Shown here piece by piece: positions 1-64,000 of a stretch of DNA of 64,000 bases. Position 1 is the stretch's first letter. Every line of letters begins with the position of its first letter. The notes under the pieces were generated by a model that was not told the DNA's origin, made no database searches, and was given only the letters and a program-made list of their open reading frames with translations. This stretch comes from an uncultured Thermodesulfovibrio sp. (lineage in GTDB: Bacteria; Nitrospirota; Thermodesulfovibrionia; Thermodesulfovibrionales; JdFR-85). Position numbers and translations under genes: made by a program. The stretch lies in contig CAZITN010000001.1 of the NCBI GenBank assembly GCA_964542175.1, forward strand, positions 8,891 through 72,890. Direction: 5' to 3'.

Positions 1-1
1 T

Positions 2-691
2 GGTACACTTGTGGCGGGCATTGCCCACGAGATCAACAACCCACTGGGGATTATAGCCGGTTATTCAGAGGCCCTCCTTGAGAGGGCGGGGGCACCTGAA
101 CTCTGTACAAACCCGGATTTTGAGGACTTTCCCGAATATCTTGAAACGATTAACAGGGAGATCTTCCGCTGCAAGGACATCCTTAAGAGCCTGCTCGAGT
201 TCGCAAGGCCATCGAGTTCCACGATGAGGGTTATTGACATCAATGAACTTATCAAAGAGGTTGTGCTACTTGTGAACTACAGGGCCAAGCGATCGAACCA
301 CCAGCTTATCCTTGAACTGGGTGATGACCTCCCTGATGTCTATGCAGACCCAGGTGCAATGCGGCAGGTATTCATGAATATCATAATGAACTCCTTTTAT
401 TTCATGGACAGAAACGGCAGAATAGCAATAAGAACAGAAGCGCTTGAAGGAGATGCAGACAATCCGATGATCGAGGTAAGCATCGCTGACAATGGGAAGG
501 GTATCTCGAAGGATGTAATAGAAAGGATATTTGATCCCTTTTTTACAACCAAACCTGTTGGAGAAGGAACGGGCCTCGGGCTTGCAATCTGCCACAGGAT
601 AGTCACCGAACACAACGGATTTCTTGAGGTGGAGAGTGAGATCGGCAAGGGCACGACTTTCATAATCAGACTACCTGCACGGAGGAATTGA
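2..691 (+). CDS. sensor histidine kinase, C-terminal part (5' end lies outside window)
   Basis: The frame is open to the window edge. H-box HEINNPLG, N-box NIIMNS, G1 DNGKGI and G2 GTGLGLAI are present. Confidence 0.9.
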   Translation, partial: GTLVAGIAHEINNPLGIIAGYSEALLERAGAPELCTNPDFEDFPEYLETINREIFRCKDILKSLLEFARPSSSTMRVIDINELIKEVVLLVNYRAKRSNHQLILELGDDLPDVYADPGAMRQVFMNIIMNSFYFMDRNGRIAIRTEALEGDADNPMIEVSIADNGKGISKDVIERIFDPFFTTKPVGEGTGLGLAICHRIVTEHNGFLEVESEIGKGTTFIIRLPARRN

Positions 692-2040
692 TGCCAGTAA
701 GAATTCTTGTAGTTGATGACGAAGAGCCGGTCAGGCGGCTTCTGAAGAAGGAACTGACCAGAAAGGGTTTTGAGACAGAGACCTCAGATTCAGGCGAGGA
801 CGCACTGAACAAGCTGAAGAAGCAGAACTACGACGTGATACTCCTTGATATAGTAATGCCAGGGATGGATGGTCTTGATCTCTTGAAGAAACTCAAGGGA
901 GACCCTGCATCACCCAAGATAATTGTGCTTACTGGAAGGGCGACCGTTGATACTGCTGTTGAGGCGATGAAGAACGGCGCCTACGACTATCTCACCAAGC
1001 CTTACAAACTGGAAGAGTTGAAGATAATAATCGACAGGGCCTGTGAACAGCGTCGTATCGAGATAGAACACCAGGTGTTGATGCAGGAACTTGAACGAAA
1101 GGAGCAGCCAGACACCCTTATTGGAAGCGGATCTCATCACAGTCAGTTGATGGCACTTATAGATAAGATCGCTCCCACTGATTCCACGGTCCTGATCCAG
1201 GGCGAAAGTGGAACCGGAAAGGAACTGGTGGCAAACTTTATCTGGAAGAGGAGCAGGAGGACCGACAGGCCGCTCATCGCCCTAAACTGCTCCACCCTTT
1301 CGGAAAACCTGATGGAGAGTGAGCTCTTCGGGCATGAGAAGGGAGCATTCACAAACGCCTACAAGGTGAAGAGGGGTCTTGTTGAAGCAGCCGACAGGGG
1401 TACGCTCTTCCTTGATGAGATAGGTGAGATCCCGATAGGACTCCAGGCAAAGCTGCTGAGATTCCTTGATTCCGGAGAATTCAGGAGGGTGGGTGGGAAC
1501 AAGAACCTCAATGCCGATGTGAGGGTGATTGCGGCCACGAACAGAAACCTGAAGGATGCAATCAAGGAGAGGCAGTTCCGTGAGGACCTTTTCTACAGGC
1601 TGAATGTCATAAACATCGTCCTTGCCCCTCTCAGGGAGAGAAGGGAGGACATCCTTCCCCTGGCGGAATACTTCCTCCAGAAGTTCAGTAGCAAGTTCAG
1701 TAAAAATGTTAAGGGGTTCAGTGAGGCTGTCCTCTCAATGCTCAGAGCATACGACTGGCCGGGAAATGTGAGAGAACTTGAAAATGTAGTGGAGAGGGCT
1801 GTAATACTCTCTGATGATGCGTTGATCGAGACTGACGATATAGCCATACCTGGATCAGAAAGGCATGAGACTGAAGGGAAGCTCACGGGTCTCTCTCTGG
1901 AAGATATGGAGAAGGAGCACATCCGGAAGGTCCTTGAGGAAACAGGAGGGAACCAGACAAAGGCAAGCAAGATCCTCGGGATAGACAGAAAGACACTCTA
2001 CCTGAAAATCAGGAAATACGGTCTTCAAGGCCCTTTCTGA
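688..2040 (+). CDS. sigma-54-dependent response regulator (NtrC family)
   Basis: It has an N-terminal receiver domain, AAA+ activator motifs GESGTGKE, GAFTNA and RVIAATN, and a C-terminal Fis-type HTH (QTKASKILGIDRKTLYLKIRKYG). An ATGA overlap couples it to the kinase gene. Confidence 0.92.
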   Translation: MMPVRILVVDDEEPVRRLLKKELTRKGFETETSDSGEDALNKLKKQNYDVILLDIVMPGMDGLDLLKKLKGDPASPKIIVLTGRATVDTAVEAMKNGAYDYLTKPYKLEELKIIIDRACEQRRIEIEHQVLMQELERKEQPDTLIGSGSHHSQLMALIDKIAPTDSTVLIQGESGTGKELVANFIWKRSRRTDRPLIALNCSTLSENLMESELFGHEKGAFTNAYKVKRGLVEAADRGTLFLDEIGEIPIGLQAKLLRFLDSGEFRRVGGNKNLNADVRVIAATNRNLKDAIKERQFREDLFYRLNVINIVLAPLRERREDILPLAEYFLQKFSSKFSKNVKGFSEAVLSMLRAYDWPGNVRELENVVERAVILSDDALIETDDIAIPGSERHETEGKLTGLSLEDMEKEHIRKVLEETGGNQTKASKILGIDRKTLYLKIRKYGLQGPF

Positions 2041-2704
2041 GAAGGGTTATCCACTCATCCATTCCATCGCCGCTCTTTGCAGAGAGCTTAATGACCTGAA
2101 GCCGGGGGTTTATAGTCAGTGCATCACTGACCGCTTTTTCCATGTCAAACTCGAGTACTCCTGCAAGGTCGGTTTTGGTTATCAGCAGAAGATCGGACTT
2201 GAGAAAGACGAGGGGGTACTTTGCGGGTTTGTCGTCACCTTCGGTAACCGAGAGGAGCACCACATTCATGTGAGTCCCTATATCATAGGCAGCCGGACAG
2301 ACGAGATTGCCCACATTCTCGACAAAGAGCAGATCAATTTCCTCAAGGGGCATCCTGTGCATTGCAGAATGTACCATTACCGCATCGAGGTGACAGGTCT
2401 GGCCGGTGGTGATCTGCTGGACAGCCACGCCCTTCTGCCTGATGCGTTCAGCATCCCTGTCGGTCTCCAGGTCTCCCTCGATCACACCGATTGTGCAAAT
2501 CCCGTCGAGCAACTCTATGGTCTTTTCAAGAAGGGTTGTCTTTCCTGCACCGGGGGAACTCATCAGATTTATGCCCAAGATACCGTGGTTTTCCAGGTTT
2601 GCCCTGTTGTGGGCAGCCTCTGCATCATTCTTCTCAAGAATCCTTTTCTGAACCTCCAGAACCTTTGTGTTCGTGGTAAGTGAACATCCACAATCCTGAC
2701 ACAT
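2009..2704 (-). CDS. hypB: hydrogenase nickel incorporation GTPase HypB
   Basis: N-terminal CxxCGC metal motif (MCQDCGCS) and P-loop GSPGAGKTTLL. SD GGAGG lies upstream of the ATG. The 3' end overlaps the convergent regulator gene by 32 nt. Confidence 0.93.
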   Translation of the reverse strand: MCQDCGCSLTTNTKVLEVQKRILEKNDAEAAHNRANLENHGILGINLMSSPGAGKTTLLEKTIELLDGICTIGVIEGDLETDRDAERIRQKGVAVQQITTGQTCHLDAVMVHSAMHRMPLEEIDLLFVENVGNLVCPAAYDIGTHMNVVLLSVTEGDDKPAKYPLVFLKSDLLLITKTDLAGVLEFDMEKAVSDALTINPRLQVIKLSAKSGDGMDEWITLLRKGLEDRIS

Positions 2705-2715
2705 GGAAAACCTCC

Positions 2716-2800
2716 GTATATTGGTAATTGTTAAGCCTAGACCTCAGCCTATTGTCTTTTTCTCTTATCCGCTACCTGCTACACGCTGTATCCTTAACCT
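2716..2800 (+). repeat. family-1 modular intergenic repeat, copy A (short, module order W1-W3-W5-W4)
   Basis: Words gtatattggtaattg, cctcagcctattg, cttatccgctacctgctacacgctg and tccttaacc align by eye to the copies at 11.2, 18.0, 28.9 and 45.9 kb. Confidence 0.7.
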
Positions 2801-5047
2801 CTAAGGCTTTCCATCCAGACTGTCTATCATGCCGCCATAGACCGCCTGGCCTATGGATATGCCTCCGTCATTCGATGGGATATTCCGGTGAGTGAATACC
2901 CTGAATCCCTTCTTGCCGAGTTCCGCTACAGTCCTTTCTGTGAGGGGATCATTCTGAAAGACCCCTCCGGAAAGACATACCAAATCATTACCACATCGCC
3001 CGGCAATATCTGCAGCGATGACGGCAAGGGTGTTAATGAACCGGGAAGGTATCCTCTTCCTGTCAACCTCATCTATGATACCATGAAAGAGAGGCCTCCA
3101 GTCGATAATCCTTCCTGTCACTGAATAGTCATAGTAGTCTCTGACTGAAGGGTCGTACCTGTCTTCAAGCATCATGGCTGCCTGGGCTTCATAATCGCAG
3201 ACCTGGAGGAGACCGATGATTGAGGATACTGCATCAAAGAGCCTTCCTGCTGAAGAACTGGGTGGCGAGTTGATCCTGTCCCTGTATGCCCGGTACAGTA
3301 TTGCAAGCTCCGTATCATTGAACTCAGAAGTGATGTGATTCATCGACTCCGGTATGTTTTCTCCGAAGAGGTCGAATAATATGGAGAGGGCCACCCTCCT
3401 TGGTTCCCTGACCGCCCTTTCTCCACCAATCAAAATGAGATGTCTGAAATGAAAAATCCTCTCAAAGCCGTCCAGCCGTGAGTTCAGAAATTCACCTCCC
3501 CAGAGTGTTCCGTCCTCTCCGTAGCCCGTTCCATCCCAGGCGATGCCTGTGACACTCTCGCTCAGACCATGTTCAGCCATGCAGGAGAGGATATGGGCGT
3601 GGTGATGCTGTAGCCCAATGGTTTTATGAGGGAAGTTCTTCAAAGCCCATTTTCTTGTAGAGTATCCTGGATGGAGGTCGTAAACCACTACATCCGGCTC
3701 AAAGGAGTAGAGACTGCAGAGGTCATTCACGATCGCCTCGAGGTTTTCCATGCTTTCAGGAGTATCCATGTCACCGATATGCTGACTGGGTATAATCCTG
3801 TCATCCATTCCGATAGACACGGTGTTCTTCTCATGGGCACCCAGGGCGAGGACCTTCCTTTTAAGCCTGAAGGGAAGCCTGACAGGCAGTGGGACATATC
3901 CCCTCGATCGCCTGATTATCTGTGGCAGAGCGGCCACAACCTTTACAACAGAATCGTCGCATCTCCTCCTGATAGGTCTGTCGTGCATTATGAAGGCATC
4001 GGCGAGACCTCCCAGCCTTTCAAGGGCTTCGTCATTGTCCTTGACAATTGGTTCGTCCGAGAGGTTTCCGCTTGTAGCAACGAGAGGGAAGGATGTTTCA
4101 GAGAGCAGGAGCAGATGAAGGGGAGAGTAGGGAAGGAAAGCTCCTACTCTTTCAAGCCCAGGAGCCGAAGACTCCAGGAGAGGCCCCTTCCTTTTAACCA
4201 GTACTATGGGACGGGCAGGGGAGAGGAGTATGGACTCCTCAAGCACGGTCGGGAGTGTATATTCTGCAAGTTCGGAAATACCCCTGAACATCACTGCAAA
4301 GGGCTTCAGGGACCGCCGCTTTCTTCTTCTGAGGGTGTTGACTGCTCCGTCATCAAGGGCGTTACATATCAGATGAAACCCTCCTATCCCCTTCAGAGCG
4401 ATTATCCCGCCTCTTGAAAGAAGCGATACTGCCTCCTTTATGGCATGCTTGCCTCTGCCGAGGATCTCCCCGTCACTATCAGTCAGGAATGCCTCAGGAC
4501 CGCAGAGGGGACAGGCATTGGGCTGGGCATGAAACCTCCGGTCGTCAGGGTTGGTGTACTCCCTTTTGCATTCAGGACACATAATAAAGTCTTTCATGGT
4601 TGTATTGGGACGGTCATAGGGTAACCGCTCAATTATCGTGAACCGGGGACCGCAGTTAGTACAGTTTATGAAAGGATAGCGATGGCGCCTGTCCGAGTGA
4701 TCAAGAAGTTCCCTCTCGCAATCAGCGCATGTAGAGATATCCGGAAGTATCAGGACCTCCGGAGTGCCGGACCTGTCGCTTTCCCTGATGCTGAACTTAT
4801 CATAGCCTGCCGGCACGAGAAACTCCGTTTCTTCATAGAAAATATGGGCAAGGGGAGGCTTTTCAGTGTGGAGCCTTTTCAGGAAGAGATCTATCTTTCC
4901 CCTGACTCCCTCAACCTCGATAGTGACCCCTGAGGTGTCATTCAGGACAAAGCCGGAAAGACCGAGGTCTTTTGCAGTTCTGTAGACAAAGGGCCTGAAT
5001 CCGACGCCCTGAACGGTTCCGTTAAGGACTATCCTGAGTCTCTGCAT
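2801..5047 (-). CDS. hypF: [NiFe]-hydrogenase maturation carbamoyltransferase HypF
   Basis: 748 aa. Acylphosphatase N-terminus (VQGVGFRPFVYR), two CxxC zinc-finger pairs, and YrdC-like and Kae1-like domains. Confidence 0.95.
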   Translation of the reverse strand: MQRLRIVLNGTVQGVGFRPFVYRTAKDLGLSGFVLNDTSGVTIEVEGVRGKIDLFLKRLHTEKPPLAHIFYEETEFLVPAGYDKFSIRESDRSGTPEVLILPDISTCADCERELLDHSDRRHRYPFINCTNCGPRFTIIERLPYDRPNTTMKDFIMCPECKREYTNPDDRRFHAQPNACPLCGPEAFLTDSDGEILGRGKHAIKEAVSLLSRGGIIALKGIGGFHLICNALDDGAVNTLRRRKRRSLKPFAVMFRGISELAEYTLPTVLEESILLSPARPIVLVKRKGPLLESSAPGLERVGAFLPYSPLHLLLLSETSFPLVATSGNLSDEPIVKDNDEALERLGGLADAFIMHDRPIRRRCDDSVVKVVAALPQIIRRSRGYVPLPVRLPFRLKRKVLALGAHEKNTVSIGMDDRIIPSQHIGDMDTPESMENLEAIVNDLCSLYSFEPDVVVYDLHPGYSTRKWALKNFPHKTIGLQHHHAHILSCMAEHGLSESVTGIAWDGTGYGEDGTLWGGEFLNSRLDGFERIFHFRHLILIGGERAVREPRRVALSILFDLFGENIPESMNHITSEFNDTELAILYRAYRDRINSPPSSSAGRLFDAVSSIIGLLQVCDYEAQAAMMLEDRYDPSVRDYYDYSVTGRIIDWRPLFHGIIDEVDRKRIPSRFINTLAVIAADIAGRCGNDLVCLSGGVFQNDPLTERTVAELGKKGFRVFTHRNIPSNDGGISIGQAVYGGMIDSLDGKP

Positions 5048-5393
5048 CGGAAGATTCCATCTCTATACGTTCGAGTATAAGATCCTTACCATTCAATAAC
5101 CTGACATCGGTGGAGCCACAGGATGGACATCTGAAGAGGGGGTTGGCATTTTCTGAGATTTCTGAGCAGGAGTTACACTTCACTTCAAGGGGTTCCATTA
5201 TTATCTCAAGGGTCGCCCGTGAGCAGACAGTATGTTCCCTGAAGGTCTCAAAGGCGGTCTGTAGAAGGTGGGGCACGATTCCGGATATTGCACCGGCCCT
5301 GATTACCACCCTTGTTACCGAAGATGCACCACTCTGCCGGACGTAGTCCTCGACTGTATCAAGTATGCTCTGGACTATGGAAAACTCATGCAT
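5022..5393 (-). CDS. hypA: hydrogenase nickel insertion protein HypA
   Basis: MHEFSIVQSIL N-terminus and CxxC...CxxC zinc site. Start moved to the internal ATG at 5393, which has GAGGT 8 nt upstream. Confidence 0.9.
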   Translation of the reverse strand: MHEFSIVQSILDTVEDYVRQSGASSVTRVVIRAGAISGIVPHLLQTAFETFREHTVCSRATLEIIMEPLEVKCNSCSEISENANPLFRCPSCGSTDVRLLNGKDLILERIEMESSDAETQDSP

Positions 5394-5459
5394 TGTTTTT
5401 GACCTCAACATTGCATGAACACAAGGTTCGGCAGGGGATCAATATATACAACAGGAAGA

Positions 5460-6464
5460 TCAACATATCCTCGGAAGAAGTTCCCCTGAAGGGGGTTCCA
5501 GTATCCTCCTGGTCCCGTAGGAACTCCTGAGCAGGACCCTTGCCCTCTCACCGGAGATTACCCTTCCTGCAACCCTGGCGTCCTTTCCGAGAGCGTCACT
5601 CTGCAGGATTTCAATAAATGCATCCGCGTCATCTTCAGGAAGGGCTGCAATGAACCTTCCCTCTGAGGCAAGCTGTAATGGGTCCATGCCGAGGAGTTCA
5701 CAGATGCCCTTCACTGCATTCTTGAGAGGGATGAACTCCTCATCCATCTCTATCTCAACACCAGAGGCCGCGGCCCACTCATTCAGGACTGCTGCCAGCC
5801 CCCCCCTTGTGGGGTCTCGCATGGCGTGAATGTCAGGACTGATTTCAATTACCTTCTGAATCACCGGCCAGAGGGACGCACAGTCGCTCTCAAGATCGAG
5901 ATCAAACCCCAGTCCTTCCCTTTCAGCAAGAATGCAGGCACCGTGATCTCCCATGGTCCCTGACACGATGATGACATCACCCGGTGAGACTCTGGAGGAG
6001 GAGAGGCCTTCCCTCTCAATCCTGCCGATACCGGCCGTGTTTATGACAATGCCGTTCATGCTGCCCCTCGGCATGATCTTTGTGTCACCAGTCACCACGG
6101 CAACACCTGTCTTGGCCGCCTCCTCACTCATGCTCTGGACGATGATACTGAGGTCTTTAAGGGAGAACCCCTCCTCTATGACAAATCCTGCCGAGAGATA
6201 GAGGGGCCTTGCCCCTGTAACGGAGAGGTCGTTTACAGTCCCGGCAACAGAGAGTTTTCCGATGTTTCCACCCCTGAAGAAGGAGGGGGATACAGTAAAG
6301 GAATCGGTGGTGAAGGCGACTTTGCCATCAATGCGGGGGAGGACAGCCGAGTCTTCCAGGGAGTCAAGGACAGGGTTTGAAAGATATCGCCTGAAGATGC
6401 CCTCTATCAGCTCCCTGCTCTCTTCGCCGCCTCCGCCATGGGCAAGAAGGATGGTTCCCTTCAT
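5460..6464 (-). CDS. hypE: hydrogenase expression/formation protein HypE
   Basis: PurM-like fold and N-terminus LAHGGGG. The canonical C-terminal PRIC motif is present. Confidence 0.95.
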   Translation of the reverse strand: MKGTILLAHGGGGEESRELIEGIFRRYLSNPVLDSLEDSAVLPRIDGKVAFTTDSFTVSPSFFRGGNIGKLSVAGTVNDLSVTGARPLYLSAGFVIEEGFSLKDLSIIVQSMSEEAAKTGVAVVTGDTKIMPRGSMNGIVINTAGIGRIEREGLSSSRVSPGDVIIVSGTMGDHGACILAEREGLGFDLDLESDCASLWPVIQKVIEISPDIHAMRDPTRGGLAAVLNEWAAASGVEIEMDEEFIPLKNAVKGICELLGMDPLQLASEGRFIAALPEDDADAFIEILQSDALGKDARVAGRVISGERARVLLRSSYGTRRILEPPSGELLPRIC

Positions 6465-7045
6465 TCTTCTCCGTTTCCTATCCTTTTCAGGAGCCAGGCC
6501 ATGTTCCTGCCAAGGTTTACCATTGTCTGCATCCCCTCTGAATCGTTTGCAACCTCACCAGGTTGCCTGCCTATACCAAGGTTCCAGTAACTTGAGCCCG
6601 GGACGATCATCTGGCCGATCAGAAAGAAGCAGTTCATTGAATTGAATACATGAACCGATCCGGCCCTCCGGACGGCCACCACTCCGGCACCCACCTTCCT
6701 CCTGAACATGTCACTGTTGGCACGGGCTACCATTCCGGCCCTCTCGATCAAAGCCTTCATGTTTGCAGTGAGGTCGGCGAAATAGGTGGGAGAGCCAAGG
6801 AGGATACCATGAGCTTCAAGCATCTTCTCAATAAAGGAGTTCATCTCGTCATTCTCCACAGCGCATCTCCTGTTCTTTCTTTCAAAACATTTGAAACAGG
6901 CAATACACCCGGCGAGGTTCTTGCCGGAGAGGCTTATTAGTTCCGTCTCTATCCCCTCCTTCCTGATCTCAGCAAGTACAGTTTCAAGAAGAATTTTTGT
7001 GTTTCCTTCCCTCCGGGCACTTCCGTTGAAGGCGACGACTTTCAT
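6461..7045 (-). CDS. iron-sulfur flavoprotein (Isf) / NADPH-dependent FMN reductase family
   Basis: MKVVAFNGSARREGNT flavodoxin-like N-terminus and a compact Cys cluster, CIACFKCFERKNRRC. Start set at ATG 7045 with GGGAGG upstream. It overlaps the hypE start. Confidence 0.8.
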   Translation of the reverse strand: MKVVAFNGSARREGNTKILLETVLAEIRKEGIETELISLSGKNLAGCIACFKCFERKNRRCAVENDEMNSFIEKMLEAHGILLGSPTYFADLTANMKALIERAGMVARANSDMFRRKVGAGVVAVRRAGSVHVFNSMNCFFLIGQMIVPGSSYWNLGIGRQPGEVANDSEGMQTMVNLGRNMAWLLKRIGNGEE

Positions 7046-7154
7046 TTGATCCTCCCTATGGGTTTGGTTCATGAGCTTTGAAATTTGAGCTATTTTAACA
7101 TATGGGATGAAAGGCTGTCCTGACTTATGATATAGTAATAATAAGGGCTTCACT

Positions 7155-7919
7155 ATGGAACAACTGAATCACATAGCCGGTGTTATTGCCCTCACAATGG
7201 GTGTGGCATGGGCAAGCGGAATAAACCTCTATGCTGCAATAGCTGTGCTCGGGATCCTCGGGTCCACCGGCAACATGACCCTCCCGCCTGACCTCCAGAT
7301 CCTTGCCAATCCCCTTATCATCGGTGCTGCAATAGTGATGTATGTGGTGGAATTCTTTGCTGACAAGGTGCCCGGGGTTGATACAGGCTGGGATACGCTC
7401 CATACCTTTATCCGGATACCTGCCGGTGCCCTTCTTGCTGCAGGAGCGGTTGGAGAGGTAAACGCTGCTGTCGGTCTTGCTGCGGCCATACTCGGCGGGA
7501 GTGTGGCCGCCGGAACCCATGCGGCAAAGGCCGGTACACGGATGCTCATAAATACCTCTCCTGAACCGGTCACAAACTGGATTGCCTCTGTTGCAGAGGA
7601 TATAGCAGTGATAGGTGGTGTCTGGACAGCCGTCAAGCATCCCTGGATTTTCATTCTTTTCTTTATATTATTCTTATTGCTGATGATCTGGTTGATGCCG
7701 AAGATCTGGAAGGGGATAAAGCTCATCTTTCGGAAGATAGGGAGCCTTGTGGGTTTTCATAGGGAGGAGGAAGAGGTCACTGAAGCCCAGGCCGGCATTG
7801 GAGAGGGGGAGGGTGATTTACAGAAGAGGCTGAGTGCGCTGAAGAAGATGTATGACGAAAGGCTGATCAGTGAGGAAGAATATGAAACAAAGAGAAAGGA
7901 ACTGCTTGGCCTGCTTTAA
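7155..7919 (+). CDS. membrane protein, DUF4126-like N-terminal domain with C-terminal SHOCT-like motif
   Basis: Multiple glycine-rich TM helices (GINLYAAIAVLGILG). The C-terminal KKMYDERLISEEEYETKRKELLGLL resembles a SHOCT short oligomerisation motif. Confidence 0.65.
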   Translation: MEQLNHIAGVIALTMGVAWASGINLYAAIAVLGILGSTGNMTLPPDLQILANPLIIGAAIVMYVVEFFADKVPGVDTGWDTLHTFIRIPAGALLAAGAVGEVNAAVGLAAAILGGSVAAGTHAAKAGTRMLINTSPEPVTNWIASVAEDIAVIGGVWTAVKHPWIFILFFILFLLLMIWLMPKIWKGIKLIFRKIGSLVGFHREEEEVTEAQAGIGEGEGDLQKRLSALKKMYDERLISEEEYETKRKELLGLL

Positions 7920-7946
7920 CCTTAACGTTGCAAAAACCTGAGGTTT

Positions 7947-8127
7947 GGCAGGGGGCATACCCTCACGGATCTTCCAACGCAAGAGGATTTATCAATATTT
8001 CCGCTTGTTTCTGTGAGACATTGACGAGCAGTTCACTCAAAGAGGGATTCAGGAAAGGATGACTCAGAGGCAGTGGAAGGCGCGGTACTGTCTTGCCGGA
8101 AGGCTCCGTGAGTGCATGCCCCCTGCC
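7947..8127. repeat. 181-bp long imperfect palindrome (family-2, G-rich ends GGCAGGGGGCAT)
   Basis: ggcagggggcataccctcacgga (7947-7969) is an imperfect reverse complement of tccgtgagtgcatgccccctgcc (8105-8127). Further inner pairings are cttcc/ggaag and gcaaga/tcttgc, giving a rod-like fold. Confidence 0.6.
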
Positions 8128-8181
8128 TCCGGGATAAAATTTATGCAGTAAGGTTAACAAGACCTGAGAAGGAGGAATGCA

Positions 8182-8361
8182 ATGAAGATCGAGATGGAAG
8201 GAAGCCTTATCAGGATGATTCCTGAGAGCGATGCGGAGAAGGAGCAATTGAACCAGCTCTGGACGATTATCATCGACTGCGTGAACCAGAACAAGAAACT
8301 CGTCCCTGTGGGTGAGTACATTCCCGGGATGAAGGAGGTTGCCACCTTCAATATTGAGTAG
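8182..8361 (+). CDS. hypothetical small protein (59 aa), not in ORF track
   Basis: ATG is preceded by gagAAGGAGGaatgca. It translates to MKIEMEGSLIRMIPESDAEKEQLNQLWTIIIDCVNQNKKLVPVGEYIPGMKEVATFNIE. The opposite-strand track ORFs here lack an SD and look like shadows. Confidence 0.45.
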   Translation: MKIEMEGSLIRMIPESDAEKEQLNQLWTIIIDCVNQNKKLVPVGEYIPGMKEVATFNIE

Positions 8362-8417
8362 CGCAGGGATGCTTTCTGAAAAAACAGCCGAAATCAATGA
8401 TTGACAGTTTGAAGGGG

Positions 8418-9671
8418 CTAATCACTGATCGTATATACACCTGAATCGTCAAACCCCACACTGGCAAGAAGGCACTTGACTCTATATCCGGCTTTGAGAA
8501 GGATGTAATAGCCTATTTTTGCGCGTATGCCGCTTATGCAGTGGGTGATAATCTCCTTTTTCCTGTCAATCTCATCGAGCCTGAAAGGAAGCTGGTCCAG
8601 GGGAAAATTCACTGCCCCTGGAAAGTGCCCTTTCTCATACTCATCCTGGTCACGGACATCTATAATGAGGAGATTCCCCGGGTTGTCACCAAGATATTTC
8701 CTGAATCTCTCAAGAGGAACAGTATTACTCGCATAAATCCTCTTGTATTTTATCTCCGTGGAAATATCTCCCTTTTGTATTTCAAATCCATTGCTTGTGT
8801 ATGCCTTGATCCCTCCTTTGAGTATCATTGTATGTGGGTATCTCCAGAAGGCTATTGTGCTGGCGGCCTGGACTGCACGCAGATCATTATCATCGTTACC
8901 GTAAACGACGATGGTGGCCTCCTTGTATGTGGGGAACCTGTAACCTGCATACTCAACTATGCCTGCAGGAATATTTACGGCACCCGGGATAAAACCTCCT
9001 TTTGTCTCTTCTCTGTCACGGATGTCCACTATAACCACTGGATCACCCAACTGGATTTTCCTCTTCAATTCAACCGGTGATATTTCAAGAGGGTTTTTGC
9101 TCTCTACCCATCCCTTTATGCCTTCCTGATAAAAAAAGATGTTTTTGTCTGAGAACTTGTTGAGAAAGGATGTTTCTTCCTTGCTGTCACATCTTTCAGA
9201 ACTGCAGTAGAAGATAAAACCTTCACTGGTGCCTTTACCTGAGAACTCCTTGAAATGGACAGCTCCCGGTATATGGCCTTCCATGAACTTCTGTTCAGAC
9301 CTGATGTCTACGAGGAGGGTCCCCTTATCAAGTTCTTTCTTTAACTCATCATCTGACAATGGGGTTATGTTCTTTCTGTGGAATACAGGTCTTGCTGTTA
9401 TAAAATCTGCAAGAAAGATGACTTGATCCCTTCTGCCTTCGACAGTAATGAGCATGTCCCTTTCTATTGCTGTCTCATCTGTCAGGTTCAGAAACTTCGT
9501 CCCTTCCGAGTATGATACTATCTCCACCCCTTTGTCCGTTTTCAGGGCGAACATTCCGGCCCTTTTTGAATGCACATCTACCACGCCTGTTATTACTTCG
9601 GAAAAGGCAACGGCAAAGAGAAGAATGGTGAACAGGAATGTGAAAATAAAAGTTAATGCCTTATGCCTCAT
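8418..9671 (-). CDS. secreted multi-rhodanese-domain protein (three rhodanese repeats; last has catalytic CxxGxR loop)
   Basis: Signal peptide MRHKALTFIFTFLFTILLFAVAFS. Three repeats are marked by HIPGAVHF, FIPGAVNIP and HFPGAVNFP. The active loop is HCISGIRA in repeat 3. Confidence 0.8.
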   Translation of the reverse strand: MRHKALTFIFTFLFTILLFAVAFSEVITGVVDVHSKRAGMFALKTDKGVEIVSYSEGTKFLNLTDETAIERDMLITVEGRRDQVIFLADFITARPVFHRKNITPLSDDELKKELDKGTLLVDIRSEQKFMEGHIPGAVHFKEFSGKGTSEGFIFYCSSERCDSKEETSFLNKFSDKNIFFYQEGIKGWVESKNPLEISPVELKRKIQLGDPVVIVDIRDREETKGGFIPGAVNIPAGIVEYAGYRFPTYKEATIVVYGNDDNDLRAVQAASTIAFWRYPHTMILKGGIKAYTSNGFEIQKGDISTEIKYKRIYASNTVPLERFRKYLGDNPGNLLIIDVRDQDEYEKGHFPGAVNFPLDQLPFRLDEIDRKKEIITHCISGIRAKIGYYILLKAGYRVKCLLASVGFDDSGVYTISD

Positions 9672-9697
9672 TGTTTCTCCTGATAGAAAAAAGATAG

Positions 9698-9958
9698 TTA
9701 GGACCTGAGAGCTTCTCTTATCTCATTATCAGAAAAGCCGACTATTACCTTCTCTCCACCATTGATTACAAGGGTCGGAAATGTCTCTCTCGGGTTGAAA
9801 CGGCGGACCTCCTGAAGGAGTTTGTCCCTGGATTCCCGGTCAATCGTATCCAGGTCTATTGTCAGTGCTTCAACTCCGAGTTTCTGCAGCAGTTTCTTGG
9901 TCTTCTTGCACGCCGGGCAGGTGCTCAGGGCAAAAAGTACGATCTTTTTTTCACTCAT
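9698..9958 (-). CDS. glutaredoxin-like / NrdH-like thioredoxin-fold protein
   Basis: 86 aa. CPAC redox motif near the N-terminus (LSTCPACKKTKKLL) and a cis-Pro region TFPTLVING. Confidence 0.8.
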   Translation of the reverse strand: MSEKKIVLFALSTCPACKKTKKLLQKLGVEALTIDLDTIDRESRDKLLQEVRRFNPRETFPTLVINGGEKVIVGFSDNEIREALRS

Positions 9959-10022
9959 ATGATAAAGGTTCCTTTCGTGTCAGTGTTTCCGCTACTTGTC
10001 TTTTGTTACTTTATATTTTATC

Positions 10023-10592
10023 CTATCTAACGAGCCTTTTTCCTGCCTCATAAGCCTCACTGAGGGCGGTGGGATGCCCTTTGATGGCACCCTGGGCGTC
10101 AATCTCCTTGAAATAAAGGGTCTCGTGCTCAGGGACGTTTATCGTCCTGAAAAAGGCCGTAGCCGTGGCTCCGCCACAGTCGAATCCCACCTGTCTCTTC
10201 ATGCCGCCGACCATCAGGAGAAGCCCCTTCCTCCCGTAAGGACCGGGCTCTATGGGTTTTTTCAGAAGATACTTTTCACACCAGAAGGACTGGCATCTGT
10301 CGATAACCGTCTTTATCTGAGCGGAAAGGCTGAAAAAGAATATGGGAGAGGCGAGTATGACCCTGTCAGCATCACGGATAGCCTTGTAGATATCGTTCAT
10401 CTCATCATCTATGACACATTTCCCTGTCTCATCACAGCCGCCGCAGTTCAGACAGGGGGAGATATTCATGACTGATGGGCGGAAGAGGATCACCTTGTGA
10501 CCCCCTTCTGCAACAGCCCTGGTTGACTCGTTCAGGAGCAGTTCCGTATTCCCGGCCACTCTCGGACTTCCAAGTAATGCTACTACCTTCAT
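10023..10592 (-). CDS. iron-sulfur flavoprotein (Isf) / FMN reductase family, second paralog
   Basis: MKVVALLGSPRVAGNT and Cys cluster CLNCGGCDETGKC. Start set at ATG 10592 with AAGGAG 5 nt upstream; the track start is a GTG 2 codons earlier. Confidence 0.8.
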   Translation of the reverse strand: MKVVALLGSPRVAGNTELLLNESTRAVAEGGHKVILFRPSVMNISPCLNCGGCDETGKCVIDDEMNDIYKAIRDADRVILASPIFFFSLSAQIKTVIDRCQSFWCEKYLLKKPIEPGPYGRKGLLLMVGGMKRQVGFDCGGATATAFFRTINVPEHETLYFKEIDAQGAIKGHPTALSEAYEAGKRLVR

Positions 10593-10708
10593 TGTCACTC
10601 CTTGTCATATTAAAGGTGAACTCCCATTCGTGACAGTTCCACCAACATGAAAGAGATCTGCCGCCTTCAGGCGCCTGGCTGAGATATCATTCCAAAGGGA
10701 AAGATGAT

Positions 10709-11203
10709 CTAATCAATCCTGCTGAACATCTCCCTCTTTGCACCGCAGACCGGACAGGTTTCAGGTGCCTCACCCTCCACAGTATTGCCGCATACCTGGC
10801 AGACGTAGTAGTCAACATCCTCATTACTGCCCAGGTTTTCAAGGGCCTTCCTGTAGAGGTCTGCGTGGATTTTCTCCACCTCATTGGCAAAGTTGAAGCT
10901 CCTGAGGGCACCTTCATTACCCTCGGATTTTGCATCCTCGATCATCCGTGGATACATCTTCTGGAACTCATATGATTCGCCGTTGATCGCCTTCTCGAGG
11001 TTTTCCCTTGTGCTTTTGATTCCTCCCAGTTCCCTGAGATGGTTATGGGCATGGATGGTCTCTGCCTCTGCGGCTGCCCTGAAGAGTTTTGCCACCTGGG
11101 GGTAGCCCTCCTCATCGGCCTTCTTTGCAAAGGCAAGGTACTTCCTGTTTGCCTGTGATTCACCGGCAAAGGCATCCTGAAGATTCTTCTCTGTTTTGGA
11201 CAT
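10709..11203 (-). CDS. rbr: rubrerythrin
   Basis: Diiron four-helix-bundle ExxH motifs plus a C-terminal rubredoxin-like CQVCG...CPVCG. Confidence 0.93.
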   Translation of the reverse strand: MSKTEKNLQDAFAGESQANRKYLAFAKKADEEGYPQVAKLFRAAAEAETIHAHNHLRELGGIKSTRENLEKAINGESYEFQKMYPRMIEDAKSEGNEGALRSFNFANEVEKIHADLYRKALENLGSNEDVDYYVCQVCGNTVEGEAPETCPVCGAKREMFSRID

Positions 11204-11231
11204 GTTACACCTCCTGAAGAAAGATTGTTGT

Positions 11232-11354
11232 TGATATACAGGTATATTGGCTATTAGGTTGTTCAGCCTATTCTGTTTCCCTACACGCTATACGCTATCC
11301 GTTTCAGGCTTTTTTCTTAGCCTCAAACCTTAGCCTTAACCTTAACCTTAACCT
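11232..11354 (+). repeat. family-1 modular intergenic repeat, copy B (W1-W3-W5-W4; ends in tandem CTTAAC units)
   Basis: Words ggtatattggctattaggttgttcagcc, ccctacacgctatacgctatccg and cttagcctcaaaccttagccttaaccttaaccttaacc. Confidence 0.75.
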
Positions 11355-11357
11355 CAG

Positions 11358-11486
11358 TTATTCCTGCCCGATCAGTTCCATGGGCTGGCCGCAACAGACC
11401 AGTTCCCCCCCACCGGCCCTTGTTACCACTACTTCATTGCCACAGACATTACACCTGTACTTCTCGCCTTCCTTTTTTACCGGCAT
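11358..11486 (-). CDS. desulforedoxin (42 aa), not in ORF track
   Basis: SD GGAGGTG, then ATG. It translates to MPVKKEGEKYRCNVCGNEVVVTRAGGGELVCCGQPMELIGQE, with the Dx signature CxxC...CC. Confidence 0.85.
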   Translation of the reverse strand: MPVKKEGEKYRCNVCGNEVVVTRAGGGELVCCGQPMELIGQE

Positions 11487-11574
11487 CTGATTCACCTCCT
11501 TTTTTTGTATTCGGAATTGCCAGAGAACCTGTACCGGTATCTGGCAGTTAAAGAAATTCTTCCTCTGAAAAACG

Positions 11575-12030
11575 TCAGGTTTGTGACACAGTTACCTGGA
11601 CTGGCTCGCTTATCCAGGTCCCGTGAAGATTACAATGTTCAATCGCTTCAAGCCTTCCAGACTTTTTAAGTCTTATCCTGAATACCGCCTCGGATGGAGA
11701 CATTCCACCTATATAATGCTTTTCCTTTGCCACCTTCTGACCGTCTACAAGCAGTTGTATCTTTGTTATCCAGTGCTCAGGCGTAGAGGGATGCTCTTTC
11801 ATGAAGCCTACCCGGACTTTTATATCAAACCATTCATTTGCCTTTATCCCGGAAGGCACATCTACCTTTGGGACGTGTTTCTGCTCAAGAACGGTAGGGT
11901 TTGACCTATTAGTCAGCCTGTTCAGTTTCCCGGACCTTGATTTTCCACGTTCAGAAGCCGGCGTCCCTCCAGCAGTTAATATACCTGCCAATACCAGAGG
12001 AATTGTTTTCATAAAATCGCGTCTTTTCAT
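11575..12030 (-). CDS. Tat-signal superoxide reductase-like protein (desulfoferrodoxin ferrous-iron-binding domain)
   Basis: Twin-arginine leader MKRRDFMKTIPLVLAGILTAGG. SOR ligand motifs are EQKHVP, HPSTPEHWI and HCNLHGTW. Confidence 0.8.
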   Translation of the reverse strand: MKRRDFMKTIPLVLAGILTAGGTPASERGKSRSGKLNRLTNRSNPTVLEQKHVPKVDVPSGIKANEWFDIKVRVGFMKEHPSTPEHWITKIQLLVDGQKVAKEKHYIGGMSPSEAVFRIRLKKSGRLEAIEHCNLHGTWISEPVQVTVSQT

Positions 12031-12782
12031 AATTGACCTCTTTTCTTTTTTGGCAAGCCAATGGTTGCCAGATAGACTGCTGTTTCTTCTTTCCCATCCA
12101 CTCCTATAATATCATTTACCCAATCATCAAAAAAAGCACCAATAGCACAGCAGCCAAGTCCTGCTGACTCTGCTCCCAGGTAAAGGTTCTGGCATATATG
12201 CCCTGCATCGAGATAAATATACCTGTAAGACCTCTGTCCGTACTTCCATCGGGACCTTTGAATTACCGCGGTCCAGATAAATGTTACCATGCTTCTGGCG
12301 ACCATAGACTGACTTAAAGCAGCCATTGCGAGATCATCTGAAAAATTCCCCCTTCGCAAGAGTTCAAGATCAAAGTTGCCTACCCGGAAATGATATATTC
12401 CCTGTTGCAGTGACTCAACCGATCTGACCATCAAATAGGTTTCTATTGGATAAAGTGCACCTGCTGAAGGTGCTGTCCTGAAAAGTGTATCTCCGTATCT
12501 GCCCGTTACTCCCTGGGTTGACCAGAGCAGGAATCCCATGTCTTCAAGAGACAGGATTGCATCAGGATCATAGGAGCGCCTGGAGCGGCGATTCAGCAGT
12601 GCATCCGAAAGGGTGTCTTCATATTTAGCGAGGTCCACCCGGGGCAAGCTGAACACTGACTCAGGGGACCTGTATGTCTTGAACTGCTCAGGCCGGTTCT
12701 CCCAGTCAAGGGAGTGTCCTCCCATCCTTTCAGGGTCATATTTGGTCTCTTCCTGGAATCTGTCGCCGATATTGTCAGCCAT
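12027..12782 (-). CDS. SagB-type dehydrogenase / nitroreductase family protein
   Basis: 251 aa. It has the typical N-terminus DRFQEETKY...W..RP..FKTY and a nitroreductase-fold C-terminus (YLDAGH, CAIGAF). Confidence 0.75.
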   Translation of the reverse strand: MADNIGDRFQEETKYDPERMGGHSLDWENRPEQFKTYRSPESVFSLPRVDLAKYEDTLSDALLNRRSRRSYDPDAILSLEDMGFLLWSTQGVTGRYGDTLFRTAPSAGALYPIETYLMVRSVESLQQGIYHFRVGNFDLELLRRGNFSDDLAMAALSQSMVARSMVTFIWTAVIQRSRWKYGQRSYRYIYLDAGHICQNLYLGAESAGLGCCAIGAFFDDWVNDIIGVDGKEETAVYLATIGLPKKKRGQL

Positions 12783-12836
12783 TGGTCATTCTTGAAAGAG
12801 GGGACAGGTGCAGCCTGCTGCACCTGTCCCTGCTGT

Positions 12837-13454
12837 CTACTGCAATGCCTCGTAAACCTTGCCTACGAGATCAGCCGATGGTTTCAGTGTCTTGTCTCCC
12901 TCATCGTTCCACTGGGCAGGGCAACCCTCGTCAGCATGCTTTGAGAGGTGAAGGTTCGCCTTGAACTTTCTCATGAGTTCGTCAATATTCCGGCCCATGT
13001 TATAATAATTGACTTCAGAGTTCATAATCGTGCCTTCAGGGCTTATTATGAAGGTGCCCCTCAATGCAAGGCCTGTCTCTTCGTCATATACCCCGAACAT
13101 GCTGGAAACATTCCCGGTAGGGTCGGCTCCCATGGGATACTTGACCTTCTCGAGAAGTTTCTCCTCCCTCTGCCACGCAAGATGAACGAACTGCGTGTCG
13201 GTGCTGACAGTGACCACCTCGGCTCCCATTTTCTTGAAACGGTCATACTGCTCTGCCAGAGCAGCAAATTCCGTTGCTCAGACAAAGGTAAAATCTGCCG
13301 GATAGAAGAAGAGTATTGTCCACTTACCGGCCTTTTTTGCCTTCTTCAGAGAGAACTTGCCAAAATCTCCCTTGGTTGGCTCATAGGTGTCCAGTTCAAA
13401 GTCCGGAACCTTCTGTCCAACCCTCAGCCCGCAACAGATCTCTTCATAGTTCAT
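12837..13454 (-). CDS. 2-Cys peroxiredoxin (AhpC/Prx1 type) with in-frame UGA at the peroxidatic position; putative selenoprotein (205 aa)
   Basis: ATG 13454 has an SD GGAGGAAG. The N-terminus ends ...WTILFFYPADFTFV-TGA(13278-13280)-ATEFAALAEQYDRFKKMGAEV, in frame with track ORF 12837..13229. The resolving-Cys motif EGCPAQW is present. Confidence 0.75.
13246..13266 (-). promoter_or_regulatory. candidate bacterial SECIS hairpin for the Prx UGA
   Basis: The mRNA reads UGCUGCUCU-GGC-AGAGCAGUA (7 WC pairs, plus G-U and U-A). It starts 11 nt after the UGA and has a G-containing apical loop. Confidence 0.55.
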
Positions 13455-13525
13455 GACAGTCTTCCTCCTTTAGAATGTTTTGGCTCATCCTTACGGATGA
13501 AATTCACAGGCACAACAGGCGCAGT

Positions 13526-13900
13526 TCATTCAGTCACCGTAATCTCCTTGCTTGCCTCCCAAGTGCCGTGAAGATTGCACCTTTCAAGCACCCTCAGTGT
13601 AGATGTTCTATGCTTACCACCTTTGACAAGAGTAATAGTCACTTCAGGCTGTGCAAATACAGGAGTGAGGTCAATCCTTGCATAAAGGTTCTGGCCGGAG
13701 TAAAGTTCGATCCACTGGATATGGTGTCCCTCTTCATTGGGATGGGGAATCTCTCCCACTTTGATCTTGACCTGAAAGGGCTCGCCTGCCTTTACAGTGT
13801 CTGGGCACTCAATAACAGGTGTGTGCTTCTGTTCAAGCGCTGTCTTGTTTGCCGGGTCTGCTGCCCTGTTGATTCCACAAAATAAACTCTTCTCTGACAT
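13526..13900 (-). CDS. 1Fe superoxide reductase (neelaredoxin-type SOR)
   Basis: 124 aa. Motifs EQKHTPVIE, HPNEEGHHIQWIEL and CNLHGTW. There is no N-terminal Dx domain. SD is AAGGAGGTG. Confidence 0.88.
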   Translation of the reverse strand: MSEKSLFCGINRAADPANKTALEQKHTPVIECPDTVKAGEPFQVKIKVGEIPHPNEEGHHIQWIELYSGQNLYARIDLTPVFAQPEVTITLVKGGKHRTSTLRVLERCNLHGTWEASKEITVTE

Positions 13901-14046
13901 CTTTACACCTCCTTGATTCAGTAGTTATTAAATTTGGCTGTTTAAGATATTCTCCGCTTCACCAGTTTAGCATTTCAACCATTATCCAATCGCCTTTTGC
14001 CTGCCGCCTGCTTTTAGATATTCCTGTTGAGTCATTGTTTTCAAGA

Positions 14047-14526
14047 CTACCCAATCCTCTCGAATTCAGCCTTGGACGCATTGCACACAGGGCACTTCCA
14101 GTCATCAGGTAATTCATTAAAAGGAGTGCCTTCAGCATCTTCCTTGTAGAGCCATTTACACATTGCACACCGCCAGAGAATCCCATCTTCCCGGTCTCCC
14201 TCTTTTTCAACCACCTCCCATCCTTTTTTCTCCCACTCTTCGACCGGAGGAGGGAGATAGCCTGAATATATCTCTTTGTCCCTTGCATCTTCAACCTTCA
14301 CAACTACTGTTATCCCATCTTTCTTAACAGTGTATCCCCAGTCAAAATTATCCTCTGTATCAGGTGCGGTCAGTTTTGCAGAAAACTCTATAGTATCTCC
14401 CTTTCTTTTCACCTTTGACCAGGAATAACAACACTTAGCAACGGATGTGCATCCACACTTTCCCTTTTTCAACTCAAGCCCGTCAATACTGAACCCACCG
14501 GGTATCTTCTCTACCTTTACTCCCAC
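14047..14526 (-). CDS. fusion protein: unknown ~115-aa N-terminal domain + C-terminal rubredoxin domain
   Basis: The C-terminus WRCAMCKWLYKEDAEGTPFNELPDDWKCPVCNASKAEFE is a rubredoxin. The N-terminal domain, including CGCTSVAKCC, is not recognised. Start set at GTG 14526 with GGAGGA 4 nt upstream. Confidence 0.7.
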   Translation of the reverse strand: MGVKVEKIPGGFSIDGLELKKGKCGCTSVAKCCYSWSKVKRKGDTIEFSAKLTAPDTEDNFDWGYTVKKDGITVVVKVEDARDKEIYSGYLPPPVEEWEKKGWEVVEKEGDREDGILWRCAMCKWLYKEDAEGTPFNELPDDWKCPVCNASKAEFERIG

Positions 14527-14617
14527 ATGGTCCTCCAAAATCGGATAAAACAAGTCTTAAAATCCCGGATTAAAGAGGCCAGGATGAACCTGACCTTCTT
14601 TCAGTCCTTACCCCATA

Positions 14618-14749
14618 CTAAGCCGGCTCAAAGGCATCTTTGGGGGCATTACAAACAGGGCACGTCCAGTCATCAGGCAACTGGTCAAAGGAAGTCCCTT
14701 CCTTCTCTTCATCATAGACATAACCGCAGACCGTGCATCTGTACGACAT
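14618..14749 (-). CDS. rubredoxin (43 aa), not in ORF track
   Basis: SD GGAGGTG. It translates to [43 protein letters not shown]. It lies directly downstream of the flavodiiron gene. Confidence 0.88.
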
Positions 14750-14761
14750 CAAAACACCTCC

Positions 14762-15979
14762 TTAATTAAAATTTTCATGATACTCCTTGACAGCCCTGGC
14801 AAACTCTCTTCCGAAGTCATAGCACTTTTTCTCATCCTCATCAGAAGGGCGGTACTGGATCTGTATGCCAGGCTCCATCACATCCAGTTTCATATTCTGA
14901 AATTCATTGTAAAGCCACTTGACTGCGCCTCCACCCCAGCCGTAACTACCGAAGGCACCGGCTATCCTGTTTGTAGGCCTGAGCCCCCGAAGGTGTGTCA
15001 TGAATTCAGCCACCGAGGGGAAGACCTCGTTGTTGAGGGTAGGGGAGCCTACGAGGATTCCCCTTGACTTCCAGAACTCCTTGATGGCAACACTCATAGG
15101 GGTCGCCCTCAACTTGATCACCTTGCAGTCCACCCCCTCGTCCTTGATCCCCTGCATTATTGGTTGTGTCATTATTTCGGTGCTGTGCCACATTGTATCG
15201 TAGATGATCGCCACCCTGAGGCTTGCCTTGCCATCTGCCATTTCAAGATACATCTCAACGGGTCTCATGGGTTCCTTCCGCCAGATTATCCCGTGATCAG
15301 GGGCTATCATGTCTATCTCTAGGCCAAGCTCCTGGATCTGCTTTATCTTGCTCTTGATAAGCCTCCCGAAGGGCATCAGTATGTTTGCATAATAGTCAAT
15401 CACGGAATCTTCAAGTTCTGCATGGGAAGCACATTCGATAAATTCATCATCAAACCGTGCAGTAGTTGCCAGATGTTGGCCAAAGGCATCTTGGGATATG
15501 AGCAGCCTGGCCTCTTTCACATAGGTCATCATGCTGTCCGGCCAGTGGAGCATGGGTGTCTCGATAAACTGGAGTGTATACCTGCCGATAGTGAGTTCAT
15601 CGCCAGTCCTGACCACCTTGATGTTCCACCTTGAAATATCAAAAAACCTCTCCATCCCCTGCTTCCCCCGTGCAGTGGTATAAATGGTTGCCTGGGGCAT
15701 CAAGTCCATGAAGATACCGAGTGCCCCCATGTGGTCGTTTTCCACATGATTCACTATCAAGTTTTTTATCCTTGAAAAGTCCACGAGGCTTTTCACATTG
15801 GCCAGTCCGATCTCCGCAAAGTCGTGTTTTACAGTGTCAACAAGAGTGATCTCATCGTCGAGTATAAGATAGTTGTTATAGGTCGTTCCATGGGGAGTGA
15901 CATACCCGTGGAAATCCCTTACAGCCCAGTCAATCGCTCCAACCCAGTAGATACCGTCTTTGATTTCAATAGCCTTCAT
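14762..15979 (-). CDS. flavodiiron protein (FprA / rubredoxin:oxygen oxidoreductase type)
   Basis: Metallo-beta-lactamase-like N-domain with HVENDH, and a flavodoxin-like C-domain. SD is GGAGGT. Confidence 0.92.
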   Translation of the reverse strand: MKAIEIKDGIYWVGAIDWAVRDFHGYVTPHGTTYNNYLILDDEITLVDTVKHDFAEIGLANVKSLVDFSRIKNLIVNHVENDHMGALGIFMDLMPQATIYTTARGKQGMERFFDISRWNIKVVRTGDELTIGRYTLQFIETPMLHWPDSMMTYVKEARLLISQDAFGQHLATTARFDDEFIECASHAELEDSVIDYYANILMPFGRLIKSKIKQIQELGLEIDMIAPDHGIIWRKEPMRPVEMYLEMADGKASLRVAIIYDTMWHSTEIMTQPIMQGIKDEGVDCKVIKLRATPMSVAIKEFWKSRGILVGSPTLNNEVFPSVAEFMTHLRGLRPTNRIAGAFGSYGWGGGAVKWLYNEFQNMKLDVMEPGIQIQYRPSDEDEKKCYDFGREFARAVKEYHENFN

Positions 15980-16100
15980 TCAATAACCTCCATGCGAAGA
16001 ATTCTGAATCCTTATGTTCCGGGGCTAATCTCAGAATGCCGGACAATCCTGGCTTCCGCCCGGCAGCGTAATCCCCACCTCTGACCCTCTTACTGTATTC

Positions 16101-16592
16101 TCAGCCCTCCACTATGCTCAACTCTTCCCACATGAACCAGTTGCCGGTATCCTCAAGAAAACTGTAGGTGTTGTTCAGCAACTGATAGTGCCTCTCCTCC
16201 TCTTTGATGAGCACCTCGAAGAGCCTTTTCTCCTTTTCATCTACAGCCGCCGCAAGAGCCTCCTCGTAAAAATGAAACCCCTTCTTTTCCATCTCAAGGG
16301 CGAGCCGTAGAGCCTCTTTCTCATCTGATCTTGCCTCTATACGGCTCATCATCTGGTCCTTCAGATCTGAAAAGACTGTCCTTACATCACCGATACACTG
16401 GACATGAGGATCTATCTCAAGACCCTTCAGTATCTCCTCAAGCAGTCTCAGGTGCCGTGCCTCATCCCTTATCAGGCTCTCGAACATCTTCCTGCCCATA
16501 GGGTGGGAGGTCCTTGAAGCTGCCTCTTTATAAAATTTCATTGCATCCGTTTCCATCTTCATCGCTGATTCCACTGCCTTTGAGACTGCCAT
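16101..16592 (-). CDS. ferritin-like diiron protein (rubrerythrin family, no rubredoxin domain)
   Basis: Two ExxH pairs (EARHLRLLEE, EERHYQLL). SD is GAGGAGGT. Confidence 0.75.
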   Translation of the reverse strand: MAVSKAVESAMKMETDAMKFYKEAASRTSHPMGRKMFESLIRDEARHLRLLEEILKGLEIDPHVQCIGDVRTVFSDLKDQMMSRIEARSDEKEALRLALEMEKKGFHFYEEALAAAVDEKEKRLFEVLIKEEERHYQLLNNTYSFLEDTGNWFMWEELSIVEG

Positions 16593-16655
16593 GCTGACCT
16601 CCTCTTTGATTTATGCCGGTGTTTGTGAAATCCCGTCAGGCCGGCCTGTTACTGT

Positions 16656-16832
16656 TCAGTTTATGTATTTTTCATGATTGTAGACAACGTATCCGCAAAG
16701 CTTGCATCGAGTCTGATCTTCATCACTCCATATCTCGATTTCCACTCCGCACTGGGGGCATGTAAGCTCCGTCGGAAAGGGCACACTCCTGGCAGAACAC
16801 GCCGGTTTGTCATTAAACTCTCTGCCCTTCAT
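16656..16832 (-). CDS. small zinc-ribbon protein (58 aa), not in ORF track
   Basis: SD GGATGGAGGAAGG. It translates to MKGREFNDKPACSARSVPFPTELTCPQCGVEIEIWSDEDQTRCKLCGYVVYNHEKYIN. The start overlaps the stop of the upstream 150-aa gene. Confidence 0.55.
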   Translation of the reverse strand: MKGREFNDKPACSARSVPFPTELTCPQCGVEIEIWSDEDQTRCKLCGYVVYNHEKYIN

Positions 16833-17265
16833 TTGCCTTCCTCCATCCTTCTGCCCTGAGGCGTTCCATCCTCTCGATGCCCCAGGATTTTATCCTTTCA
16901 ATATAGCCCATTGGATCAGTCTTTGCCATTCTGACGATCTCTTCCCTCTCAATGGCACTGTCGATATGGTCACCTGGATAGATACCACGCCACGTAGCGA
17001 GCCCTTCGTCGAAAAGAATCTCCGGGGTCAGGGGAGTACCGGCAAGACGGGGAGTTTTGAGTGACGCAAACTCAGCTATCTCCATGTCATACTCTATCAC
17101 CCAGCCGTTATCGGCAATCATGGATGATGAGTCAATGTTAATCTCACCTGAGCAGCCGGGACAGTAGAGCCTGCTGATAACCTCTGGTGGCATGATCTCA
17201 TCCCTGAAATTGAAACTCGCCCTTCTGGAGCCACAGCTGCAGCCCATTGAATACTCCACACACAT
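16813..17265 (-). CDS. hypothetical protein (150 aa) with N-terminal CxC...CxxC motif
   Basis: SD AGGAGGT lies 7 nt upstream of the ATG. Motifs are GCSCGS...YCPGCSG. No family was recognised. Confidence 0.6.
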   Translation of the reverse strand: MCVEYSMGCSCGSRRASFNFRDEIMPPEVISRLYCPGCSGEINIDSSSMIADNGWVIEYDMEIAEFASLKTPRLAGTPLTPEILFDEGLATWRGIYPGDHIDSAIEREEIVRMAKTDPMGYIERIKSWGIERMERLRAEGWRKANEGQRV

Positions 17266-17325
17266 TTTATATACCTCCTGGACATTTTCTCAAATAACAA
17301 ACGATTTGTCAACCTGAAAATTATT

Positions 17326-17433
17326 TTATCCCTGTTTCTGCATGGTACCGGTAGAGCCACACTCAGGGCACTTCTTAGGTTTGCACCTTCCTTCCTTGGT
17401 TGCACCACATTTGTCGCACTTGAATACCGCCAT
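17326..17433 (-). CDS. rubredoxin-like/zinc-ribbon miniprotein (35 aa), not in ORF track
   Basis: SD GGAGGTG. It translates to MAVFKCDKCGATKEGRCKPKKCPECGSTGTMQKQG. It starts 1 nt after the Fur-family stop codon. Confidence 0.55.
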   Translation of the reverse strand: MAVFKCDKCGATKEGRCKPKKCPECGSTGTMQKQG

Positions 17434-17434
17434 C

Positions 17435-17836
17435 TCATTCACCTCCTTTCTTGCATTTTTCACATATACCATAGAATTCGATATGGTTTCCCAGGACATC
17501 AAAACTCTTCCTTGCCTCGTCCGGAATGAGAATCTCGAAATCCAGATCTACATCAACTATGGTCTTGCATCTCAGACAGATAAGGTGATTATGTGGATGA
17601 ATATTAGGATCGTATCTCTTCCTGTCCGGGTCAATGGTGAGTTCCAGTATCTGTCCCCTTTTCCTCAATGTCTCCAGGGTGTTGTAGACCGTTGCAAAGG
17701 ACATTGTAGGAAACTTCTCCTTTACTGAACTGTATATATCCTCTGCCGATGGGTGTGATGTATTGCCATCAAGATATTCAAGTATCGCAAGCCTCTGGGG
17801 TGTAAGTTTGAGTCCTATTTCACGATACCTTTCCAT
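17435..17836 (-). CDS. Fur family transcriptional regulator (PerR-like by context)
   Basis: Winged-helix N-terminus (LTPQRLAILEYL). HHH-type metal site (HPHNHLIC) and CxxC pairs (CLRC...CEKC). SD is AAGGAG. Confidence 0.85.
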   Translation of the reverse strand: MERYREIGLKLTPQRLAILEYLDGNTSHPSAEDIYSSVKEKFPTMSFATVYNTLETLRKRGQILELTIDPDRKRYDPNIHPHNHLICLRCKTIVDVDLDFEILIPDEARKSFDVLGNHIEFYGICEKCKKGGE

Positions 17837-17846
17837 AGAATCTCCT

Positions 17847-17899
17847 TTATAATAGTTATTAATAAAATTATAATATCACATTAGAATCATTATTGTCAA
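17847..17899 (-). promoter_or_regulatory. candidate sigma70 promoter plus AT-rich Fur/PerR-box-like operator of the perR-like operon
   Basis: The minus strand reads TTGACA-N18-TATTAT. It is followed by TAATAACTATTATAA, which resembles the 7-1-7 box TTATAATnATTATAA and sits just upstream of the SD. Confidence 0.45.
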
Positions 17900-17965
17900 G
17901 TAAAAAATGTAAATACAGGACTAAGTTACCGTAATGCTGCACGGATCATGGAGACCGGAGGGAAA

Positions 17966-18080
17966 GCTTAAGGATAAGGTTTAAGTCAAGGCGTAGAAAC
18001 ATGCGTATAGCGGATAGGGTGCAGGGTCACAGAACAGGCTGAGTAACCTGATAATCAATACACCAATATACAATACTACA
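17966..18080 (-). repeat. family-1 modular intergenic repeat, copy C (inverted orientation, W1-W3-W5-W4 order)
   Basis: The reverse complement reads gtatattggtgtattgattatcaggttactcagcc...ccctatccgctatacgc...ccttgacttaaaccttatccttaagc. Confidence 0.75.
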
Positions 18081-18097
18081 ATGAGCAATGAGAGCCT

Positions 18098-18763
18098 TCA
18101 GGTCTCAAAAGCAAAGCAATGGATGTTTGCACCCTGGGAAAGGGCCTTCCTGGCATATTTGGTCTCAAAGACCCCATTTGTTTTGGCAGAACCCGGTCTG
18201 AAACCTGCCTCCAGAAAAGCCTCCCTGATCACTTCTGCGTAGCCTTGATGATCTGTGGCAGTGACGGCTATGCCGTCTTCAAGGAGCCTTTCCTTGAGGA
18301 GCCTTGTGAAGGAAGGATTGATCAGCCGTCTCTTGTGATGCCTTTTTTTGGGCCACGGGTCAGGAAAGAGGATATAAACTCCTGAAAGAGAGTGGGGTGG
18401 AACAAACTCCCTGAGAAAAAACGCTGCTTCATGCCTGGCTATTCTGATGTTATTAAGCACTGTCTGGGCGGTTGTATTGTATCTCTGGATCTTCCTCAGA
18501 AGCTTGGCAATCCCTGGGAGGTATATTTCAACCCCAATGTAGTTGAACTCGGGATGTTTTACTGCCTGATCAAAGAGAAAATAGCCGCTTCCAAACCCTA
18601 TTTCAACAAAAGTGGAAGCCTCTCTCCCAAAGAGGTCATTGAGATTAACCGGTGGCAGTTCAGGTATGAGAAGTCCTGGAAGGAGTTCCTCCAGGGCAGC
18701 CTTTTCGGCGCCGCTCATCCTCCCGGACTTTCTTCCAAAGGTCTTTACTTTTCTATACAGCAT
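18098..18763 (-). CDS. trmB: tRNA (guanine-N7)-methyltransferase
   Basis: SAM-binding motif VEIGFGSG and FPDPWPKKRHHKRR. Confidence 0.9.
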   Translation of the reverse strand: MLYRKVKTFGRKSGRMSGAEKAALEELLPGLLIPELPPVNLNDLFGREASTFVEIGFGSGYFLFDQAVKHPEFNYIGVEIYLPGIAKLLRKIQRYNTTAQTVLNNIRIARHEAAFFLREFVPPHSLSGVYILFPDPWPKKRHHKRRLINPSFTRLLKERLLEDGIAVTATDHQGYAEVIREAFLEAGFRPGSAKTNGVFETKYARKALSQGANIHCFAFET

Positions 18764-20289
18764 CAGGTGAGGGCGATTATACTCACCCTGTTTCTTCCCT
18801 TCTCCTTTGATTTATAGAGGGCCCTGTCGGCAGTATCTATTATTCTACCTTTTTGGATAATCTTTTTTCCCGGGACGTAGGTTGTCACTCCAAGGCTTAC
18901 AGTGACTTTTGTCTTTGTGCCGTTAAGGTCGAAAGGACATGACTCGATATTCTTTCTGATTCGTTCTGCGAGCACTGCTGCACCTCGGAGTTCAGTCTCG
19001 GGAAGAACCACGGCGAACTCCTCCCCCCCGTATCTTGAGGCAATGTCAGATGCCCTGATTGTGTTTCTGATGATTTTGCCAATCTGCTTCAGGACATGAT
19101 CTCCCCTTTGATGACCAAATGCATCGTTAATCTGTTTAAAATGATCGATATCTATCATGATCAGCGAGAGGGCCCGGTTATACCTTGTTGAGCGATGGAC
19201 CTCCCGGTCCATCAGCTCCTGAAAATACCTGTGGTTGTAAAGCCCAGTCAGGCCGTCCTTGAAGGCAAGGTCTCTGAGGCGCTCATTAGCTTCCTGGAGC
19301 TCCCTCGCCAGGATCTCGGCCCGTTCCTTCTCCTTTCTTAGCTGGAGGACTATCTGTTCGTAGGATCGGTTCATCCTGCCCAGCTCTTCATTGGCCTCCA
19401 TAAGGAGTTCGGAGTAGGGCTTCAGACTTCCTGGATTCAGGTCAAAGATCGAAAGAACCTCTATGGTCTTCAGAGCAACATTGTCTATAAACTGATTAGT
19501 GAAGTGCTCATCCTTTCCGAACTCCCGCTGTAAGTACCGCTGAAGTCTCTCCAGCTTTTCTATTCCCTTGTTGGAGTGATAGAAGGATGATGCCATGTCA
19601 GCCACCTTGAGCACCCTTACAGAGTCCCTGAAGTCCTGGGGAAACCTCACTTCATGATGATACTGAATGGGGATATAGATATTTTCAGGAAGCCCCCACT
19701 TCTTGAGGAGTTCCGATCCCACGGACTGATGATCAAATCCGAACACCTTCTGTTCAGCAGCACTCAGTGAATGACCGGAAACCCTCTTTTCGTCAAGCGT
19801 CATCTGGTAATACTCAGGGTAACACATAAAAAGGATGATTACCCCTATGTCCATGAGAAGGGCAGTCACAAATGTATCGTCAGTCTTTTTTCCTATCTCG
19901 ACAGCTATGATCTCCGAGGCCACAGCATTGGTGACAGACCTCTTCCAGAAGAGATTGAAATCAAAACCGCCATCCTTTGTTTTTATCATATTAGAGACTA
20001 TCATGAAGGAAAGGGCGATGTTCTTGAGTGCATCCACTCCGAGGATGCTTACCGCTTTTTCAAGACCGTCAACCTTGTATGGCAGGGCGTAAAAGGAGGA
20101 GTTCACAATGCTCAGGATCTTCGCAGTAAGGGCAGGATCGGATGATATAATCCTTGAGAGTTCTTCAAAGGAAGAATCCTCCTTCTTTACCGCCTGGAGC
20201 AATCTTACGGCGATGGCAGGCGGAGAAGGGAGTTTAATGGAGTTACAGCCAGGCTTCTTTATTTCCATTGTTGTCATTGCAGACCTCAT
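18763..20289 (-). CDS. HDOD domain / coiled-coil / GGDEF diguanylate cyclase
   Basis: N-terminal HDOD domain (LPSPPAIAVRLL...). C-terminal GGDEF domain with an intact GGEEF site. Confidence 0.88.
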   Translation of the reverse strand: MRSAMTTMEIKKPGCNSIKLPSPPAIAVRLLQAVKKEDSSFEELSRIISSDPALTAKILSIVNSSFYALPYKVDGLEKAVSILGVDALKNIALSFMIVSNMIKTKDGGFDFNLFWKRSVTNAVASEIIAVEIGKKTDDTFVTALLMDIGVIILFMCYPEYYQMTLDEKRVSGHSLSAAEQKVFGFDHQSVGSELLKKWGLPENIYIPIQYHHEVRFPQDFRDSVRVLKVADMASSFYHSNKGIEKLERLQRYLQREFGKDEHFTNQFIDNVALKTIEVLSIFDLNPGSLKPYSELLMEANEELGRMNRSYEQIVLQLRKEKERAEILARELQEANERLRDLAFKDGLTGLYNHRYFQELMDREVHRSTRYNRALSLIMIDIDHFKQINDAFGHQRGDHVLKQIGKIIRNTIRASDIASRYGGEEFAVVLPETELRGAAVLAERIRKNIESCPFDLNGTKTKVTVSLGVTTYVPGKKIIQKGRIIDTADRALYKSKEKGRNRVSIIALT

Positions 20290-20345
20290 TTCCGGGGTTT
20301 ATGTCTTATCGGACAGAATGGAAAATACTTTAGAGGGATGAAACT

Positions 20346-21173
20346 TCAGACTGTCTCAACAACCATTGTCCAGTACCTGCTGAACCTCTCTGAAGCGGCA
20401 TGGGCCGACTCCCTGTCATCGAAGAGGCCAAAAACCGTGGAACCGCTCCCGGAAAGGAGTGAGACTACCGCCCCGGCCTTGGAGAGTTTCTCCTTGAGGT
20501 CCCTGAGCTCAGGATGGAGACGGAAGACAGGTGTTTCAAGATCATTGGAAGCGGTTCTCAGGAGATAGCGGTCTCCCTCATTCAGGACCATATTTATAAC
20601 CTCCTGCTCGTCCACAGGCTCACTGTATCTCTCTATGTTCTGGTAAACAAGACCGGTTGAGACACCAAAGGATGGTTTTACTAAGAGGATTGTCTTTTTT
20701 GTATGGAGACCAACGGGTTTTACGAGTTCACCTCTTCCGGTGACAAGAGAGAGAGTTCCTGCTATAAAGAAAGGGACATCTGACCCAATAAGGCTGCCCA
20801 GTTCCATGAGTTCCTTCTTGGAGAGGCCAAGATCCCAGAGTCTGTTAAGACCGATAAGGGTGGTGGCGGCGTCACTGCTTCCCCCACCGAGGCCTGCCTT
20901 CATGGGTATCTTCTTTGTATACTCTACTGAAGCCCCGGCTTTTACCTTCCCGTACTCCATGATAAGACGGGCTGAACGGCAGATCAGGTTTTCTTCTTCA
21001 GGGATGAAAGGGGAGCCTGAAACCGTGAGCCGCCCGGAAAGACTGAAACTGAGGGTGTCATACAGGGATATCGGCTCCATGAGTGAGATGATCTGGTGAT
21101 AGCCGTCAGGCCTCTTGCCCGTTACTCTCAGAAACCAGTTGATCTTGGCAGGAGCCCTGAGAGAAAACATCAA
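20346..21173 (-). CDS. ispE: 4-diphosphocytidyl-2-C-methyl-D-erythritol kinase
   Basis: GHMP kinase motifs (APAKINWFL, PMKAGLGGGSSDAA). Confidence 0.92.
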   Translation of the reverse strand: MMFSLRAPAKINWFLRVTGKRPDGYHQIISLMEPISLYDTLSFSLSGRLTVSGSPFIPEEENLICRSARLIMEYGKVKAGASVEYTKKIPMKAGLGGGSSDAATTLIGLNRLWDLGLSKKELMELGSLIGSDVPFFIAGTLSLVTGRGELVKPVGLHTKKTILLVKPSFGVSTGLVYQNIERYSEPVDEQEVINMVLNEGDRYLLRTASNDLETPVFRLHPELRDLKEKLSKAGAVVSLLSGSGSTVFGLFDDRESAHAASERFSRYWTMVVETV

Positions 21174-22900
21174 TCTCCGGAGAGCTTCTTGATCTTTTCC
21201 TCCAGCTTCTCTTTTATCCCCTCTTCCTTTTCGTGAAACTGGAGGGCCTTCCTGTAAGCCTTCAATGCCTCATCTGTCTTGCCTAATTTCAGGTAGATAT
21301 CTCCGAGGTGATCGTAGATCACAGGGTCATTGTTAACAAACCTTACTGCTTTTTCAAGGCTTTCAAGAGCCTTGTCATACCTGCCCAGTTTGTAGTAAGC
21401 CCATCCAAGACTGTCAATGATGTACCCGCTTTCAGGCTTGAGGGAGAGGGCCTTTTTGATGAGGTCCAGCGCCTCTTCCAGGTTGATTCCCCGTTCGGCA
21501 TAACTGTATCCCAGGTAATTCAAGGCATCAGGATGTTCAGGATTTATTTGAATGGTCTTCTTGAGTTCACTGACCATCTCATCAAAATCCCCCTTCTTCT
21601 CATAGACCACGGCAAGATTGAAATGGAGTTCATCGTTTTCAGGGAACTTCTCAAGACCCTTCAGCAGGGTCTCCTCCGCCTTTTCCGTCTCCTTTATCTT
21701 GAGGTAGTCCTGTGCCATGTAGACATAATAATCCGCTTTTGAATCAATGGAAAGTATCTCCTCATATGTCTTTACAGACTCTTCATACCTTTCCTCTGCT
21801 CCGTAGAGAAAGGCAAGATGCAGTAAGGCGTTTAGATTCTTTGGATCGAGGCTGAGAAGCTTCTTGAGTTCCTCTATTGCCTCATCATACCTCTTCAGCA
21901 TCTCCAGGGAAAGGGCAAGGTAGTAAAGCGTTGCCCTTTCATCAGGCTTACCCTCAAGGACCATCCTGAACTCGGTGACCGCCTTTTCATACTCCCGCTC
22001 CTGAAGATAGAGGAGGCCCAGCCTCTTGTATATCTCCAGGTTTTTCGGGACCTGCTCACTCAGGTTCTCAAGTTCCCCTATCGCTTCAGGAATCTTTTCC
22101 TCTTTGATATAGAGGCGGCTTAACCGTTCCCGGGCCTGGAGATTGTGAGGATTGTATCGGAGGGCCTTCTTGAAAAATTTTATCGCCTCTTCCTCATCTC
22201 CCTCTCTTTCCTTGATAATACCGATGTTCAGGTAGGCTGCATCAAAGTCCTCTCTCAATTCAAGGGCCTTCTGAAAGTAATCCTCAGCCTTTCCGTAATC
22301 TTTAAGGTCAAGATATATGGAACCGATATAGTAGAGTGCCATGATACTGTCAGGCTTGATGGAAAGGAGCTTGTTGAGTACATCTACAGCCTCGTCGAAC
22401 TTTCCGTCAGAGGCAAGAATCACCCCCAGAAAGAGGTAGGCATCGATATCCGTTGGATCAAGGGAGATGATCTCCCTGTAGATCCCGGCGGCTTCGGCCT
22501 TCTTTTTCTGGCCGTTGTACAGCTGTCCCAAAAGCTTGAGAGCAGGAAGATACTCCGGAAACTTTTCGACTGTTTCTTCTGCAAGTTCTGTTGCCTCCTT
22601 CACCTTGCCTGTCTTCAGGAGGGTAGAGGCTACCTGGACCTTGAGAAAGACCGAAGAGGGATCACTCTTGGCAGCCGCCTGGTAATAACGGAGTGCCTCA
22701 TCCCAGCGGCCCTCCAGTTCGGCCTGATATCCGAGCATATAGTTGAGTGATGACTCCTCAGTAGGGTTTGATGGGTATGTTGCAAGTTGCCTCTTGGGTG
22801 GAGTTGAACGGCTTACCTCAACGACGGGCTGCTTCTCCACAGAAGCACATCCACCCGCAAGGAGCAGGAAAAGCAGTAGTGAGATTATACTCTGAGGCAT
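21170..22900 (-). CDS. TPR-repeat lipoprotein
   Basis: Lipobox LLLAGGC in the signal peptide, followed by more than 10 TPR repeats. Confidence 0.8.
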   Translation of the reverse strand: MPQSIISLLLFLLLAGGCASVEKQPVVEVSRSTPPKRQLATYPSNPTEESSLNYMLGYQAELEGRWDEALRYYQAAAKSDPSSVFLKVQVASTLLKTGKVKEATELAEETVEKFPEYLPALKLLGQLYNGQKKKAEAAGIYREIISLDPTDIDAYLFLGVILASDGKFDEAVDVLNKLLSIKPDSIMALYYIGSIYLDLKDYGKAEDYFQKALELREDFDAAYLNIGIIKEREGDEEEAIKFFKKALRYNPHNLQARERLSRLYIKEEKIPEAIGELENLSEQVPKNLEIYKRLGLLYLQEREYEKAVTEFRMVLEGKPDERATLYYLALSLEMLKRYDEAIEELKKLLSLDPKNLNALLHLAFLYGAEERYEESVKTYEEILSIDSKADYYVYMAQDYLKIKETEKAEETLLKGLEKFPENDELHFNLAVVYEKKGDFDEMVSELKKTIQINPEHPDALNYLGYSYAERGINLEEALDLIKKALSLKPESGYIIDSLGWAYYKLGRYDKALESLEKAVRFVNNDPVIYDHLGDIYLKLGKTDEALKAYRKALQFHEKEEGIKEKLEEKIKKLSGD

Positions 22901-22950
22901 GATATTTAATTATCACATAAAAAAAGGCGGGGGGTCAAACAGAAGGGTGG

Positions 22951-22971
22951 GGCGGGGCTCTGAGCCCCGCC
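22951..22971 (-). terminator. GC-rich hairpin after the 20-aa ORF (possible terminator/attenuator element)
   Basis: GGCGGGGC-ucaga-GCCCCGCC. A second C-rich segment followed by a U-run (ccccccgccuuuuuu) lies about 25 nt downstream. Confidence 0.4.
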
Positions 22972-22981
22972 TTAATGTTCC

Positions 22982-23044
22982 CTAGCAGGAACTCTTGCAT
23001 TTGCAGGTGGTGGACCGGGTCCGGCTGACCTTTCTGATCTTCAT
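22982..23044 (-). CDS. candidate 20-aa Cys/Ser/Thr/Lys-rich peptide (leader peptide or small protein)
   Basis: SD GGGAGGTG lies 5 nt upstream of the ATG. It translates to MKIRKVSRTRSTTCKCKSSC. It has its own strong promoter upstream and a hairpin downstream. Confidence 0.3.
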   Translation of the reverse strand: MKIRKVSRTRSTTCKCKSSC

Positions 23045-23104
23045 GCTGCACCTCCCTTTCATAGGGTTTCCAGCGCTTCATGCGGCAGGATGCTTCTTCT
23101 CACC

Positions 23105-23132
23105 ATTATAGCATATTTTACGGATAATTCAA
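23105..23132 (-). promoter_or_regulatory. candidate sigma70 promoter (TTGAAT-N16-TATAAT)
   Basis: The minus strand reads ttgaattatccgtaaaatatgctataat. It lies about 60 nt upstream of the 20-aa ORF. Confidence 0.5.
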
Positions 23133-23147
23133 TCTCTGAAACAGGGA

Positions 23148-24623
23148 TCAGTCCCTGAGTTTCTCGGGGTCTGCGTGGGGGATGTAACGGGCTGAGGGGA
23201 AGTCCTGCATGAATTCCGCAGAGGTGTTCATCTCCATGTAGGTGATCTTTCCAAGGACTTCATCCACCTCTTCCATGAGTGAGACATCCTGAAGGATCAT
23301 CTCCGCACCGGAGAGTGCTGTATTGCCAAGGGGGACAAACCTTTCAACCGGCACATCAGGAAGCATCCCCAGCGCAACCGCCTTCTCCGGCGGGATGCCT
23401 GTCCCCAGGGCACCTGCAATGTAAAACCTCCCTATATCCTGAAACCCCAGCCCCACGGAGTGAATCAGCACTGACAGGGCTGTAAACATCCCAGCCTTGC
23501 TCCTGAGAAAATTTTCAATCTCCCTTTCTGTGACGTAAACACCGGCATTTCTGACGACCTCCAGTGCCGGCTCACCCTGAAAGTCAATGGTTCCAACGCT
23601 CTCAGTAAACCGGCCCCTCCTGTCAATAAGTCCGTTATGGTAGAGTTCGTAGACAAGGTCCACTACACCGGAGCCGCATATGCCCGTCGGATCATCCCCG
23701 TCAATAGTCTCGTATCGGAAAACCCTCTCTGAAGGGATGTACTCGATCCTCCGGATGCTCCCCTTGCCAGCCTGTCTGCCGGCCCTCAAGATCCCGTCTT
23801 CAAGGGCAGGGCCTGCAGCCCCTGCCCCTGCAAGGAGCCAGTCCTTTGTACCGATTACGATCTCGGCATTGGTTCCCACGTCTATCAGTACGGATGGCCT
23901 TTCCCCCCTGTGAATACCTGAGGCGATTATCCCTGAGATGATGTCGCCGCCTACATAACTACCGGCATTGGGAAAGATATATATCAGTCCGTGTGGGTTG
24001 ATTGTGAGCCCCAGATCTGATGCATGTAGTGACGGGAATCGGTGAGCTACCGGGACATAGGGTTCAACGGGCAGGTTCTCCACAGGGAGATTGAGGAGGA
24101 AATGGGACATTACCGTATTTGCCGAAACAGCCATGGCATGGATATTCAGGGTATCGATGTCGGCCATGGCCGAGAGATCGCTGATGAGGAGATTGATCCC
24201 CCTGATCAGTTTTTCACTCAGTGAGCCTCCCATTCCGGAGGAGGCAAGATGGATTCTTGTGAGGATATCCGTTCCATCTTCTGTCTGCGGATTCCGGAGG
24301 GTTATTCTCTCTGATATTTTCCCTGTCTTCAGGTCAAGAAGGGAGCCGGTAATGTTCGTGCTTCCTATGTCAAGGGCTATGACATAGGCATTCTCAGGCT
24401 GGAGGGAGATGACTTCCCGGGGAGGGATATGGGATATCATGGTGTTCAACTGGAATCCCTGTTTTCTCAGAAGGCCTGGCAGTTTCCTTAGAAGGTCAGT
24501 GGAGATGGTCAGGTCTGCTGTACCCAGGGTATCCCTGAACCTTTCCCAGTCAGCCCGTTTGTCAGAAGGGGAGGGGGGAGGGGCAGTGACTCGTTCCAGT
24601 GAGACAAGGGGCTTCTTCTTCAT
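23148..24623 (-). CDS. ASKHA-fold ATPase, DUF4445 / RACo C-terminal-domain-like protein (no N-terminal ferredoxin domain)
   Basis: Sugar-kinase/actin-like phosphate motifs ALDIGSTN, IDVGTNAEIV and GICGSG. Family assignment is from memory of RACo-like proteins. Confidence 0.55.
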   Translation of the reverse strand: MKKKPLVSLERVTAPPPSPSDKRADWERFRDTLGTADLTISTDLLRKLPGLLRKQGFQLNTMISHIPPREVISLQPENAYVIALDIGSTNITGSLLDLKTGKISERITLRNPQTEDGTDILTRIHLASSGMGGSLSEKLIRGINLLISDLSAMADIDTLNIHAMAVSANTVMSHFLLNLPVENLPVEPYVPVAHRFPSLHASDLGLTINPHGLIYIFPNAGSYVGGDIISGIIASGIHRGERPSVLIDVGTNAEIVIGTKDWLLAGAGAAGPALEDGILRAGRQAGKGSIRRIEYIPSERVFRYETIDGDDPTGICGSGVVDLVYELYHNGLIDRRGRFTESVGTIDFQGEPALEVVRNAGVYVTEREIENFLRSKAGMFTALSVLIHSVGLGFQDIGRFYIAGALGTGIPPEKAVALGMLPDVPVERFVPLGNTALSGAEMILQDVSLMEEVDEVLGKITYMEMNTSAEFMQDFPSARYIPHADPEKLRD

Positions 24624-26587
24624 TGCTCATAAACCACCTTCCCCATATCATCCACCTCATAACCGCCGAGGGCATGGACGGATTTCCTGAACTCTCCGTC
24701 TTTTCTGATTATCTCAAGAAGGGCGGTCATAGGAGAAAAGTCTTCAAAATCCCTGGGAATTATTAGGTCGAACCTCTCCGTTGCAACGGGGATGAAGTCC
24801 AGCCCAAGGGCGATTGCCGAGGTGAGTATTGCCATCCCGGTATCAGCAACACCGCTCAGGACTGATGAGGCAACACCCATGTGGGTAAATTCCTCCCGTT
24901 CATATCCCCTGATGTCTGAGTGATCTATACCTTCTTCGCGGAGGCACTTGTCAGTAAGCAACCTTGTGCCTGAGCCCTTCTGTCTGTTTATGAAGACAAT
25001 ATCATCCCTGGTGAGATCCTGAATTCCTGATATGCCCTTGGGATTACCTTTGGGAACTAGCAGACCCTGTTGCCGTCTGAGAAAGGTCACCAGCCTCAGA
25101 GGGAGGTCCGGAAGGAGCTTCCTTATAAATGGTATGTTATACTCTCCGGTCTCTTCGTCAAGGAGGTGTGTCCCTGCCAGATGGGCCTCTCCCCGTTTGA
25201 TCGCCAGTATCCCGCCCATGGAACCCACATGGGCTGAAGAGAGGCTGAAGGACGGATGGTTTTTTTTCAGCCAGTTTGAGAGTATGTCTATGGATATGTC
25301 ATGACTTCCAATCATGACAAGGGTGTTTTCTATCTCATGGAGAGGTCTCAGAAGCCTGACTGTGACTTCACTGCCAGGTGCTGCGCCCTCACTCAGTTCA
25401 GGAATCCTTACTATCCCGTCAGCCCGCTGAAGGCTCATCAGGGCACCGGCCCCCCTCCCGACAGGGGTTGCCATGAACTTATCCCTCACCCTTCCCACCT
25501 TCACCCTCAGAAACTCCTCTTTGCCCGGTGTTGAACTTACAGGACGGGAGATATGGGCTGTTATCCTTTCTTCAGGAGGATCAGGAAGCCCCCTGAGTCT
25601 GTTTATAAGGGGAATACCGAAGAGTTCAAAGGTTATATAGGCACTTACAGGATATCCGGGGATTCCCAGTACGGGTTTTTCATTTATAAGACCAAGGAGG
25701 ACAGGCTTGCCCGGTCTGATCCTTATCCCATGGACCAAGACATCGCCCAGTTCGGCGATCGCATCGGGACAGTAATCCCTCGTTCCTGCTGAGGAACCGG
25801 CTATTGTTACCACGAAATCCGATTTGTCGAGATAGTCAGAAATGGTCTTCTTGAGTAACTCCTTACTGTCAGGGACAACATCCACCCTCTCAAAGGTCCC
25901 GCCTGACGCCTCTATTATTGCACCGATCATGAAACTGTCGTAATCAATGATCTTGCCTTTTTCGAGCGGTGTTCCTGGATCAATTATCTCATTTCCGGTT
26001 GGTATGATGACGGCATGGGGCATCTTCCGGACCAATACCTTGGTATTCCCGCCGGCAAGCATCGCAGCGAGGTCTACAGGACGGATAAGGTGGTTTTCCG
26101 GAAGGATGAGTTCTGTCTTCACTATATCCTCCCCCACGGACCGTACGTTCTGGTAGGGTGTAGCAGGTGCATGGAACTTTATGTATCCGTTTTCGATCTG
26201 GAGGCCTTCAATCATCAGGACAGCATTGAAGCCTTCGGGAAGGGGATCTCCGGTGTTTACCTCAACTGCCTCTGGCCCTATTTTCAGTCGGACCGGTGTT
26301 GTCTCTGAGGCACCGAAGGTATCTTCAAACCGGACGGCAAAACCATCCATGGCAGAGGAATTGTAAAAGGGGGAGGAGTTCAGGGCTATGACAGGTTCAG
26401 CCGTTATCCTGCCCAGAGAGTGTATGACAGGAGTCTCCTCAGGAGGCAGTGGGCAGATACTCTCAAGGACTTTTTCCCATTTTTCCCAGGCCTCCTGTAG
26501 GGATATGTTTTCAGGAAAGACCCTTCTTGATGACCGGCTCACTTTGTCTTTATTCTGCCAGGGCTTCTGTCTTGCCTGGTAGTTCAA
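24620..26587 (-). CDS. moeA: molybdopterin molybdenumtransferase MoeA fused to a C-terminal periplasmic-binding-protein-like domain
   Basis: MoeA N, MoCF and C domains (SPFYNSSAMDGFAV, GSSAGTRDY). They are followed by a ~230-aa PBP-like domain (IGSHD...GSGTR). Confidence 0.8.
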   Translation of the reverse strand: MNYQARQKPWQNKDKVSRSSRRVFPENISLQEAWEKWEKVLESICPLPPEETPVIHSLGRITAEPVIALNSSPFYNSSAMDGFAVRFEDTFGASETTPVRLKIGPEAVEVNTGDPLPEGFNAVLMIEGLQIENGYIKFHAPATPYQNVRSVGEDIVKTELILPENHLIRPVDLAAMLAGGNTKVLVRKMPHAVIIPTGNEIIDPGTPLEKGKIIDYDSFMIGAIIEASGGTFERVDVVPDSKELLKKTISDYLDKSDFVVTIAGSSAGTRDYCPDAIAELGDVLVHGIRIRPGKPVLLGLINEKPVLGIPGYPVSAYITFELFGIPLINRLRGLPDPPEERITAHISRPVSSTPGKEEFLRVKVGRVRDKFMATPVGRGAGALMSLQRADGIVRIPELSEGAAPGSEVTVRLLRPLHEIENTLVMIGSHDISIDILSNWLKKNHPSFSLSSAHVGSMGGILAIKRGEAHLAGTHLLDEETGEYNIPFIRKLLPDLPLRLVTFLRRQQGLLVPKGNPKGISGIQDLTRDDIVFINRQKGSGTRLLTDKCLREEGIDHSDIRGYEREEFTHMGVASSVLSGVADTGMAILTSAIALGLDFIPVATERFDLIIPRDFEDFSPMTALLEIIRKDGEFRKSVHALGGYEVDDMGKVVYEQ

Positions 26588-26933
26588 GAATCTTGTCTGA
26601 CTTCTGGTTCATCATGGAATGTCCGTCAAAGATGCCGCCTTCCATGATAACGAGCTTGGGAGTTGTGATATCGCCCGATACCCTCCCCTTGTTCTTTATT
26701 TCAACTGCCTCTTTCGAGTTGATGTTCCCCTCGATCACGCCTCCCACGGCCACGCCGGAGGCAAGAATATCTCCCTTAACTACCCCCTTGGGCCCGATTA
26801 CGACCCAGTCCGACCTGATGTTCCCTTCAATCTTTCCATCCACCCTGAGGGTTCCCTTGATCTCGACCTCACCCCTTACGGTTGACTTCTCGCCAATTAT
26901 TGTTTCCACTTTATCGTACTTTTTGCTGAACAT
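26550..26933 (-). CDS. bactofilin (polymer-forming cytoskeletal protein)
   Basis: Beta-helical repeats, VRGEVEIKGTLRVDGKIEGNI.... Start moved to ATG 26933 with GGAGG 6 nt upstream. Confidence 0.85.
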   Translation of the reverse strand: MFSKKYDKVETIIGEKSTVRGEVEIKGTLRVDGKIEGNIRSDWVVIGPKGVVKGDILASGVAVGGVIEGNINSKEAVEIKNKGRVSGDITTPKLVIMEGGIFDGHSMMNQKSDKILELPGKTEALAE

Positions 26934-27771
26934 GTTCTTCCTCCCCAAGGTAGGATTTAGGGTTGACGGGCTTCTTGTCGAGCCAGACCTCGTAGTGTAC
27001 GTGGGGGCCCGTTGAATTGCCTGTGGAGCCTACAAAGGAGATGATCTCACCCCTGTGGACCTTCTGGCCCACCTTGACGAGTATCTTCTTGTTGTGGGCA
27101 TAGGCTGTGGTGTACCCGAAACCATGCTCTATTACTACAAGCCTTCCACTCCCTCCGGACCATCCGGCAAAACTTACTATCCCGTCTGCCGTAGCCCTTA
27201 CAGGGGTACCAGGCCAGGCGGCAATGTCCACTCCGGAGTGAAAATCTCTCCTGCCGGTTTTGGGATGCTTTCTCCACCCAAAGGTTGAGCTTATGTAGCC
27301 GTTGTCCACAGGAAATCCTTTTGGTGTAGCGAAGTAGATGTCCCTCTCCTGACGCAGATAGTCCCTGATTTCTCCAACAGTATCCATCGTCTTTTCTATC
27401 TGTTTCTTCAGGACCTCCATATCAAGGGAGCCTGTGTCGGATATGTCCAGATTTTCCAGAATCTCTTCCCTCTTGTTTAATGCAAACAGTCGTTTGAAGT
27501 CTGACTCTGCCTTCTTCAGAGAAAGCAGTGTGTTGCGGAGATCGGCAAAGCGGGAACGGTAAAAATCAAGTTGCTCCGAAACCTCCTGGTACTTTTTTGT
27601 CGTCACACCCGTGGAGACAAGATAAATCGATGCAGAAAGCCAGAGTATGAAGATAAGTATGATGCCGATTGAAGGAAGCCTGATGCTTATGGGTCTCTTC
27701 TGTGTATGGGGTATGAACATTATGGTGACAGGAGTGAAAAGACGACGGATGAATTTCTTAATCCTGTACAT
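26911..27771 (-). CDS. M23 family metallopeptidase (membrane anchored, coiled-coil)
   Basis: HxxxD (HSGVD) and HxH (GPHVHYEV) motifs. Start set at ATG 27771 with AAGGGGG upstream. Confidence 0.85.
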   Translation of the reverse strand: MYRIKKFIRRLFTPVTIMFIPHTQKRPISIRLPSIGIILIFILWLSASIYLVSTGVTTKKYQEVSEQLDFYRSRFADLRNTLLSLKKAESDFKRLFALNKREEILENLDISDTGSLDMEVLKKQIEKTMDTVGEIRDYLRQERDIYFATPKGFPVDNGYISSTFGWRKHPKTGRRDFHSGVDIAAWPGTPVRATADGIVSFAGWSGGSGRLVVIEHGFGYTTAYAHNKKILVKVGQKVHRGEIISFVGSTGNSTGPHVHYEVWLDKKPVNPKSYLGEEEHVQQKVR

Positions 27772-28819
27772 ATACAACCCCCTTTCCACCTTTATTTATA
27801 ACTCCAATAATGGATGACTCGTAACCTGACTCTTTGAGTATGTGTATGGAGCTGTCTGCATCCGTTTCAGGAACTATTATAATATACCCTATTCCAAGAT
27901 TAAAGGTCCTCTCCATCTCTACAAACTCCACTTTCCCGAGATCCCTGATGAGTTCGAATACAGGGAGCCGGGGAAGGGAATTCCTGGAAATCTCGGCCCG
28001 GCACCCCTCCGGGAGAATCCTTGAGAGGTTTCCTGATATGCCTCCTCCTGTTATATGAGCCATACCCTTGAGATGTATACCCTCTCTCAGGAGTTCAAGC
28101 ACGCCTCTGACATAAATCCTTGTGGGTTCAAGAAGCTCTTCGCCGAGGGACCTCCCCAGTTGCTCGACATGCTGGTCTATCCTGAATTTGTGAATCTCAA
28201 AAAAGAGCTTTCTGACAAGGGAGAAGCCATTGCTGTGAAGCCCCCCTGATCTCAGACCGATAATCCGGTCTGATTCCGCTATCGCGGTTCCGTCAATTAT
28301 GGAGTTTCTGTTTACTGCACCAACGGCAAACCCCGAGAGGTCATACTCCCCGTCCGGGTAGAATCCCGGCATTTCGGCGGTCTCACCACCTATCAGGGCA
28401 CAGCCGGCATCCTTGCATCCTCTTGCTATACCCGATATGACATCTCTTGCTTTCTCTGCCGTAAGCCGTCCTGTTGCAAAGTAATCAAGGAAGAAGAGGG
28501 GCTCTGCACCAGAGGTAAGGATGTCGTTAACGCACATCGCCACAAGGTCGATTCCTACGGTATCATGCCTGTCAGCCATGAAGGCTATCTTGAGCTTTGT
28601 CCCTACTCCGTCAGTCCCGCTTACCAGAACTGGATCGTGATATCGGGCCGTGTCCAGGGAAAAGAGGCCACTGAAACCGCCTATGCCCGTAAGGACCTCC
28701 TTCCTGAAGGTCTCCTGAACCAGGGGGGAGATGAGTCCTACAAGCCTCTCTCCTTCTTTGATATCCACACCGGCATCCCTGTAGGTGAGTCCTTCAGACA
28801 TAACCCTATTATTTTGCAT
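27758..28819 (-). CDS. purM: phosphoribosylformylglycinamidine cyclo-ligase (AIR synthetase)
   Basis: YRDAGVDI N-terminus and DGVGTK motif. Confidence 0.93.
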   Translation of the reverse strand: MQNNRVMSEGLTYRDAGVDIKEGERLVGLISPLVQETFRKEVLTGIGGFSGLFSLDTARYHDPVLVSGTDGVGTKLKIAFMADRHDTVGIDLVAMCVNDILTSGAEPLFFLDYFATGRLTAEKARDVISGIARGCKDAGCALIGGETAEMPGFYPDGEYDLSGFAVGAVNRNSIIDGTAIAESDRIIGLRSGGLHSNGFSLVRKLFFEIHKFRIDQHVEQLGRSLGEELLEPTRIYVRGVLELLREGIHLKGMAHITGGGISGNLSRILPEGCRAEISRNSLPRLPVFELIRDLGKVEFVEMERTFNLGIGYIIIVPETDADSSIHILKESGYESSIIGVINKGGKGVVYVQD

Positions 28820-28861
28820 AAATTCCTTTATTTAAGCAAGGATTATCTGTTAAATTAAAAA

Positions 28862-29026
28862 GGCAGCGTGGAGCATGGAGCGGGTAGCGGATTGGGAGAG
28901 AAAAAATAGGCTAAGGCTAAGGTTTAAGGTCAAGGTTAAGCCTGAGTAACCTGATAACTTAGTAACCCAATGACCAATGACGGTCTTTACCCAATACCCA
29001 TTAACCAATATACCAATATACTAATA
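28862..29026 (-). repeat. family-1 modular intergenic repeat, copy D (long form W1-W2-W3-W4-W5, inverted orientation)
   Basis: The reverse complement aligns along its length with copy E. Shared words are tatattggtatattgg, taaagaccgtcattggtcattgggtta, gttatcaggttactcaggc, ttaaccttgaccttaaaccttagcc and ccgctacccgct. Confidence 0.8.
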
Positions 29027-29036
29027 AGCAAATACC

Positions 29037-29987
29037 ATGAGAGTGATCAGAGGCATAGATAATCTTCCTGACTCGGAAATCGTAAACCCCGTCATAACGC
29101 TGGGCAACTTTGACGGTGTACACCTGGGCCATAGGAAGATTTTTGAACGCGTGATCAGTGCTGCCAGAACGGAAGGGGGGACCTCCATGGTCATAACCTT
29201 CCATCCCCACCCAATGAAGGTCCTTGCGCCGGAGAAGAACCTCAGGCTCCTCACGCCGATTGATCAGAAGTTGAGACTCATAGAGGAGACAGGGATAGAG
29301 AGCGTGCTTCTGATCGAGTTCACAAAGGAGTTTGCAAAAATGCCGCCTGAGGATTTTATCCGTGATGTGCTCATTGATAAACTTAAAGCAAAACATGTAA
29401 TAATAGGACATAACTACCGGTTTGGAAAACATAAAAGAGGTAACACTCAGATGCTGAGATACTTTGGCCGTCGCTACGGGTTCAGGGTGAATGTAGTAAG
29501 AAACATGAAGATCAATAGATTCACCGTAAGCAGCACAAGGGTAAGGCAGCTTCTGCACTGGGGCAGGGTATGCGAGGCATCGGCCCTGCTGGGAAGGCCG
29601 TACTCCATTCACGGAGAGGTGGTCCGTGGGACGGGGAGGGGACATAAGATACTTCAGATCCCGACGGCCAATATCTCAACCCCCCATGAACTCATCCCAA
29701 GGGAGGGGGTTTATGCTGTCAAGGCTGCCTTTGACGGCAATGTCTATGACGGGGTTGCAAACATTGGGAAGAACCCCACCTTCAACGGTGAGGAAATGAG
29801 CTATGAAGTCCATCTCTTCGGGTACTCGGGAAATCTACTGGGTAAGGAGTTGACTGTTTACTTCATCGACCGCCTGAGGGGAGAGAAGAAGTTCTCTTCT
29901 CCCGAAGAACTGAAGGCCCAGATCCAGAAGGATATGGACATAGCCGGTATGATACTAAAGGAATACAGGGTCAACGTCAACCCTTAA
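29037..29987 (+). CDS. ribF: bifunctional riboflavin kinase / FMN adenylyltransferase
   Basis: GNFDGVHLGH motif and a C-terminal riboflavin kinase domain (PTANI, GVANIG.NPTF). Confidence 0.93.
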   Translation: MRVIRGIDNLPDSEIVNPVITLGNFDGVHLGHRKIFERVISAARTEGGTSMVITFHPHPMKVLAPEKNLRLLTPIDQKLRLIEETGIESVLLIEFTKEFAKMPPEDFIRDVLIDKLKAKHVIIGHNYRFGKHKRGNTQMLRYFGRRYGFRVNVVRNMKINRFTVSSTRVRQLLHWGRVCEASALLGRPYSIHGEVVRGTGRGHKILQIPTANISTPHELIPREGVYAVKAAFDGNVYDGVANIGKNPTFNGEEMSYEVHLFGYSGNLLGKELTVYFIDRLRGEKKFSSPEELKAQIQKDMDIAGMILKEYRVNVNP

Positions 29988-31925
29988 CAGGAACCCCTCT
30001 CCTTCGATACACTCGATTATCTTAAGTGCCTCCTTTCTTAGTATATACCTTCTTTCGGCAAGGAGGAGGATCTGGCATGCTTCACTGTATCCTTTGAGAC
30101 GCGGAGGCACCCTGAAGGGGCCGTCCATCTGGACCGCTTCATCTGGAACAAGGGGTTTCAGTATCTCTTCGAGCCGACGGCTTAGATCAGTTTCCTTTCT
30201 GGAATAGACATACAGGGCTATCATCTTCCTGAAGGGGGGCAGACCCTGCTCTTTCCTTTCCTGGAGTTCCTTTCTCAGGAAGGATAGGTAATCCGGCCTT
30301 TTCAGACACCTGTAGAGGTGATGCCAGGAGAGGCTAGTCTGGAGAATGACTTTTCCATGGGGAAGAAGATGGTTTCTCAACTCGAAGATATCCTGGCACA
30401 GGCGTTCCGGGGCCCTGAAGTCCGGGAGGTTAAGAATCATGTCAGGGTTCAGAAAGACGATGAGATCCAGCTTGAGGCCCTTCATGGCCCTGGGTGAGAA
30501 TGTTCCCACTATCAGGGCATCCCTCCTTATGGGAATCTTCATTTCCTCCTGACCGGAGGGGCCAGAATAGGAAAGAGAGTCAAGTGAACGCATCTGTCTC
30601 TTCCGGCCCTGCTCATCGGCTATGGCACTGAACCCCCTTGAATCCCCGATCACCTTGTCAAGGCTTTCCCTGATTTTTTCAACTCCTGAACCTGAGGGGG
30701 TTAGGGAGAAGCCTCCACAGGACGGACAGGCCTCAGGAGGGGGCTTTCTGAAACCACAATGGTGGCACCGGAGTCCCTCTCCTTTGTGAAGAACAAGGGG
30801 GATCTCACAGCCGGGACAGACCTCTACATCTCCACAGTCTTTGCAGGTCAAGATACCCATTCCCAGGCGGTGCATTATGAATAGGGCCCTGAACTCGCCG
30901 GGGTTTCTCTCAGCCATCCTGCCTACTTCTCTAAGGAGCCTTCTGGAAAGAAACGGTGTATACTGGGGGGACTCATCCTTTTTTCTGGCAAAGACCTGGA
31001 GCTCTCTGCCGCGGTCCTCAGATTGGCGCATTATGTAGCCCCTGTATCTTCCGGCCTTCATGTTGTACCATGATTCCGCTGAGGGAGCCTGGGAGGAAAG
31101 GATGACAGGAACTTTTTCGAAGAGGCCTCTCATTACAGCCATATCCCTGCCGTTGTAACGGGGTGTCTCGTCCTGCTTGTAGTGGGTGCTATGCTCTCTG
31201 GTTACCAGTATGGCCTCTGGAGAAAAGGGGAGGAAGAGGGCAGATCTCGTTCCCACAAGGACATGGATGCTTCCATCCAGCACTTTCCCAATTACATAAT
31301 TCCTTTCGGACCTCTTCAGGGCAGAGTGGAAAAGCCCCGCCCCATCTCCCAGTTCTTTGGCGGCAAGACTCCAGAGCCTCTCTGCATCACTCTGGACAGG
31401 AGAAAGAATGAGCAAACGGAGCCCCCTTTTCAGCAAAGTCATAATCAGCCCTGATTCTTCTTTTTCCGATGGTGCAATAAAAAGGAAGGGCTTGAGGTCC
31501 GCCTGCCCTATGGCGGTCCATAATTCCTTAAAAACACCCTCAGGGAGTTCCACCGTCTCTCCAGTCCGGCTGATTGCTGGAGAGGAGGAGTTTCTTGGAG
31601 GCCGGAGTATCTCGTTGGGGAGCATGCTTTTCAGCATCAGACCATAGGGAGAGAAATAGTACTCCTTTCCCCACTCGAGGAGTTTCAGAAGCGGTTCAGT
31701 AAAGTAGGGCTTTTCACCTACGAGCCCTGTAACACCCTCCAGCCTTTTCTCCGGTAAGCCTCTGTGGCAGCGAAGAACCACACCCTTCTTTTCCTTCTTC
31801 CGGAGGGGAGCCTTTACGAGAAACCCCGGGGCAATCCTGTCGGCGAATTCATCGGGCACAAAATAGGTCAGGGATGATATCTTCTGGGGAAAAAGGATAT
31901 CACAGAGGAGGACGGTATCAGTCAA
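29955..31925 (-). CDS. priA: primosomal protein N' (PriA) homolog with degenerate helicase motifs
   Basis: It is collinear with PriA, and the Cys-rich zinc region is retained (CKDCG..CPGC...CHHCG...CPSCGG). Walker A, DEEH and motif VI positions read [12 protein letters not shown] and ELRNHL. Confidence 0.8.
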
Positions 31926-32367
31926 AGAGTCCCTTTACCTCTTCCATGAATTCTTTTACATCCTTGAACTGCCTGTAGACTGAGGCGAACCTGACATAGG
32001 CCACCTGATCGAGTTCCCTGAGTGCCTTCATCACTTCCTCTCCTATTACTGAACTCTCGACCTCCTTTACTCCCATCTCAATCAGTTTTCTTTCAATCTC
32101 GTCAGCAATCCCGTCAAGCGTCTCAGTGGAGATCTTTAGTTTCTTGCAAGCGGTCTTGAGGCCACCAAGGATCTTGTTCCGGTCAAACTCCTCCCGTCTG
32201 CCGTCCTTCTTGACAACCATGGGAAGAATGTCTTCTATCCTTTCATAGGAGGTGAAGCGTCTCTCGCACTTCAGACATTCCCTCCGCCTACGAATGACAT
32301 CCCCCTCCCTGCTGGTCCGGGAGTCTATAACCCTGTCTTCAAGGTTTCCACAAAAGGGACATTTCAT
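31918..32367 (-). CDS. nrdR: transcriptional repressor NrdR
   Basis: MKCPFCG...[12 protein letters not shown] zinc ribbon plus an ATP-cone. Confidence 0.93.
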
Positions 32368-32484
32368 GGTGAAGGGTCAATAGTACGTAGTGACTGGTGA
32401 GTGGTTAAGTGGCCTGTCCTGACAGATGCACCTGGCAGTATATCCCATGGTCTCAACATTGAACCAGACCTGTCCATATACTCA

Positions 32485-33720
32485 TCAATATATAGGGAAG
32501 GCATTACAGAGTTCCAGTACCCTCTGCCTGATTCCCGACAGTGTTGATTCGTCCATGGAATTGTTGATCACCCGGTCAACCAGGCTGGCAATCTCCTCCA
32601 TCTCTCCCTCCTTCATACCCCTGGTGGTCACACAGGGAGTACCAAGCCTGATACCGCTTGTAATGGCAGGAGGGTTCTCGTCATAGGGGATTGCATTCTT
32701 GTTAACAGTGATGCCTGCCAGATCAAGGGCGGTTTCGGCATCCTTGCCGGTAATACCCTTTCCGGTAAGGTTCAGAAGCATGAGATGGTTGTCCGTGCCT
32801 CCGGAGATTATTTCAAAGCCCTTTGAAAGGAGTTCTTCAGACAGACGTTTGGCGTTTGCTACTATCTGTTTCTGATAGTTTCTGAACTCCTCTGAGAGGG
32901 CCTCCTTCAACGCTACTGCCTTGGCAGCTATCACGTGTACAAGAGGACCTCCCTGAATGCCAGGGAATATCATCTTGTCTATCTTCTTGCCGAACTCTTC
33001 CCTGCACATTATGAGTCCTCCCCTGGGGCCCCTGAGGGTCTTGTGGGTCGTGGTAGTCACAAAGTCGGCATGGGGAAATGGAGAAGGATGGACTCCGCCG
33101 GCAATCAGGCCAGCGATATGGGCTATATCGGCAAGAAGGAAGGCGTCGACCTCACGGGCTATATCGGAAAATGCCTTGAAGTCTATTACTCTCGAGTATG
33201 CGCTTGCACCGGTGACGATAAGCCTGGGACGGTGTTGCCTTGCAAGCCTTCTTACTTCGTCGTAGTCAATATAACCATCCCTCCCAACACCGTAGTAGAC
33301 AGGATTGTAAAGAAAGCCTGAAAAGTTGACCCTGGCACCGTGGGTAAGGTGGCCGCCGTGACTGAGGTTCATCCCAAGGACCGTATCTCCTGGCTTCAGA
33401 ACAGTAAAGAAGACAGCCATGTTCGCCTGGGAGCCGGAGTGGGGCTGGACATTAACATATTCTGCACCGAAGAGTTTCCTTGCCCTTTCAATGGCAAGCT
33501 CTTCAATCCTGTCGGCGAATTCGCATCCACCGTAATAGCGCCTGTGAGGATAACCTTCGGCATACTTGTTGGTAAAGACAGAACCCTGTACTTCAAGGAC
33601 AGCTTTAGATGTATAGTTTTCAGAGGCAATGAGAAGGATCTTGTCCTTCTCCCTTTTTTCCTCACCAATTATCGCGTTATAGACATCAGGGTCTGTCTTT
33701 CTCACCTCATCAAGACACAT
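32485..33720 (-). CDS. glyA: serine hydroxymethyltransferase
   Basis: [17 protein letters not shown]-lysine motif. Confidence 0.95.
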
Positions 33721-34171
33721 CTCTTATCCTCTCTTCCAGTTTTTCAATCTTATCGAGTCTGCGTTGATGGCGTCCTCCTTCAAATGGGGTCTCAATCCAT
33801 GTCCTGAGGATGGCCTCGGCAGTCGTCATGTCAGTCACTCTACCGCCCATAACGAGGATGTTGGAATCATTATGGAGCCTGCTCATCCTGGAAGTGTATA
33901 CATCATGACAGAGTGTCGCCCTCACACGGGGGAACTTGTTTGCCACAATCGACATCCCCAGGCCGGTCCCGCATATGAGTATTCCTCTTTCAAGTTCGCC
34001 CTCTGAGACAGCCCTTGAGACTTTTTCTCCGAAATCAGGATAATCCACTGAACAGTCATCGGAGGGACCGAAATCTACAGGCTCGTATCCGAGACTTCTG
34101 AGTGTTTCCTTGAGGTGGTTTTTCATCTCAAGACCGGCATGATCAGACCCTATACCGATACGTACAGACAT
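33710..34171 (-). CDS. rpiB: ribose-5-phosphate isomerase B
   Basis: [15 protein letters not shown] motifs. Confidence 0.92.
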
Positions 34172-34277
34172 GTTCTTGTATCATAAATAAGAATTACGAT
34201 TGAAGTCAAGAAATCTCTTTGTGTATAATAAATATCTTTATTCGTGCATATTCCATACTTCCTGAAGGAGAAAGTGA

Positions 34278-35357
34278 ATGTACAGAATTACACTTATACC
34301 TGGTGACGGGATCGGACCTGAGATAAGCGAAGCCACAGTCCGTGTTATAGAGGCCACCGGTGTCAGGATAGACTGGGATGTCCAGGAGGCAGGTGAGGAT
34401 GTGTTTGAGAAGGAAGGAACTCCTCTTCCCGAGAGGGTGATAGAATCAATCAGGAGGAACGGAGTTGCAATAAAGGGCCCGGTTACGACCCCTGTGGGCA
34501 AGGGCTTCAGAAGCGTGAACGTCACGCTCAGGCAGACCCTTGACCTCTATGCCTGCCTCAGACCCTGCAAGGGCTTCAGGGGGGCCAGAACAAGATACGA
34601 TGACATAGACATTGTTATCGTACGGGAAAACACGGAAGACCTCTATGCAGGTATCGAGTTCCCCATGGGTACAGAAGAAACGATCGGACTGATTGATTAT
34701 ATCGACAAAACAACGGGAAAAAGGATAAGAGAGGATTCAGGCATCAGCATAAAGCCGATATCCGTTTACGGCACACAGAGGATAGTCCGGTTTGCCTTCG
34801 AGTACGCCAGGAAGAACGGTAGAAAGAAGGTTACTGCCGTCCACAAAGCCAATATCATGAAGTTTTCCGATGGCCTCTTTCTCGAGACCGCCAGGGAGGT
34901 TGCCTCAGAGTACCGGGATATTGAATTTGAGGACAGGATCATAGATAATATGTGCATGCAGCTTGTCCAGAAGCCGGAACTCTACGATGTCCTGGTATTG
35001 CCCAATCTGTACGGGGATATCGTCTCAGACCTTGGTGCCGGGCTTATCGGGGGGCTCGGCCTTGCTCCTGGAGCGAACATCGGTGAGGAAATAGCTGTTT
35101 TTGAACCTACCCACGGGAGTGCACCCAAGTATAAGGGTCAGAACAGGGTAAACCCCCTTGCCATGATACTTTCAGGTGTGATGATGCTCAGGTATCTTGG
35201 TGAATCCGATGCAGCTGAAAGGATGGAAAGGGCGGTGGCAGAGGTTGTCGCAGAGGGTAAAAGCGTCACTTACGACATGAAACCTTCGCCAGATGATCCT
35301 ACGGCAGTGGGGACGAGGGAAGTGGCTGATGCCATCATTGCGAGGATGAACGCATAA
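34278..35357 (+). CDS. isocitrate/isopropylmalate dehydrogenase family, likely NAD-dependent isocitrate dehydrogenase
   Basis: [20 protein letters not shown] motifs. At 359 aa it is the size of the IDH3-like subgroup. Confidence 0.8.
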
Positions 35358-35360
35358 AAG

Positions 35361-36638
35361 ATGGAATCCATCCCCATAGGATCTACAAACAATCTTTTAG
35401 GCCTTGCAGCCATTGTAGTATGTATAGCCATAGTTGCATTTCTCTCAAGCTCTGAGGCATCCCTCATCTCAGTCAACAGGATAAGAATCCGGAACCTCAA
35501 GGAGAAAAGAGACAAAAGGGCTGAGATCGTAAACAGCATCCTTTCTGAACACGAGAGGCTCTTCGGAACGATCCTGCTTACAGAGAATTTTTTCATCATC
35601 CTTGCCACTTCGCTGGGTACGGCCATACTACTGAACATCCTTGGTGAAGACGGCTGGTGGATCGCCTCCCTGATCATGACCGTCCTTGTTGTACTGATAG
35701 GTGAGATAACCCCAAAGACTATTGCAGTCAGTCATGCGGACAGTTTCGCACTGAGAGTTGCCCGTCCCATAAGGTTTCTGATAAAGGTGACTCATCCTGT
35801 AGTCTGGTTTTTTACCAGGTTGCCAGGCTGGTTGCTGAAGACCTTCGGGGCCGAGATCCCCACGTCTCCTTTCATAACAGAAGAGGATATAAAGACGATG
35901 ATAGACCTTGGGGAGGAGTCGGGATCACTCATGGAAGAGGAAAAGGAGATGCTTCACAAGGTCTTTGAGTTCGGTGATACCATAGCTTCAGAGACCATGG
36001 TTCCAAGAACGGACATCGTTTCTGTCAAGGAGGACGCCGTTGTATCGGAAGCGCTTGAACTTGTCAGGGAAAAGGGGTTTTCCAGATATCCCGTAATCCG
36101 GGAGAAGATTGACAATATTGTGGGTATCCTCTACATAAAAGATATTCTGATTAAGATGTCTGAAGACAGGATTACAGATGAGACTCCGATAAAGGAGTTC
36201 ATAAGGGATGCCTATTTCATTCCCGAAAATAAGAAGGTGAGTGAACTCCTGAATGAGATGCAGAAAAAGAAGTTTCAGATTGCCATAGTCATGGATGAAT
36301 ATGGAGGCACTGCCGGACTCATCACGCTTGAGGATCTTATGGAGGAGATAGTCGGGAGCCTCCAGGACGAGTTTGAGAAGATGGAGGCTGAAAAGGATGT
36401 GGAGGTAATAGATGAAAGGACCTTTATTGTTGCCGGGTCAACACCACTTGACGAAGCCGGAGATCTCCTTGATATCAAGCTTGAAAGCAGTGACTTTCAT
36501 ACAGTGGGAGGTTTTGTCTTCGGGCTCTTCGGGAGGCTTCCCAAGGAAGGTGAGCAGATCAGGTACCATAATCTGAGATTCCTTATCCTGGAGATGGATG
36601 GAAGGAAGGTGGCAAAACTCAAGATAACAAAGTTGTAA
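35361..36638 (+). CDS. hemolysin-family / CorC-type membrane protein (DUF21-CBS pair-CorC_HlyC)
   Basis: N-terminal TM DUF21 domain, two CBS domains and a C-terminal CorC domain. Confidence 0.85.
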   Translation: MESIPIGSTNNLLGLAAIVVCIAIVAFLSSSEASLISVNRIRIRNLKEKRDKRAEIVNSILSEHERLFGTILLTENFFIILATSLGTAILLNILGEDGWWIASLIMTVLVVLIGEITPKTIAVSHADSFALRVARPIRFLIKVTHPVVWFFTRLPGWLLKTFGAEIPTSPFITEEDIKTMIDLGEESGSLMEEEKEMLHKVFEFGDTIASETMVPRTDIVSVKEDAVVSEALELVREKGFSRYPVIREKIDNIVGILYIKDILIKMSEDRITDETPIKEFIRDAYFIPENKKVSELLNEMQKKKFQIAIVMDEYGGTAGLITLEDLMEEIVGSLQDEFEKMEAEKDVEVIDERTFIVAGSTPLDEAGDLLDIKLESSDFHTVGGFVFGLFGRLPKEGEQIRYHNLRFLILEMDGRKVAKLKITKL

Positions 36639-36717
36639 GCAGTGTTGAATCAACGGAATGCCCGATATGGTCGGATTGTTTGACAGCAGTAATCATCAGA
36701 ATGATAAGGAGGTAGTC

Positions 36718-37650
36718 TTGAGAAAAAAGGTCTCCATAATAGGCGCCGGGAACGTGGGTGCAACCCTTGCCGAGCTCATTGCCCAGTCAGGGCTTGCAGA
36801 CATTGTCCTTTACGATATCATGGAAGGACTCCCCCAGGGCAAGGCCCTTGATATCCTGGAAGCAACACCCCTGTGGGGTGTCAGCCTGCAAATCCTTGGC
36901 ACAAACAGTCTCGATCCCCTCAAGGGTTCTGATATAGTAGTAATCACGGCAGGGGCTGCAAGAAAGCCGGGCATGTCGCGGGATGACCTCCTTGAGATAA
37001 ATGCCTCGGTAATAAAGAACGTGAGTGAGAATCTCCGGGAACTCTGTCCGAATGCCATAATCATCGTTGTTACAAACCCTATGGATGTTATGGCCCAGTA
37101 TTGCTGGGAGGTGGCATGCTTTCCGGCAGGGAAGGTCATGGGGATGGGCGGTGTCCTTGACTCTGCAAGGTTCAGGACCTTTGTCTCCCTTGAGCTGGGT
37201 GTCTCACCTGAGGATGTGGAAGCCCTTGTTCTCGGCGGCCACGGAGACCAGATGGTTCCGATGCCGAGGTTCACGACCGTAAGGGGCATACCGATAACTG
37301 AACTTCTTGATCAGGAAAGAATTGAGTCTCTTATAGAAAGGACCCGGAATGGCGGGGCGGAAATTGTCTCCCTGCTGAAAACAGGGAGTGCCTATTATGC
37401 TCCGGCTGCCTCGACTTTCCAGATGGTCAAGGCTATTGTAGTTGATGAAAAGCGTGTATTACCGGCAGCCACTTATCTTGACGGTCAGTACGGTGTTGAA
37501 GGATATTTCGTGGGCGTTCCAGTGGTTCTAGGCGGTGAAGGGGTGGAAAGGATCATCGAACTTGAACTGACCGATACGGAGAGGGAGTTCTTTTCTGTCT
37601 CTGTAAATGCTGTAAAAACACTTGTCAATAAACTCAGGAACAAAGACTAA
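36718..37650 (+). CDS. mdh: malate dehydrogenase (LDH-like type)
   Basis: KVSIIGAGNVGATLA Rossmann motif. Start set at TTG 36718 with AAGGAGG 5 nt upstream; the track ATG 36658 adds a non-homologous 20-aa extension. Confidence 0.88.
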   Translation: MRKKVSIIGAGNVGATLAELIAQSGLADIVLYDIMEGLPQGKALDILEATPLWGVSLQILGTNSLDPLKGSDIVVITAGAARKPGMSRDDLLEINASVIKNVSENLRELCPNAIIIVVTNPMDVMAQYCWEVACFPAGKVMGMGGVLDSARFRTFVSLELGVSPEDVEALVLGGHGDQMVPMPRFTTVRGIPITELLDQERIESLIERTRNGGAEIVSLLKTGSAYYAPAASTFQMVKAIVVDEKRVLPAATYLDGQYGVEGYFVGVPVVLGGEGVERIIELELTDTEREFFSVSVNAVKTLVNKLRNKD

Positions 37651-37675
37651 ATACTGTTAAAGGAGGTCTAAGCCA

Positions 37676-38185
37676 ATGGGCATGGAACCAACACTCGTTA
37701 TCATCAAACCAGATGGGTTGAAGAAGTCTCTGACAGGTGACATTCTTTCCCGCCTCTCCGAGACCAAGCTCAAGATCATAGCAGCAAAGATTATGAAAGT
37801 GCCAAAGGAACTTGCAGAGAAGCACTATCAGCACCTGAGGGAAGAACCCTTCTTTGATGAGCTGATAAGATACATCACCGGCAAGATCCATGGTGAGAAC
37901 AGGGTGATGGCAATGGTCTATTACGGTGAAGGGGCCATTTCCAAGATACGCGAGATAGCCGGTGCGACGAACCCTGAAGAGGCAAATCCTGTCTCGATCC
38001 GGGGGGCCTATGGGAGGATCCTTACATCAGGAATTTTCGAGAATGTAATTCATGCCTCCAGCAGTGAAGATGAGGCTGAGAGGGAGATCAAGCTCTGGTT
38101 CGAGCCTGATGAGATCGTGATGGACCTGTATCCTACGGAGGAGAAGGTCTTTGAGAAGGTAAGAAAGCGGGTCTGGAAGGAGTAG
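37676..38185 (+). CDS. ndk: nucleoside diphosphate kinase
   Basis: TLVIIKPDG and NVIHASSS (catalytic His). It has a slightly extended C-terminus. Confidence 0.85.
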   Translation: MGMEPTLVIIKPDGLKKSLTGDILSRLSETKLKIIAAKIMKVPKELAEKHYQHLREEPFFDELIRYITGKIHGENRVMAMVYYGEGAISKIREIAGATNPEEANPVSIRGAYGRILTSGIFENVIHASSSEDEAEREIKLWFEPDEIVMDLYPTEEKVFEKVRKRVWKE

Positions 38186-38198
38186 AGTAGCAGCCCGG

Positions 38199-38999
38199 TT
38201 ACATCAGAATTATCCGCCTGAACAGGAGATCTGCCATCTCCTGATTGATTTTCTTGAGTCTGTTGTAAACTGCGAGGGCTTCATCTTTCATTCCGAGGCT
38301 TATATAAACATACCCAAGGCCTGCGAGGGCGTCGTCGTAGTCCGGCTTTAACTTCAGGGCGCGGGTAAATTCACTGATGGCTTCATAGAGCCTCCCTGTT
38401 GCAAGGAGGCAGTACCCTGCCCCGTTATGGTAGTCAGGAATTGTTTTATCAAAATATATCGCCTTCCTGAACCAGGGCAGGGCGGCTTCAGGATCGCCGC
38501 TTTTCAATAAAGCCGTCCCATACCAGCCGTGAAGCGCATGGCTTTCAGGATATTTTTCAAGCCCCCTGCTGATATGTTCTATGGCTTCGTTGTACCTGCC
38601 CTTAAGAACAAGTTCATTTACTTTGAGGAGTGTATCATCCAGAATATCCTCTCTCTTCTCTACTGGAGTTTCTTCTATCCTCTCCTCTCCTGCCCAGGGA
38701 TGCTCGATTTTCTCAATATAAGCGTCCTTTGAGACCTGTCTGAGTGCCTTCACTACGGCGAGGGCCTCTTTTCTGGATCTGAAAAGGCCGGCTTTAACCA
38801 GTATGAACTTACCCTTTCTAACCATGAAAGATTCCAGATCAGGAAATTTCTTCTTTATAAGCTCTACCTGTCTCAGCGCGTTGGTCTCCTTTCTGAATAG
38901 CCCGGTCTGGATTGTATATGTATCGGCTGAACACTCCTCATCCATAAACAAAATCAACAGAAGCGGAAACAGAACTATCATGAAAATCTTCCTATTCAT
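38199..38999 (-). CDS. SPOR domain + TPR repeat protein (secreted/anchored)
   Basis: N-terminal signal/anchor, a SPOR-like region (YTIQTGLFRKETNA...) and TPR repeats. Confidence 0.7.
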   Translation of the reverse strand: MNRKIFMIVLFPLLLILFMDEECSADTYTIQTGLFRKETNALRQVELIKKKFPDLESFMVRKGKFILVKAGLFRSRKEALAVVKALRQVSKDAYIEKIEHPWAGEERIEETPVEKREDILDDTLLKVNELVLKGRYNEAIEHISRGLEKYPESHALHGWYGTALLKSGDPEAALPWFRKAIYFDKTIPDYHNGAGYCLLATGRLYEAISEFTRALKLKPDYDDALAGLGYVYISLGMKDEALAVYNRLKKINQEMADLLFRRIILM

Positions 39000-39076
39000 G
39001 GCAAATATAAGATATCGGAATGGGCTGTAAAATTTCCATAAAACAGCAATTACTTAAAAATATGACTTTAGTTTAA

Positions 39077-39105
39077 TTGACAAATATAACTTTATATAGT
39101 ATTAT
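39077..39105 (+). promoter_or_regulatory. candidate sigma70 promoter of the psr-like operon
   Basis: TTGACA-N17-TATTAT, located 40 nt upstream of the ATG. Confidence 0.5.
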
Positions 39106-39144
39106 TAGAAGCAAGAGGGATATTCCTGGTGAAAGGAGATGACC

Positions 39145-41346
39145 ATGGCGGTTACGAGACGGGATTTTATCAGATTTTCAGCTCTCGGTCTGGCGAGCGG
39201 GATGCTTGCAGCAGGGGATTTCTTCAACCCCCTGATGGCAATGGGGCCAGACAAACAGAAGGATATACGGCATGTCCCTACTGTATGCTTCATGTGTTTC
39301 TGGCAGTGCGGGGTGATTGCAAGAGTCGAAAACGGAAGGGTGGTCAAACTTGAGGGCAACCCCTACCATCCCCTCAGCCGGGGTAAGCTTTGTGCCAGGG
39401 GAAATGCCGGAATGGGTCTCCTCTACGATGAAGACAGACTGAAAGCTCCCCTGATCCGGACCGGCCCTAGGGGAGAGAACAGATACAGGAAGGTATCCTG
39501 GGATGAGGCCCTTGGTTTTGTGGCAGATAAGATGGACAGGATAAAGAAGGATTACGGCCCTGAGGCCATGGCACTCATAATGCACGGTCCAGGCGGTGAC
39601 TTCTTCATGAATCTCCTCCAGGCATACGGTTCCATGAACATTGCTGCCCCGTCCTATTCAATGTGTATTGGTGCCCGTAACGAAGCCTTTCATATGACCT
39701 TTGGCGACAATCCCGGCGGTGCAGAACGCGTAGACATGGTCAACAGCAGGGTGATCGTCTTCTTCGGCACCCATCTCGGTGAGAACATGCATAACTCACT
39801 GAACCAGGATTATGCAGAGGCGATCTCAAGGGGAGCAGAACTTATCGTGGTAGATCCAAGGTTCTCAACCGCAGCAGGCAAGGCAAAACACTGGCTCCCG
39901 ATAAAGCCCGGCACTGACATGGCACTCCTTCTCGCATGGATCCATGTAATAATCCGGGAAGGATGGTATGACAGAGACTATGTGGAGAAATATACTCGGG
40001 GGTTTGAGAAACTCAGAAAGTCTGTCAGGAAATATACACCTGAGTGGGCCTCCCGGATTACAGACATTCCCCGTGAGAAGATAATAGAGACAGCAAGGGA
40101 GATAGGAAGATATGCCCCCCATGTTTGTATCCACCCTGGCAGGCATTCCACCTGGCATGGAAACGATGCACAGCGGGAACGGGCCAGGGCTATACTCATT
40201 GCAATCCTCGGGAGTTGGGGAAGAAAGGGAGGGCACTACCTCAAGCCAAAGGCGCCCTCCTATCTGAAGAAAAGGCCCTTCAAACTCCCGTCTTACCCGG
40301 AGATGGAGAAGGATCCCGTCCAGTTCGGTGACTATCCCTTTGCAGGCGGGGAGGGTGTGGTTCCCGAGATCAGAAGGGCCACTATCGAGGCTACACCCTA
40401 TCCCGTCAAGGGATGGGTAGTCATCGGGACCAATCTGATGAAATCCCTTCCCAACCAGAGAGAGACACTGGAGGCCATCAACAATCTCGACCTCCTCGTG
40501 GCTGTTGATGTCATGCCCTTTGATACGGTCAAGCTGGCAGACGTGATACTTCCTGAGGCAACTTACCTTGAACGATATGACCCCCTTATAAAGGTAACGC
40601 AGAAAAGCCTCGGGATTGCACTGAGACAGCCTGTGGTAAAACCCATGTATGAGACAAAGCCTGCATGGTGGATAGCAAAGGGGATTGCTGAAAAGCTTGG
40701 CCTCGGGGCCTATTTCCCTTACAGCGACTATGAGGAATATATTTTCAAGCAGACAGAACTCTGGGGTATTGATATCGACGAACTGAGATCAAAGGGGTAT
40801 ATTCCTCTGGAAGGAACTGCCGCTCCATACATCACGCCTGAAAATCCTCCGCACTTCGGGACGGAATCGGGCAAGATAGAACTCTACAGTGAGGAACTGG
40901 AGATGTACGGGTTTGACCCCATTCCTGAGTATGCTCCCGTTGATGAACCACCGGATGGGTACTTCCGTCTCCTCTACGGACGAAGTCCTGTTCATACATT
41001 CAGCAGGACGACGAACAACCGATGGCTCTGGGAACTGAAGAAAGAGAATGAGGTCTGGGTAAATCATACAGTAGCCTTCCGGCTCGGTATCATGACTGGA
41101 GACTGTGTGGTACTTGAGAACCAGGATGGTGTGAAGAGCAATCCCGTCAAGGTTAAGGCGACCAGCAGGATACGGCCCGATGCCGTATATATGGTACATG
41201 GTTTCGGTGTAAATTCCAGGGATCTTAAGAGGGCCTATCTTAGAGGAGCAGATGACCAGAGGCTGATCACCAAATACAGCATGGATCCCATAACGGGCAC
41301 TGCCGGGATGAGGGTGAACTTTGTAAAAATCGTCAAGGAGGCATGA
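39145..41346 (+). CDS. Tat-exported molybdopterin oxidoreductase catalytic subunit (PsrA/PhsA/TtrA-like)
   Basis: RRDFIRFSALGLASG Tat leader and an N-terminal 4Fe-4S motif CFMCFWQCG...C. It has MopB and molybdopterin dinucleotide-binding domains. Confidence 0.85.
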   Translation: MAVTRRDFIRFSALGLASGMLAAGDFFNPLMAMGPDKQKDIRHVPTVCFMCFWQCGVIARVENGRVVKLEGNPYHPLSRGKLCARGNAGMGLLYDEDRLKAPLIRTGPRGENRYRKVSWDEALGFVADKMDRIKKDYGPEAMALIMHGPGGDFFMNLLQAYGSMNIAAPSYSMCIGARNEAFHMTFGDNPGGAERVDMVNSRVIVFFGTHLGENMHNSLNQDYAEAISRGAELIVVDPRFSTAAGKAKHWLPIKPGTDMALLLAWIHVIIREGWYDRDYVEKYTRGFEKLRKSVRKYTPEWASRITDIPREKIIETAREIGRYAPHVCIHPGRHSTWHGNDAQRERARAILIAILGSWGRKGGHYLKPKAPSYLKKRPFKLPSYPEMEKDPVQFGDYPFAGGEGVVPEIRRATIEATPYPVKGWVVIGTNLMKSLPNQRETLEAINNLDLLVAVDVMPFDTVKLADVILPEATYLERYDPLIKVTQKSLGIALRQPVVKPMYETKPAWWIAKGIAEKLGLGAYFPYSDYEEYIFKQTELWGIDIDELRSKGYIPLEGTAAPYITPENPPHFGTESGKIELYSEELEMYGFDPIPEYAPVDEPPDGYFRLLYGRSPVHTFSRTTNNRWLWELKKENEVWVNHTVAFRLGIMTGDCVVLENQDGVKSNPVKVKATSRIRPDAVYMVHGFGVNSRDLKRAYLRGADDQRLITKYSMDPITGTAGMRVNFVKIVKEA

Positions 41347-41347
41347 G

Positions 41348-41905
41348 ATGCCTGAATACGCTATGGTTATAGACCAGAGGAGATGCGTGGGATGTCTTGC
41401 CTGCATTGTAGCATGCAAAAGGGAGAATGATGTTCCTCCTGAGCATTACAGGACAAGGGTCGTGGAAGAGGTAAGCGGAGCCTATCCGGAACTCAGACTT
41501 GAACTCCGGTCAGAGCTGTGTAATCACTGTGACAATCCTCCCTGTGTATATAACTGCCCGACCGGTGCTTCCCATAAAAGGGATGACGGGACTGTCCAGA
41601 TTAAACGGAAGAAATGTGTCGGCTGCAAGGCCTGCATTGCTGCATGCCCCTATAATGCAAGGTACATCCATCCCGAGCATGGGTATGCAGACAAGTGCTC
41701 CTTCTGCGAGCACAGGATAAGGGAGGGCAAGGAGCCAGCCTGTGTTGCGACTTGCATCGGAAAATCGAGGATCTTCGGCGACCTTGACGATCCGGAAAGC
41801 GAGGTCTCAAAGATACTCAGGCGTTTTGAGCCAAGGGTGCTTCTGAAAGAGGCGGGAACAAAGCCAAGGGTCTTTTATGTAAGAAGATTTTCCAGACCAG
41901 AATAG
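41348..41905 (+). CDS. 4Fe-4S ferredoxin subunit (PsrB/NrfC-like)
   Basis: Four Cys clusters: CVGCLACIVAC, CNHCDNPPC, CVGCKACIAAC and CSFC. Confidence 0.88.
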   Translation: MPEYAMVIDQRRCVGCLACIVACKRENDVPPEHYRTRVVEEVSGAYPELRLELRSELCNHCDNPPCVYNCPTGASHKRDDGTVQIKRKKCVGCKACIAACPYNARYIHPEHGYADKCSFCEHRIREGKEPACVATCIGKSRIFGDLDDPESEVSKILRRFEPRVLLKEAGTKPRVFYVRRFSRPE

Positions 41906-41913
41906 GAGGAACC

Positions 41914-42903
41914 ATGGAGATAACCATTACAGGGACAAATACCATAACCTACCCTCATATGCACATATGGGACTGGAGGATTGCTGCCTATCTCTTTCTG
42001 GGTGGCCTTACTGCCGGCGCCCTCGTCATGTCTGCAGTGGCTAACCTGAGAAAAAGCAAGAATGAGCCCAGAGACCGGGCCTGCTGCATAAAGGTTCCAC
42101 TTATCTCACCTTTCATCCTGAGTGTGGGGATGATTTTTATCTTCTTCGATCTTGAGAGGAAGCTCAACTCATTCTGGTTCTATCTCTCCTTTCAGCCCCT
42201 TTCTCCCATGTCCTGGGGGGCCTGGGGTGTGGGTTTGATCATTCCCTTGAGTTTTCTCTACGGACTTTCCACCGTACCCGACGAACTAAGGGAGATGTTG
42301 CGGTTTGGATTTCTGAAAAGGCTTTCTGCAAGGCTCTATCCCCACATGAGGAGGCTTGCAGCCCTCAATTTCGTTCTTGGAATATTCCTTGGAATATATA
42401 CTGGTGTCCTTCTGAGTGCCTTTGTTGCAAGACCGCTCTGGAACTCGGCAATACTCCCGATTCTCTTCCTGAATTCGGCCCTCTCAACTGGAGCGGCCCT
42501 TGTAATCATAATGGCACGAAGAAATGAAGTGAAGCTCTTTTTCACCAAGGTCGATATCTGGCTGATCTTTGCAGAGATTACTGTGCTGGCACTATTTTTC
42601 TACGGCCACTACACTTCTTCTGAGGTTCACAGGGAAGCGATAATGCCCTTTTTTACCTTCTCCCATGAGTTCTTCCCCTACTGGATGAGTATCTTCACAT
42701 TAAGTATAATCTTTCCTCTTGCTCTCGTGCTCAAGTTTCTCGAGACAAAGACCGACGTATCCGGAAGTCTGACCGGGGCAGAGAAGTTCAGGATGAACCT
42801 GAGCGCTCTCCTTGTACTTGTGGGAGGACTTATTATAAGGCTTGCCGTTGTATATGCAGGACAGTTAAGCGGGTTTTCGGAGCTTGTATCCCACCTGAAA
42901 TAG
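41914..42903 (+). CDS. NrfD/PsrC-type integral membrane quinol-interacting subunit
   Basis: About 8 TM helices. It has an NrfD-like N-terminus (WDWRIAAYLFLGGLTAG). Confidence 0.82.
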   Translation: MEITITGTNTITYPHMHIWDWRIAAYLFLGGLTAGALVMSAVANLRKSKNEPRDRACCIKVPLISPFILSVGMIFIFFDLERKLNSFWFYLSFQPLSPMSWGAWGVGLIIPLSFLYGLSTVPDELREMLRFGFLKRLSARLYPHMRRLAALNFVLGIFLGIYTGVLLSAFVARPLWNSAILPILFLNSALSTGAALVIIMARRNEVKLFFTKVDIWLIFAEITVLALFFYGHYTSSEVHREAIMPFFTFSHEFFPYWMSIFTLSIIFPLALVLKFLETKTDVSGSLTGAEKFRMNLSALLVLVGGLIIRLAVVYAGQLSGFSELVSHLK

Positions 42904-42960
42904 GCAGGCCGGTCTATTTATTAACTGTCTCGTAATAATTTCAGCACCTAGGGACAGGTT

Positions 42961-43107
42961 GCAGGCAGTGCTGGTGAGGGCATCAGATTAGCGATACCTT
43001 TAGTCCCTTTTAACGATGTAAAGGTCATGGCACTAAGCCTCACAGGGTTAAGCCCTGTGTAATTAAAGCCCATCGCATTAATCTGTGCCCGAAACAGTAA
43101 TGCCTGC
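42961..43107. ncRNA. candidate structured RNA / structured intergenic element (family not recognised)
   Basis: Nested helices: gcaggca/tgcctgc; gggca-cagatta-gcgat/atcgc-taatctg-tgccc; accttta/taaaggt; cacaggg/ccctgtg. It lies between convergent genes. Confidence 0.35.
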
Positions 43108-43219
43108 TATCTATACGTAAAGCATGCAGTGTGTAATTTCTACTATGAGACTTTTAATACCTCAATGTTGCACAAAGATGAGATCCGGCTTTGTGTTACA
43201 ATTTAAGCAACTGCAAGGT

Positions 43220-44446
43220 CTATTGAGAAGGACTGGCCAGATCAAAGGCATCGTGGAGGACCCGGACGGCAAGTTCAGTGTATTTTGAATCTATGACACA
43301 GGAGACCTTTATCTCCGATGTGCTTATCATCTTGATGTTTATCCCCTGGTCTGCGAGGGTCTGAAACATCTTGGCAGCCACGCCTGAATGAGTCTTCATA
43401 CCAACACCCACTATGGAGACCTTGGCAATATTTTCATCAATTGAGACCCCCTTTGCACCAAGTCCGTTCACGATTTCGTCTGTGAGGGGCCTGGCCTTGG
43501 GAAGGTCCGTCTTGGGGATGGTAAAGGATATATCCGTTGATTTACCATCACTGCTTATATTCTGAACGATCATATCCACCACTATACTGGCATCGGCTAT
43601 CGTCTTGAAGAGATGGCCGGCGATGCCGGGCCTGTCAGGCACCCCCAGTATTGTGACCTTGGCCTGGTTCTTGTCGTAGGCGACTCCAGAAACAAGCACC
43701 TGCTCCATATTGCTGTCCTCCTTCACAACGAGTGTCCCCGGTGCATCCACGAAGCTGGATCTTACCACGAGGGGAACATTGTATTTCATGGCAAATTCTA
43801 CAGACCGGGTCTGGAGCACCTTGGCTCCAAGGCTTGCAAGCTCGAGCATCTCCTCGTAGGAGATCCTTTCCAGTTTCCTTGCCTCAGGGACTATGTTGGG
43901 GTCTGTAGTATACACTCCCTCCACATCAGTGTATATCTCGCAGAGGTCTGCATCGAGGGCAGAGGCTATTGCAACTGCAGTCAGATCAGAGCCCCCGCGT
44001 CCAAGGGTTGTTACATCACCTTCATCCTCGGTGATTCCCTGAAATCCGGCTACCACGACTATATATCCCTCATCGAGGGCACGCTTTGCCTTGTCTCCGG
44101 AGATCCTCGCAATCTTGGCCTTTGTATGAACCGTATCTGTTATGATTCCCACCTGTCTGCCTGTGAGGGCGATGGCCTTGTGGCCGAGTTCCTGGATCGC
44201 CATCGCAGTGAGGGCACTCGTTATGCGCTCACCCGTTGAAAGCAGAAGGTCCATCTCCCGTTCATCAGGATTGGATGATACCCGCTGGGCAAGCTCAATC
44301 AGCTTGTCCGTCTCTCCGGCCATTGCAGAGACCACAACGACGACCCTGTTGCCGTCTCTGGCGGTATTCACCACTCTCTCGGCGACCTTCTTTATACGCT
44401 CAATGTCTGCAACAGAAGTCCCACCGTATTTCTGTACAATCAACAT
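43220..44446 (-). CDS. lysC: aspartate kinase
   Basis: [10 protein letters not shown]-terminus and two C-terminal ACT domains. SD is GAGGTG. Confidence 0.93.
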
Positions 44447-44650
44447 ATCTCAATCACCTCTTCTTTGATGAACCTGAAATTAAGCGACTCTTCTGGTGAA
44501 ATCTCCGGAAATCTTCCTGAGGGACGTCAGAATACCAACCATCAGTCTTCCACCCATCGGCTGAACAAATTTTCTCTTTTGTAAATCTCACATTTATTGC
44601 GTTAAATGGGGTTACGAAACGCCTCTACATGTCCTGCTTAAGATAAATTC

Positions 44651-45859
44651 TCAACTCAGGATGAAATGATCCATCAACTGGAACCCCTTATCAAAAATCG
44701 TTATACCATCAACCCCGGCAATCCTTTCATCAAAGCCGTTTATCTTGTTGTCCTCATCCTTCCTGCTGTCATAGATTACAAAGGGGACAGGCTCGACTGA
44801 ATGGGTCCTTATCTCCAGAGGGGTAGGGTGGTCAGGGAGCAGAAGGATCCTGAACTCCTCAAGAGACCGGGCCCCTCTCAGCACGGTTCCAACCACCAGG
44901 GCGTCAAAATCCTCAATCGCCTTGATCTTGTCTTCCACCTTGCCTCCGTGTCCTGCCTCATCAGGGGCTTCCACATGGACATAAGTGAAATCATGCCTTT
45001 CAAGGGACTTGAGGGCATACTCCGCCTTTCCGGTGTAATTCGTGTCAAGATAACCGGTCACCCCCGGTACATCAAGGATTTCGAGCCCGGCATATATACC
45101 AAGACCCTTTGTGAGATCCACGGCGCTCACGAGGGAGCCCGTTATTCCGTACTTTTCCTGGTAGGTCGGCATCGATGGCTTTCTCCCCTGTCCCCAGAGC
45201 CAGATACTGTTGGCCGGTCTCTTGCCCTCGGAAACCCGCTTCCTGTTTACCTCATGGCCTTCAAGGATACCAACGGACTCCTTCATCAACTGCCGGAGTG
45301 TCTCCTCTCCTTCACCGCAGGGCAGGTATTCAGTTATCTCCTTCCCAAGAATATCGTGGGGAGGAATACATTCAGCCCTTTCCTTCCCCCCGTGCCAGAC
45401 CATCAGGTGCCGGTAGCTCACACCGGGATAAAAGGAGAAATCCCCTCCGCCAAGTCTTGAGTTGATCTCTTCAATAAGGATTCTTGCCTCATCTGATGAT
45501 ATATGTCCGGCACTGTAATCCTCCATTATCGCCCTGTCCCTTGTCCGGTTGTACTTGAGCGTGACCAGATTGCACCGGAATGCAATATCATCAGGACCAA
45601 GCTCGATCCCCATACTCGCTGCTTCGAGGGGTGCCCGTCCCGAATAGTAGAGGGAAGGGTCATACCCCAAAATGGAGAGGTTCGCCACATCAGAGCCGGC
45701 CGTAAAACCTTCAGGGATAGTCCGGACCATCCCGGGCCTTCCGGTCCGGACAAGCCTGTCCATATTCGGAGTAAAGGCTGACTGGAGCGGCGTCTTTCCT
45801 CTAAGAGACTGCACAGGACGGTCTGCCATCCCGTCGCCTATGAGTACGATATATTTCAT
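44651..45859 (-). CDS. cofactor-independent phosphoglycerate mutase family protein (ApgM type); by context possibly non-canonical homoserine kinase
   Basis: MKYIVLIGDGMADRP N-terminus and metalloenzyme superfamily motifs. It sits between lysC and thrC. Confidence 0.75.
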   Translation of the reverse strand: MKYIVLIGDGMADRPVQSLRGKTPLQSAFTPNMDRLVRTGRPGMVRTIPEGFTAGSDVANLSILGYDPSLYYSGRAPLEAASMGIELGPDDIAFRCNLVTLKYNRTRDRAIMEDYSAGHISSDEARILIEEINSRLGGGDFSFYPGVSYRHLMVWHGGKERAECIPPHDILGKEITEYLPCGEGEETLRQLMKESVGILEGHEVNRKRVSEGKRPANSIWLWGQGRKPSMPTYQEKYGITGSLVSAVDLTKGLGIYAGLEILDVPGVTGYLDTNYTGKAEYALKSLERHDFTYVHVEAPDEAGHGGKVEDKIKAIEDFDALVVGTVLRGARSLEEFRILLLPDHPTPLEIRTHSVEPVPFVIYDSRKDEDNKINGFDERIAGVDGITIFDKGFQLMDHFILS

Positions 45860-45867
45860 GGGTAATC

Positions 45868-46003
45868 GTTATTGGTATATTGGTGTATTGGTTATTGGCT
45901 AAAGACCATCACTGGTCATAGGGTTAATAAGTTATCAGGTTACTCAGCCTTAAGCTTGACCTTAACCTTAGCCTCAACCTATCTTTTCTCCCTACCCGCT
46001 GTC
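45868..46003 (+). repeat. family-1 modular intergenic repeat, copy E (long form W1-W2-W3-W4-W5)
   Basis: Words attggtatattggtgtattggttattgg, taaagaccatcactggtcatagggttaataa, gttatcaggttactcagcc, ttaagcttgaccttaaccttagcc and ccctacccgct. Confidence 0.8.
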
Positions 46004-46007
46004 TTTA

Positions 46008-47132
46008 TTATGATTCTATCACGCCGTTCAGGAGAGATTCAACGGAGGTGACTGTAGCCTCTGCCTTCCTGGGTCTTGCCTTGATATTCAGCACTGTATC
46101 TGGATCTTTCAGTCCTGCTCCTGTAAGGGTACAGACAACAGTCTCTCCACCCTTGAAGTATCCTTCATTGTATAGCTTCAGTACTCCTGCAAGGGAAGCG
46201 GCTGATGCAGGTTCGCAGAAGATGCCTTCCAGGGAGGCTACCAGTTTGTATGCGCTCAATATCTCATCATCAGTAACAGCCTCGATCCTGCCTCCTGATT
46301 CATCACGGGCCCTCACCGCCTTCTGCCAGCTTGCGGGGTTCCCGATCCTTATGGCAGTTGCAATGGTCTCTGGATTCTCCACAGGCCTTCCGAGTACGAT
46401 CGGGGCAGCACCGGCAGCCTGGAACCCGAGCATCCTCGGGAGTGAACTGATCCGGCCTGCCTCGTAGTATTCCCTGTATCCCTTCCAGTAGGCTGTGATG
46501 TTTCCTGCATTGCCTACGGGGAGTGCATGAAACTCGGGGGCATCCCCGAGCTGGTCCGCCACTTCGAAGGCCGCGGTCTTCTGGCCTTCAAGCCTGAATG
46601 GATTGATGGAGTTGACGAGGGTGATCGGGTGTCGCTCAACCATCTCCTTTACGATCCTGAGGGCCTGATCAAAGTTTCCCTCGATCTGGATTATCTCAGC
46701 TCCGTGTATCATCGCCTGGACAAGTTTACCAATGGCGATCTTTCCCTCGGGAATAAGAACCACTGATTTTATTCCTGCACGGGCTGCATAGGCTGCTGCT
46801 GAAGCAGAGGTGTTTCCTGTTGAGGCGCATATCACCGCCCTAGCACCATCCTCCATCGCCTTGGAGATCGCCATGGTCATACCCCTGTCCTTGAAGGAAC
46901 CTGTAGGATTTGCACCATCAAACTTGAAATACAGGTCAAGGTCTATCCCGAGGCTTGGAGGAATATTTACAGCCTTGATAAGGGGAGTATTTCCTTCCCT
47001 GAGGGTGATTATGGGAGTGTTCTCATTTACTGGCAGGAACTCACGGTACTCATGCAAGAGCCCTCTCCAGGAGTTGCACATTCGGGGTTTCTGTTCCGAT
47101 GAATCAGACAATTGGGATTCACTATGAGCCAT
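46008..47132 (-). CDS. thrC: threonine synthase (short bacterial type)
   Basis: [20 protein letters not shown] and PLP-lysine motif [10 protein letters not shown]. The start is uncertain: ATG 47132, TTG 47138 or ATG 47081. Confidence 0.88.
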
Positions 47133-47185
47133 CCTCAAAAATCCTCCTTAAAAAAAGAATTTCAAAAAAGGAACGGGATGCTGAA

Positions 47186-47422
47186 TCATTCAAAAAAGTC
47201 ACCTTCTATCAGTTCCACTTCCACCCCCTGGTTCCTCAGGGACTGTATACCGTTTTCCAGGTTTTCTTCAGTGCCTTCCAGTTCAAGAACCATCTCTCCG
47301 ACCGTCTCTGTCACACGGGCACGCCTTATGTTCGGCATGATATCAAACTTCTTTGCCATGGTGAATATCACCGGTTCCTTAATCAGATGCTGGGGGAATG
47401 TAAGCCTTACCCTTTTAGTCAT
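47186..47422 (-). CDS. NIL-domain protein (stand-alone, 78 aa)
   Basis: It resembles the MetN C-terminal NIL domain (RLTFPQHLIKEPVI...NIRRARV...GEMVLELEG). ATGA overlap with the upstream ThiS-like gene. Confidence 0.65.
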   Translation of the reverse strand: MTKRVRLTFPQHLIKEPVIFTMAKKFDIMPNIRRARVTETVGEMVLELEGTEENLENGIQSLRNQGVEVELIEGDFFE

Positions 47423-47703
47423 GAGACCCCCTTTCCTCCTGCTATGGCAGGAACTATGGAGACTTCGTCTCCGTCCTTGACTTCCGTATTCTCAGCCTGG
47501 AGAAAACGGATATCCTCTTCATTGACATAGATGTTTACAAACCGTCTGATCTTTCCATCCTCGGAAACCCTTTCACCAATGCCGGGGTAGCGGGAGTCAA
47601 GATCATTTATAAGGTCAATGATCCTGCCCGGTTTTCCTTCGACCTCCTCCTTTCCCTCGGTCAGTCTCTGCAGAGGAGTGGGAATTCTTACTTTGACAGC
47701 CAT
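47419..47703 (-). CDS. ThiS/MoaD-family sulfur-carrier protein with 4-residue extension after the GG motif
   Basis: 94-aa beta-grasp protein (MAVKVRIPTPL...DGDEVSIVPAIAGG-KGVS). Confidence 0.75.
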   Translation of the reverse strand: MAVKVRIPTPLQRLTEGKEEVEGKPGRIIDLINDLDSRYPGIGERVSEDGKIRRFVNIYVNEEDIRFLQAENTEVKDGDEVSIVPAIAGGKGVS

Positions 47704-47727
47704 GTTAATACCCCCTTTCCTGTATGT

Positions 47728-48957
47728 TCATTTCTTTTTGAGTGCCTCTTCAAAGGCCTGCAGATTTGGTTTTATATATATGGGTTCACTCATCCTGCCC
47801 TGAAGGGCCTCCTGGGTCTTCATCCCGTTTCCTGTGACACATATCACTGTGAGCTCATTCCTGTCTATGTATCCCTTCTCAATGAGTTTTCTCGTAACCG
47901 CCACAGTAACACCTCCGGCGGTCTCTGCAAAGATCCCCTCTGTTCTTGCAAGGGTCTTCATGCCCTCGATTATCTCATCGTCAGTGACCTCTTCCCCGAA
48001 GCCGCCTGAGTCCTTGACAACTCTGTAGGCATAGAAGCCGTCAGCAGGGTTTCCAATAGCAAGGGATTTCGCTACAGTATCCGGCTTGATAGGCCTTATT
48101 ACGTCGGTGTCGTTCTTGATGGCAGTAACGATGGGGTTACAGCCCTCTGCCTGGGCTGCAAATATCCTGGTATCGGCTGACTTGAGGATGCCCACTTCCT
48201 TCAACTCCTTGAATGCCTTGTGCACCTTTGTAAGAAGGGACCCGCTTGCACAGGGTACGACCACGTTGTCAGGTGCCCTCCAGCCCAGCTGCTCTGCAAT
48301 CTCAAACCCGATGGTCTTGGAACCCTCTGCATAGAAGGGCCTGATGTTTATGTTCACGAAGGCCCAGCGGTACTTGTTGGCTATCTCACTGCAGAGGCGG
48401 TTTACATCGTCATAGTTTCCGTCAACAGCGATAAGGTTCGGTTCAAAGACAAGGGAGGCCACGATCTTGCTTGCCTCAAGGGTGGCCGGTATGAAGATGA
48501 ACCTCTCAAAACCTGCCTTTGCACCATGGGCAGAGACGGAATGGGCCAGATTGCCCGTTGAGGCGCAGGCTACTGTATCAAAACCAAACTCCTTTGCCTT
48601 TGTCAGGGCAACGGCAACAACCCTGTCCTTAAACGAGAGGGTAGGGTGGGCAACGGTATCATCCTTTATGTAGAGCTCTTTTACCCCCAGCTCTCTTGCA
48701 AGGTTGTCAGCCTTCACCAGTGGCGTAAACCCTGAGTTGAGGCCCACCTGGGGCTCACCATCTATGGGCAGGAGTTCCCTGTATCGCCAGAGGTTTTCGT
48801 CCCTGTTTTCGATTTTCTTCCTGCTGACAGCTTTCCTGATTCTGGAATAATCGTAAACGACCTCGAGTGGGCCGAAACAGAACTCACAAACATAAATGGG
48901 ATCAATGCCGTATTCCCTTCCACATTCTCTGCATTTCAGTCCGCTAACAAAACCCAT
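47728..48957 (-). CDS. threonine synthase-family PLP enzyme with N-terminal zinc ribbon (second ThrC paralog; possible sulfur-carrier-dependent sulfhydrylase)
   Basis: LKCRECG...CEFCFG zinc ribbon and PLP-lysine motif PTLSFKDR. Start set at ATG 48957 with AAGGAGG upstream; the track start adds 50 aa. Confidence 0.8.
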   Translation of the reverse strand: MGFVSGLKCRECGREYGIDPIYVCEFCFGPLEVVYDYSRIRKAVSRKKIENRDENLWRYRELLPIDGEPQVGLNSGFTPLVKADNLARELGVKELYIKDDTVAHPTLSFKDRVVAVALTKAKEFGFDTVACASTGNLAHSVSAHGAKAGFERFIFIPATLEASKIVASLVFEPNLIAVDGNYDDVNRLCSEIANKYRWAFVNINIRPFYAEGSKTIGFEIAEQLGWRAPDNVVVPCASGSLLTKVHKAFKELKEVGILKSADTRIFAAQAEGCNPIVTAIKNDTDVIRPIKPDTVAKSLAIGNPADGFYAYRVVKDSGGFGEEVTDDEIIEGMKTLARTEGIFAETAGGVTVAVTRKLIEKGYIDRNELTVICVTGNGMKTQEALQGRMSEPIYIKPNLQAFEEALKKK

Positions 48958-49105
48958 CTCAGCCTCCTTGTCAAATCTGCGGTTTGTCCTGTATGGTAAG
49001 GTATATATTTTACAGGAATTTCCATAGAAAAATGAAGTAGTGACCAGTTGATGAATACGGTGGTGCTTGCCGCCGGATTCTTTATTTTGGGATAATAACA
49101 TGGTC

Positions 49106-50410
49106 ATGAAGAAGGTCTATATAAAAACATTCGGCTGTCAGATGAATGTGCACGATACTGAGAGGATGCTTGGAGTCCTCCTTGACAGTGGATATCAGCC
49201 CACTGATGAGCCCCGTGAGGCCGATCTCATAGTCTTCAATACCTGCAGTATCAGGGAAAAGGCAGAGCAGAAGTTCTACAGCCAGCTTGGCAGAACCAAG
49301 CACTTCAAGAGAAAGAATCCTGGACTCAGAATCGCCGTGGCTGGCTGTATTGCCCAGCAGGAAGGGGAAACCCTCAGGGAGCGCTTTCCCTATCTTGATG
49401 CAGTTATCGGCCCCCAGAACATTGCCAGGGTATGGGAGTTAGAGGCCCTCGGAAAAAAAATATTGACTGAAGACAATCCTGATATTGCTATGGAAGACCT
49501 TCCTGCATACAGAAAGGAAGGGGTGAGCGCTTGGGTAAACATAATGTACGGCTGTAACAACTTCTGCTCCTATTGTGTGGTTCCCTTCACAAGGGGAAGG
49601 GAGAGGTCCAGGCCCATCTCCTCAATCGAGGATGAGGTAAGGGGACTTGTTGAAGAAGGATACCGGGAAGTCACCCTTTTAGGGCAGAACGTCAATTCCT
49701 ACAGTGGAGAGGTTGGATTTCCTGTGCTTCTTCGAAGGTTGAACAGGATAGAGGGGCTCGAAAGGATAAGGTTTGTCACCTCCCATCCAAAGGATTTCGG
49801 GGAGGAGCTGATAGCAGCAATGAAGGAGTCCGAAAAGGTCTGTGAACATATCCATCTCCCGCTCCAGTCCGGTTCTGACAGGATACTCCAGCTGATGAAC
49901 AGGCGGTACACCTTCGGTGAATATATGGAAAAGATTCAACGTCTCAGAAAGGAGATACCTGATATCGCCATAACCACGGATATTATTGCAGGTTTTCCCT
50001 CGGAGACCGATCAGGACCACAGGATGACCGTTCAGGCCCTCCGGGAAGTGGAGTTTGACGGCATCTTTGCCTTCAAGTATTCCCCCCGTCCCCGGACCAG
50101 GGCACTGGAACTTGAGGGGCACCTTCCCGATGAGGTTAAGGCAGAGAGGCTCCAGGAGATCCTACAACTTCAGGATCTCATAACGGAGAAGAAAAACCTT
50201 ACCTATCTCGGCAGGACTGTACAGGTGCTTGTAGAGGGAAGGGCAGAAGGCAAAAATGGGTTTTTCACCGGTAGAACAAGGACCAACAAGATAGTGAATA
50301 TTGCCTCTTCAGATGAGATAGCTCCTGGAAGCCTTCTCGATGTCACCATTGAAAAAACCTTCAGGCATAGCCTGGAGGGTCATTACCCGGGGGGACCCTC
50401 TCTTTCATGA
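49106..50410 (+). CDS. miaB: tRNA-i6A37 methylthiotransferase MiaB
   Basis: UPF0004 N-domain (IKTFGCQMN), radical SAM motif CNNFCSYC and a TRAM domain. Confidence 0.9.
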   Translation: MKKVYIKTFGCQMNVHDTERMLGVLLDSGYQPTDEPREADLIVFNTCSIREKAEQKFYSQLGRTKHFKRKNPGLRIAVAGCIAQQEGETLRERFPYLDAVIGPQNIARVWELEALGKKILTEDNPDIAMEDLPAYRKEGVSAWVNIMYGCNNFCSYCVVPFTRGRERSRPISSIEDEVRGLVEEGYREVTLLGQNVNSYSGEVGFPVLLRRLNRIEGLERIRFVTSHPKDFGEELIAAMKESEKVCEHIHLPLQSGSDRILQLMNRRYTFGEYMEKIQRLRKEIPDIAITTDIIAGFPSETDQDHRMTVQALREVEFDGIFAFKYSPRPRTRALELEGHLPDEVKAERLQEILQLQDLITEKKNLTYLGRTVQVLVEGRAEGKNGFFTGRTRTNKIVNIASSDEIAPGSLLDVTIEKTFRHSLEGHYPGGPSLS

Positions 50411-51666
50411 AGTTTGCCGTCTTGACTCTCGGCTGCAAGACCAACCTCTCAGAGAGTGATGAGATCAAGAGACAGGTCATCAGTACTGGAGGGAGTCTGG
50501 TCAGCCTCGGGGAAGATCCTGACTACTGCATAATAAACACCTGTACGGTGACAGGGAAGTCCGATTACCAGTCAAGGCAGCTTATCAGAAGGGCCCTCCG
50601 TGCTGGTGCCAAGGTTGTCGTAACAGGATGCTACGCCCAGCTAAGACCTGCTGAGATCAAGGAGATATCTGAAGATATCAAGATATACAATATAACTGAA
50701 AAAATACATATAGTCAAAGACATAATAGGTAAAAATTCAAGCAGAACATTAGATGTTCGCGATAGATCCTACCTCGCCTTCAGAAGGACAAGGCCCTTTA
50801 TAAAAATACAGGATGGCTGTAATCACAGTTGCACCTACTGTAACATTACATTGGCAAGGGGCAGATCAAGGAGCCTGGAGATAGAAGACATCCTCTGTCG
50901 CATAGCCCATCTTGAGGAGGAGGGCTTCCGGGAAGTCGTACTGACCGGCGTACACATTGGACTCTACGGATCTGACCTCAACACTAAAGCAAAGCTTGCA
51001 GATTTAGTAAATAGTATCTTGAAAAATAGCAAAAAAATAAGAGTCAGACTTGGTTCTCTCGAGGTGAATGAGCTTGATGAAGAGATAATAAATCTGTTAG
51101 GACATCCAAGGCTCTGTTCTCATATCCATATCCCTTTACAATCAGGAGACGACAGGATACTTAGAAGAATGAACAGACTGTACAGTGCCAGGGATTTTTT
51201 CCGTAAAGTAGAGAAGCTTGCCTCTGAGGTGAAAGGTATCTCAATCGGAACAGATGTGATCGTGGGTTTTCCTGGTGAAGACGATAAGTCTTTCAGGCAA
51301 ACGGCTGAGATGATTGCTGATTCAGCTTTAACATACCTCCATATCTTTCCGTTTTCACCACGACCTGGAACAGTGGCTGCCGGTATGCCCGGAGAAGTGC
51401 CAGGCGAGATAAAGAAAGAGCGGGTGAGGGTGCTCAGAGAGACTGACAGGAAGCTGCGTTTGAGGTTCAGGCATTCCCAGATACTTGAGATTCTTGATGT
51501 TATTGGAGAGGAGGTTGTTGAAGACGGCTATATCAAAGGAAAGTCCTCCAATTACCTTAATATCTATTACAAAAACAAGCGCTTTCAGCAGGGTGAACTT
51601 GTAGAAGTCAAAATAGATGAGCTCTTCAGAGACGGTCTTCGTGGAATTGCAACTAAAATCTGCTAA
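50407..51666 (+). CDS. MtaB-like radical SAM methylthiotransferase
   Basis: LTLGCKTN N-domain and CNHSCTYC radical SAM motif. ATGA overlap with miaB. Confidence 0.85.
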   Translation: MKFAVLTLGCKTNLSESDEIKRQVISTGGSLVSLGEDPDYCIINTCTVTGKSDYQSRQLIRRALRAGAKVVVTGCYAQLRPAEIKEISEDIKIYNITEKIHIVKDIIGKNSSRTLDVRDRSYLAFRRTRPFIKIQDGCNHSCTYCNITLARGRSRSLEIEDILCRIAHLEEEGFREVVLTGVHIGLYGSDLNTKAKLADLVNSILKNSKKIRVRLGSLEVNELDEEIINLLGHPRLCSHIHIPLQSGDDRILRRMNRLYSARDFFRKVEKLASEVKGISIGTDVIVGFPGEDDKSFRQTAEMIADSALTYLHIFPFSPRPGTVAAGMPGEVPGEIKKERVRVLRETDRKLRLRFRHSQILEILDVIGEEVVEDGYIKGKSSNYLNIYYKNKRFQQGELVEVKIDELFRDGLRGIATKIC

Positions 51667-51820
51667 CCCCCGTGAACTAAAGAAAAATTCCGATGCTCAA
51701 ATCTTATTCATTCCCGTTAAGCCCATATAAAAACAGGTGCCTCCTGCACTTATAAACAGGGTTAGTAACAGGTTTTCCACAGGGAATGTTAAAATATAAC
51801 GTCTGATAATATATATTATG

Positions 51821-52996
51821 TTAAATCTTGTATTCATGGATATACTTCTCAACATCCTTTCCGTCCTTGAGTCTTCCTGCAAAGACCCCTTTCCTGATCT
51901 CATCGATCAGCCTGCCCAGTTCTACTCCACTAATCTCAGGCCTTAATTCCATGATTCGCTCACCGCTGACAAGAGGTTTAGTTGTCAGGCTTTTGAACTT
52001 CTCAGCCTCAGCAAAGAGATCGACCCTCCCCCTATAGAGGAGAAACTCAAAAACAGAGGGCCAGGCCTTTTTGTAAATACTGTATCTTACCTCTGACGAT
52101 TCAGGAAGATGTTCTATGTCCGCAACCCTCTCAAGCCCCTTGATCCTTCCCTTGAGTCTGGCTGGAACAATCACGAGCCTTTCCTTCTCGCTATTTTCTG
52201 AAAGATATTCCATAAACAGCAACTCGAGGCAAAGTAGTTTCAACAAGTCGAGTTTCTCACCGAGTATGTCCATGGTTAATTCATAAGGAGTTACTTTAAT
52301 TTTTTTATTAATCTCAAGAAGTTTATTGACAATTGAGCTCAACGTGCTGTTTTTTAAAGATAATAATATGTTCAAAATTCCATCTCTCAATGCCTCATCA
52401 AGCACACTAAGGAAGTATTCACCCCGAAAGGTCTTGATAAATTCCAAAGTTATTCTTTCAGGTGCAGATTCAGTAAGGAGTTCACGATTCCTGACAAGCC
52501 ATGATCTCGTCTGTTCATCAAACCTCCCCTGGATCTCGCTTAGAAACCTGTATCCACGGATTATCCTGACTGGATCCTTAGTGATATTTTCTTCCTTTAC
52601 AGCCCTGATGATTCCTCTCTCAAGGTCCCCTACCCCACCGGTGATATCAATAATTCCTTCAGAGGGATTATAGGCGATAGAATTAATGGTAAAGTCCCTG
52701 CTTGAGAGGTCCCTCTCAGGATTACCCTGTATTTTTGTGAAATCAAGGCTTGCGCCCTCTTCAGGGATGAGCCTGACAGTCAATCCATCTTTCATGGATA
52801 CCACCGTGCCGCCCGTTTCCATCTGAACGGCCCTGGCTGCTATCTCCGGGTCCTCCTTCAGGACATAATCCCTGTCCTTTGACTCCTTTCCCCTCAGCAA
52901 CTCCCGGATGAACCCGCCAACAAGCAGGGCCTGAGGAAACTTTTTGAATACTATTCTGTTATACAGATCTTTTTCTATCCTTGCTCGGATATTCAT
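51821..52996 (-). CDS. tRNA nucleotidyltransferase / poly(A) polymerase family protein (CCA-adding enzyme-like)
   Basis: GGFIRELLRGKESKDRDYV head-domain motif and RDFTINSIAY. Confidence 0.8.
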   Translation of the reverse strand: MNIRARIEKDLYNRIVFKKFPQALLVGGFIRELLRGKESKDRDYVLKEDPEIAARAVQMETGGTVVSMKDGLTVRLIPEEGASLDFTKIQGNPERDLSSRDFTINSIAYNPSEGIIDITGGVGDLERGIIRAVKEENITKDPVRIIRGYRFLSEIQGRFDEQTRSWLVRNRELLTESAPERITLEFIKTFRGEYFLSVLDEALRDGILNILLSLKNSTLSSIVNKLLEINKKIKVTPYELTMDILGEKLDLLKLLCLELLFMEYLSENSEKERLVIVPARLKGRIKGLERVADIEHLPESSEVRYSIYKKAWPSVFEFLLYRGRVDLFAEAEKFKSLTTKPLVSGERIMELRPEISGVELGRLIDEIRKGVFAGRLKDGKDVEKYIHEYKI

Positions 52997-53107
52997 ACTT
53001 TTAAGTATACTGATTTAAACGAATTTTCGTCTTATGAAGTTGTTGTATTCTTGATTTTTTCCGGAGAGGTTTTATATCTTAAATACACTCCTTAATATAC
53101 TCCTTCT

Positions 53108-53182
53108 GCGGGCGTAACTCAGCGGTAGAGTGTCAGCTTCCCAAGCTGAAGGTCGCGGGTTCAAATCCCGTCGCCCGCTCCA
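53108..53182 (+). tRNA. tRNA-Gly (anticodon CCC), CCA encoded
   Basis: Cloverleaf by eye. Acceptor gcgggcg/cgcccgc, anticodon arm cagct-TTCCCAA-agctg, T-arm gcggg-ttcaaat-cccgt, discriminator U and a 3' CCA. Confidence 0.92.
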
Positions 53183-53352
53183 CATCTCTTATGACTGCTA
53201 CAGGTCATTGGTGCTTTTCCCTTCGGCTTTTCCTTACAGTTGCATAAAATTTACCGGAAATGGCCCCCTGCCTCCTTATGCAACGTTAAGATTCCTTCTC
53301 CGGCTCTGCCTTCATCGAGCAGGTCTTTCCGGCTTTACGTTAAAATAAGGAT

Positions 53353-54270
53353 ATGAGACCTCTTGAGAGGCTGAAGGACCGTCTTGCCGGAATCCTGAGG
53401 GGCAAGGAGTCTGTCATAAGGATGGCTATTGTGACCCTTATCGGGAGGGGGCACCTTCTTATAGAGGATGTCCCGGGAGTCGGCAAGACCACCCTTGCCC
53501 TGGGCCTTGCCCGGGCTATGGACTGCTCATTCCAGAGGATACAGTTTACAAGCGATCTTCTCCCCTCTGATATCACTGGCGTAAACATCTTCAACCCCGA
53601 GCTGAGAGAGTTCAAGTTCAGCCCAGGCTCCATCTTTGCCAACATCGTGCTTGCCGATGAGATAAACAGGACAAACCCGAAAACACAGTCAGCCCTCCTT
53701 GAGGCAATGAGCGAAAGGAAGGTATCCATTGACAGAAGGACCTATCCTCTTCCCTCCCCGTTCATGGTGATTGCAACCCAGAACCCCTACGAATATCATG
53801 GGACCTTTCCCCTGCCTGAAAGCCAGCTTGACCGTTTCATGATTCACCTGAGGATAGGATATCCGGACTATGAGGTTGAAAAAGAGGTGATGCTCCAGGA
53901 TGGCAATATGGAAGAGATGGAGAACCTCCCCCATGTGATAAGCCGGGAGGAGGTGCTTTCTGCTCAGGCAGAAGTAGATTCAGTCCATGTGGATGAGTCG
54001 GTTCTGGATTATGCAATGAGGCTGGTCATGGCCACAAGAAAGGACGAGCGGATCCGCCTTGGCGTGAGCACCAGGGGCGGCCAGTTCCTTCTGAGGGCAG
54101 CCAGGGCACTTGCGGTTTATGAAGGCCGGGACTACCTTACCCCTGGAGATGTCATGGAGGTGGCCCCACTGTCTCTTGGCCACAGGATAATACTCAAGTC
54201 CAGGAATTATATCAGAGATGCCGATGAGATCATCAGAGAGATACTCGAGGAAATATCCGTTCCGCTATAG
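53353..54270 (+). CDS. MoxR-family AAA+ ATPase
   Basis: Walker A GVGKTT and Walker B LADEINR. Typical 305-aa MoxR length. Confidence 0.9.
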   Translation: MRPLERLKDRLAGILRGKESVIRMAIVTLIGRGHLLIEDVPGVGKTTLALGLARAMDCSFQRIQFTSDLLPSDITGVNIFNPELREFKFSPGSIFANIVLADEINRTNPKTQSALLEAMSERKVSIDRRTYPLPSPFMVIATQNPYEYHGTFPLPESQLDRFMIHLRIGYPDYEVEKEVMLQDGNMEEMENLPHVISREEVLSAQAEVDSVHVDESVLDYAMRLVMATRKDERIRLGVSTRGGQFLLRAARALAVYEGRDYLTPGDVMEVAPLSLGHRIILKSRNYIRDADEIIREILEEISVPL

Positions 54271-55291
54271 TCCTGTCTTTCAACACAGCCTCAGGTTGAC
54301 ACGGGAAGGAAAACGTTTCATTATCGCCCTTTCAGTCATCGCCTTCGCCGCCCTGAATACAGGAAACAACCTTATGTATCTTGTCTTCTCCTTTATGCTT
54401 GCCACGGCTCTCGTCGGATTATTCTCTCCCCTTGTTACATTAAGAAAGACCGTCCTTTTTGCTGATCCTGCTGATGAAATACATGCCGGAGAGCCGGCTC
54501 TGCTCAGTCTGATAATTCATAACAGCGGCCGGCTCTTTCATGCCCGGTCCCTGAGGATAAGCTCTGATCTCCTTCATCGAGAGGTTACGGCTGAGAAGGT
54601 TGCACCGGGTGAAGAGATATTTATCCGGGAAGAAGCTGTCTTCCCACGAAGGGGAAGGTACAGCCTAGGTGAAATCAGGATTGAGACAGGTTACCCTTTC
54701 ATATTCTTCAGGTTTCAGAAAAGATTCACCACAGGAAGGGAAGTCATCGTTTACCCGACACTCTTTGAGATGGACCCTCCCGGTCCTCCCAGGGCCACGG
54801 ATGCCACGCATACCGGACTCAGGGTGGTGTACGAGGATGAAGAGTTCTCTCATATCAGAGATTTCCGGGCCGGAGACCCCCTCAGGAAGATACACTGGAA
54901 GGCGACGGCAAAACATGGCTCCCTCAAAGCAAGGACCTTTCAGCCAGGCATATCGAAAGATGTTACTATCATCCTTGACAATGCCAGAACAGGGAGCCCT
55001 CTCTTTGAAAGGGCTGTCTCCCATGCAGCCACCCTCGCTGCCCTGTATATAGATGCAGGTTATCCTGTAAGGCTTATAACCTGCAGAAAGACCCTCCCCT
55101 TCGGGACTGGCCGCGAACATCTTTACAAGATATTTGACATACTCGCACTTATCGAGATGGAAGACTCACTGGAGTGTCCTGAAAGGGAGTCTATCTCAGG
55201 ATACTCCATTCTGATCCTGACCTCAGAAGACTCACCCATGGGTGAGTACAGGCCGGTCGTTACGGAGACAGTTCATGCCTCCCATCTATAA
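54218..55291 (+). CDS. DUF58 domain protein (vWA-like, MoxR partner)
   Basis: Two N-terminal TM helices and the DUF58 motif IRDFRAGDPLRKIHWKATAK. The start is uncertain: ATG 54218, ATG 54224 or an internal TTG. Confidence 0.8.
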   Translation: MPMRSSERYSRKYPFRYSPVFQHSLRLTREGKRFIIALSVIAFAALNTGNNLMYLVFSFMLATALVGLFSPLVTLRKTVLFADPADEIHAGEPALLSLIIHNSGRLFHARSLRISSDLLHREVTAEKVAPGEEIFIREEAVFPRRGRYSLGEIRIETGYPFIFFRFQKRFTTGREVIVYPTLFEMDPPGPPRATDATHTGLRVVYEDEEFSHIRDFRAGDPLRKIHWKATAKHGSLKARTFQPGISKDVTIILDNARTGSPLFERAVSHAATLAALYIDAGYPVRLITCRKTLPFGTGREHLYKIFDILALIEMEDSLECPERESISGYSILILTSEDSPMGEYRPVVTETVHASHL

Positions 55292-57215
55292 GGCACTGAC
55301 AGCAGTAGTCGCTCTCACCGGTGACCTGAGTATCATAATAACAGGAGAGGTGAACCCACTTTTCTTCATACCCGGCGCACTTGTTCTTCCGGGTTATCTC
55401 AGGGCAATCCAGGGAAGGCCCCAGCTTTCACGGTATGCCGTGGGAGGGCTCTCCACGGTCTCCCTCCTTGTATTCGGGGTTGATGTTGTTTATATTTCCG
55501 GCGATCTTATAGTAGCAGTCTCCCACCTGACAATACTCTTCCATTCCATTAAGAGTTTTGACATAAAAGACCCTTGGGACTCCCTTCAGGTCTTCTTCAT
55601 GACCCTGATTCAGGTTCTTCTGGCCTCTGAACTCACGTCATCCCTCTTTTTCGGTGTTGTCTTTATTCTATTCATGATCGTGACAGCTATCTCACTGTTT
55701 TACTCACACCTTCTCCAGCAGGGTATCCACTCGATGAGGGGCTATCTCAGGCAGGCCCTGACTGTTACTTTCATTGTGAGCATCCTGAGCATACTCCTCT
55801 TTCCTGCGATCCCCCGTCTGAAGGGAAGTCTGTGGGGAAAGAGTATCGGCCGCGGGATGAAGTCGGGATTTTCCGAGAAGGTCCAACTTGGAGAACTCCA
55901 GGACCTTAAGCTTGACAGAACCCCGGTGATGCGTGTAACCGTCACACCGCCATTCAGAGGGATCCCATACTGGCGGGGAATAACCTTTGAGTTTTATGAA
56001 AATAATACCTGGCAGGATCTGGAGACCAGCAAAATGGTGATCCAGAGCAGTGATGGTGAGTTTGAAATAGGGCCTGGAGGCAGTGGTCCCAGATACAGCC
56101 AGGAGTTCATCCTGGAGCCCCTTGACACGGAATATATATTCTCACTTGGAAGGACCCAGAAACTGAGGACCAATGCAAGGAGGATTATAAGGCATAATGA
56201 CGGAGCACTCTCCATCCCGTTCAAGAAAGGAAAGAGGATAAGGTATACCGTTCAGAGCACCGCTGCCCCCCTTCCCCCTACACATGACGATTACCTCTAT
56301 CTGCAGATGCCGAAGGGGATGGACCGGGTAAGAGAACTTGCCCTTTCAGTCACTGAAAGGCTGGCTTCACCCTTTGAGAAGGCAAAGGCTATAGAAGGAT
56401 TTCTTAAGAGGGAATATACTTATTCATTAACAGTTCCTGCCCCTGGGGAAGGTCTGACACCAGTGGAGGATTTCCTCTTCAGGTCCAAGAGGGGGTACTG
56501 TGAGTATTATGCTACGGCCATGGCCCTGATGCTCCGCTCAATCGGGATACCGGCAAGGGTGGTATCGGGATACATGGGAGGAGAGTTCAACAGGTATGGA
56601 AACTATTATATTGTAAGACAGATGGATGCCCATACCTGGGTGGAGGCGATGATTGGGAGAAGGTGGGAGACCTTTGACCCAACACCACCGGCCCAGGCTG
56701 AAAAAAGGCATCCCCTGAACCTGTTCATGGATTACCTCAAACTGAACTGGGAGAGGTATGTGGTAGGTTTCAGCAGATATGACCAGGCAAGTATTATGAG
56801 ACGGCTGAGTCTTCCATCAATGAAATGGTCAGGCCGCGGGATGCCTCACGGGCGGAGATCAGTCCTCTCGACGGGTATTACTCTTCTGGGCGTTATCTTC
56901 TTGATTATAATAATCCTGTATTTCCGGAGTGGTCCATTCAGGCTTCCCCCTGAAAGCAGGCTCTACCTAAGACTCAGAACAGGGCTTGTCGGAAACAGGG
57001 CTGGCGAGTATTCGGCAAGGGAGGAGATGAGGAACAGGATTGGCAACCTTCCTCCAGGGACGAAGGAGAGGGCCTTTGAGTTCATCAGACTTTACGAAAG
57101 GATCAGATTTGGCGGTTCCTCTGATGACAATGACTTGAAACAACTGAAAAGCCTTTATGAAAAACTGCGGCAGGACCAGTCGTTCAGAAAAGCAGGGAAG
57201 AGAGGATACTCCTGA
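55275..57215 (+). CDS. membrane transglutaminase-like protein (DUF3488-TGase core-DUF4129 architecture)
   Basis: N-terminal polytopic region. TGase catalytic triad context is GYCEYYA, DAHTWVEA and FDPTP. Start set at ATG 55275 with GGAG 8 nt upstream. Confidence 0.82.
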   Translation: MPPIYKALTAVVALTGDLSIIITGEVNPLFFIPGALVLPGYLRAIQGRPQLSRYAVGGLSTVSLLVFGVDVVYISGDLIVAVSHLTILFHSIKSFDIKDPWDSLQVFFMTLIQVLLASELTSSLFFGVVFILFMIVTAISLFYSHLLQQGIHSMRGYLRQALTVTFIVSILSILLFPAIPRLKGSLWGKSIGRGMKSGFSEKVQLGELQDLKLDRTPVMRVTVTPPFRGIPYWRGITFEFYENNTWQDLETSKMVIQSSDGEFEIGPGGSGPRYSQEFILEPLDTEYIFSLGRTQKLRTNARRIIRHNDGALSIPFKKGKRIRYTVQSTAAPLPPTHDDYLYLQMPKGMDRVRELALSVTERLASPFEKAKAIEGFLKREYTYSLTVPAPGEGLTPVEDFLFRSKRGYCEYYATAMALMLRSIGIPARVVSGYMGGEFNRYGNYYIVRQMDAHTWVEAMIGRRWETFDPTPPAQAEKRHPLNLFMDYLKLNWERYVVGFSRYDQASIMRRLSLPSMKWSGRGMPHGRRSVLSTGITLLGVIFLIIIILYFRSGPFRLPPESRLYLRLRTGLVGNRAGEYSAREEMRNRIGNLPPGTKERAFEFIRLYERIRFGGSSDDNDLKQLKSLYEKLRQDQSFRKAGKRGYS

Positions 57216-57220
57216 CCTAA

Positions 57221-57485
57221 ATTGAGCGATTTTGCTCTATAGGCAGAGGGCCATGGGCCTTCACATCATTCTCGACGGGCCTCCATGCCCCATATACCCC
57301 AAAAAGTCTTTGACTTTTCGGGGGCCCCGTCTCCGAGGCGATCATCACGCCTCACCTCGAAACGAGTCTCACGACTCGTGGAGAGTCGTATCGACATCCG
57401 GGTGAGGCTTATGTGATGATCAAAACCGTTCAGGCCCACTGCCCCTCTACCTCCTTATATACTGTATCTGAAAAAACCGCTCAGT
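57221..57485. repeat. ~265-bp long imperfect palindrome / structured element (family-2-like ends)
   Basis: Nested inverted repeats: attgagcgatttt/aaaaaccgctcagt; aggcagagggccatgggcc/ggcccactgcccctctacct; gatcatcacgcctcacc/ggtgaggc..gtgatgatc. The central hairpins are cgagtc-tcac-gactcg or acgactc-gtgga-gagtcgt. Confidence 0.6.
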
Positions 57486-57559
57486 TTGGGTCCTGAGTTG
57501 GTAAAGACTTTGGAGGCTGGGGGCCATTTAAGGCCAGTTTTATGCAACTGGAAGGTTCA

Positions 57560-57817
57560 TTAAAACGATAAATATCTGTCCAGGATCACATCTGTCCAAG
57601 ATAATTTAAAGGGAAGGTCGATGCGACTCTTTGCTTTGACTCGCTTCGAGCGGCAAGGCTGCGAAAACACAATGCAACCGAGTCGAAGCGACCAAGCTCT
57701 ATTTAAGGGACAGGAACCTGAATCAGCAGATGTTAGAGAATGCTGTCTGAGAAGGTTTGTCAGTAGGCTGAATCCTTCTTTTTCAAAGGTGTCGAGCATT
57801 GGTGTTTTCTCCGCCAT
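57560..57817 (-). CDS. hypothetical small ORF (85 aa) within inverted module R1; paralogous to 60108..60290
   Basis: MAEKTPMLDTFEKEGFSLLTNLLRQ..ADSG..GCIVFSQPCR parallels MAKKTSMLETFKKKGFRFLTDLIRQ..ADSG..GCIVFLEPCR. The upstream SD-like sequence (GGGAAGG) is weak. It could be non-coding. Confidence 0.3.
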   Translation of the reverse strand: MAEKTPMLDTFEKEGFSLLTNLLRQHSLTSADSGSCPLNRAWSLRLGCIVFSQPCRSKRVKAKSRIDLPFKLSWTDVILDRYLSF

Positions 57818-57933
57818 ACCGCCTTCCCATGATACTCAGAATTGTTTTGGACACCACTGGTCCAGGATATTTCTGAAGAGAGACGGCAAGATTGTTTGGA
57901 CAGCACTGAAAATGATAGTAAGGTTCCCGGAAC

Positions 57934-60060
57934 ATGTCAGACAGCAGTAGAACAAGCATAAAGGTAACGGCCTTTCTCCTGGGCTTCATCTCCCTCCTTG
58001 CCCAGGTTCTCCTTTTGAGGAGTCTGCTTTCGGTATTTTCAGGAAATGAGTTGATTTTAGGGCTCATTCTGGCGCTATGGATCAGCTTTACAGGTACTGG
58101 CAGTATTCTGGGGGAACGATTAAGACCAGACAGGTCATACATAGGCTGGTCCTTTGTGATTGTGGGGCTCATGCTTATGGTGCTTCCCGTCTCTGTCTGG
58201 TATGTCTATCCTCTGTTCGGTATCTCCTTTGGCGAGGTGATCCCGTTACCTCTTACACTTCTGACAAACGCAGTAATCCTCCTTCCTCTCTGTCTCGTCT
58301 TCGGGGCACAGTTTCCCCTGATTGTAAAGTCCCCTGGACAGTCTCCTCCTTCAATCACCTATGGGCTTGAATCCCTTGGTGCCTTTGTCTCCGGACTGCT
58401 CTTTACCCTGGCTCTGGCCGGTCTGATTCCTGACCGGATACTAGTCCTCTCACTGAGTATAGTGTCAGTATTGACAGGGGTCTTTCTTTTGGACAGAACA
58501 CCTGGTGAAAGCAGAAAGGGGGGATCGGGTTTGATCGGCAAGTGGATCCATCTACTTGCCGGAGTACCGCTCCTGATGTATCTTATCCTCCCATCGCCAG
58601 GGGCGCAGATCATTCCAGGCAAAATAATGGAAAGAATGGAGTCCCGCCAGGGTGAGGTCATCATTACGAATATGGGCTCCCAGAGGAACTTCTATGTGTC
58701 AGGGAAACTGGTATTCTCATATCCCGAGCCTGTAACTGAAGAAATCCTCGGACACATACCACTCCTCTTTTCAAGGCCAGGGAAGGTACTGATCGTAGGT
58801 GGTTCTCCCGGTATTATCAGGGAGGTCCTCAGACACGAAAAGGCAGAAATAACATTCCTGGAACTGAACAGGACACTCCTCAAACTGGCTCTTCAGAATC
58901 TCACAACCGCTGACACGGCACTGATCACAAACTCCCCCCGCGTGGAGTTCGTCACTGACGATGCACGGCACTATCTGAAAGACTCGGACCGGTCTTTTCA
59001 GATTATCATCCTGAATCCCCCCTACCCCAGCACCGCCAGTTCCAACAGGTACTACACAGTGGAATTCTTCAACCTTCTGAAAAAGCGCCTGACGGATGGC
59101 GGGATCGTGCTCCTTCGTATCATGGCCGTACCTGGCTACATGGGAGAGGCGATGGCAAGGGCCAATGCCACAATCTACAACACATTCAGGGAGGTCTTTC
59201 CCTATCGGGAGGTCTCTTCCATGGAATATGGCCTGCTGATCGGGGCAAAGAGTCCTCTCAGGACTGACCTTAAAACTCTCCCTGAAAGATTCAACCAGTC
59301 CCGGCTGAAGACCCTATATCTGAACGGATCAGTTCTTGAAGATATCTTCTCTGAGTTCAAAAGGGAAAGGTTCAAACTTGCCCTTGAAGGCAGCAATGAC
59401 CTGAACACTGACATCCATCCCGTTGCCTACCTTCACAATGTGGCACTATGGAGTGAGGCCCACGGCGGGGGGATGCTGAAAGGTATACTGAATCACACCC
59501 GTCTGTCTATGATACTATTTGCTATCCTCTTTCCCCTCCTGCTCTTCCTGATGGGTCGTGCTGGAAGGGGGGCTTCTTATCCATTGATCTTCAGTACGGG
59601 CTTTCTGACTATCTCTGTCGTAACCCTCTCTCTCCTTCTTTACCAGGCCCTTGCCGGATATGTATATGAGATGATAGGCATGATCTCCACCCTTTACATG
59701 CTCGGAAGCGCCGGTGGTGCATTAGTGGCGGCAAGGTTCCCCAAAACAGGAAGGAGGGTGCTTCTTTTCACAGAAGGGGCATCGCTCCTTTTTCTGATGT
59801 TCTTCTTCATATTAAGCAGTTCAACTACAGGGATATTCGGCGGTGTATTTGCCGTGGGAGTGCTTGGAGGCTGGACCTTCGGGATTGCGGCAGGGATGGT
59901 TGAAAGGCCGTCTGTCCTTTACGGCACGGATCTTCTCGGGGCCTTTGTCGGTGCCCTTTCTACATCTATCTTCATCTTCCCGGTTTTCGGGCTTTATTAC
60001 ACCATGTTATTCCTGGTATATTTGAAGGCTCTGTCCCTTTTCTCAGCATGGAAGTTATGA
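57934..60060 (+). CDS. fused polytopic membrane / spermidine synthase-like (aminopropyltransferase fold) protein
   Basis: About 7 N-terminal TM helices and a central SAM-MTase/SpeE-like domain (VLIVGGSPGIIREVL...IIILNPPYP...YYTVEFF). More TM helices follow at the C-terminus. Confidence 0.78.
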   Translation: MSDSSRTSIKVTAFLLGFISLLAQVLLLRSLLSVFSGNELILGLILALWISFTGTGSILGERLRPDRSYIGWSFVIVGLMLMVLPVSVWYVYPLFGISFGEVIPLPLTLLTNAVILLPLCLVFGAQFPLIVKSPGQSPPSITYGLESLGAFVSGLLFTLALAGLIPDRILVLSLSIVSVLTGVFLLDRTPGESRKGGSGLIGKWIHLLAGVPLLMYLILPSPGAQIIPGKIMERMESRQGEVIITNMGSQRNFYVSGKLVFSYPEPVTEEILGHIPLLFSRPGKVLIVGGSPGIIREVLRHEKAEITFLELNRTLLKLALQNLTTADTALITNSPRVEFVTDDARHYLKDSDRSFQIIILNPPYPSTASSNRYYTVEFFNLLKKRLTDGGIVLLRIMAVPGYMGEAMARANATIYNTFREVFPYREVSSMEYGLLIGAKSPLRTDLKTLPERFNQSRLKTLYLNGSVLEDIFSEFKRERFKLALEGSNDLNTDIHPVAYLHNVALWSEAHGGGMLKGILNHTRLSMILFAILFPLLLFLMGRAGRGASYPLIFSTGFLTISVVTLSLLLYQALAGYVYEMIGMISTLYMLGSAGGALVAARFPKTGRRVLLFTEGASLLFLMFFFILSSSTTGIFGGVFAVGVLGGWTFGIAAGMVERPSVLYGTDLLGAFVGALSTSIFIFPVFGLYYTMLFLVYLKALSLFSAWKL

Positions 60061-60107
60061 ACTACCCACTATTGTTCAAGAAATTTCACAGAACTAGGAG
60101 AGACGGT

Positions 60108-60290
60108 ATGGCAAAGAAAACATCAATGCTCGAAACCTTTAAAAAGAAAGGTTTCAGATTCCTGACAGACCTGATCAGACAGACTGATCTAATACATGCT
60201 GATTCAGGTTTCTCTGCCATAAATCCTGTCGGTTGCATTGTGTTTTTGGAGCCATGCCGCCTCTCCTTTAAATATTGTGATCTACCATAA
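60108..60290 (+). CDS. hypothetical small ORF (60 aa) within inverted module R2, overlapping start of NosR-like gene
   Basis: SD AGGAG lies 7 nt upstream of the ATG. It is paralogous to 57560..57817. Its stop overlaps the candidate GTG start (60277) of the next gene. Confidence 0.35.
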   Translation: MAKKTSMLETFKKKGFRFLTDLIRQTDLIHADSGFSAINPVGCIVFLEPCRLSFKYCDLP

Positions 60291-61524
60291 GTTCATAAGA
60301 AGGACGGGGCTCCTCCTTGCCCTGGTGGTTCTGCTCTCCCTCTCTGCAGGCTGGCTCATGAGGGAAGAAGAACTTGATGTGAAAGCCCTGATCAAGGGCC
60401 TTGCTGGCGAAGATGTCCTGTTCCCCGAGAAGGTTGGTCCTCCCCCTCACTACCCCTCTGACACGGGCGTGATAGCCTTTAACTCCTACGAGGTAGTGCC
60501 TCACATCCGTGGCTACGCAGGCCCTATCAGGACGCTCATTGCCCTGGACAGCAGCGGTACGATACTCGGAGTACGAATCATCCAGCACAGGGAGACGGAA
60601 AACTATGTCCACTATGTGCTGACAAGGCAATACCTGGACCAGTATGTCGGCAAAAGGGTTACAGCCCCCCTTCAGGTCGGTCTTGACATAGACGGGATCA
60701 GCCGGGCCACCGTAAGTGTCAAGGCCCTCGCCCGGACAATCAGGGAGTCCTCACGGATCGTGGCTGGAGAACTTTTCGGAATCAGGGTTCAGGGGGAAGG
60801 CTCTGGGGCAGCAGTGGATCTGAAGTTCGTCCTCTATATCCTCTTTTTCAGTGGTACCCTCGGATTGTACATGGCCACTAAAAGGAAGAAGATCCTTCTC
60901 AGGTACAGGGAGACCGTACTCGTACTCAGCATCATCCTCATTGGCTTTTATGTAAGCACACCCTTCTCCATACTCCACATCCTGAACATACTCATGCTGA
61001 ACTACTCGACTTCCCTCCTCTGGCTTGCCATTGTTATCACCATATCGATAAGCCTTCTCCTGGCAGGAAGATTCTATTGCGGATGGCTCTGTCCTTTCGG
61101 GGCCTTATCTGAACTCATAGGGAAAATACCCCTAAGGAAGTGGCGCGTCTCAGACGAACAGGACCTGAAGTTGAGAAGGATCAAGTATTTTCTTCTCTTT
61201 TTGATCCTTCCCCTGGCTCTTGCTACCGGGAGGACTGATTATGCAACATTTGAACCATATCTGACCATATTTTCATTCCATGGATATGCCCTTCACTGGG
61301 TATTCGCCATCCTCACGGTGGTCATGAATCTAAGAGTAGAGAGGTTCTGGTGCCGGTATCTATGTCCCGTGGGAGGAGTGCTTGGCTTGCTCACCCTGAA
61401 AGCGAGGGGATATAAAAGCAGCCCGGCCTGCCCCATGAAAAACCCTGAAAATCCCCACATCTCTGAGTGCATCAGGTGTAACATATGTTACGACAGGGAC
61501 GACTCAAAATGTTCAAAAGGTTAA
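60277..61524 (+). CDS. NosR/NirI/NapH-like membrane protein: FMN-binding domain + polytopic 4Fe-4S-binding domain
   Basis: FMN_bind motif DGISRATVS. Membrane Cys motifs are CGWLCPFG, CRYLCPVG and C-terminal CIRCNIC. The start is ambiguous (GTG 60277 or ATG 60238). Confidence 0.75.
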   Translation: MIYHKFIRRTGLLLALVVLLSLSAGWLMREEELDVKALIKGLAGEDVLFPEKVGPPPHYPSDTGVIAFNSYEVVPHIRGYAGPIRTLIALDSSGTILGVRIIQHRETENYVHYVLTRQYLDQYVGKRVTAPLQVGLDIDGISRATVSVKALARTIRESSRIVAGELFGIRVQGEGSGAAVDLKFVLYILFFSGTLGLYMATKRKKILLRYRETVLVLSIILIGFYVSTPFSILHILNILMLNYSTSLLWLAIVITISISLLLAGRFYCGWLCPFGALSELIGKIPLRKWRVSDEQDLKLRRIKYFLLFLILPLALATGRTDYATFEPYLTIFSFHGYALHWVFAILTVVMNLRVERFWCRYLCPVGGVLGLLTLKARGYKSSPACPMKNPENPHISECIRCNICYDRDDSKCSKG

Positions 61525-61554
61525 AAATGCCCCGCTGATCTTTTATAATATAAA

Positions 61555-61755
61555 ATGCAGGAGAGCAGAAAACTCAGAGTTTCCATCTATCTATCCATAC
61601 TGCTGATACTCTCAATCGTTATTTACAATATATTTGATGAGTATCTCGAGACACACCTCTTTGCTTATCTGAAACGCCGTATCTACTATGAGCAGACCAT
61701 ATCAAAAAAGGACCTGAGCCGCCATCCGGCGAGATATTGGAGAAAGGTCAGATAA
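61555..61755 (+). CDS. hypothetical small membrane protein (66 aa, one TM helix)
   Basis: The ORF has a hydrophobic segment IYLSILLILSIVIY and a basic C-terminus. No clear SD was found. Confidence 0.35.
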   Translation: MQESRKLRVSIYLSILLILSIVIYNIFDEYLETHLFAYLKRRIYYEQTISKKDLSRHPARYWRKVR

Positions 61756-61772
61756 AGGGTTAAAATACTTAT

Positions 61773-62747
61773 ATGGCTTCACGGGTAAAATGTGAACTCT
61801 GCCCCACGGAGTGCATCCTGGGGGATTACCAGGTTGGCGGGTGCAAGGTCCGGATAAATCTTAAGGGGGAGCTTTACAGCCTTGTCTACGGGAAGCCCTG
61901 CGCTGTAGCCATTGACCCCATTGAGAAGAAACCTTTTTTCCATGTTCTGCCCGGAACAAAGGCATTCTCTGTTGCCACCGTCGGGTGTGTGCTTGGTTGC
62001 AAATTCTGCCAGAACTGGCAGATATCCCAGGCAAAGCCGGAGGAGTCTAAAAACTACAATCTCGAGCCAGATGATCTTGTAAGAAAAGCCTTGTTCTATG
62101 GTTCCCGATCCATTGCCCACACATACACGGAACCGACGGTGTTTTACGAATACATGTTCGACACCTCTTCCATTGCCCGGAAGTTCGGTATCTTGAATAC
62201 CATGCACACCTGTGGGTATATAAACGAAAGGCCCCTCAGGGAGCTTTCCAAGGTGCTTGATGCAGCCTGTGTTGACCTCAAGTCATTTTCTGAAGACTTT
62301 TACGCCCGGCTCTGCGGTGGGCGACTCAGACCCGTGCTTGATGCGCTCCTCACACTCAGAGACGAAGGGGTCTGGATCGAGATAACAAACCTCGTGATCC
62401 CCACACAGAACGACAGTCAGGAGGAGATCAGAGATATGTGCCGGTGGATTTATCGTAACCTCGGCCCTGATGTACCGCTCCATTTCTCACGGTTCTTCCC
62501 CCATTACAAGATGAAAAACCTGCCTCCAACTCCTTTAAGCACACTTCAGATGGCAAGAAAAGCCGCCATGGACGAGGGTCTCCGGTATGTCTATCTCGGA
62601 AACATCCGTTCACCTGCGGAAAACACATACTGTCCGGACTGTAAAAGGGTTATAATTGAGAGAAGCGGTTACTATGTCCGTAATATCAGGATAAAGGACT
62701 CTAAATGCATCTATTGCGGATATGAAATAGCAGGAAAGTGGAGTTAG
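61773..62747 (+). CDS. amrS: AmmeMemoRadiSam system radical SAM enzyme
   Basis: The N-terminal CELCPTEC...GGCKVR region, DPIEKKPFFHVLPG and the radical SAM motif GCVLGCKFCQNWQIS are typical of this family (PflA-like). Confidence 0.85.
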   Translation: MASRVKCELCPTECILGDYQVGGCKVRINLKGELYSLVYGKPCAVAIDPIEKKPFFHVLPGTKAFSVATVGCVLGCKFCQNWQISQAKPEESKNYNLEPDDLVRKALFYGSRSIAHTYTEPTVFYEYMFDTSSIARKFGILNTMHTCGYINERPLRELSKVLDAACVDLKSFSEDFYARLCGGRLRPVLDALLTLRDEGVWIEITNLVIPTQNDSQEEIRDMCRWIYRNLGPDVPLHFSRFFPHYKMKNLPPTPLSTLQMARKAAMDEGLRYVYLGNIRSPAENTYCPDCKRVIIERSGYYVRNIRIKDSKCIYCGYEIAGKWS

Positions 62748-62751
62748 GCTG

Positions 62752-62880
62752 ATGTTCGGAAGAAGGGACTTCATAAGGCTGTTCTTGATCGGGGGGATGC
62801 TATCTTGGACAGGGAGGTTTTTCAGTAAGTGGTGTTCCGCAGGACAGGTACGGAGAGCTCGGTTTTGGAAAAGGGTCTGA
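62752..62880 (+). CDS. candidate 42-aa ORF with twin-arginine-like N-terminus
   Basis: ATG lies 5 nt after the amrS stop. It translates to MFGRRDFIRLFLIGGMLSWTGRFFSKWCSAGQVRRARFWKRV. It overlaps the 5' end of the amrB-amrA frame. Confidence 0.3.
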   Translation: MFGRRDFIRLFLIGGMLSWTGRFFSKWCSAGQVRRARFWKRV

Positions 62881-64000
62881 GGTACTCAGGGGCGGGATTA
62901 CTCCTTGTGCTCCTGTTAATCCTCCCTTCCTGCAAGAAAACAATCAAGGAGCCTTCAGTAGCAGGGGCCTTCTATCCTGCTGATCCCGCAGAACTCTCCA
63001 AGATGGTCGATGGCTATCTCAGTGCAGCAGACCCACCTCCCCTTGATGGCGAACTCATCATCCTCTTTTCTCCCCATGCTGGTTATATCTACTCCGGAGA
63101 GATTGCCGCACACACTTACAAAGCAATAAGAAACAGACACATAAAGCGGATAATCCTGATCGGCCCCAGTCATCATGCCCTGTTCAAGGGGGCATCCATC
63201 TACACAGGGGATTACTTCAAAACACCCCTCGGCCTTGTTCCTGTTGACCTTGAGATCGCTGAGTCGTTGATACACGAAGAGGCAGACTGCAGGTATTATC
63301 CCGAGGCATACACCAGGGAACACTCCCTTGAAGTACAGCTACCCTTTCTGCAGAAGAGCCTCAGTGACTTCAGTGTTGTCCAGATACTGATAGGTCAGCT
63401 CACCAGAAAATCCTTCCAGTTTCTTACGGAACGGCTCACGGAGATTCTCAGAAGAGACAGAAGCACCATGGTTATAGTGAGCACAGACCTTTCGCACTAT
63501 CACCAGTACGAGAAGGCGGTTGAGATGGATCGTGCTGTAACAGATGCCGTTACACGTCTCTCCATTGAAGACCTGGAAAGATTATTTCGGAGAAGAAAGG
63601 GGGAGATGTGCGGACGCTATCCAGCCATACTTGGACTTTCCGTGGCAAGGGCTGTTGGGGCAACCCACGGGGTTCTCCTCAAGTATGCAAACTCAGGAGA
63701 CACTGCCGGGAGAAAGGACTCGGTCGTGGGATATGCTTCAATCGCTGTCCTGAAGGCCCCCCTCAGCTCTGAGGAGAAACAGTTTCTCCTTGAACTTGCC
63801 CGCAAGACCGTAAAGGAGTATGTGACTGCCGGGAAGATACCCGAAGTGGATGTGAAGGAGGGAAGACTCCTTGCAAACGGTGCAACCTTTGTCACCCTTA
63901 AAAAGAATGGTGCCGCTCTCAGGGGCTGTATTGGTAACATTATTCCCGTCATGCCCCTGTACAAGTCAGTAATAAGAAATGCAGTCTCTGCAGCCACAAG
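62865..64000 (+). CDS. AmmeMemoRadiSam system protein B (Memo-like) fused to protein A (AMMECR1 domain); 3' end outside window; absent from ORF track
   Basis: The frame is open from 62829 to the window end. Memo motifs are AGAFYPADP, PHAGYIYSG, GPSHH and REHSLEVQLPFL. The AMMECR1 part starts around 63766 (FVTLKKNGALRGCIGN). It needs a non-ATG start (TTG 62865 or GTG 62829). The N-terminus GLLLVLLLILPSC is lipobox-like. Confidence 0.8.
   Translation, partial: MEKGLRYSGAGLLLVLLLILPSCKKTIKEPSVAGAFYPADPAELSKMVDGYLSAADPPPLDGELIILFSPHAGYIYSGEIAAHTYKAIRNRHIKRIILIGPSHHALFKGASIYTGDYFKTPLGLVPVDLEIAESLIHEEADCRYYPEAYTREHSLEVQLPFLQKSLSDFSVVQILIGQLTRKSFQFLTERLTEILRRDRSTMVIVSTDLSHYHQYEKAVEMDRAVTDAVTRLSIEDLERLFRRRKGEMCGRYPAILGLSVARAVGATHGVLLKYANSGDTAGRKDSVVGYASIAVLKAPLSSEEKQFLLELARKTVKEYVTAGKIPEVDVKEGRLLANGATFVTLKKNGAALRGCIGNIIPVMPLYKSVIRNAVSAAT

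Follow-up and report, generated by a model that had tools for sequence, protein, structure and literature searches.

We identified a family of dispersed, modular intergenic repeats in an uncultured hydrothermal-vent Nitrospirota, a Thermodesulfovibrionia-like species. Five copies (A to E) lie in the 64-kb stretch of DNA analysed here (the window), and a sixth (F) is found on the same contig, ~5 kb to the left of window position 1. The best reading is a new, STRR/BIME-like mosaic repeat. In full, the explanation that we favour, with about even confidence, is that these dispersed, non-palindromic mosaics form a lineage-specific family of intergenic repeats, which is spread by recombination and is leader-type, the functional part being the least secure step. 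The analysis covered ~81 kb of the same genome and ~60 kb of sister-lineage DNA, with a density of ~1 copy per 13 kb.

The sequence-only reading had placed five related segments in the window, and all of them proved to lie at the stated positions and to belong to one family. In word searches tolerating up to 3 mismatches, each word gave 3–8 matches against <0.2 expected (W1, 5 vs 0.04; W3, 3 vs 0.05; W4, 7 vs 0.00; W5, 8 vs 0.16), and every match in the 64 kb fell within segments A–E. A profile HMM trained on 7 copies, a check proposed with the original observation, found exactly A–E (E-values 1e-17 to 1e-28), with no additional degenerate copy anywhere in the 64 kb. Copies D and E, said to align end to end, were 89% similar across 80 nt and 88.5% similar across 122 nt with gaps, and TRF confirmed micro-arrays with periods of 6, 7 and 8. 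The dispersed, modular, intergenic family is genuine; the copies do sit between genes, with two corrections: A overlaps the hypF stop codon (2801–2803), and in a related copy, L011, the overlap takes in the final 7 codons of the upstream gene. That reading had overlooked the adjacency of W1 to start codons, the strand asymmetry and the strain-level gain, replacement and remodelling.

The modules had been described as shuffled words in two architectures; gapped alignment showed instead a single collinear backbone, with copy F as the exception. The backbone starts with the 8-mer array W1, which is followed by W2 (resolved by this alignment as an optional 32-nt insert), W3 and an optional hexamer array (W4), and it continues with a pyrimidine linker, the 7-mer array W5 and a T-run, after which a second, optional hexamer array may follow. 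Hexamer arrays of the W4 type have two possible slots, before and/or after W5, with 0–6 units in each. The strand that is sense to the downstream gene carries, in order, an A-run, (GCGTATA-like 7-mer)n, a purine linker, (GGTTAA/GGCTAA 6-mer)n, GGCTGAGTAACCTGATAA, the optional hairpin insert of 32 nt, (ACCAATAT 8-mer)n and the ATG; the purine share on this strand is 58–68%, so the element is strand-asymmetric. The composite is 100–190 nt long, and at least 8 loci share the same order of modules. Copy F, with the order W5-W4-W5-W1 and W3 missing, is truly different from the backbone.

Copies A, B and E lie on the + strand, and C and D on the − strand. Copy A (2705–2803) entirely fills the spacer from the hypF stop codon to the hypB start codon (2702–2704); it consists of W1 (2717–2730), a short hexamer run (2731–2749), a pyrimidine linker (2750–2766), the W5 7-mer array (2767–2787) and a second hexamer run (2788–2803), and a GGAGG Shine-Dalgarno stands between W1 and the ATG. 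Copy B (11204–11357), between the desulforedoxin stop (11358–11360) and the rubrerythrin start (11201–11203), contains W1 (11231–11251), a degenerate W3 (11252–11268), a linker (11269–11282), W5 (11283–11301), a T-run (11302–11316) and a hexamer array of period 6 with 4.8 copies (11316–11357). Copy C (17950–18097) is inverted relative to the surrounding trmB-to-fur transcription and comprises a hexamer run (17966–17992), W5 (18003–18026), W3 (18037–18054), W1 (18055–18080) and an end segment, ATGAGCAATGAGAGCCT (18081–18097), that adjoins the trmB stop codon (18098–18100). Copy D (28857–29036) lies in the divergent thiL/ribF spacer and ends directly at the ribF ATG (29037), with an A-run and W5 (28857–28896), a linker (28896–28911), the W4 hexamer array (28910–28941), W3 (28940–28957), W2 (28958–28991; hairpin GACCGTCATTGGTC, − strand) and W1 (28990–29027). 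It begins right after the terminal CTGTTAAATTAA of the thiL/ribF control region (28820–28856), which is conserved, lies outside the element and is near-identical in the window, in strain L055 and in the outgroup species L054. Copy E (45860–46007), between the thrC stop (46008–46010) and the apgM start (45857–45859), carries W1 (45868–45899), W2 (45900–45931; hairpin GACCATCACTGGTC), W3 (45932–45949), W4 (45950–45979), a linker (45980–45993) and W5 (45994–46003); here the apgM ATG has no Shine-Dalgarno.

The copies were then screened for structure and signals. A repeat finder detected no terminal inverted repeats (TIR) and no inverted repeats within copies, and no significant fold was obtained on either strand (z from −2.4 to +1.1 vs shuffles). 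Neither a shared sigma-70 promoter (−35/−10, 16–18 nt spacing; consensus scan) nor a shared intrinsic terminator (GC-rich hairpin plus T-run) was found, the scan giving 0–2 weak, non-homologous matches per copy, not above shuffles. Rfam scans at the gathering threshold and at E ≤ 1 returned tRNA-Gly as the sole match in the window and left the element unmatched, and TRF with the repeat finder gave only 6–8-nt micro-arrays and no CRISPR-like spaced repeats. Short-peptide coding was ruled out by stops in all three frames of the sense strand in every copy, and replication-linked orientation by the occurrence of both orientations inside one region of uniform GC skew. A structured non-coding RNA or riboswitch-like leader family would suit the position in 5′ leaders and the small W2 hairpin of D and E, which stays paired, on one strand, despite an A-T to G-T change. 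However, the fold energies are the same as those of shuffles on either strand, Rfam gives no match at either threshold, orthologous copies differ by large indels and the downstream genes are unrelated; this explanation was rejected on the fold z-scores and the two Rfam scans and is scarcely credible.

W1 adjoins the start codon in four of the five copies in the window and at 7 of 8 independent loci overall, and A, B, D, E, F, L007 and L011 each span the gap between a stop and a start codon with W1 nearest the ATG. The copies take up such stop-to-start spacers, or promoter-to-start spacers, in full. One orientation prevails in 6 of 7 copies between co-directional genes (two-sided P = 0.125), so that an orientation bias is only suggestive. 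In the 40 nt before the ATG, G content was 0–5% in D, E, F and both outgroups, compared with a mean of 22% (SD 8, minimum 7) in 32 other genes. An ordinary Shine-Dalgarno still follows W1 in copies A, B, L007 and L011, and W1 is therefore dispensable for initiation there. A regulon was also considered and rejected, because the downstream genes (hypB, rubrerythrin, ribF, apgM, DUF362, PK_C-like and AMP-ligase) are functionally unrelated.

Judging from sequence, we infer that the element is probably transcribed as the leader of the downstream gene. Co-transcribed with that gene, it would form an unstructured leader or an intercistronic spacer; the 8-mer array at the ATG, which is almost free of G, may support Shine-Dalgarno-independent initiation in D, E and F, and the AAGG-rich hexamer arrays upstream could be weak ribosome-docking sites. 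A further proposal, which we consider rather unlikely, is a mobile "leader cassette", spread by recombination, that would overwrite a gene's native Shine-Dalgarno spacer with a G-free leader made of repeats and an upstream AAGG docking array and so switch the gene to Shine-Dalgarno-independent initiation. If true, the mode of translation initiation would be a horizontally shuffled, strain-variable trait, and ribF here and in the empty-site strain would form a natural before/after pair. Alternatively, a portable promoter/operator cassette that works through the DNA itself could occupy the same spacers, with the W1 units TATACT/TATACC as −10-like boxes every 8 bp, or with the 6-, 7- and 8-bp direct-repeat arrays as cooperative sites for a regulator that reads repeats. 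W1 does lie 8–38 nt upstream of start codons, with a Shine-Dalgarno between where the distance is long; leaderless-type starts, in which a −10 box precedes the ATG by 8 nt, occur in this genome; and tandem short direct repeats can serve as operators elsewhere, as with heptad arrays bound by ribbon-helix-helix proteins. However, no sigma-70-type promoter common to the copies emerged from the consensus scan, and in copy A the TATAC unit runs straight into the Shine-Dalgarno, so that a transcription start would not fit. From strain to strain the units vary freely in number and spacing, three array types would require three binding proteins, and upstream of D the conserved thiL/ribF control region is already promoter-like. 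We judge a DNA-level cassette unlikely.

Comparison of strains at about 90–96% nucleotide identity revealed gain, replacement and remodelling of copies. No copy stands at the D site in strain L055 (RibF 95% identical), whose contig begins 99 nt upstream of ribF yet carries the empty site, or in the outgroup species L054 (RibF 71% identical). Alignment of filled and empty D sites showed flanks conserved right to the junctions, D having taken the place of ~18 nt including the ribF Shine-Dalgarno; at C, a whole 192-nt segment stands against 95 unrelated nt in the sister lineage (L056, L057). Neither a target-site duplication (TSD) nor TIR was found at the filled vs empty D and C sites, and resident sequence was replaced. 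These alignments showed new copies arising at new loci by copy-and-replace of the resident spacer. Both C and D carry ATGAGAG after W1, but a derivation of C from D was not supported: C has no W2 or W4 and its other flank is unlike D. Residues 53–173 of D match E (88.5%) and residues 27–79 match F (87%); by sequence, D is part E-like and part F-like. Identical columns amount to 44% in A and 66% in B, with large indels, where the flanking genes are 90–93% identical, and the GGTTAA array has 5, 4 or 3 units depending on the strain. Existing copies were thus shown to be altered by gain or loss of array units and by segment exchange among copies.

The presence/absence polymorphism at D and C and the multiple dispersed copies at this density would also be expected of a non-autonomous transposable element (MITE- or REPIN-like) with its transposase supplied in trans from elsewhere in the genome. 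We regard this as very improbable: TIR, terminal hairpins and TSD are all missing, both ends are heterogeneous among copies, insertion comes with deletion or replacement of resident sequence, and no transposase domain was seen among the gene calls, which cover most of the window and its flanks. Because the ends are ragged and TIR, TSD and a terminal hairpin are absent, the preferred explanation has the family spreading through recombination (illegitimate recombination or gene conversion), which would require no transposase.

Functionless, slippage-prone DNA, in which replication slippage creates and lengthens the arrays, gene conversion homogenises them or spreads them among spacers, and only the tolerance of stop-to-start spacers lets them persist, retains an appreciable though minor probability. 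It is favoured by the differences in unit number and the large indels that A and B show between strains, the ragged ends, the unrelated downstream genes and the lack of structure and signal motifs in the scans. Unrelated intergenic segments are also replaced between the same strains, indicating that spacer turnover is general in the population. However, copy E shows 4 differences in 151 nt and zero indels, compared with 79/778 at the third codon positions of thrC and apgM (Fisher P = 0.0016), a divergence ~4-fold slower, although this could reflect a recent recombinational sweep instead of selection. In outgroup species with 76–77% identical ApgM, only the G-free CCAATA-type 8-mer array is retained before the apgM ATG, again with no Shine-Dalgarno; a species at 74% ApgM identity has the Shine-Dalgarno and no array. 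The preservation of this array before a Shine-Dalgarno-less apgM across species speaks against functionless DNA, and the recurrence of one module order at at least 8 loci makes slippage alone insufficient.

In public genome contigs, a scan with the W3 18-mer gave real matches only in the Nitrospirae MAG WFTX01 (3 contigs), the other 13 matches being due to chance. All 22 of 22 matches in metagenome contigs, a collection evidently lacking the window's own samples, and all 3 in viral contigs were likewise chance. Our literature search found no account of such repeats in Nitrospirae. To our knowledge, most dispersed intergenic repeats described so far come from cultured Proteobacteria, Firmicutes and cyanobacteria, and the well-studied families are almost all palindromic. 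The present family is distinct in being strand-asymmetric, built wholly of micro-tandem arrays and usually placed with its W1 end at a start codon. Its filled/empty alleles (ribF, trmB-fur) and remodelled alleles (hypB, rubrerythrin) allow tests of effects on expression. The repeats break assemblies and could serve as strain markers; if functionless, they would be a clean example of spacer replacement feeding microdiversity.

The family had been set apart from REP/BIME, ERIC, CRISPR and classical MITE elements, and the absence of palindromes, TIR, TSD and a spacer-repeat array bears this out. ERIC/IRU is an imperfect palindrome of about 126 bp, and the elements here have no inverted repeats and no significant fold; a CRISPR consists of identical 24–48-nt repeats at regular spacing with unique spacers. 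BIMEs are E. coli mosaics of REP/PU and other motifs, and pneumococcal BOX is boxA-boxB(n)-boxC; the modules of both are palindromic and stably folding, with a REP unit of ~35 nt. Like them, the present family is a dispersed, extragenic mosaic of motifs with variable internal module number and strain-level presence/absence and replacement, but it is non-palindromic and strand-asymmetric, shows no significant fold, and no RAYT-type partner was seen among the gene calls of the window and flanks. PU-containing variable segments show frequent presence/absence and replacement between strains, and Touzain et al. (2010) described small variable segments, or dimorphic intergenic loci, in bacterial species (PMC2884548). 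The C and D segments are similarly swapped between strains within conserved flanking backbone, but here the incoming segments at separate loci form one repeat family. REPINs feature an inverted REP doublet that folds into a hairpin, together with a RAYT transposase in the genome (PMC3116915). As with REPINs and MITEs, our elements are short non-coding sequences in multiple copies, which closely related strains may have gained or lost; unlike those, they have no inverted REP doublet, TIR or TSD, their ends are ragged and the resident spacer is replaced. Cyanobacterial STRRs are ~7 bp tandem units in non-coding DNA between genes, including co-transcribed ones; they are described as hairpin-capable, with proposed roles in transcript stability or translational coupling (PMC2670836). 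The host here is a member of the Nitrospirota and not a filamentous or heterocystous cyanobacterium, the units are 6, 7 and 8 nt long with unrelated sequences, the hairpin potential of STRRs is absent, and the arrays stand in fixed order as a 100–190-nt composite that is itself dispersed. The units appear to differ from the canonical STRR heptamers, W2 alone containing a single TTGGTCA-like heptamer. The likeness to STRRs lies in tandem arrays of very short units (periods 6, 7 and 8) in the DNA between genes, with several different arrays side by side.

The five intergenic segments picked out by the sequence-only reading (A, 2716-2800; B, 11232-11354; C, 17966-18080; D, 28862-29026; E, 45868-46003) were all recovered at these positions in the window. 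Searches allowing up to 3 mismatches yielded 3 matches to the sequence word W3 (0.05 expected), 5 to W1 (0.04 expected), 7 to W4 (0 expected) and 8 to W5 (0.16 expected), all within the five segments. Copies D and E were 89% identical over 80 nt ungapped and 88.5% over 122 nt gapped, and TRF revealed that the segments contain micro-arrays with periods of 6, 7 and 8. When a profile HMM trained on seven copies was run over the window, it found exactly A-E (E-values 1e-17 to 1e-28), with no weaker or degenerate extra copies. Together, these word counts, the D/E alignment, the TRF arrays and the HMM recovery indicate that the family is genuine and not a low-complexity coincidence.

A gapped alignment of A-E with two copies from a related MAG revealed a single collinear backbone. 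On the strand that starts with W1, it consists of (TATTGGTR)n 8-mers; W2, an optional 32-nt insert with a 5-bp hairpin, present only in D and E; W3 (TTATCAGGTTACTCAG); an optional (CCTTAR)n hexamer array; CCTRTYTTTTCTCCCT; W5, a (CCGCTAY)n 7-mer array; a T-run; and an optional second hexamer array. Hexamers occupied the first slot in D and E, the second in B and C, and both in A and in L007, a further copy from the related MAG. The two architectures of shuffled words proposed earlier are therefore only apparent among these copies and result from the different slots that the hexamer array occupies. Some true modular variation nevertheless exists, since a sixth copy, F, found on the source contig some 5 kb beyond the window's left edge, has the order W5-W4-W5-W1 without W3. 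The element is strongly strand-asymmetric, the strand in sense with the downstream gene being 58-68% purine and interrupted by stop codons in each of its three frames. Inverted repeats, whether internal or terminal, were not found within the copies, minimum free energies were indistinguishable from those of dinucleotide shuffles on both strands (z -2.4 to +1.1), and no sigma-70 promoter or intrinsic terminator was common to the copies. An Rfam scan of the window, even at E <= 1, returned only tRNA-Gly and no match to the element.

Three observations indicate that the host, which comes from hydrothermal samples, is an uncultured member of the Nitrospirae/Nitrospirota. Its nearest protein homologues belong to Nitrospirae or Thermodesulfovibrionales MAGs, and contigs identical to the source are present in JGI metagenomes 3300009408, 3300023503 and 3300023507. 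Among 185,579 species representatives, three contigs of 'Nitrospirae bacterium S139_46' (MAG WFTX01) carried the W3 18-mer, which elsewhere appeared only as chance matches; the family is lineage-restricted. We examined about 81 kb of the source genome and about 60 kb from a sister lineage. Of some 25 spacers in the window that are 60 nt or longer, five contained the element, and the local density of 1 copy per 13 kb, extrapolated from about 81 kb, would suggest hundreds of copies genome-wide. Naming the upstream gene first, the copies lie between hypF and hypB (A), desulforedoxin and rubrerythrin genes (B), trmB and a fur-like gene (C, inverted), thiL and ribF (D, in a divergent spacer), thrC and apgM (E), NMT1-like and DUF362 genes (F), deacetylase and PK_C-like genes (L007), and POR-gamma and AMP-ligase genes (L011, another further copy from the related MAG); the downstream genes have no function in common. 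At seven of these eight loci, the element extends from the upstream stop codon (at D, from a conserved promoter region) as far as the start codon of the next gene, with W1 as the module closest to the ATG. Overlap with coding sequence was seen for copy A (the hypF stop codon) and for L011 (the final seven codons of its upstream gene). Six of the seven copies between co-directional genes were oriented alike (p = 0.125), a bias that is only suggestive.

Comparison with close relatives revealed filled and empty alleles at the D site. In the strain L055 (RibF 95% identical), the site reads '...CTGTTAAATTAAGAGGGCTGTCGATAAAAGATG' without the element, and the outgroup species L054 (RibF 71% identical) has a 57-nt spacer there. 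Copy D was gained recently, because both sites are empty and the flanking control region is near-identical in the window, L055 and L054 right up to the junction. It displaced about 18 nt, including a GAGGG Shine-Dalgarno sequence, and its terminus now lies directly at the ribF ATG. The copy is chimeric, its promoter-distal part matching F and L011 and the remainder matching E.

At the C site, the trmB-fur spacer of the sister lineage (L056, L057) contains 95 unrelated nt, compared with 192 nt in the window, and the fur promoter and trmB 3' end are conserved on both sides of the replaced segment. W1 of copy C is followed by 'ATGAGCAATGAGAGCCT', apparently the first part of a gene from a donor locus that was brought in together with the element; the presumed donor would carry 'CCAATATACAATACTACAATGAGCAATGAGAGCC'. 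Such co-carriage would account for C lying inverted and away from a live start codon. The fur/PerR-like gene has a promoter (17837-17915; near-consensus TTGACA, 18 nt, TATTAT, extended TG) that overlaps an AT-rich palindromic Fur-box-like sequence (ATAATGATTCTAAT) and is kept in the sister lineage. Oxidative-stress genes are densely clustered at 10000-18000, around copies B and C; the cluster comprises two desulfoferrodoxin/neelaredoxin-type genes, desulforedoxin, two rubrerythrins, rubredoxins, an FprA-like flavoprotein, AhpC-like genes, glutaredoxin and a Fur-family regulator. The second rubrerythrin is called in L057 and the window, with no gene call on the L056 scaffold.

At the A and B sites, the element was present in both lineages and heavily remodelled, with 44% (A) and 66% (B) identical columns and large indels; the flanking genes were 90-93% identical (third codon positions, about 80%). 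L056 has 6-8 W1 units at these sites versus 2-3 in the window, and the GGTTAA array has five units in L056, four in L057 and L058, and three plus variants in the window. Copy E differed from the sister lineage (L042, L008) at 4/151 positions without indels, significantly less than the third codon positions of thrC plus apgM (79/778; Fisher p = 0.0016). In the outgroups L043 and L063 (ApgM 76-77% identical), W2-W5 are absent from the E site, and a CCAATA-type 8-mer array of up to 8 units (0-5% G) stands directly before the apgM ATG with no Shine-Dalgarno sequence; L045 (ApgM 74% identical) has a normal Shine-Dalgarno sequence without the array. The only evidence of constraint is the slower divergence of copy E, together with the retention of the array upstream of apgM.

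Spacer segments unrelated to the family also differed between the compared strains. Replacement of segments is therefore general in this population, in agreement with the 'dimorphic loci' reported from other species (PMC2884548). L042 lacks about 190 nt that separate apgM from the aspartokinase gene in the window (44467-44660; no Rfam match), and its two genes lie 3 nt apart. The core of this segment (44534-44624) shares 72% similarity with sequence lying upstream of the PALP/NinF gene in L008 (3677-3766) and L042 (38-127); the segment may represent a second small repeat or a leader that the loci share. Between thrC and its upstream gene, L008 carries an insert of about 130 nt (1611-1751) unrelated to the W1-W5 family, which the window lacks (47186-47195). 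In the convergent spacer between the NrfD-like and aspartokinase genes (42904-43219), about 100 nt are exchanged for unrelated sequence in L042, beside a neighbouring 100 nt that is about 96% conserved.

Two other repeats were observed. A spermine-synthase-like gene (708 aa; 57934-60060) is flanked by inverted repeats of about 175 nt (57650-57830 and 60095-60260; 84% identical). A small ORF with no Pfam match overlaps each arm (57560-57817, minus strand; 60048-60290, plus strand), and the arms appear to be a pair of small, oppositely oriented paralogous genes and not a mobile element. A 44-nt inverted repeat (53232-53275 and 57512-57555; 84% complementary) brackets a MoxR/DUF58/transglutaminase operon just downstream of tRNA-Gly(CCC) (53108-53182).

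The gain of this multi-copy, collinear, array-built element through copy-and-replace into spacers, the varying number of array units, the chimerism among copies, and ragged ends with no TIR, TSD or hairpins argue against transposase-mediated movement. These features would favour spread by illegitimate recombination or gene conversion, together with replication slippage. The copies either have co-directional genes on both sides and no terminator, or follow directly on the conserved control region of ribF, and from these transcribed positions we infer that they would be co-transcribed, forming unstructured leaders or spacers between cistrons. In D, E, F and the outgroup apgM leaders, G makes up 0-5% of the 40 nt that precede the ATG and there is no Shine-Dalgarno sequence, compared with a mean of 22% G (minimum 7%) before 32 other genes, suggesting that the W1 array may provide a structure-free leader that allows Shine-Dalgarno-independent initiation. 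Hexamers containing AAGG are similar to the 5' portion of the genome's AAGGAGG Shine-Dalgarno sequences and could weakly dock ribosomes; a normal Shine-Dalgarno sequence is kept after W1 in A, B, L007 and L011. Several genes have a -10-like box (TGTGATAAT, TATGAT; 22901-22925, 34172-34195) 8 nt before the ATG without a Shine-Dalgarno sequence, suggesting widespread leaderless mRNAs in this organism. The leader role is putative, and natural filled and empty alleles make the idea of a mobile 5' leader cassette directly testable.

These results establish a family of dispersed mosaic intergenic repeats, confirming the original observation and partly supporting its interpretation. Its strand asymmetry, construction entirely from arrays, start-codon-adjacent position, and gain, replacement and remodelling between close strains are unusual, and we found no account of such repeats in Nitrospirae in the literature. 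The view that it is not REP, BIME, ERIC, CRISPR or a known MITE was borne out: the family lacks the palindromic folding units that define REP/BIME/REPIN/ERIC, the TIR and TSD that define MITEs, and the defining characters of CRISPR, Rfam families, and promoter or terminator motifs. What it shares with known systems is generic. The closest analogues are the mosaic extragenic repeats BIME and BOX, which are likewise mosaic, extragenic and dispersed, and the cyanobacterial STRR arrays, which likewise consist of short tandem units; STRR, whose function is unknown, are tandem intergenic units of roughly 7 bp with a proposed effect on transcript stability or translational coupling (PMC2670836).

Follow-up and report, generated by a model that had tools for sequence, protein, structure and literature searches.

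The locus at 12837..13454 on the minus strand very probably encodes one full-length typical 2-Cys peroxiredoxin (Prx) of the AhpC/Prx1 type. It would have 205 residues and a selenocysteine (Sec, U59) at the peroxidatic position. The gene is intact, its UGA codon is conserved among homologues, and both sides of this codon are under purifying selection. Likewise, a SECIS hairpin is constrained specifically in the Sec forms, and the genetic code is standard. The first-pass annotation had proposed a Sec-containing Prx hidden as a truncated ORF. The conserved TGA, the selection, the agreement of the hairpin with the SECIS model and its conservation in Sec forms only support this proposal. Coordinates refer to the window, the whole stretch of 64,000 nucleotides that was analysed. 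The features of the locus are the following.

12837..13454, minus strand: complete gene of 205 codons, very probably for a selenoprotein, AhpC/Prx1-type 2-Cys peroxiredoxin (translation, Pfam, homologues)
13461..13469, minus strand: Shine-Dalgarno-like AGGAGGAAG 5' of the ATG (sequence reading)
13454..13452, minus strand: start codon ATG (sequence reading)
13431..13436, minus strand: N-terminal Cys-Cys pair, codons 7-8 (family conservation in alignment A1)
13278..13280, minus strand: UGA, codon 59, putative Sec at the peroxidatic position in PADFTFV-U-ATE, that is, PxxxTxxU (TGA in homologues)
13247..13265, minus strand: conserved SECIS core, 8-bp stem GCUGCUCU/AGAGCAGU with apical GGC (RNAalifold, pairing, entropy)
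12921..12923, minus strand: resolving cysteine, TGC, codon 178, in EGCPAQW (invariant C178 in alignment A1)
12839..12837, minus strand: stop codon TAG (sequence reading)
12801..12830, minus strand: perfect 14-bp inverted repeat GGGACAGGUGCAGC-AG-GCUGCACCUGUCCC (sequence reading)

Translation of the frame from 13454 to 12837 gives a single internal stop, the TGA at 13280..13278 (codon 59). The ORF list contains only two pieces in this frame, 13278..13454 (58 aa) and 12837..13229 (130 aa). The second is the truncated ORF that the first-pass annotation had pointed out. Its reading of the frame from the ATG at 13454 also holds; the translation is the peptide that it quoted, and AGGAGGAAG lies at 13469..13461. 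As it had claimed, there are no other lesions and the EGCPAQW motif is intact.

The 205-aa product, with codon 59 entered as Cys for the Pfam and NCBIfam queries, matches the Pfam family AhpC-TSA (PF00578) over residues 12-144 with 133.2 bits (cut-off 26, E 6e-39). The second Pfam match is Redoxin. The best solved relatives are bacterial AhpC proteins, with 1we0 at the top (E 1e-47). More precisely, FYPADFTFV-x-ATE aligns over FYPADFSFVCPTE of 1we0, its FYPADFSFVC region, so the TGA falls exactly in the column of the peroxidatic Cys. Likewise, EGCPAQW aligns over EVCPAKW, the resolving-Cys motif of 1we0. The protein thus combines the two marks of a typical 2-Cys Prx, a peroxidatic motif of the PxxxTxxC type and a C-terminal resolving Cys of the VCP type. 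The near-universal Prx active-site block of the first-pass annotation stands for the position of the TGA. However, the residue after Sec is Ala, and the canonical one is Pro (UATE vs CPTE).

In the N-terminal Cys-Cys pair, C7 is invariant and C8 is conserved in at least 90% of alignment A1. The best solved AhpC, 1we0, matches the query from residue 12 on, and the pair is absent from some Sec forms (P0064, P0085). The 14-bp inverted repeat begins 6 nt past the stop codon of Prx. It is possibly a transcript-end or stabilising hairpin; its U-tract is weak or missing, and the scan called no terminator 3' of the gene.

We looked at the codon homologous to TGA 59 in genomes and metagenomes. The genome scan, with one genome per species, gave 69 loci, and 63 of them have TGA at this codon. 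ATE comes next after the TGA in 62 of these 63. The metagenome scan added 31 further TGA forms. With the window included, TGA occupies the same codon in 93 distinct UATE sequences. The record titles of the TGA loci name Nitrospirota/Thermodesulfovibrionia, Acidobacteriota, Deltaproteobacteria/Desulfobacterales, Candidatus Eisenbacteria and Krumholzibacteriia, so the UGA forms span at least five phyla. Full-length homologues at 88-96% identity are found in L001-L006. The identities of the homologues run from 60 to 96%, which shows that they are not copies of one contaminant sequence. Other homologues have Cys (TGT/TGC) at this codon. Consequently, an in-frame UGA is aligned with a conserved redox Cys and both flanks are conserved, as in bacterial selenoproteins. 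The comparison of the Cys/Sec column, which the first-pass annotation had suggested, came out in favour of its reading.

The selection pressure was estimated on each side of the TGA against L001, L002, L004 and L006. The 39 codons 5' of the TGA have dN values of 0.011-0.085, with dS of about 1.0-1.8. The 120 codons 3' of it show a similar pattern (dN 0.011-0.057). The dN/dS ratio is far below 1 on either side, and the low dN on both sides means that both parts are translated and under selection. Decay of the locus in close homologues, the outcome named beforehand as contrary to the Sec reading, was not seen in these relatives. TGA is also the commonest ordinary stop in the window: of the 37 ORFs there with 250 aa or more, 16 end in it. 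The genetic code is therefore standard. Taken together, the UGA in homologues, the selection and the stop usage effectively rule out that the locus is a pseudogene, that the TGA is a sequencing error, or that the code is reassigned.

The hairpin lies within the codons for AALAEQ(Y). In the window, an extra U-A pair lengthens the core to 13246..13266 (UGCUGCUCU-GGC-AGAGCAGUA). The distance from UGA to the hairpin is 12 nt for the 8-bp core and 11 nt for the 9-bp form of the window. Folding gives a minimum free energy (MFE) of -10.3 kcal/mol for the core, and the 21-nt form folded alone reaches -11.3 kcal/mol. We compared these values with the bacterial SECIS model in the legend of Fig. 2 of PMC13188914.

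Apical loop: model 3-9 nt; here GGC (or U-GGC-A)
Upper stem: model 4-16 bp; here 8-9 bp
G in the first two loop positions: model at least one; here GG
Spacing from UGA to the loop: model 16-37 nt; here 20 nt
MFE: model -7.5 kcal/mol or lower; here -10.3 to -11.3 kcal/mol

The hairpin of the window agrees with every constraint of this published model (PMC13188914). The first-pass annotation had described a SECIS-like hairpin at 13266..13246, 11 nt past the UGA and with the expected geometry, and this description was accurate. On the other hand, the search with covariance models that it had recommended gave nothing. No Rfam SECIS model matches 13150..13350 even at E <= 10, and the permissive Rfam search of this segment returned only chance matches (E 3.4 and 6.9) to unrelated miRNA and snoRNA families. 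Bacterial SECIS elements are diverse and share little sequence (PMC13188914), and the missing match fits this diversity. As a single sequence, the 66-nt region of the window has an ordinary fold: its z is -1.08, and 28 of 200 shuffles are at least as stable. So the proof rests on comparative data and not on the hairpin of the window alone.

These comparative data were numbered from the U of UGA. The segment +15..+33 reads GCUGCUCUGGCAGAGCAG(U/C) in 73 of the 93 Sec forms. With random synonymous codons for AALAEQ, the exact 18-nt core is expected once in 1536. The third positions of the hairpin codons have entropies of 0.40, 0.26, 0.00, 0.09, 0.43 and 0.09 bits in the Sec forms. Their flanking codons have mostly 1.0-1.9 bits, and the same hairpin sites in 59 Cys forms have 1.6-1.97 bits. 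In other words, the synonymous sites are almost frozen at the hairpin, and this occurs in Sec forms only.

When no structure was supplied, RNAalifold returned a single helix, of 8 bp, pairing columns 16-23 with 27-34 around a GGC loop. Its consensus contains no conserved bulged U or lower stem. The fold of the window sequence does contain a lower stem, AACGG/CCGUU; it was rejected, as it is not conserved and is missing from this consensus. The 8 core pairs are paired in 98-100% of the Sec forms. For the 9-pair hairpin, 95.9% of the cells are paired, and 500 shuffles gave no case with as much pairing or as high a covariation score. Slid registers of this hairpin pair in 13-62% of the cells. Thus, the core of the claimed 9-bp stem is confirmed. 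However, its outermost pair (+14/+34) forms in only 57% of the homologues, so the conserved element is limited to 13265..13247.

Compensatory double changes are present at three pairs. At +19/+29, C-G changes to A-U in 6 sequences; at +20/+28, U-A changes to C-G in 3 sequences. The pair +17/+31 goes from U-A to C-G in 3 sequences, also compensatory, and to G-U in 1. Several of the compensatory changes alter the peptide from AALAEQ to ADLADQ, AALAGQ or AALAER. It means that the RNA structure, and not the peptide, is what is conserved. More than four fifths of the 62 Sec forms of the genome scan (window included) have AALAEQ as their six-residue block, and most of the remaining ones carry compensated variants of it.

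The Cys forms were considered in the same way. The best 120 matches in the protein database are all full length. They comprise 107 CATE, 6 CPTE, 1 CSTE and 4 WATE forms, and the DNA of one of these homologues, P0001, has a true TGT at the active site. AALAEQ is present in just 37 Cys forms among the best 120 matches, with many variants. Nine CATE forms were recovered with their DNA and scored against the 18-nt core, as were the CPTE forms. The nine make up a series of progressive decay of this core.

L070 (TGT) and L157 (TGC): 18 matches each
L159: 17 matches
L155 and L156: 16 matches each
L160 and L161: 15 matches each
L154: 14 matches
L078: 13 matches
51 CPTE forms: mean of 10.5 matches

The Cys forms L154, L155, L156 and L161 have drifted codons despite the same peptide. 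The best reading of the intact hairpins beside a Cys codon is that they are fossil SECIS elements, which recent Sec-to-Cys conversions would have left behind. In a neighbour-joining tree, 87 UATE, 108 CATE and 1 CSTE forms group in one clade without any of the 51 CPTE forms. Parsimony on this tree requires at least 18 Sec/Cys changes within the UATE/CATE clade, with an ambiguous root state and direction, and the sampling is biased because the protein database can contribute Cys forms only. For these two reasons, we took the direction from the fossil-SECIS cases alone. Table 1 of PMC1794560 lists five Cys-to-Sec events for Prx and no Sec-to-Cys event, and Sec-to-Cys changes are rare in bacteria (PMC13188914). 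The hairpins beside Cys codons suggest that such reversions do occur in Prx, a modest addition to the picture of PMC1794560.

A broader reading is possible, and we offer it tentatively, as somewhat less likely than its converse. The xATE peroxiredoxins, with Ala for Pro, may be an ancestrally Sec-dependent clade over at least five phyla, and their Cys forms may be repeated reversions with decaying fossil SECIS elements. If so, the clade would contradict both the Cys-to-Sec-only picture of Prx (PMC1794560) and the rarity of Sec-to-Cys changes (PMC13188914). The SECIS would also dictate part of the protein (AALAEQ), since compensatory RNA changes drag residues along.

We searched the window for the Sec machinery. 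None of selA, selB, selC and selD was found in its 64 kb. The Rfam gathering search and the tRNA search gave no tRNA-Sec, and the only tRNA is a tRNA-Gly. The Pfam scan of the larger ORFs, which covered all but about ten smaller ones, gave no SelA-like or SelB-like protein. Two AIR-synthase-like candidates for SelD were rejected: the ORF at 27758..28819 is PurM and that at 5460..6464 is HypE. The relative L011, on the other hand, also has TGA in its Prx gene, and the same contig carries a tRNA-Sec 4.6 kb 5' of this gene. This tRNA was called by ARAGORN and scores 71.4 bits with Rfam RF01852 (cut-off 47). Its neighbours are a radical-SAM protein, heptosyltransferases, RNase G and LarE, with no sel genes beside it. 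Nitrospirae are listed among the lineages that use Sec (PMC13188914, PMC1794560, PMC1088965), and among those with selC embedded in or overlapping selB (PMC13188914, a 2026 review). By analogy with these relatives and reports, this organism presumably has the Sec machinery.

If it does not, the gene could be a Sec-Prx kept by descent in an organism that has lost the machinery, recently stranded and no longer translatable. The lack of selABCD in the window is compatible with this. Nevertheless, the exact consensus SECIS core and the intact ORF are retained. The relatives at 88-96% identity keep the UGA, and dN is very low where dS is near 1 upstream of the TGA. Besides, lineages that abandon Sec show a change from TGA to TGT or TGC (L070, L157, L159) and not a stranded TGA. 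We regard this explanation as very unlikely.

Even less probable is a pseudogene, in which a nonsense mutation changed TGT or TGC to TGA in an ordinary Cys Prx and the coding of AALAEQ yields a hairpin by chance. A single substitution indeed turns either Cys codon into TGA, the fold of the window sequence alone lacks significance, and gene callers treat the locus as two fragments. However, 93 distinct homologues in different phyla have TGA at this codon, so such a mutation would have to recur in each of them. It would also have to leave no further lesions and a dN/dS far below 1 on both sides. Synonymous freezing limited to the hairpin and to the TGA forms, with compensatory changes, is not what a coincidence predicts.

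Decoding of the UGA as something other than Sec is improbable to the same degree. It could occur through a reassigned code (Trp or Gly), near-cognate read-through or insertion of Cys, and some pipelines do give W at the homologous codon (P0021, P0064, P0085, P0096). In P0064, however, the DNA has TGA and the translation is mismatched under table 11, so the W entries are artefacts of the gene caller. The 16 long ORFs of the window that end in TGA also count against this reading. Neither Trp nor Gly would support catalysis at the peroxidatic position, yet the purifying selection on the protein is strong. The hairpin of the SECIS type, constrained specifically in Sec forms, and the tRNA-Sec of the relative point instead to the Sec pathway. 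Finally, a spurious TGA made by a sequencing or assembly error has a negligible probability, considering that the identical 130-aa downstream product occurs on 10 contigs from several samples and assemblers and that the TGA recurs in 93 distinct homologues.

A mechanism can be proposed for the Sec-containing Prx. Following the established bacterial Sec pathway, SelB·GTP·Sec-tRNA(Sec) would bind the hairpin GCUGCUCU-GGC-AGAGCAGU and bring Sec to the UGA in the A-site, in competition with RF2. Selenium would in this way be incorporated at U59, as the sequence predicts, and the remaining 146 codons would then be translated. From the mechanism of Prx and the alignment with AhpC, the U59 selenolate is expected to attack H2O2 or an organic hydroperoxide and become a selenenic acid. 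Cys178 of the partner subunit would resolve it to a selenenylsulfide, and a thiol reductant would recycle the latter.

The Prx gene lies within an oxidative-stress cluster, with all its members on the minus strand. The neelaredoxin-type gene is immediately 5' of Prx, and the SagB/nitroreductase-family and second desulfoferrodoxin-domain genes are 3' of it.

17435..17836, minus strand: PerR-like regulator of the Fur family
16101..16592, minus strand: rubrerythrin
14762..15979, minus strand: flavodiiron protein
14047..14553, minus strand: rubredoxin-domain protein
13526..13900, minus strand: neelaredoxin-type superoxide reductase (desulfoferrodoxin-domain)
12027..12782, minus strand: SagB/nitroreductase-family protein
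11575..12030, minus strand: second desulfoferrodoxin-domain protein
10709..11203, minus strand: second rubrerythrin
10023..10598, minus strand: FMN reductase
9698..9958, minus strand: glutaredoxin
8418..9671, minus strand: triple-rhodanese protein

This agrees with the large cluster for defence against reactive oxygen species that the first-pass annotation had recognized. No AhpF gene was found near the Prx gene, and the cluster contains a glutaredoxin gene, so the reductant is probably of the thioredoxin or glutaredoxin type. The Prx would be part of a peroxide and superoxide defence, presumably under the PerR-like regulator, in an anaerobic Thermodesulfovibrionia-like member of Nitrospirota. 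The usual rationale for Sec is its lower pKa and its resistance to irreversible over-oxidation (PMC13188914), which fits a peroxide-defence cluster in an anaerobe.

Sec-containing peroxiredoxins with TxxU are an established and experimentally verified family of selenoproteins (PMC13188914, PMC1794560, PMC1088965), as the first-pass annotation had stated. Their prototype, PrxU, comes from Eubacterium acidaminophilum (Söhling et al. 2001, as cited by PMC13188914). The window gene shares with the known members the AhpC/TSA fold, the Sec in place of the peroxidatic Cys in PxxxTxxU, and a SECIS in the coding region just 3' of the UGA. Anaerobe hosts and abundant Cys homologues are also common to both. 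However, it scores 193.5 bits with the PrxU family (NCBIfam NF040737), less than the equivalog cut-off of 270, so it is not an orthologue of PrxU. It belongs instead to the distinct UATE/CATE clade, whose members have Ala where Pro normally follows the active-site residue. This clade consists mainly of Nitrospirota and Acidobacteriota, with some Desulfobacterota.

The closest relatives in structure and sequence are AhpC proteins (1we0, 1yep, 4o5r). Both active-site motifs align with them, and the resolving Cys lies in VCPxxW. The score with TIGR03137 (210.1 bits, cut-off 272) means that the window gene is not an AhpC equivalog either. Compared with AhpC, the protein would have Sec for Cys; it has an N-terminal extension with the Cys-Cys pair, and its gene has no AhpF gene nearby. 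Compared with other bacterial SECIS elements (the bSECISearch model; fdhF and fdnG of E. coli), the hairpin is likewise a stem-loop directly 3' of the UGA within the ORF, with a small loop that starts with GG. Nevertheless, its primary sequence is specific to the family, and a conserved bulged U or lower stem was not seen.

The window matches a metagenome contig of 72,390 bp from JGI (3300009408, Ga0117756_1000115). There, the Prx locus is recorded as two genes of 58 and 130 aa, the kind of automated miscall that the first-pass annotation had anticipated. The best 120 matches in a database of 5.8 billion proteins include no full-length entry for any of the close TGA orthologues. In the homologue P0064, another pipeline rendered the UGA as Trp. 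The split calls, the missing full-length entries and the Trp calls indicate that annotation systematically misses a widespread selenoenzyme with an antioxidant role in anaerobic Nitrospirota, Acidobacteriota and Desulfobacterota.

In practice, the result is an annotation correction for a mis-annotated member of a known selenoprotein family. It leaves the current understanding of selenoproteins unchanged and would not surprise a specialist. The set of 93 sequences provides an unusually clean bacterial SECIS supported by covariation, which could seed a covariance model. The clade, with its interleaved Sec and Cys forms, lends itself to the question of why Sec is retained in some cases and given up in others.

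We scanned the window for other selenoprotein genes, taking frames of at least 120 codons bounded by TAA or TAG with one or two TGAs, and compared their coordinates with the ORF list and the Pfam matches. All candidates other than Prx were rejected, since each lies on the other strand from a gene that is longer or has Pfam support, or in a different frame from such a gene. Elsewhere, the window carries hypE/hypF, a PhsA-like molybdopterin oxidoreductase and housekeeping genes.

Among 250 aligned homologues, all Sec forms of the window's peroxiredoxin (Prx) family carry alanine directly after the catalytic Sec. The canonical residue is proline (UATE versus CPTE, the active-site residue with the next three).

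Window 13275-13277, minus strand: codon of Ala60

In this alignment, the UATE and CATE forms make up one clade, and the CPTE forms fall outside it. Within the clade, parsimony requires at least 18 switches between Sec and Cys. A distant Prx at locus L069 (43% identity) likewise presents TGA in the peroxidatic column, at position 10127. Its motif is UPTE, and the sequence 3' of the TGA differs from that of the window Prx family. This TGA is probably an independent acquisition of Sec with its own SECIS.

Three close relatives (loci L070, L157, and L159) encode Cys (TGT or TGC) and conserve the SECIS core, unbroken or with one wobble-preserving change. These cores look like fossil SECIS elements, which implies a recent Sec-to-Cys conversion. 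The literature gives no such conversion for Prx (PMC1794560). Around the core, the window's own fold lengthens the hairpin to 13238-13275 by a lower stem, AACGG/CCGUU. This stem is not conserved in the homologues and is missing from the RNAalifold consensus.

The N-terminus has a short extension with two adjacent cysteines.

Window 13431-13436, minus strand: Cys7-Cys8 pair

Most family members keep the pair, Sec and Cys forms alike, and a few Sec forms (proteins P0064 and P0085) are without it. The match of the best solved AhpC to the window Prx begins only at residue 12.

In the public JGI annotation of an identical contig (3300009408, Ga0117756_1000115), the Prx gene is split into two AhpC-TSA products of 58 and 130 aa; positions 9776-10393 of this contig (L071) have the same sequence as window 12837-13454. 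Four database proteins (P0021, P0064, P0085, and P0096) show Trp in the Sec column, and one locus is listed with them.

L158 335-955: locus listed with the Trp-bearing proteins

The DNA codon of P0064 at this column is TGA. It means that a pipeline used a TGA=Trp code on a selenoprotein gene.

A tRNA-Sec is present in a relative, contig L011, 4.6 kb upstream of the Sec-Prx gene of the same contig.

L011 5418-5515: tRNA-Sec (Rfam, 71.4 bits)

It adjoins genes for LPS heptosyltransferases and a radical-SAM protein; no sel genes are among its neighbours.

Three features follow the window Prx gene.

Window 12801-12830, minus strand: inverted repeat of 14 bp without mismatches around a 2-nt centre, 6 nt past the Prx stop codon
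Window 12027..12782, minus strand: SagB/nitroreductase-family gene, downstream of Prx
Window 11575..12030, minus strand: desulfoferrodoxin-domain gene (151 aa), downstream of Prx

The repeat is followed by CUCUUUC, and the terminator scan made no call at it. The two genes overlap by 4 nt. In L071, a 42-aa desulforedoxin-like ORF comes after the desulfoferrodoxin-domain gene, completing an unusual trio immediately 3' of Prx.
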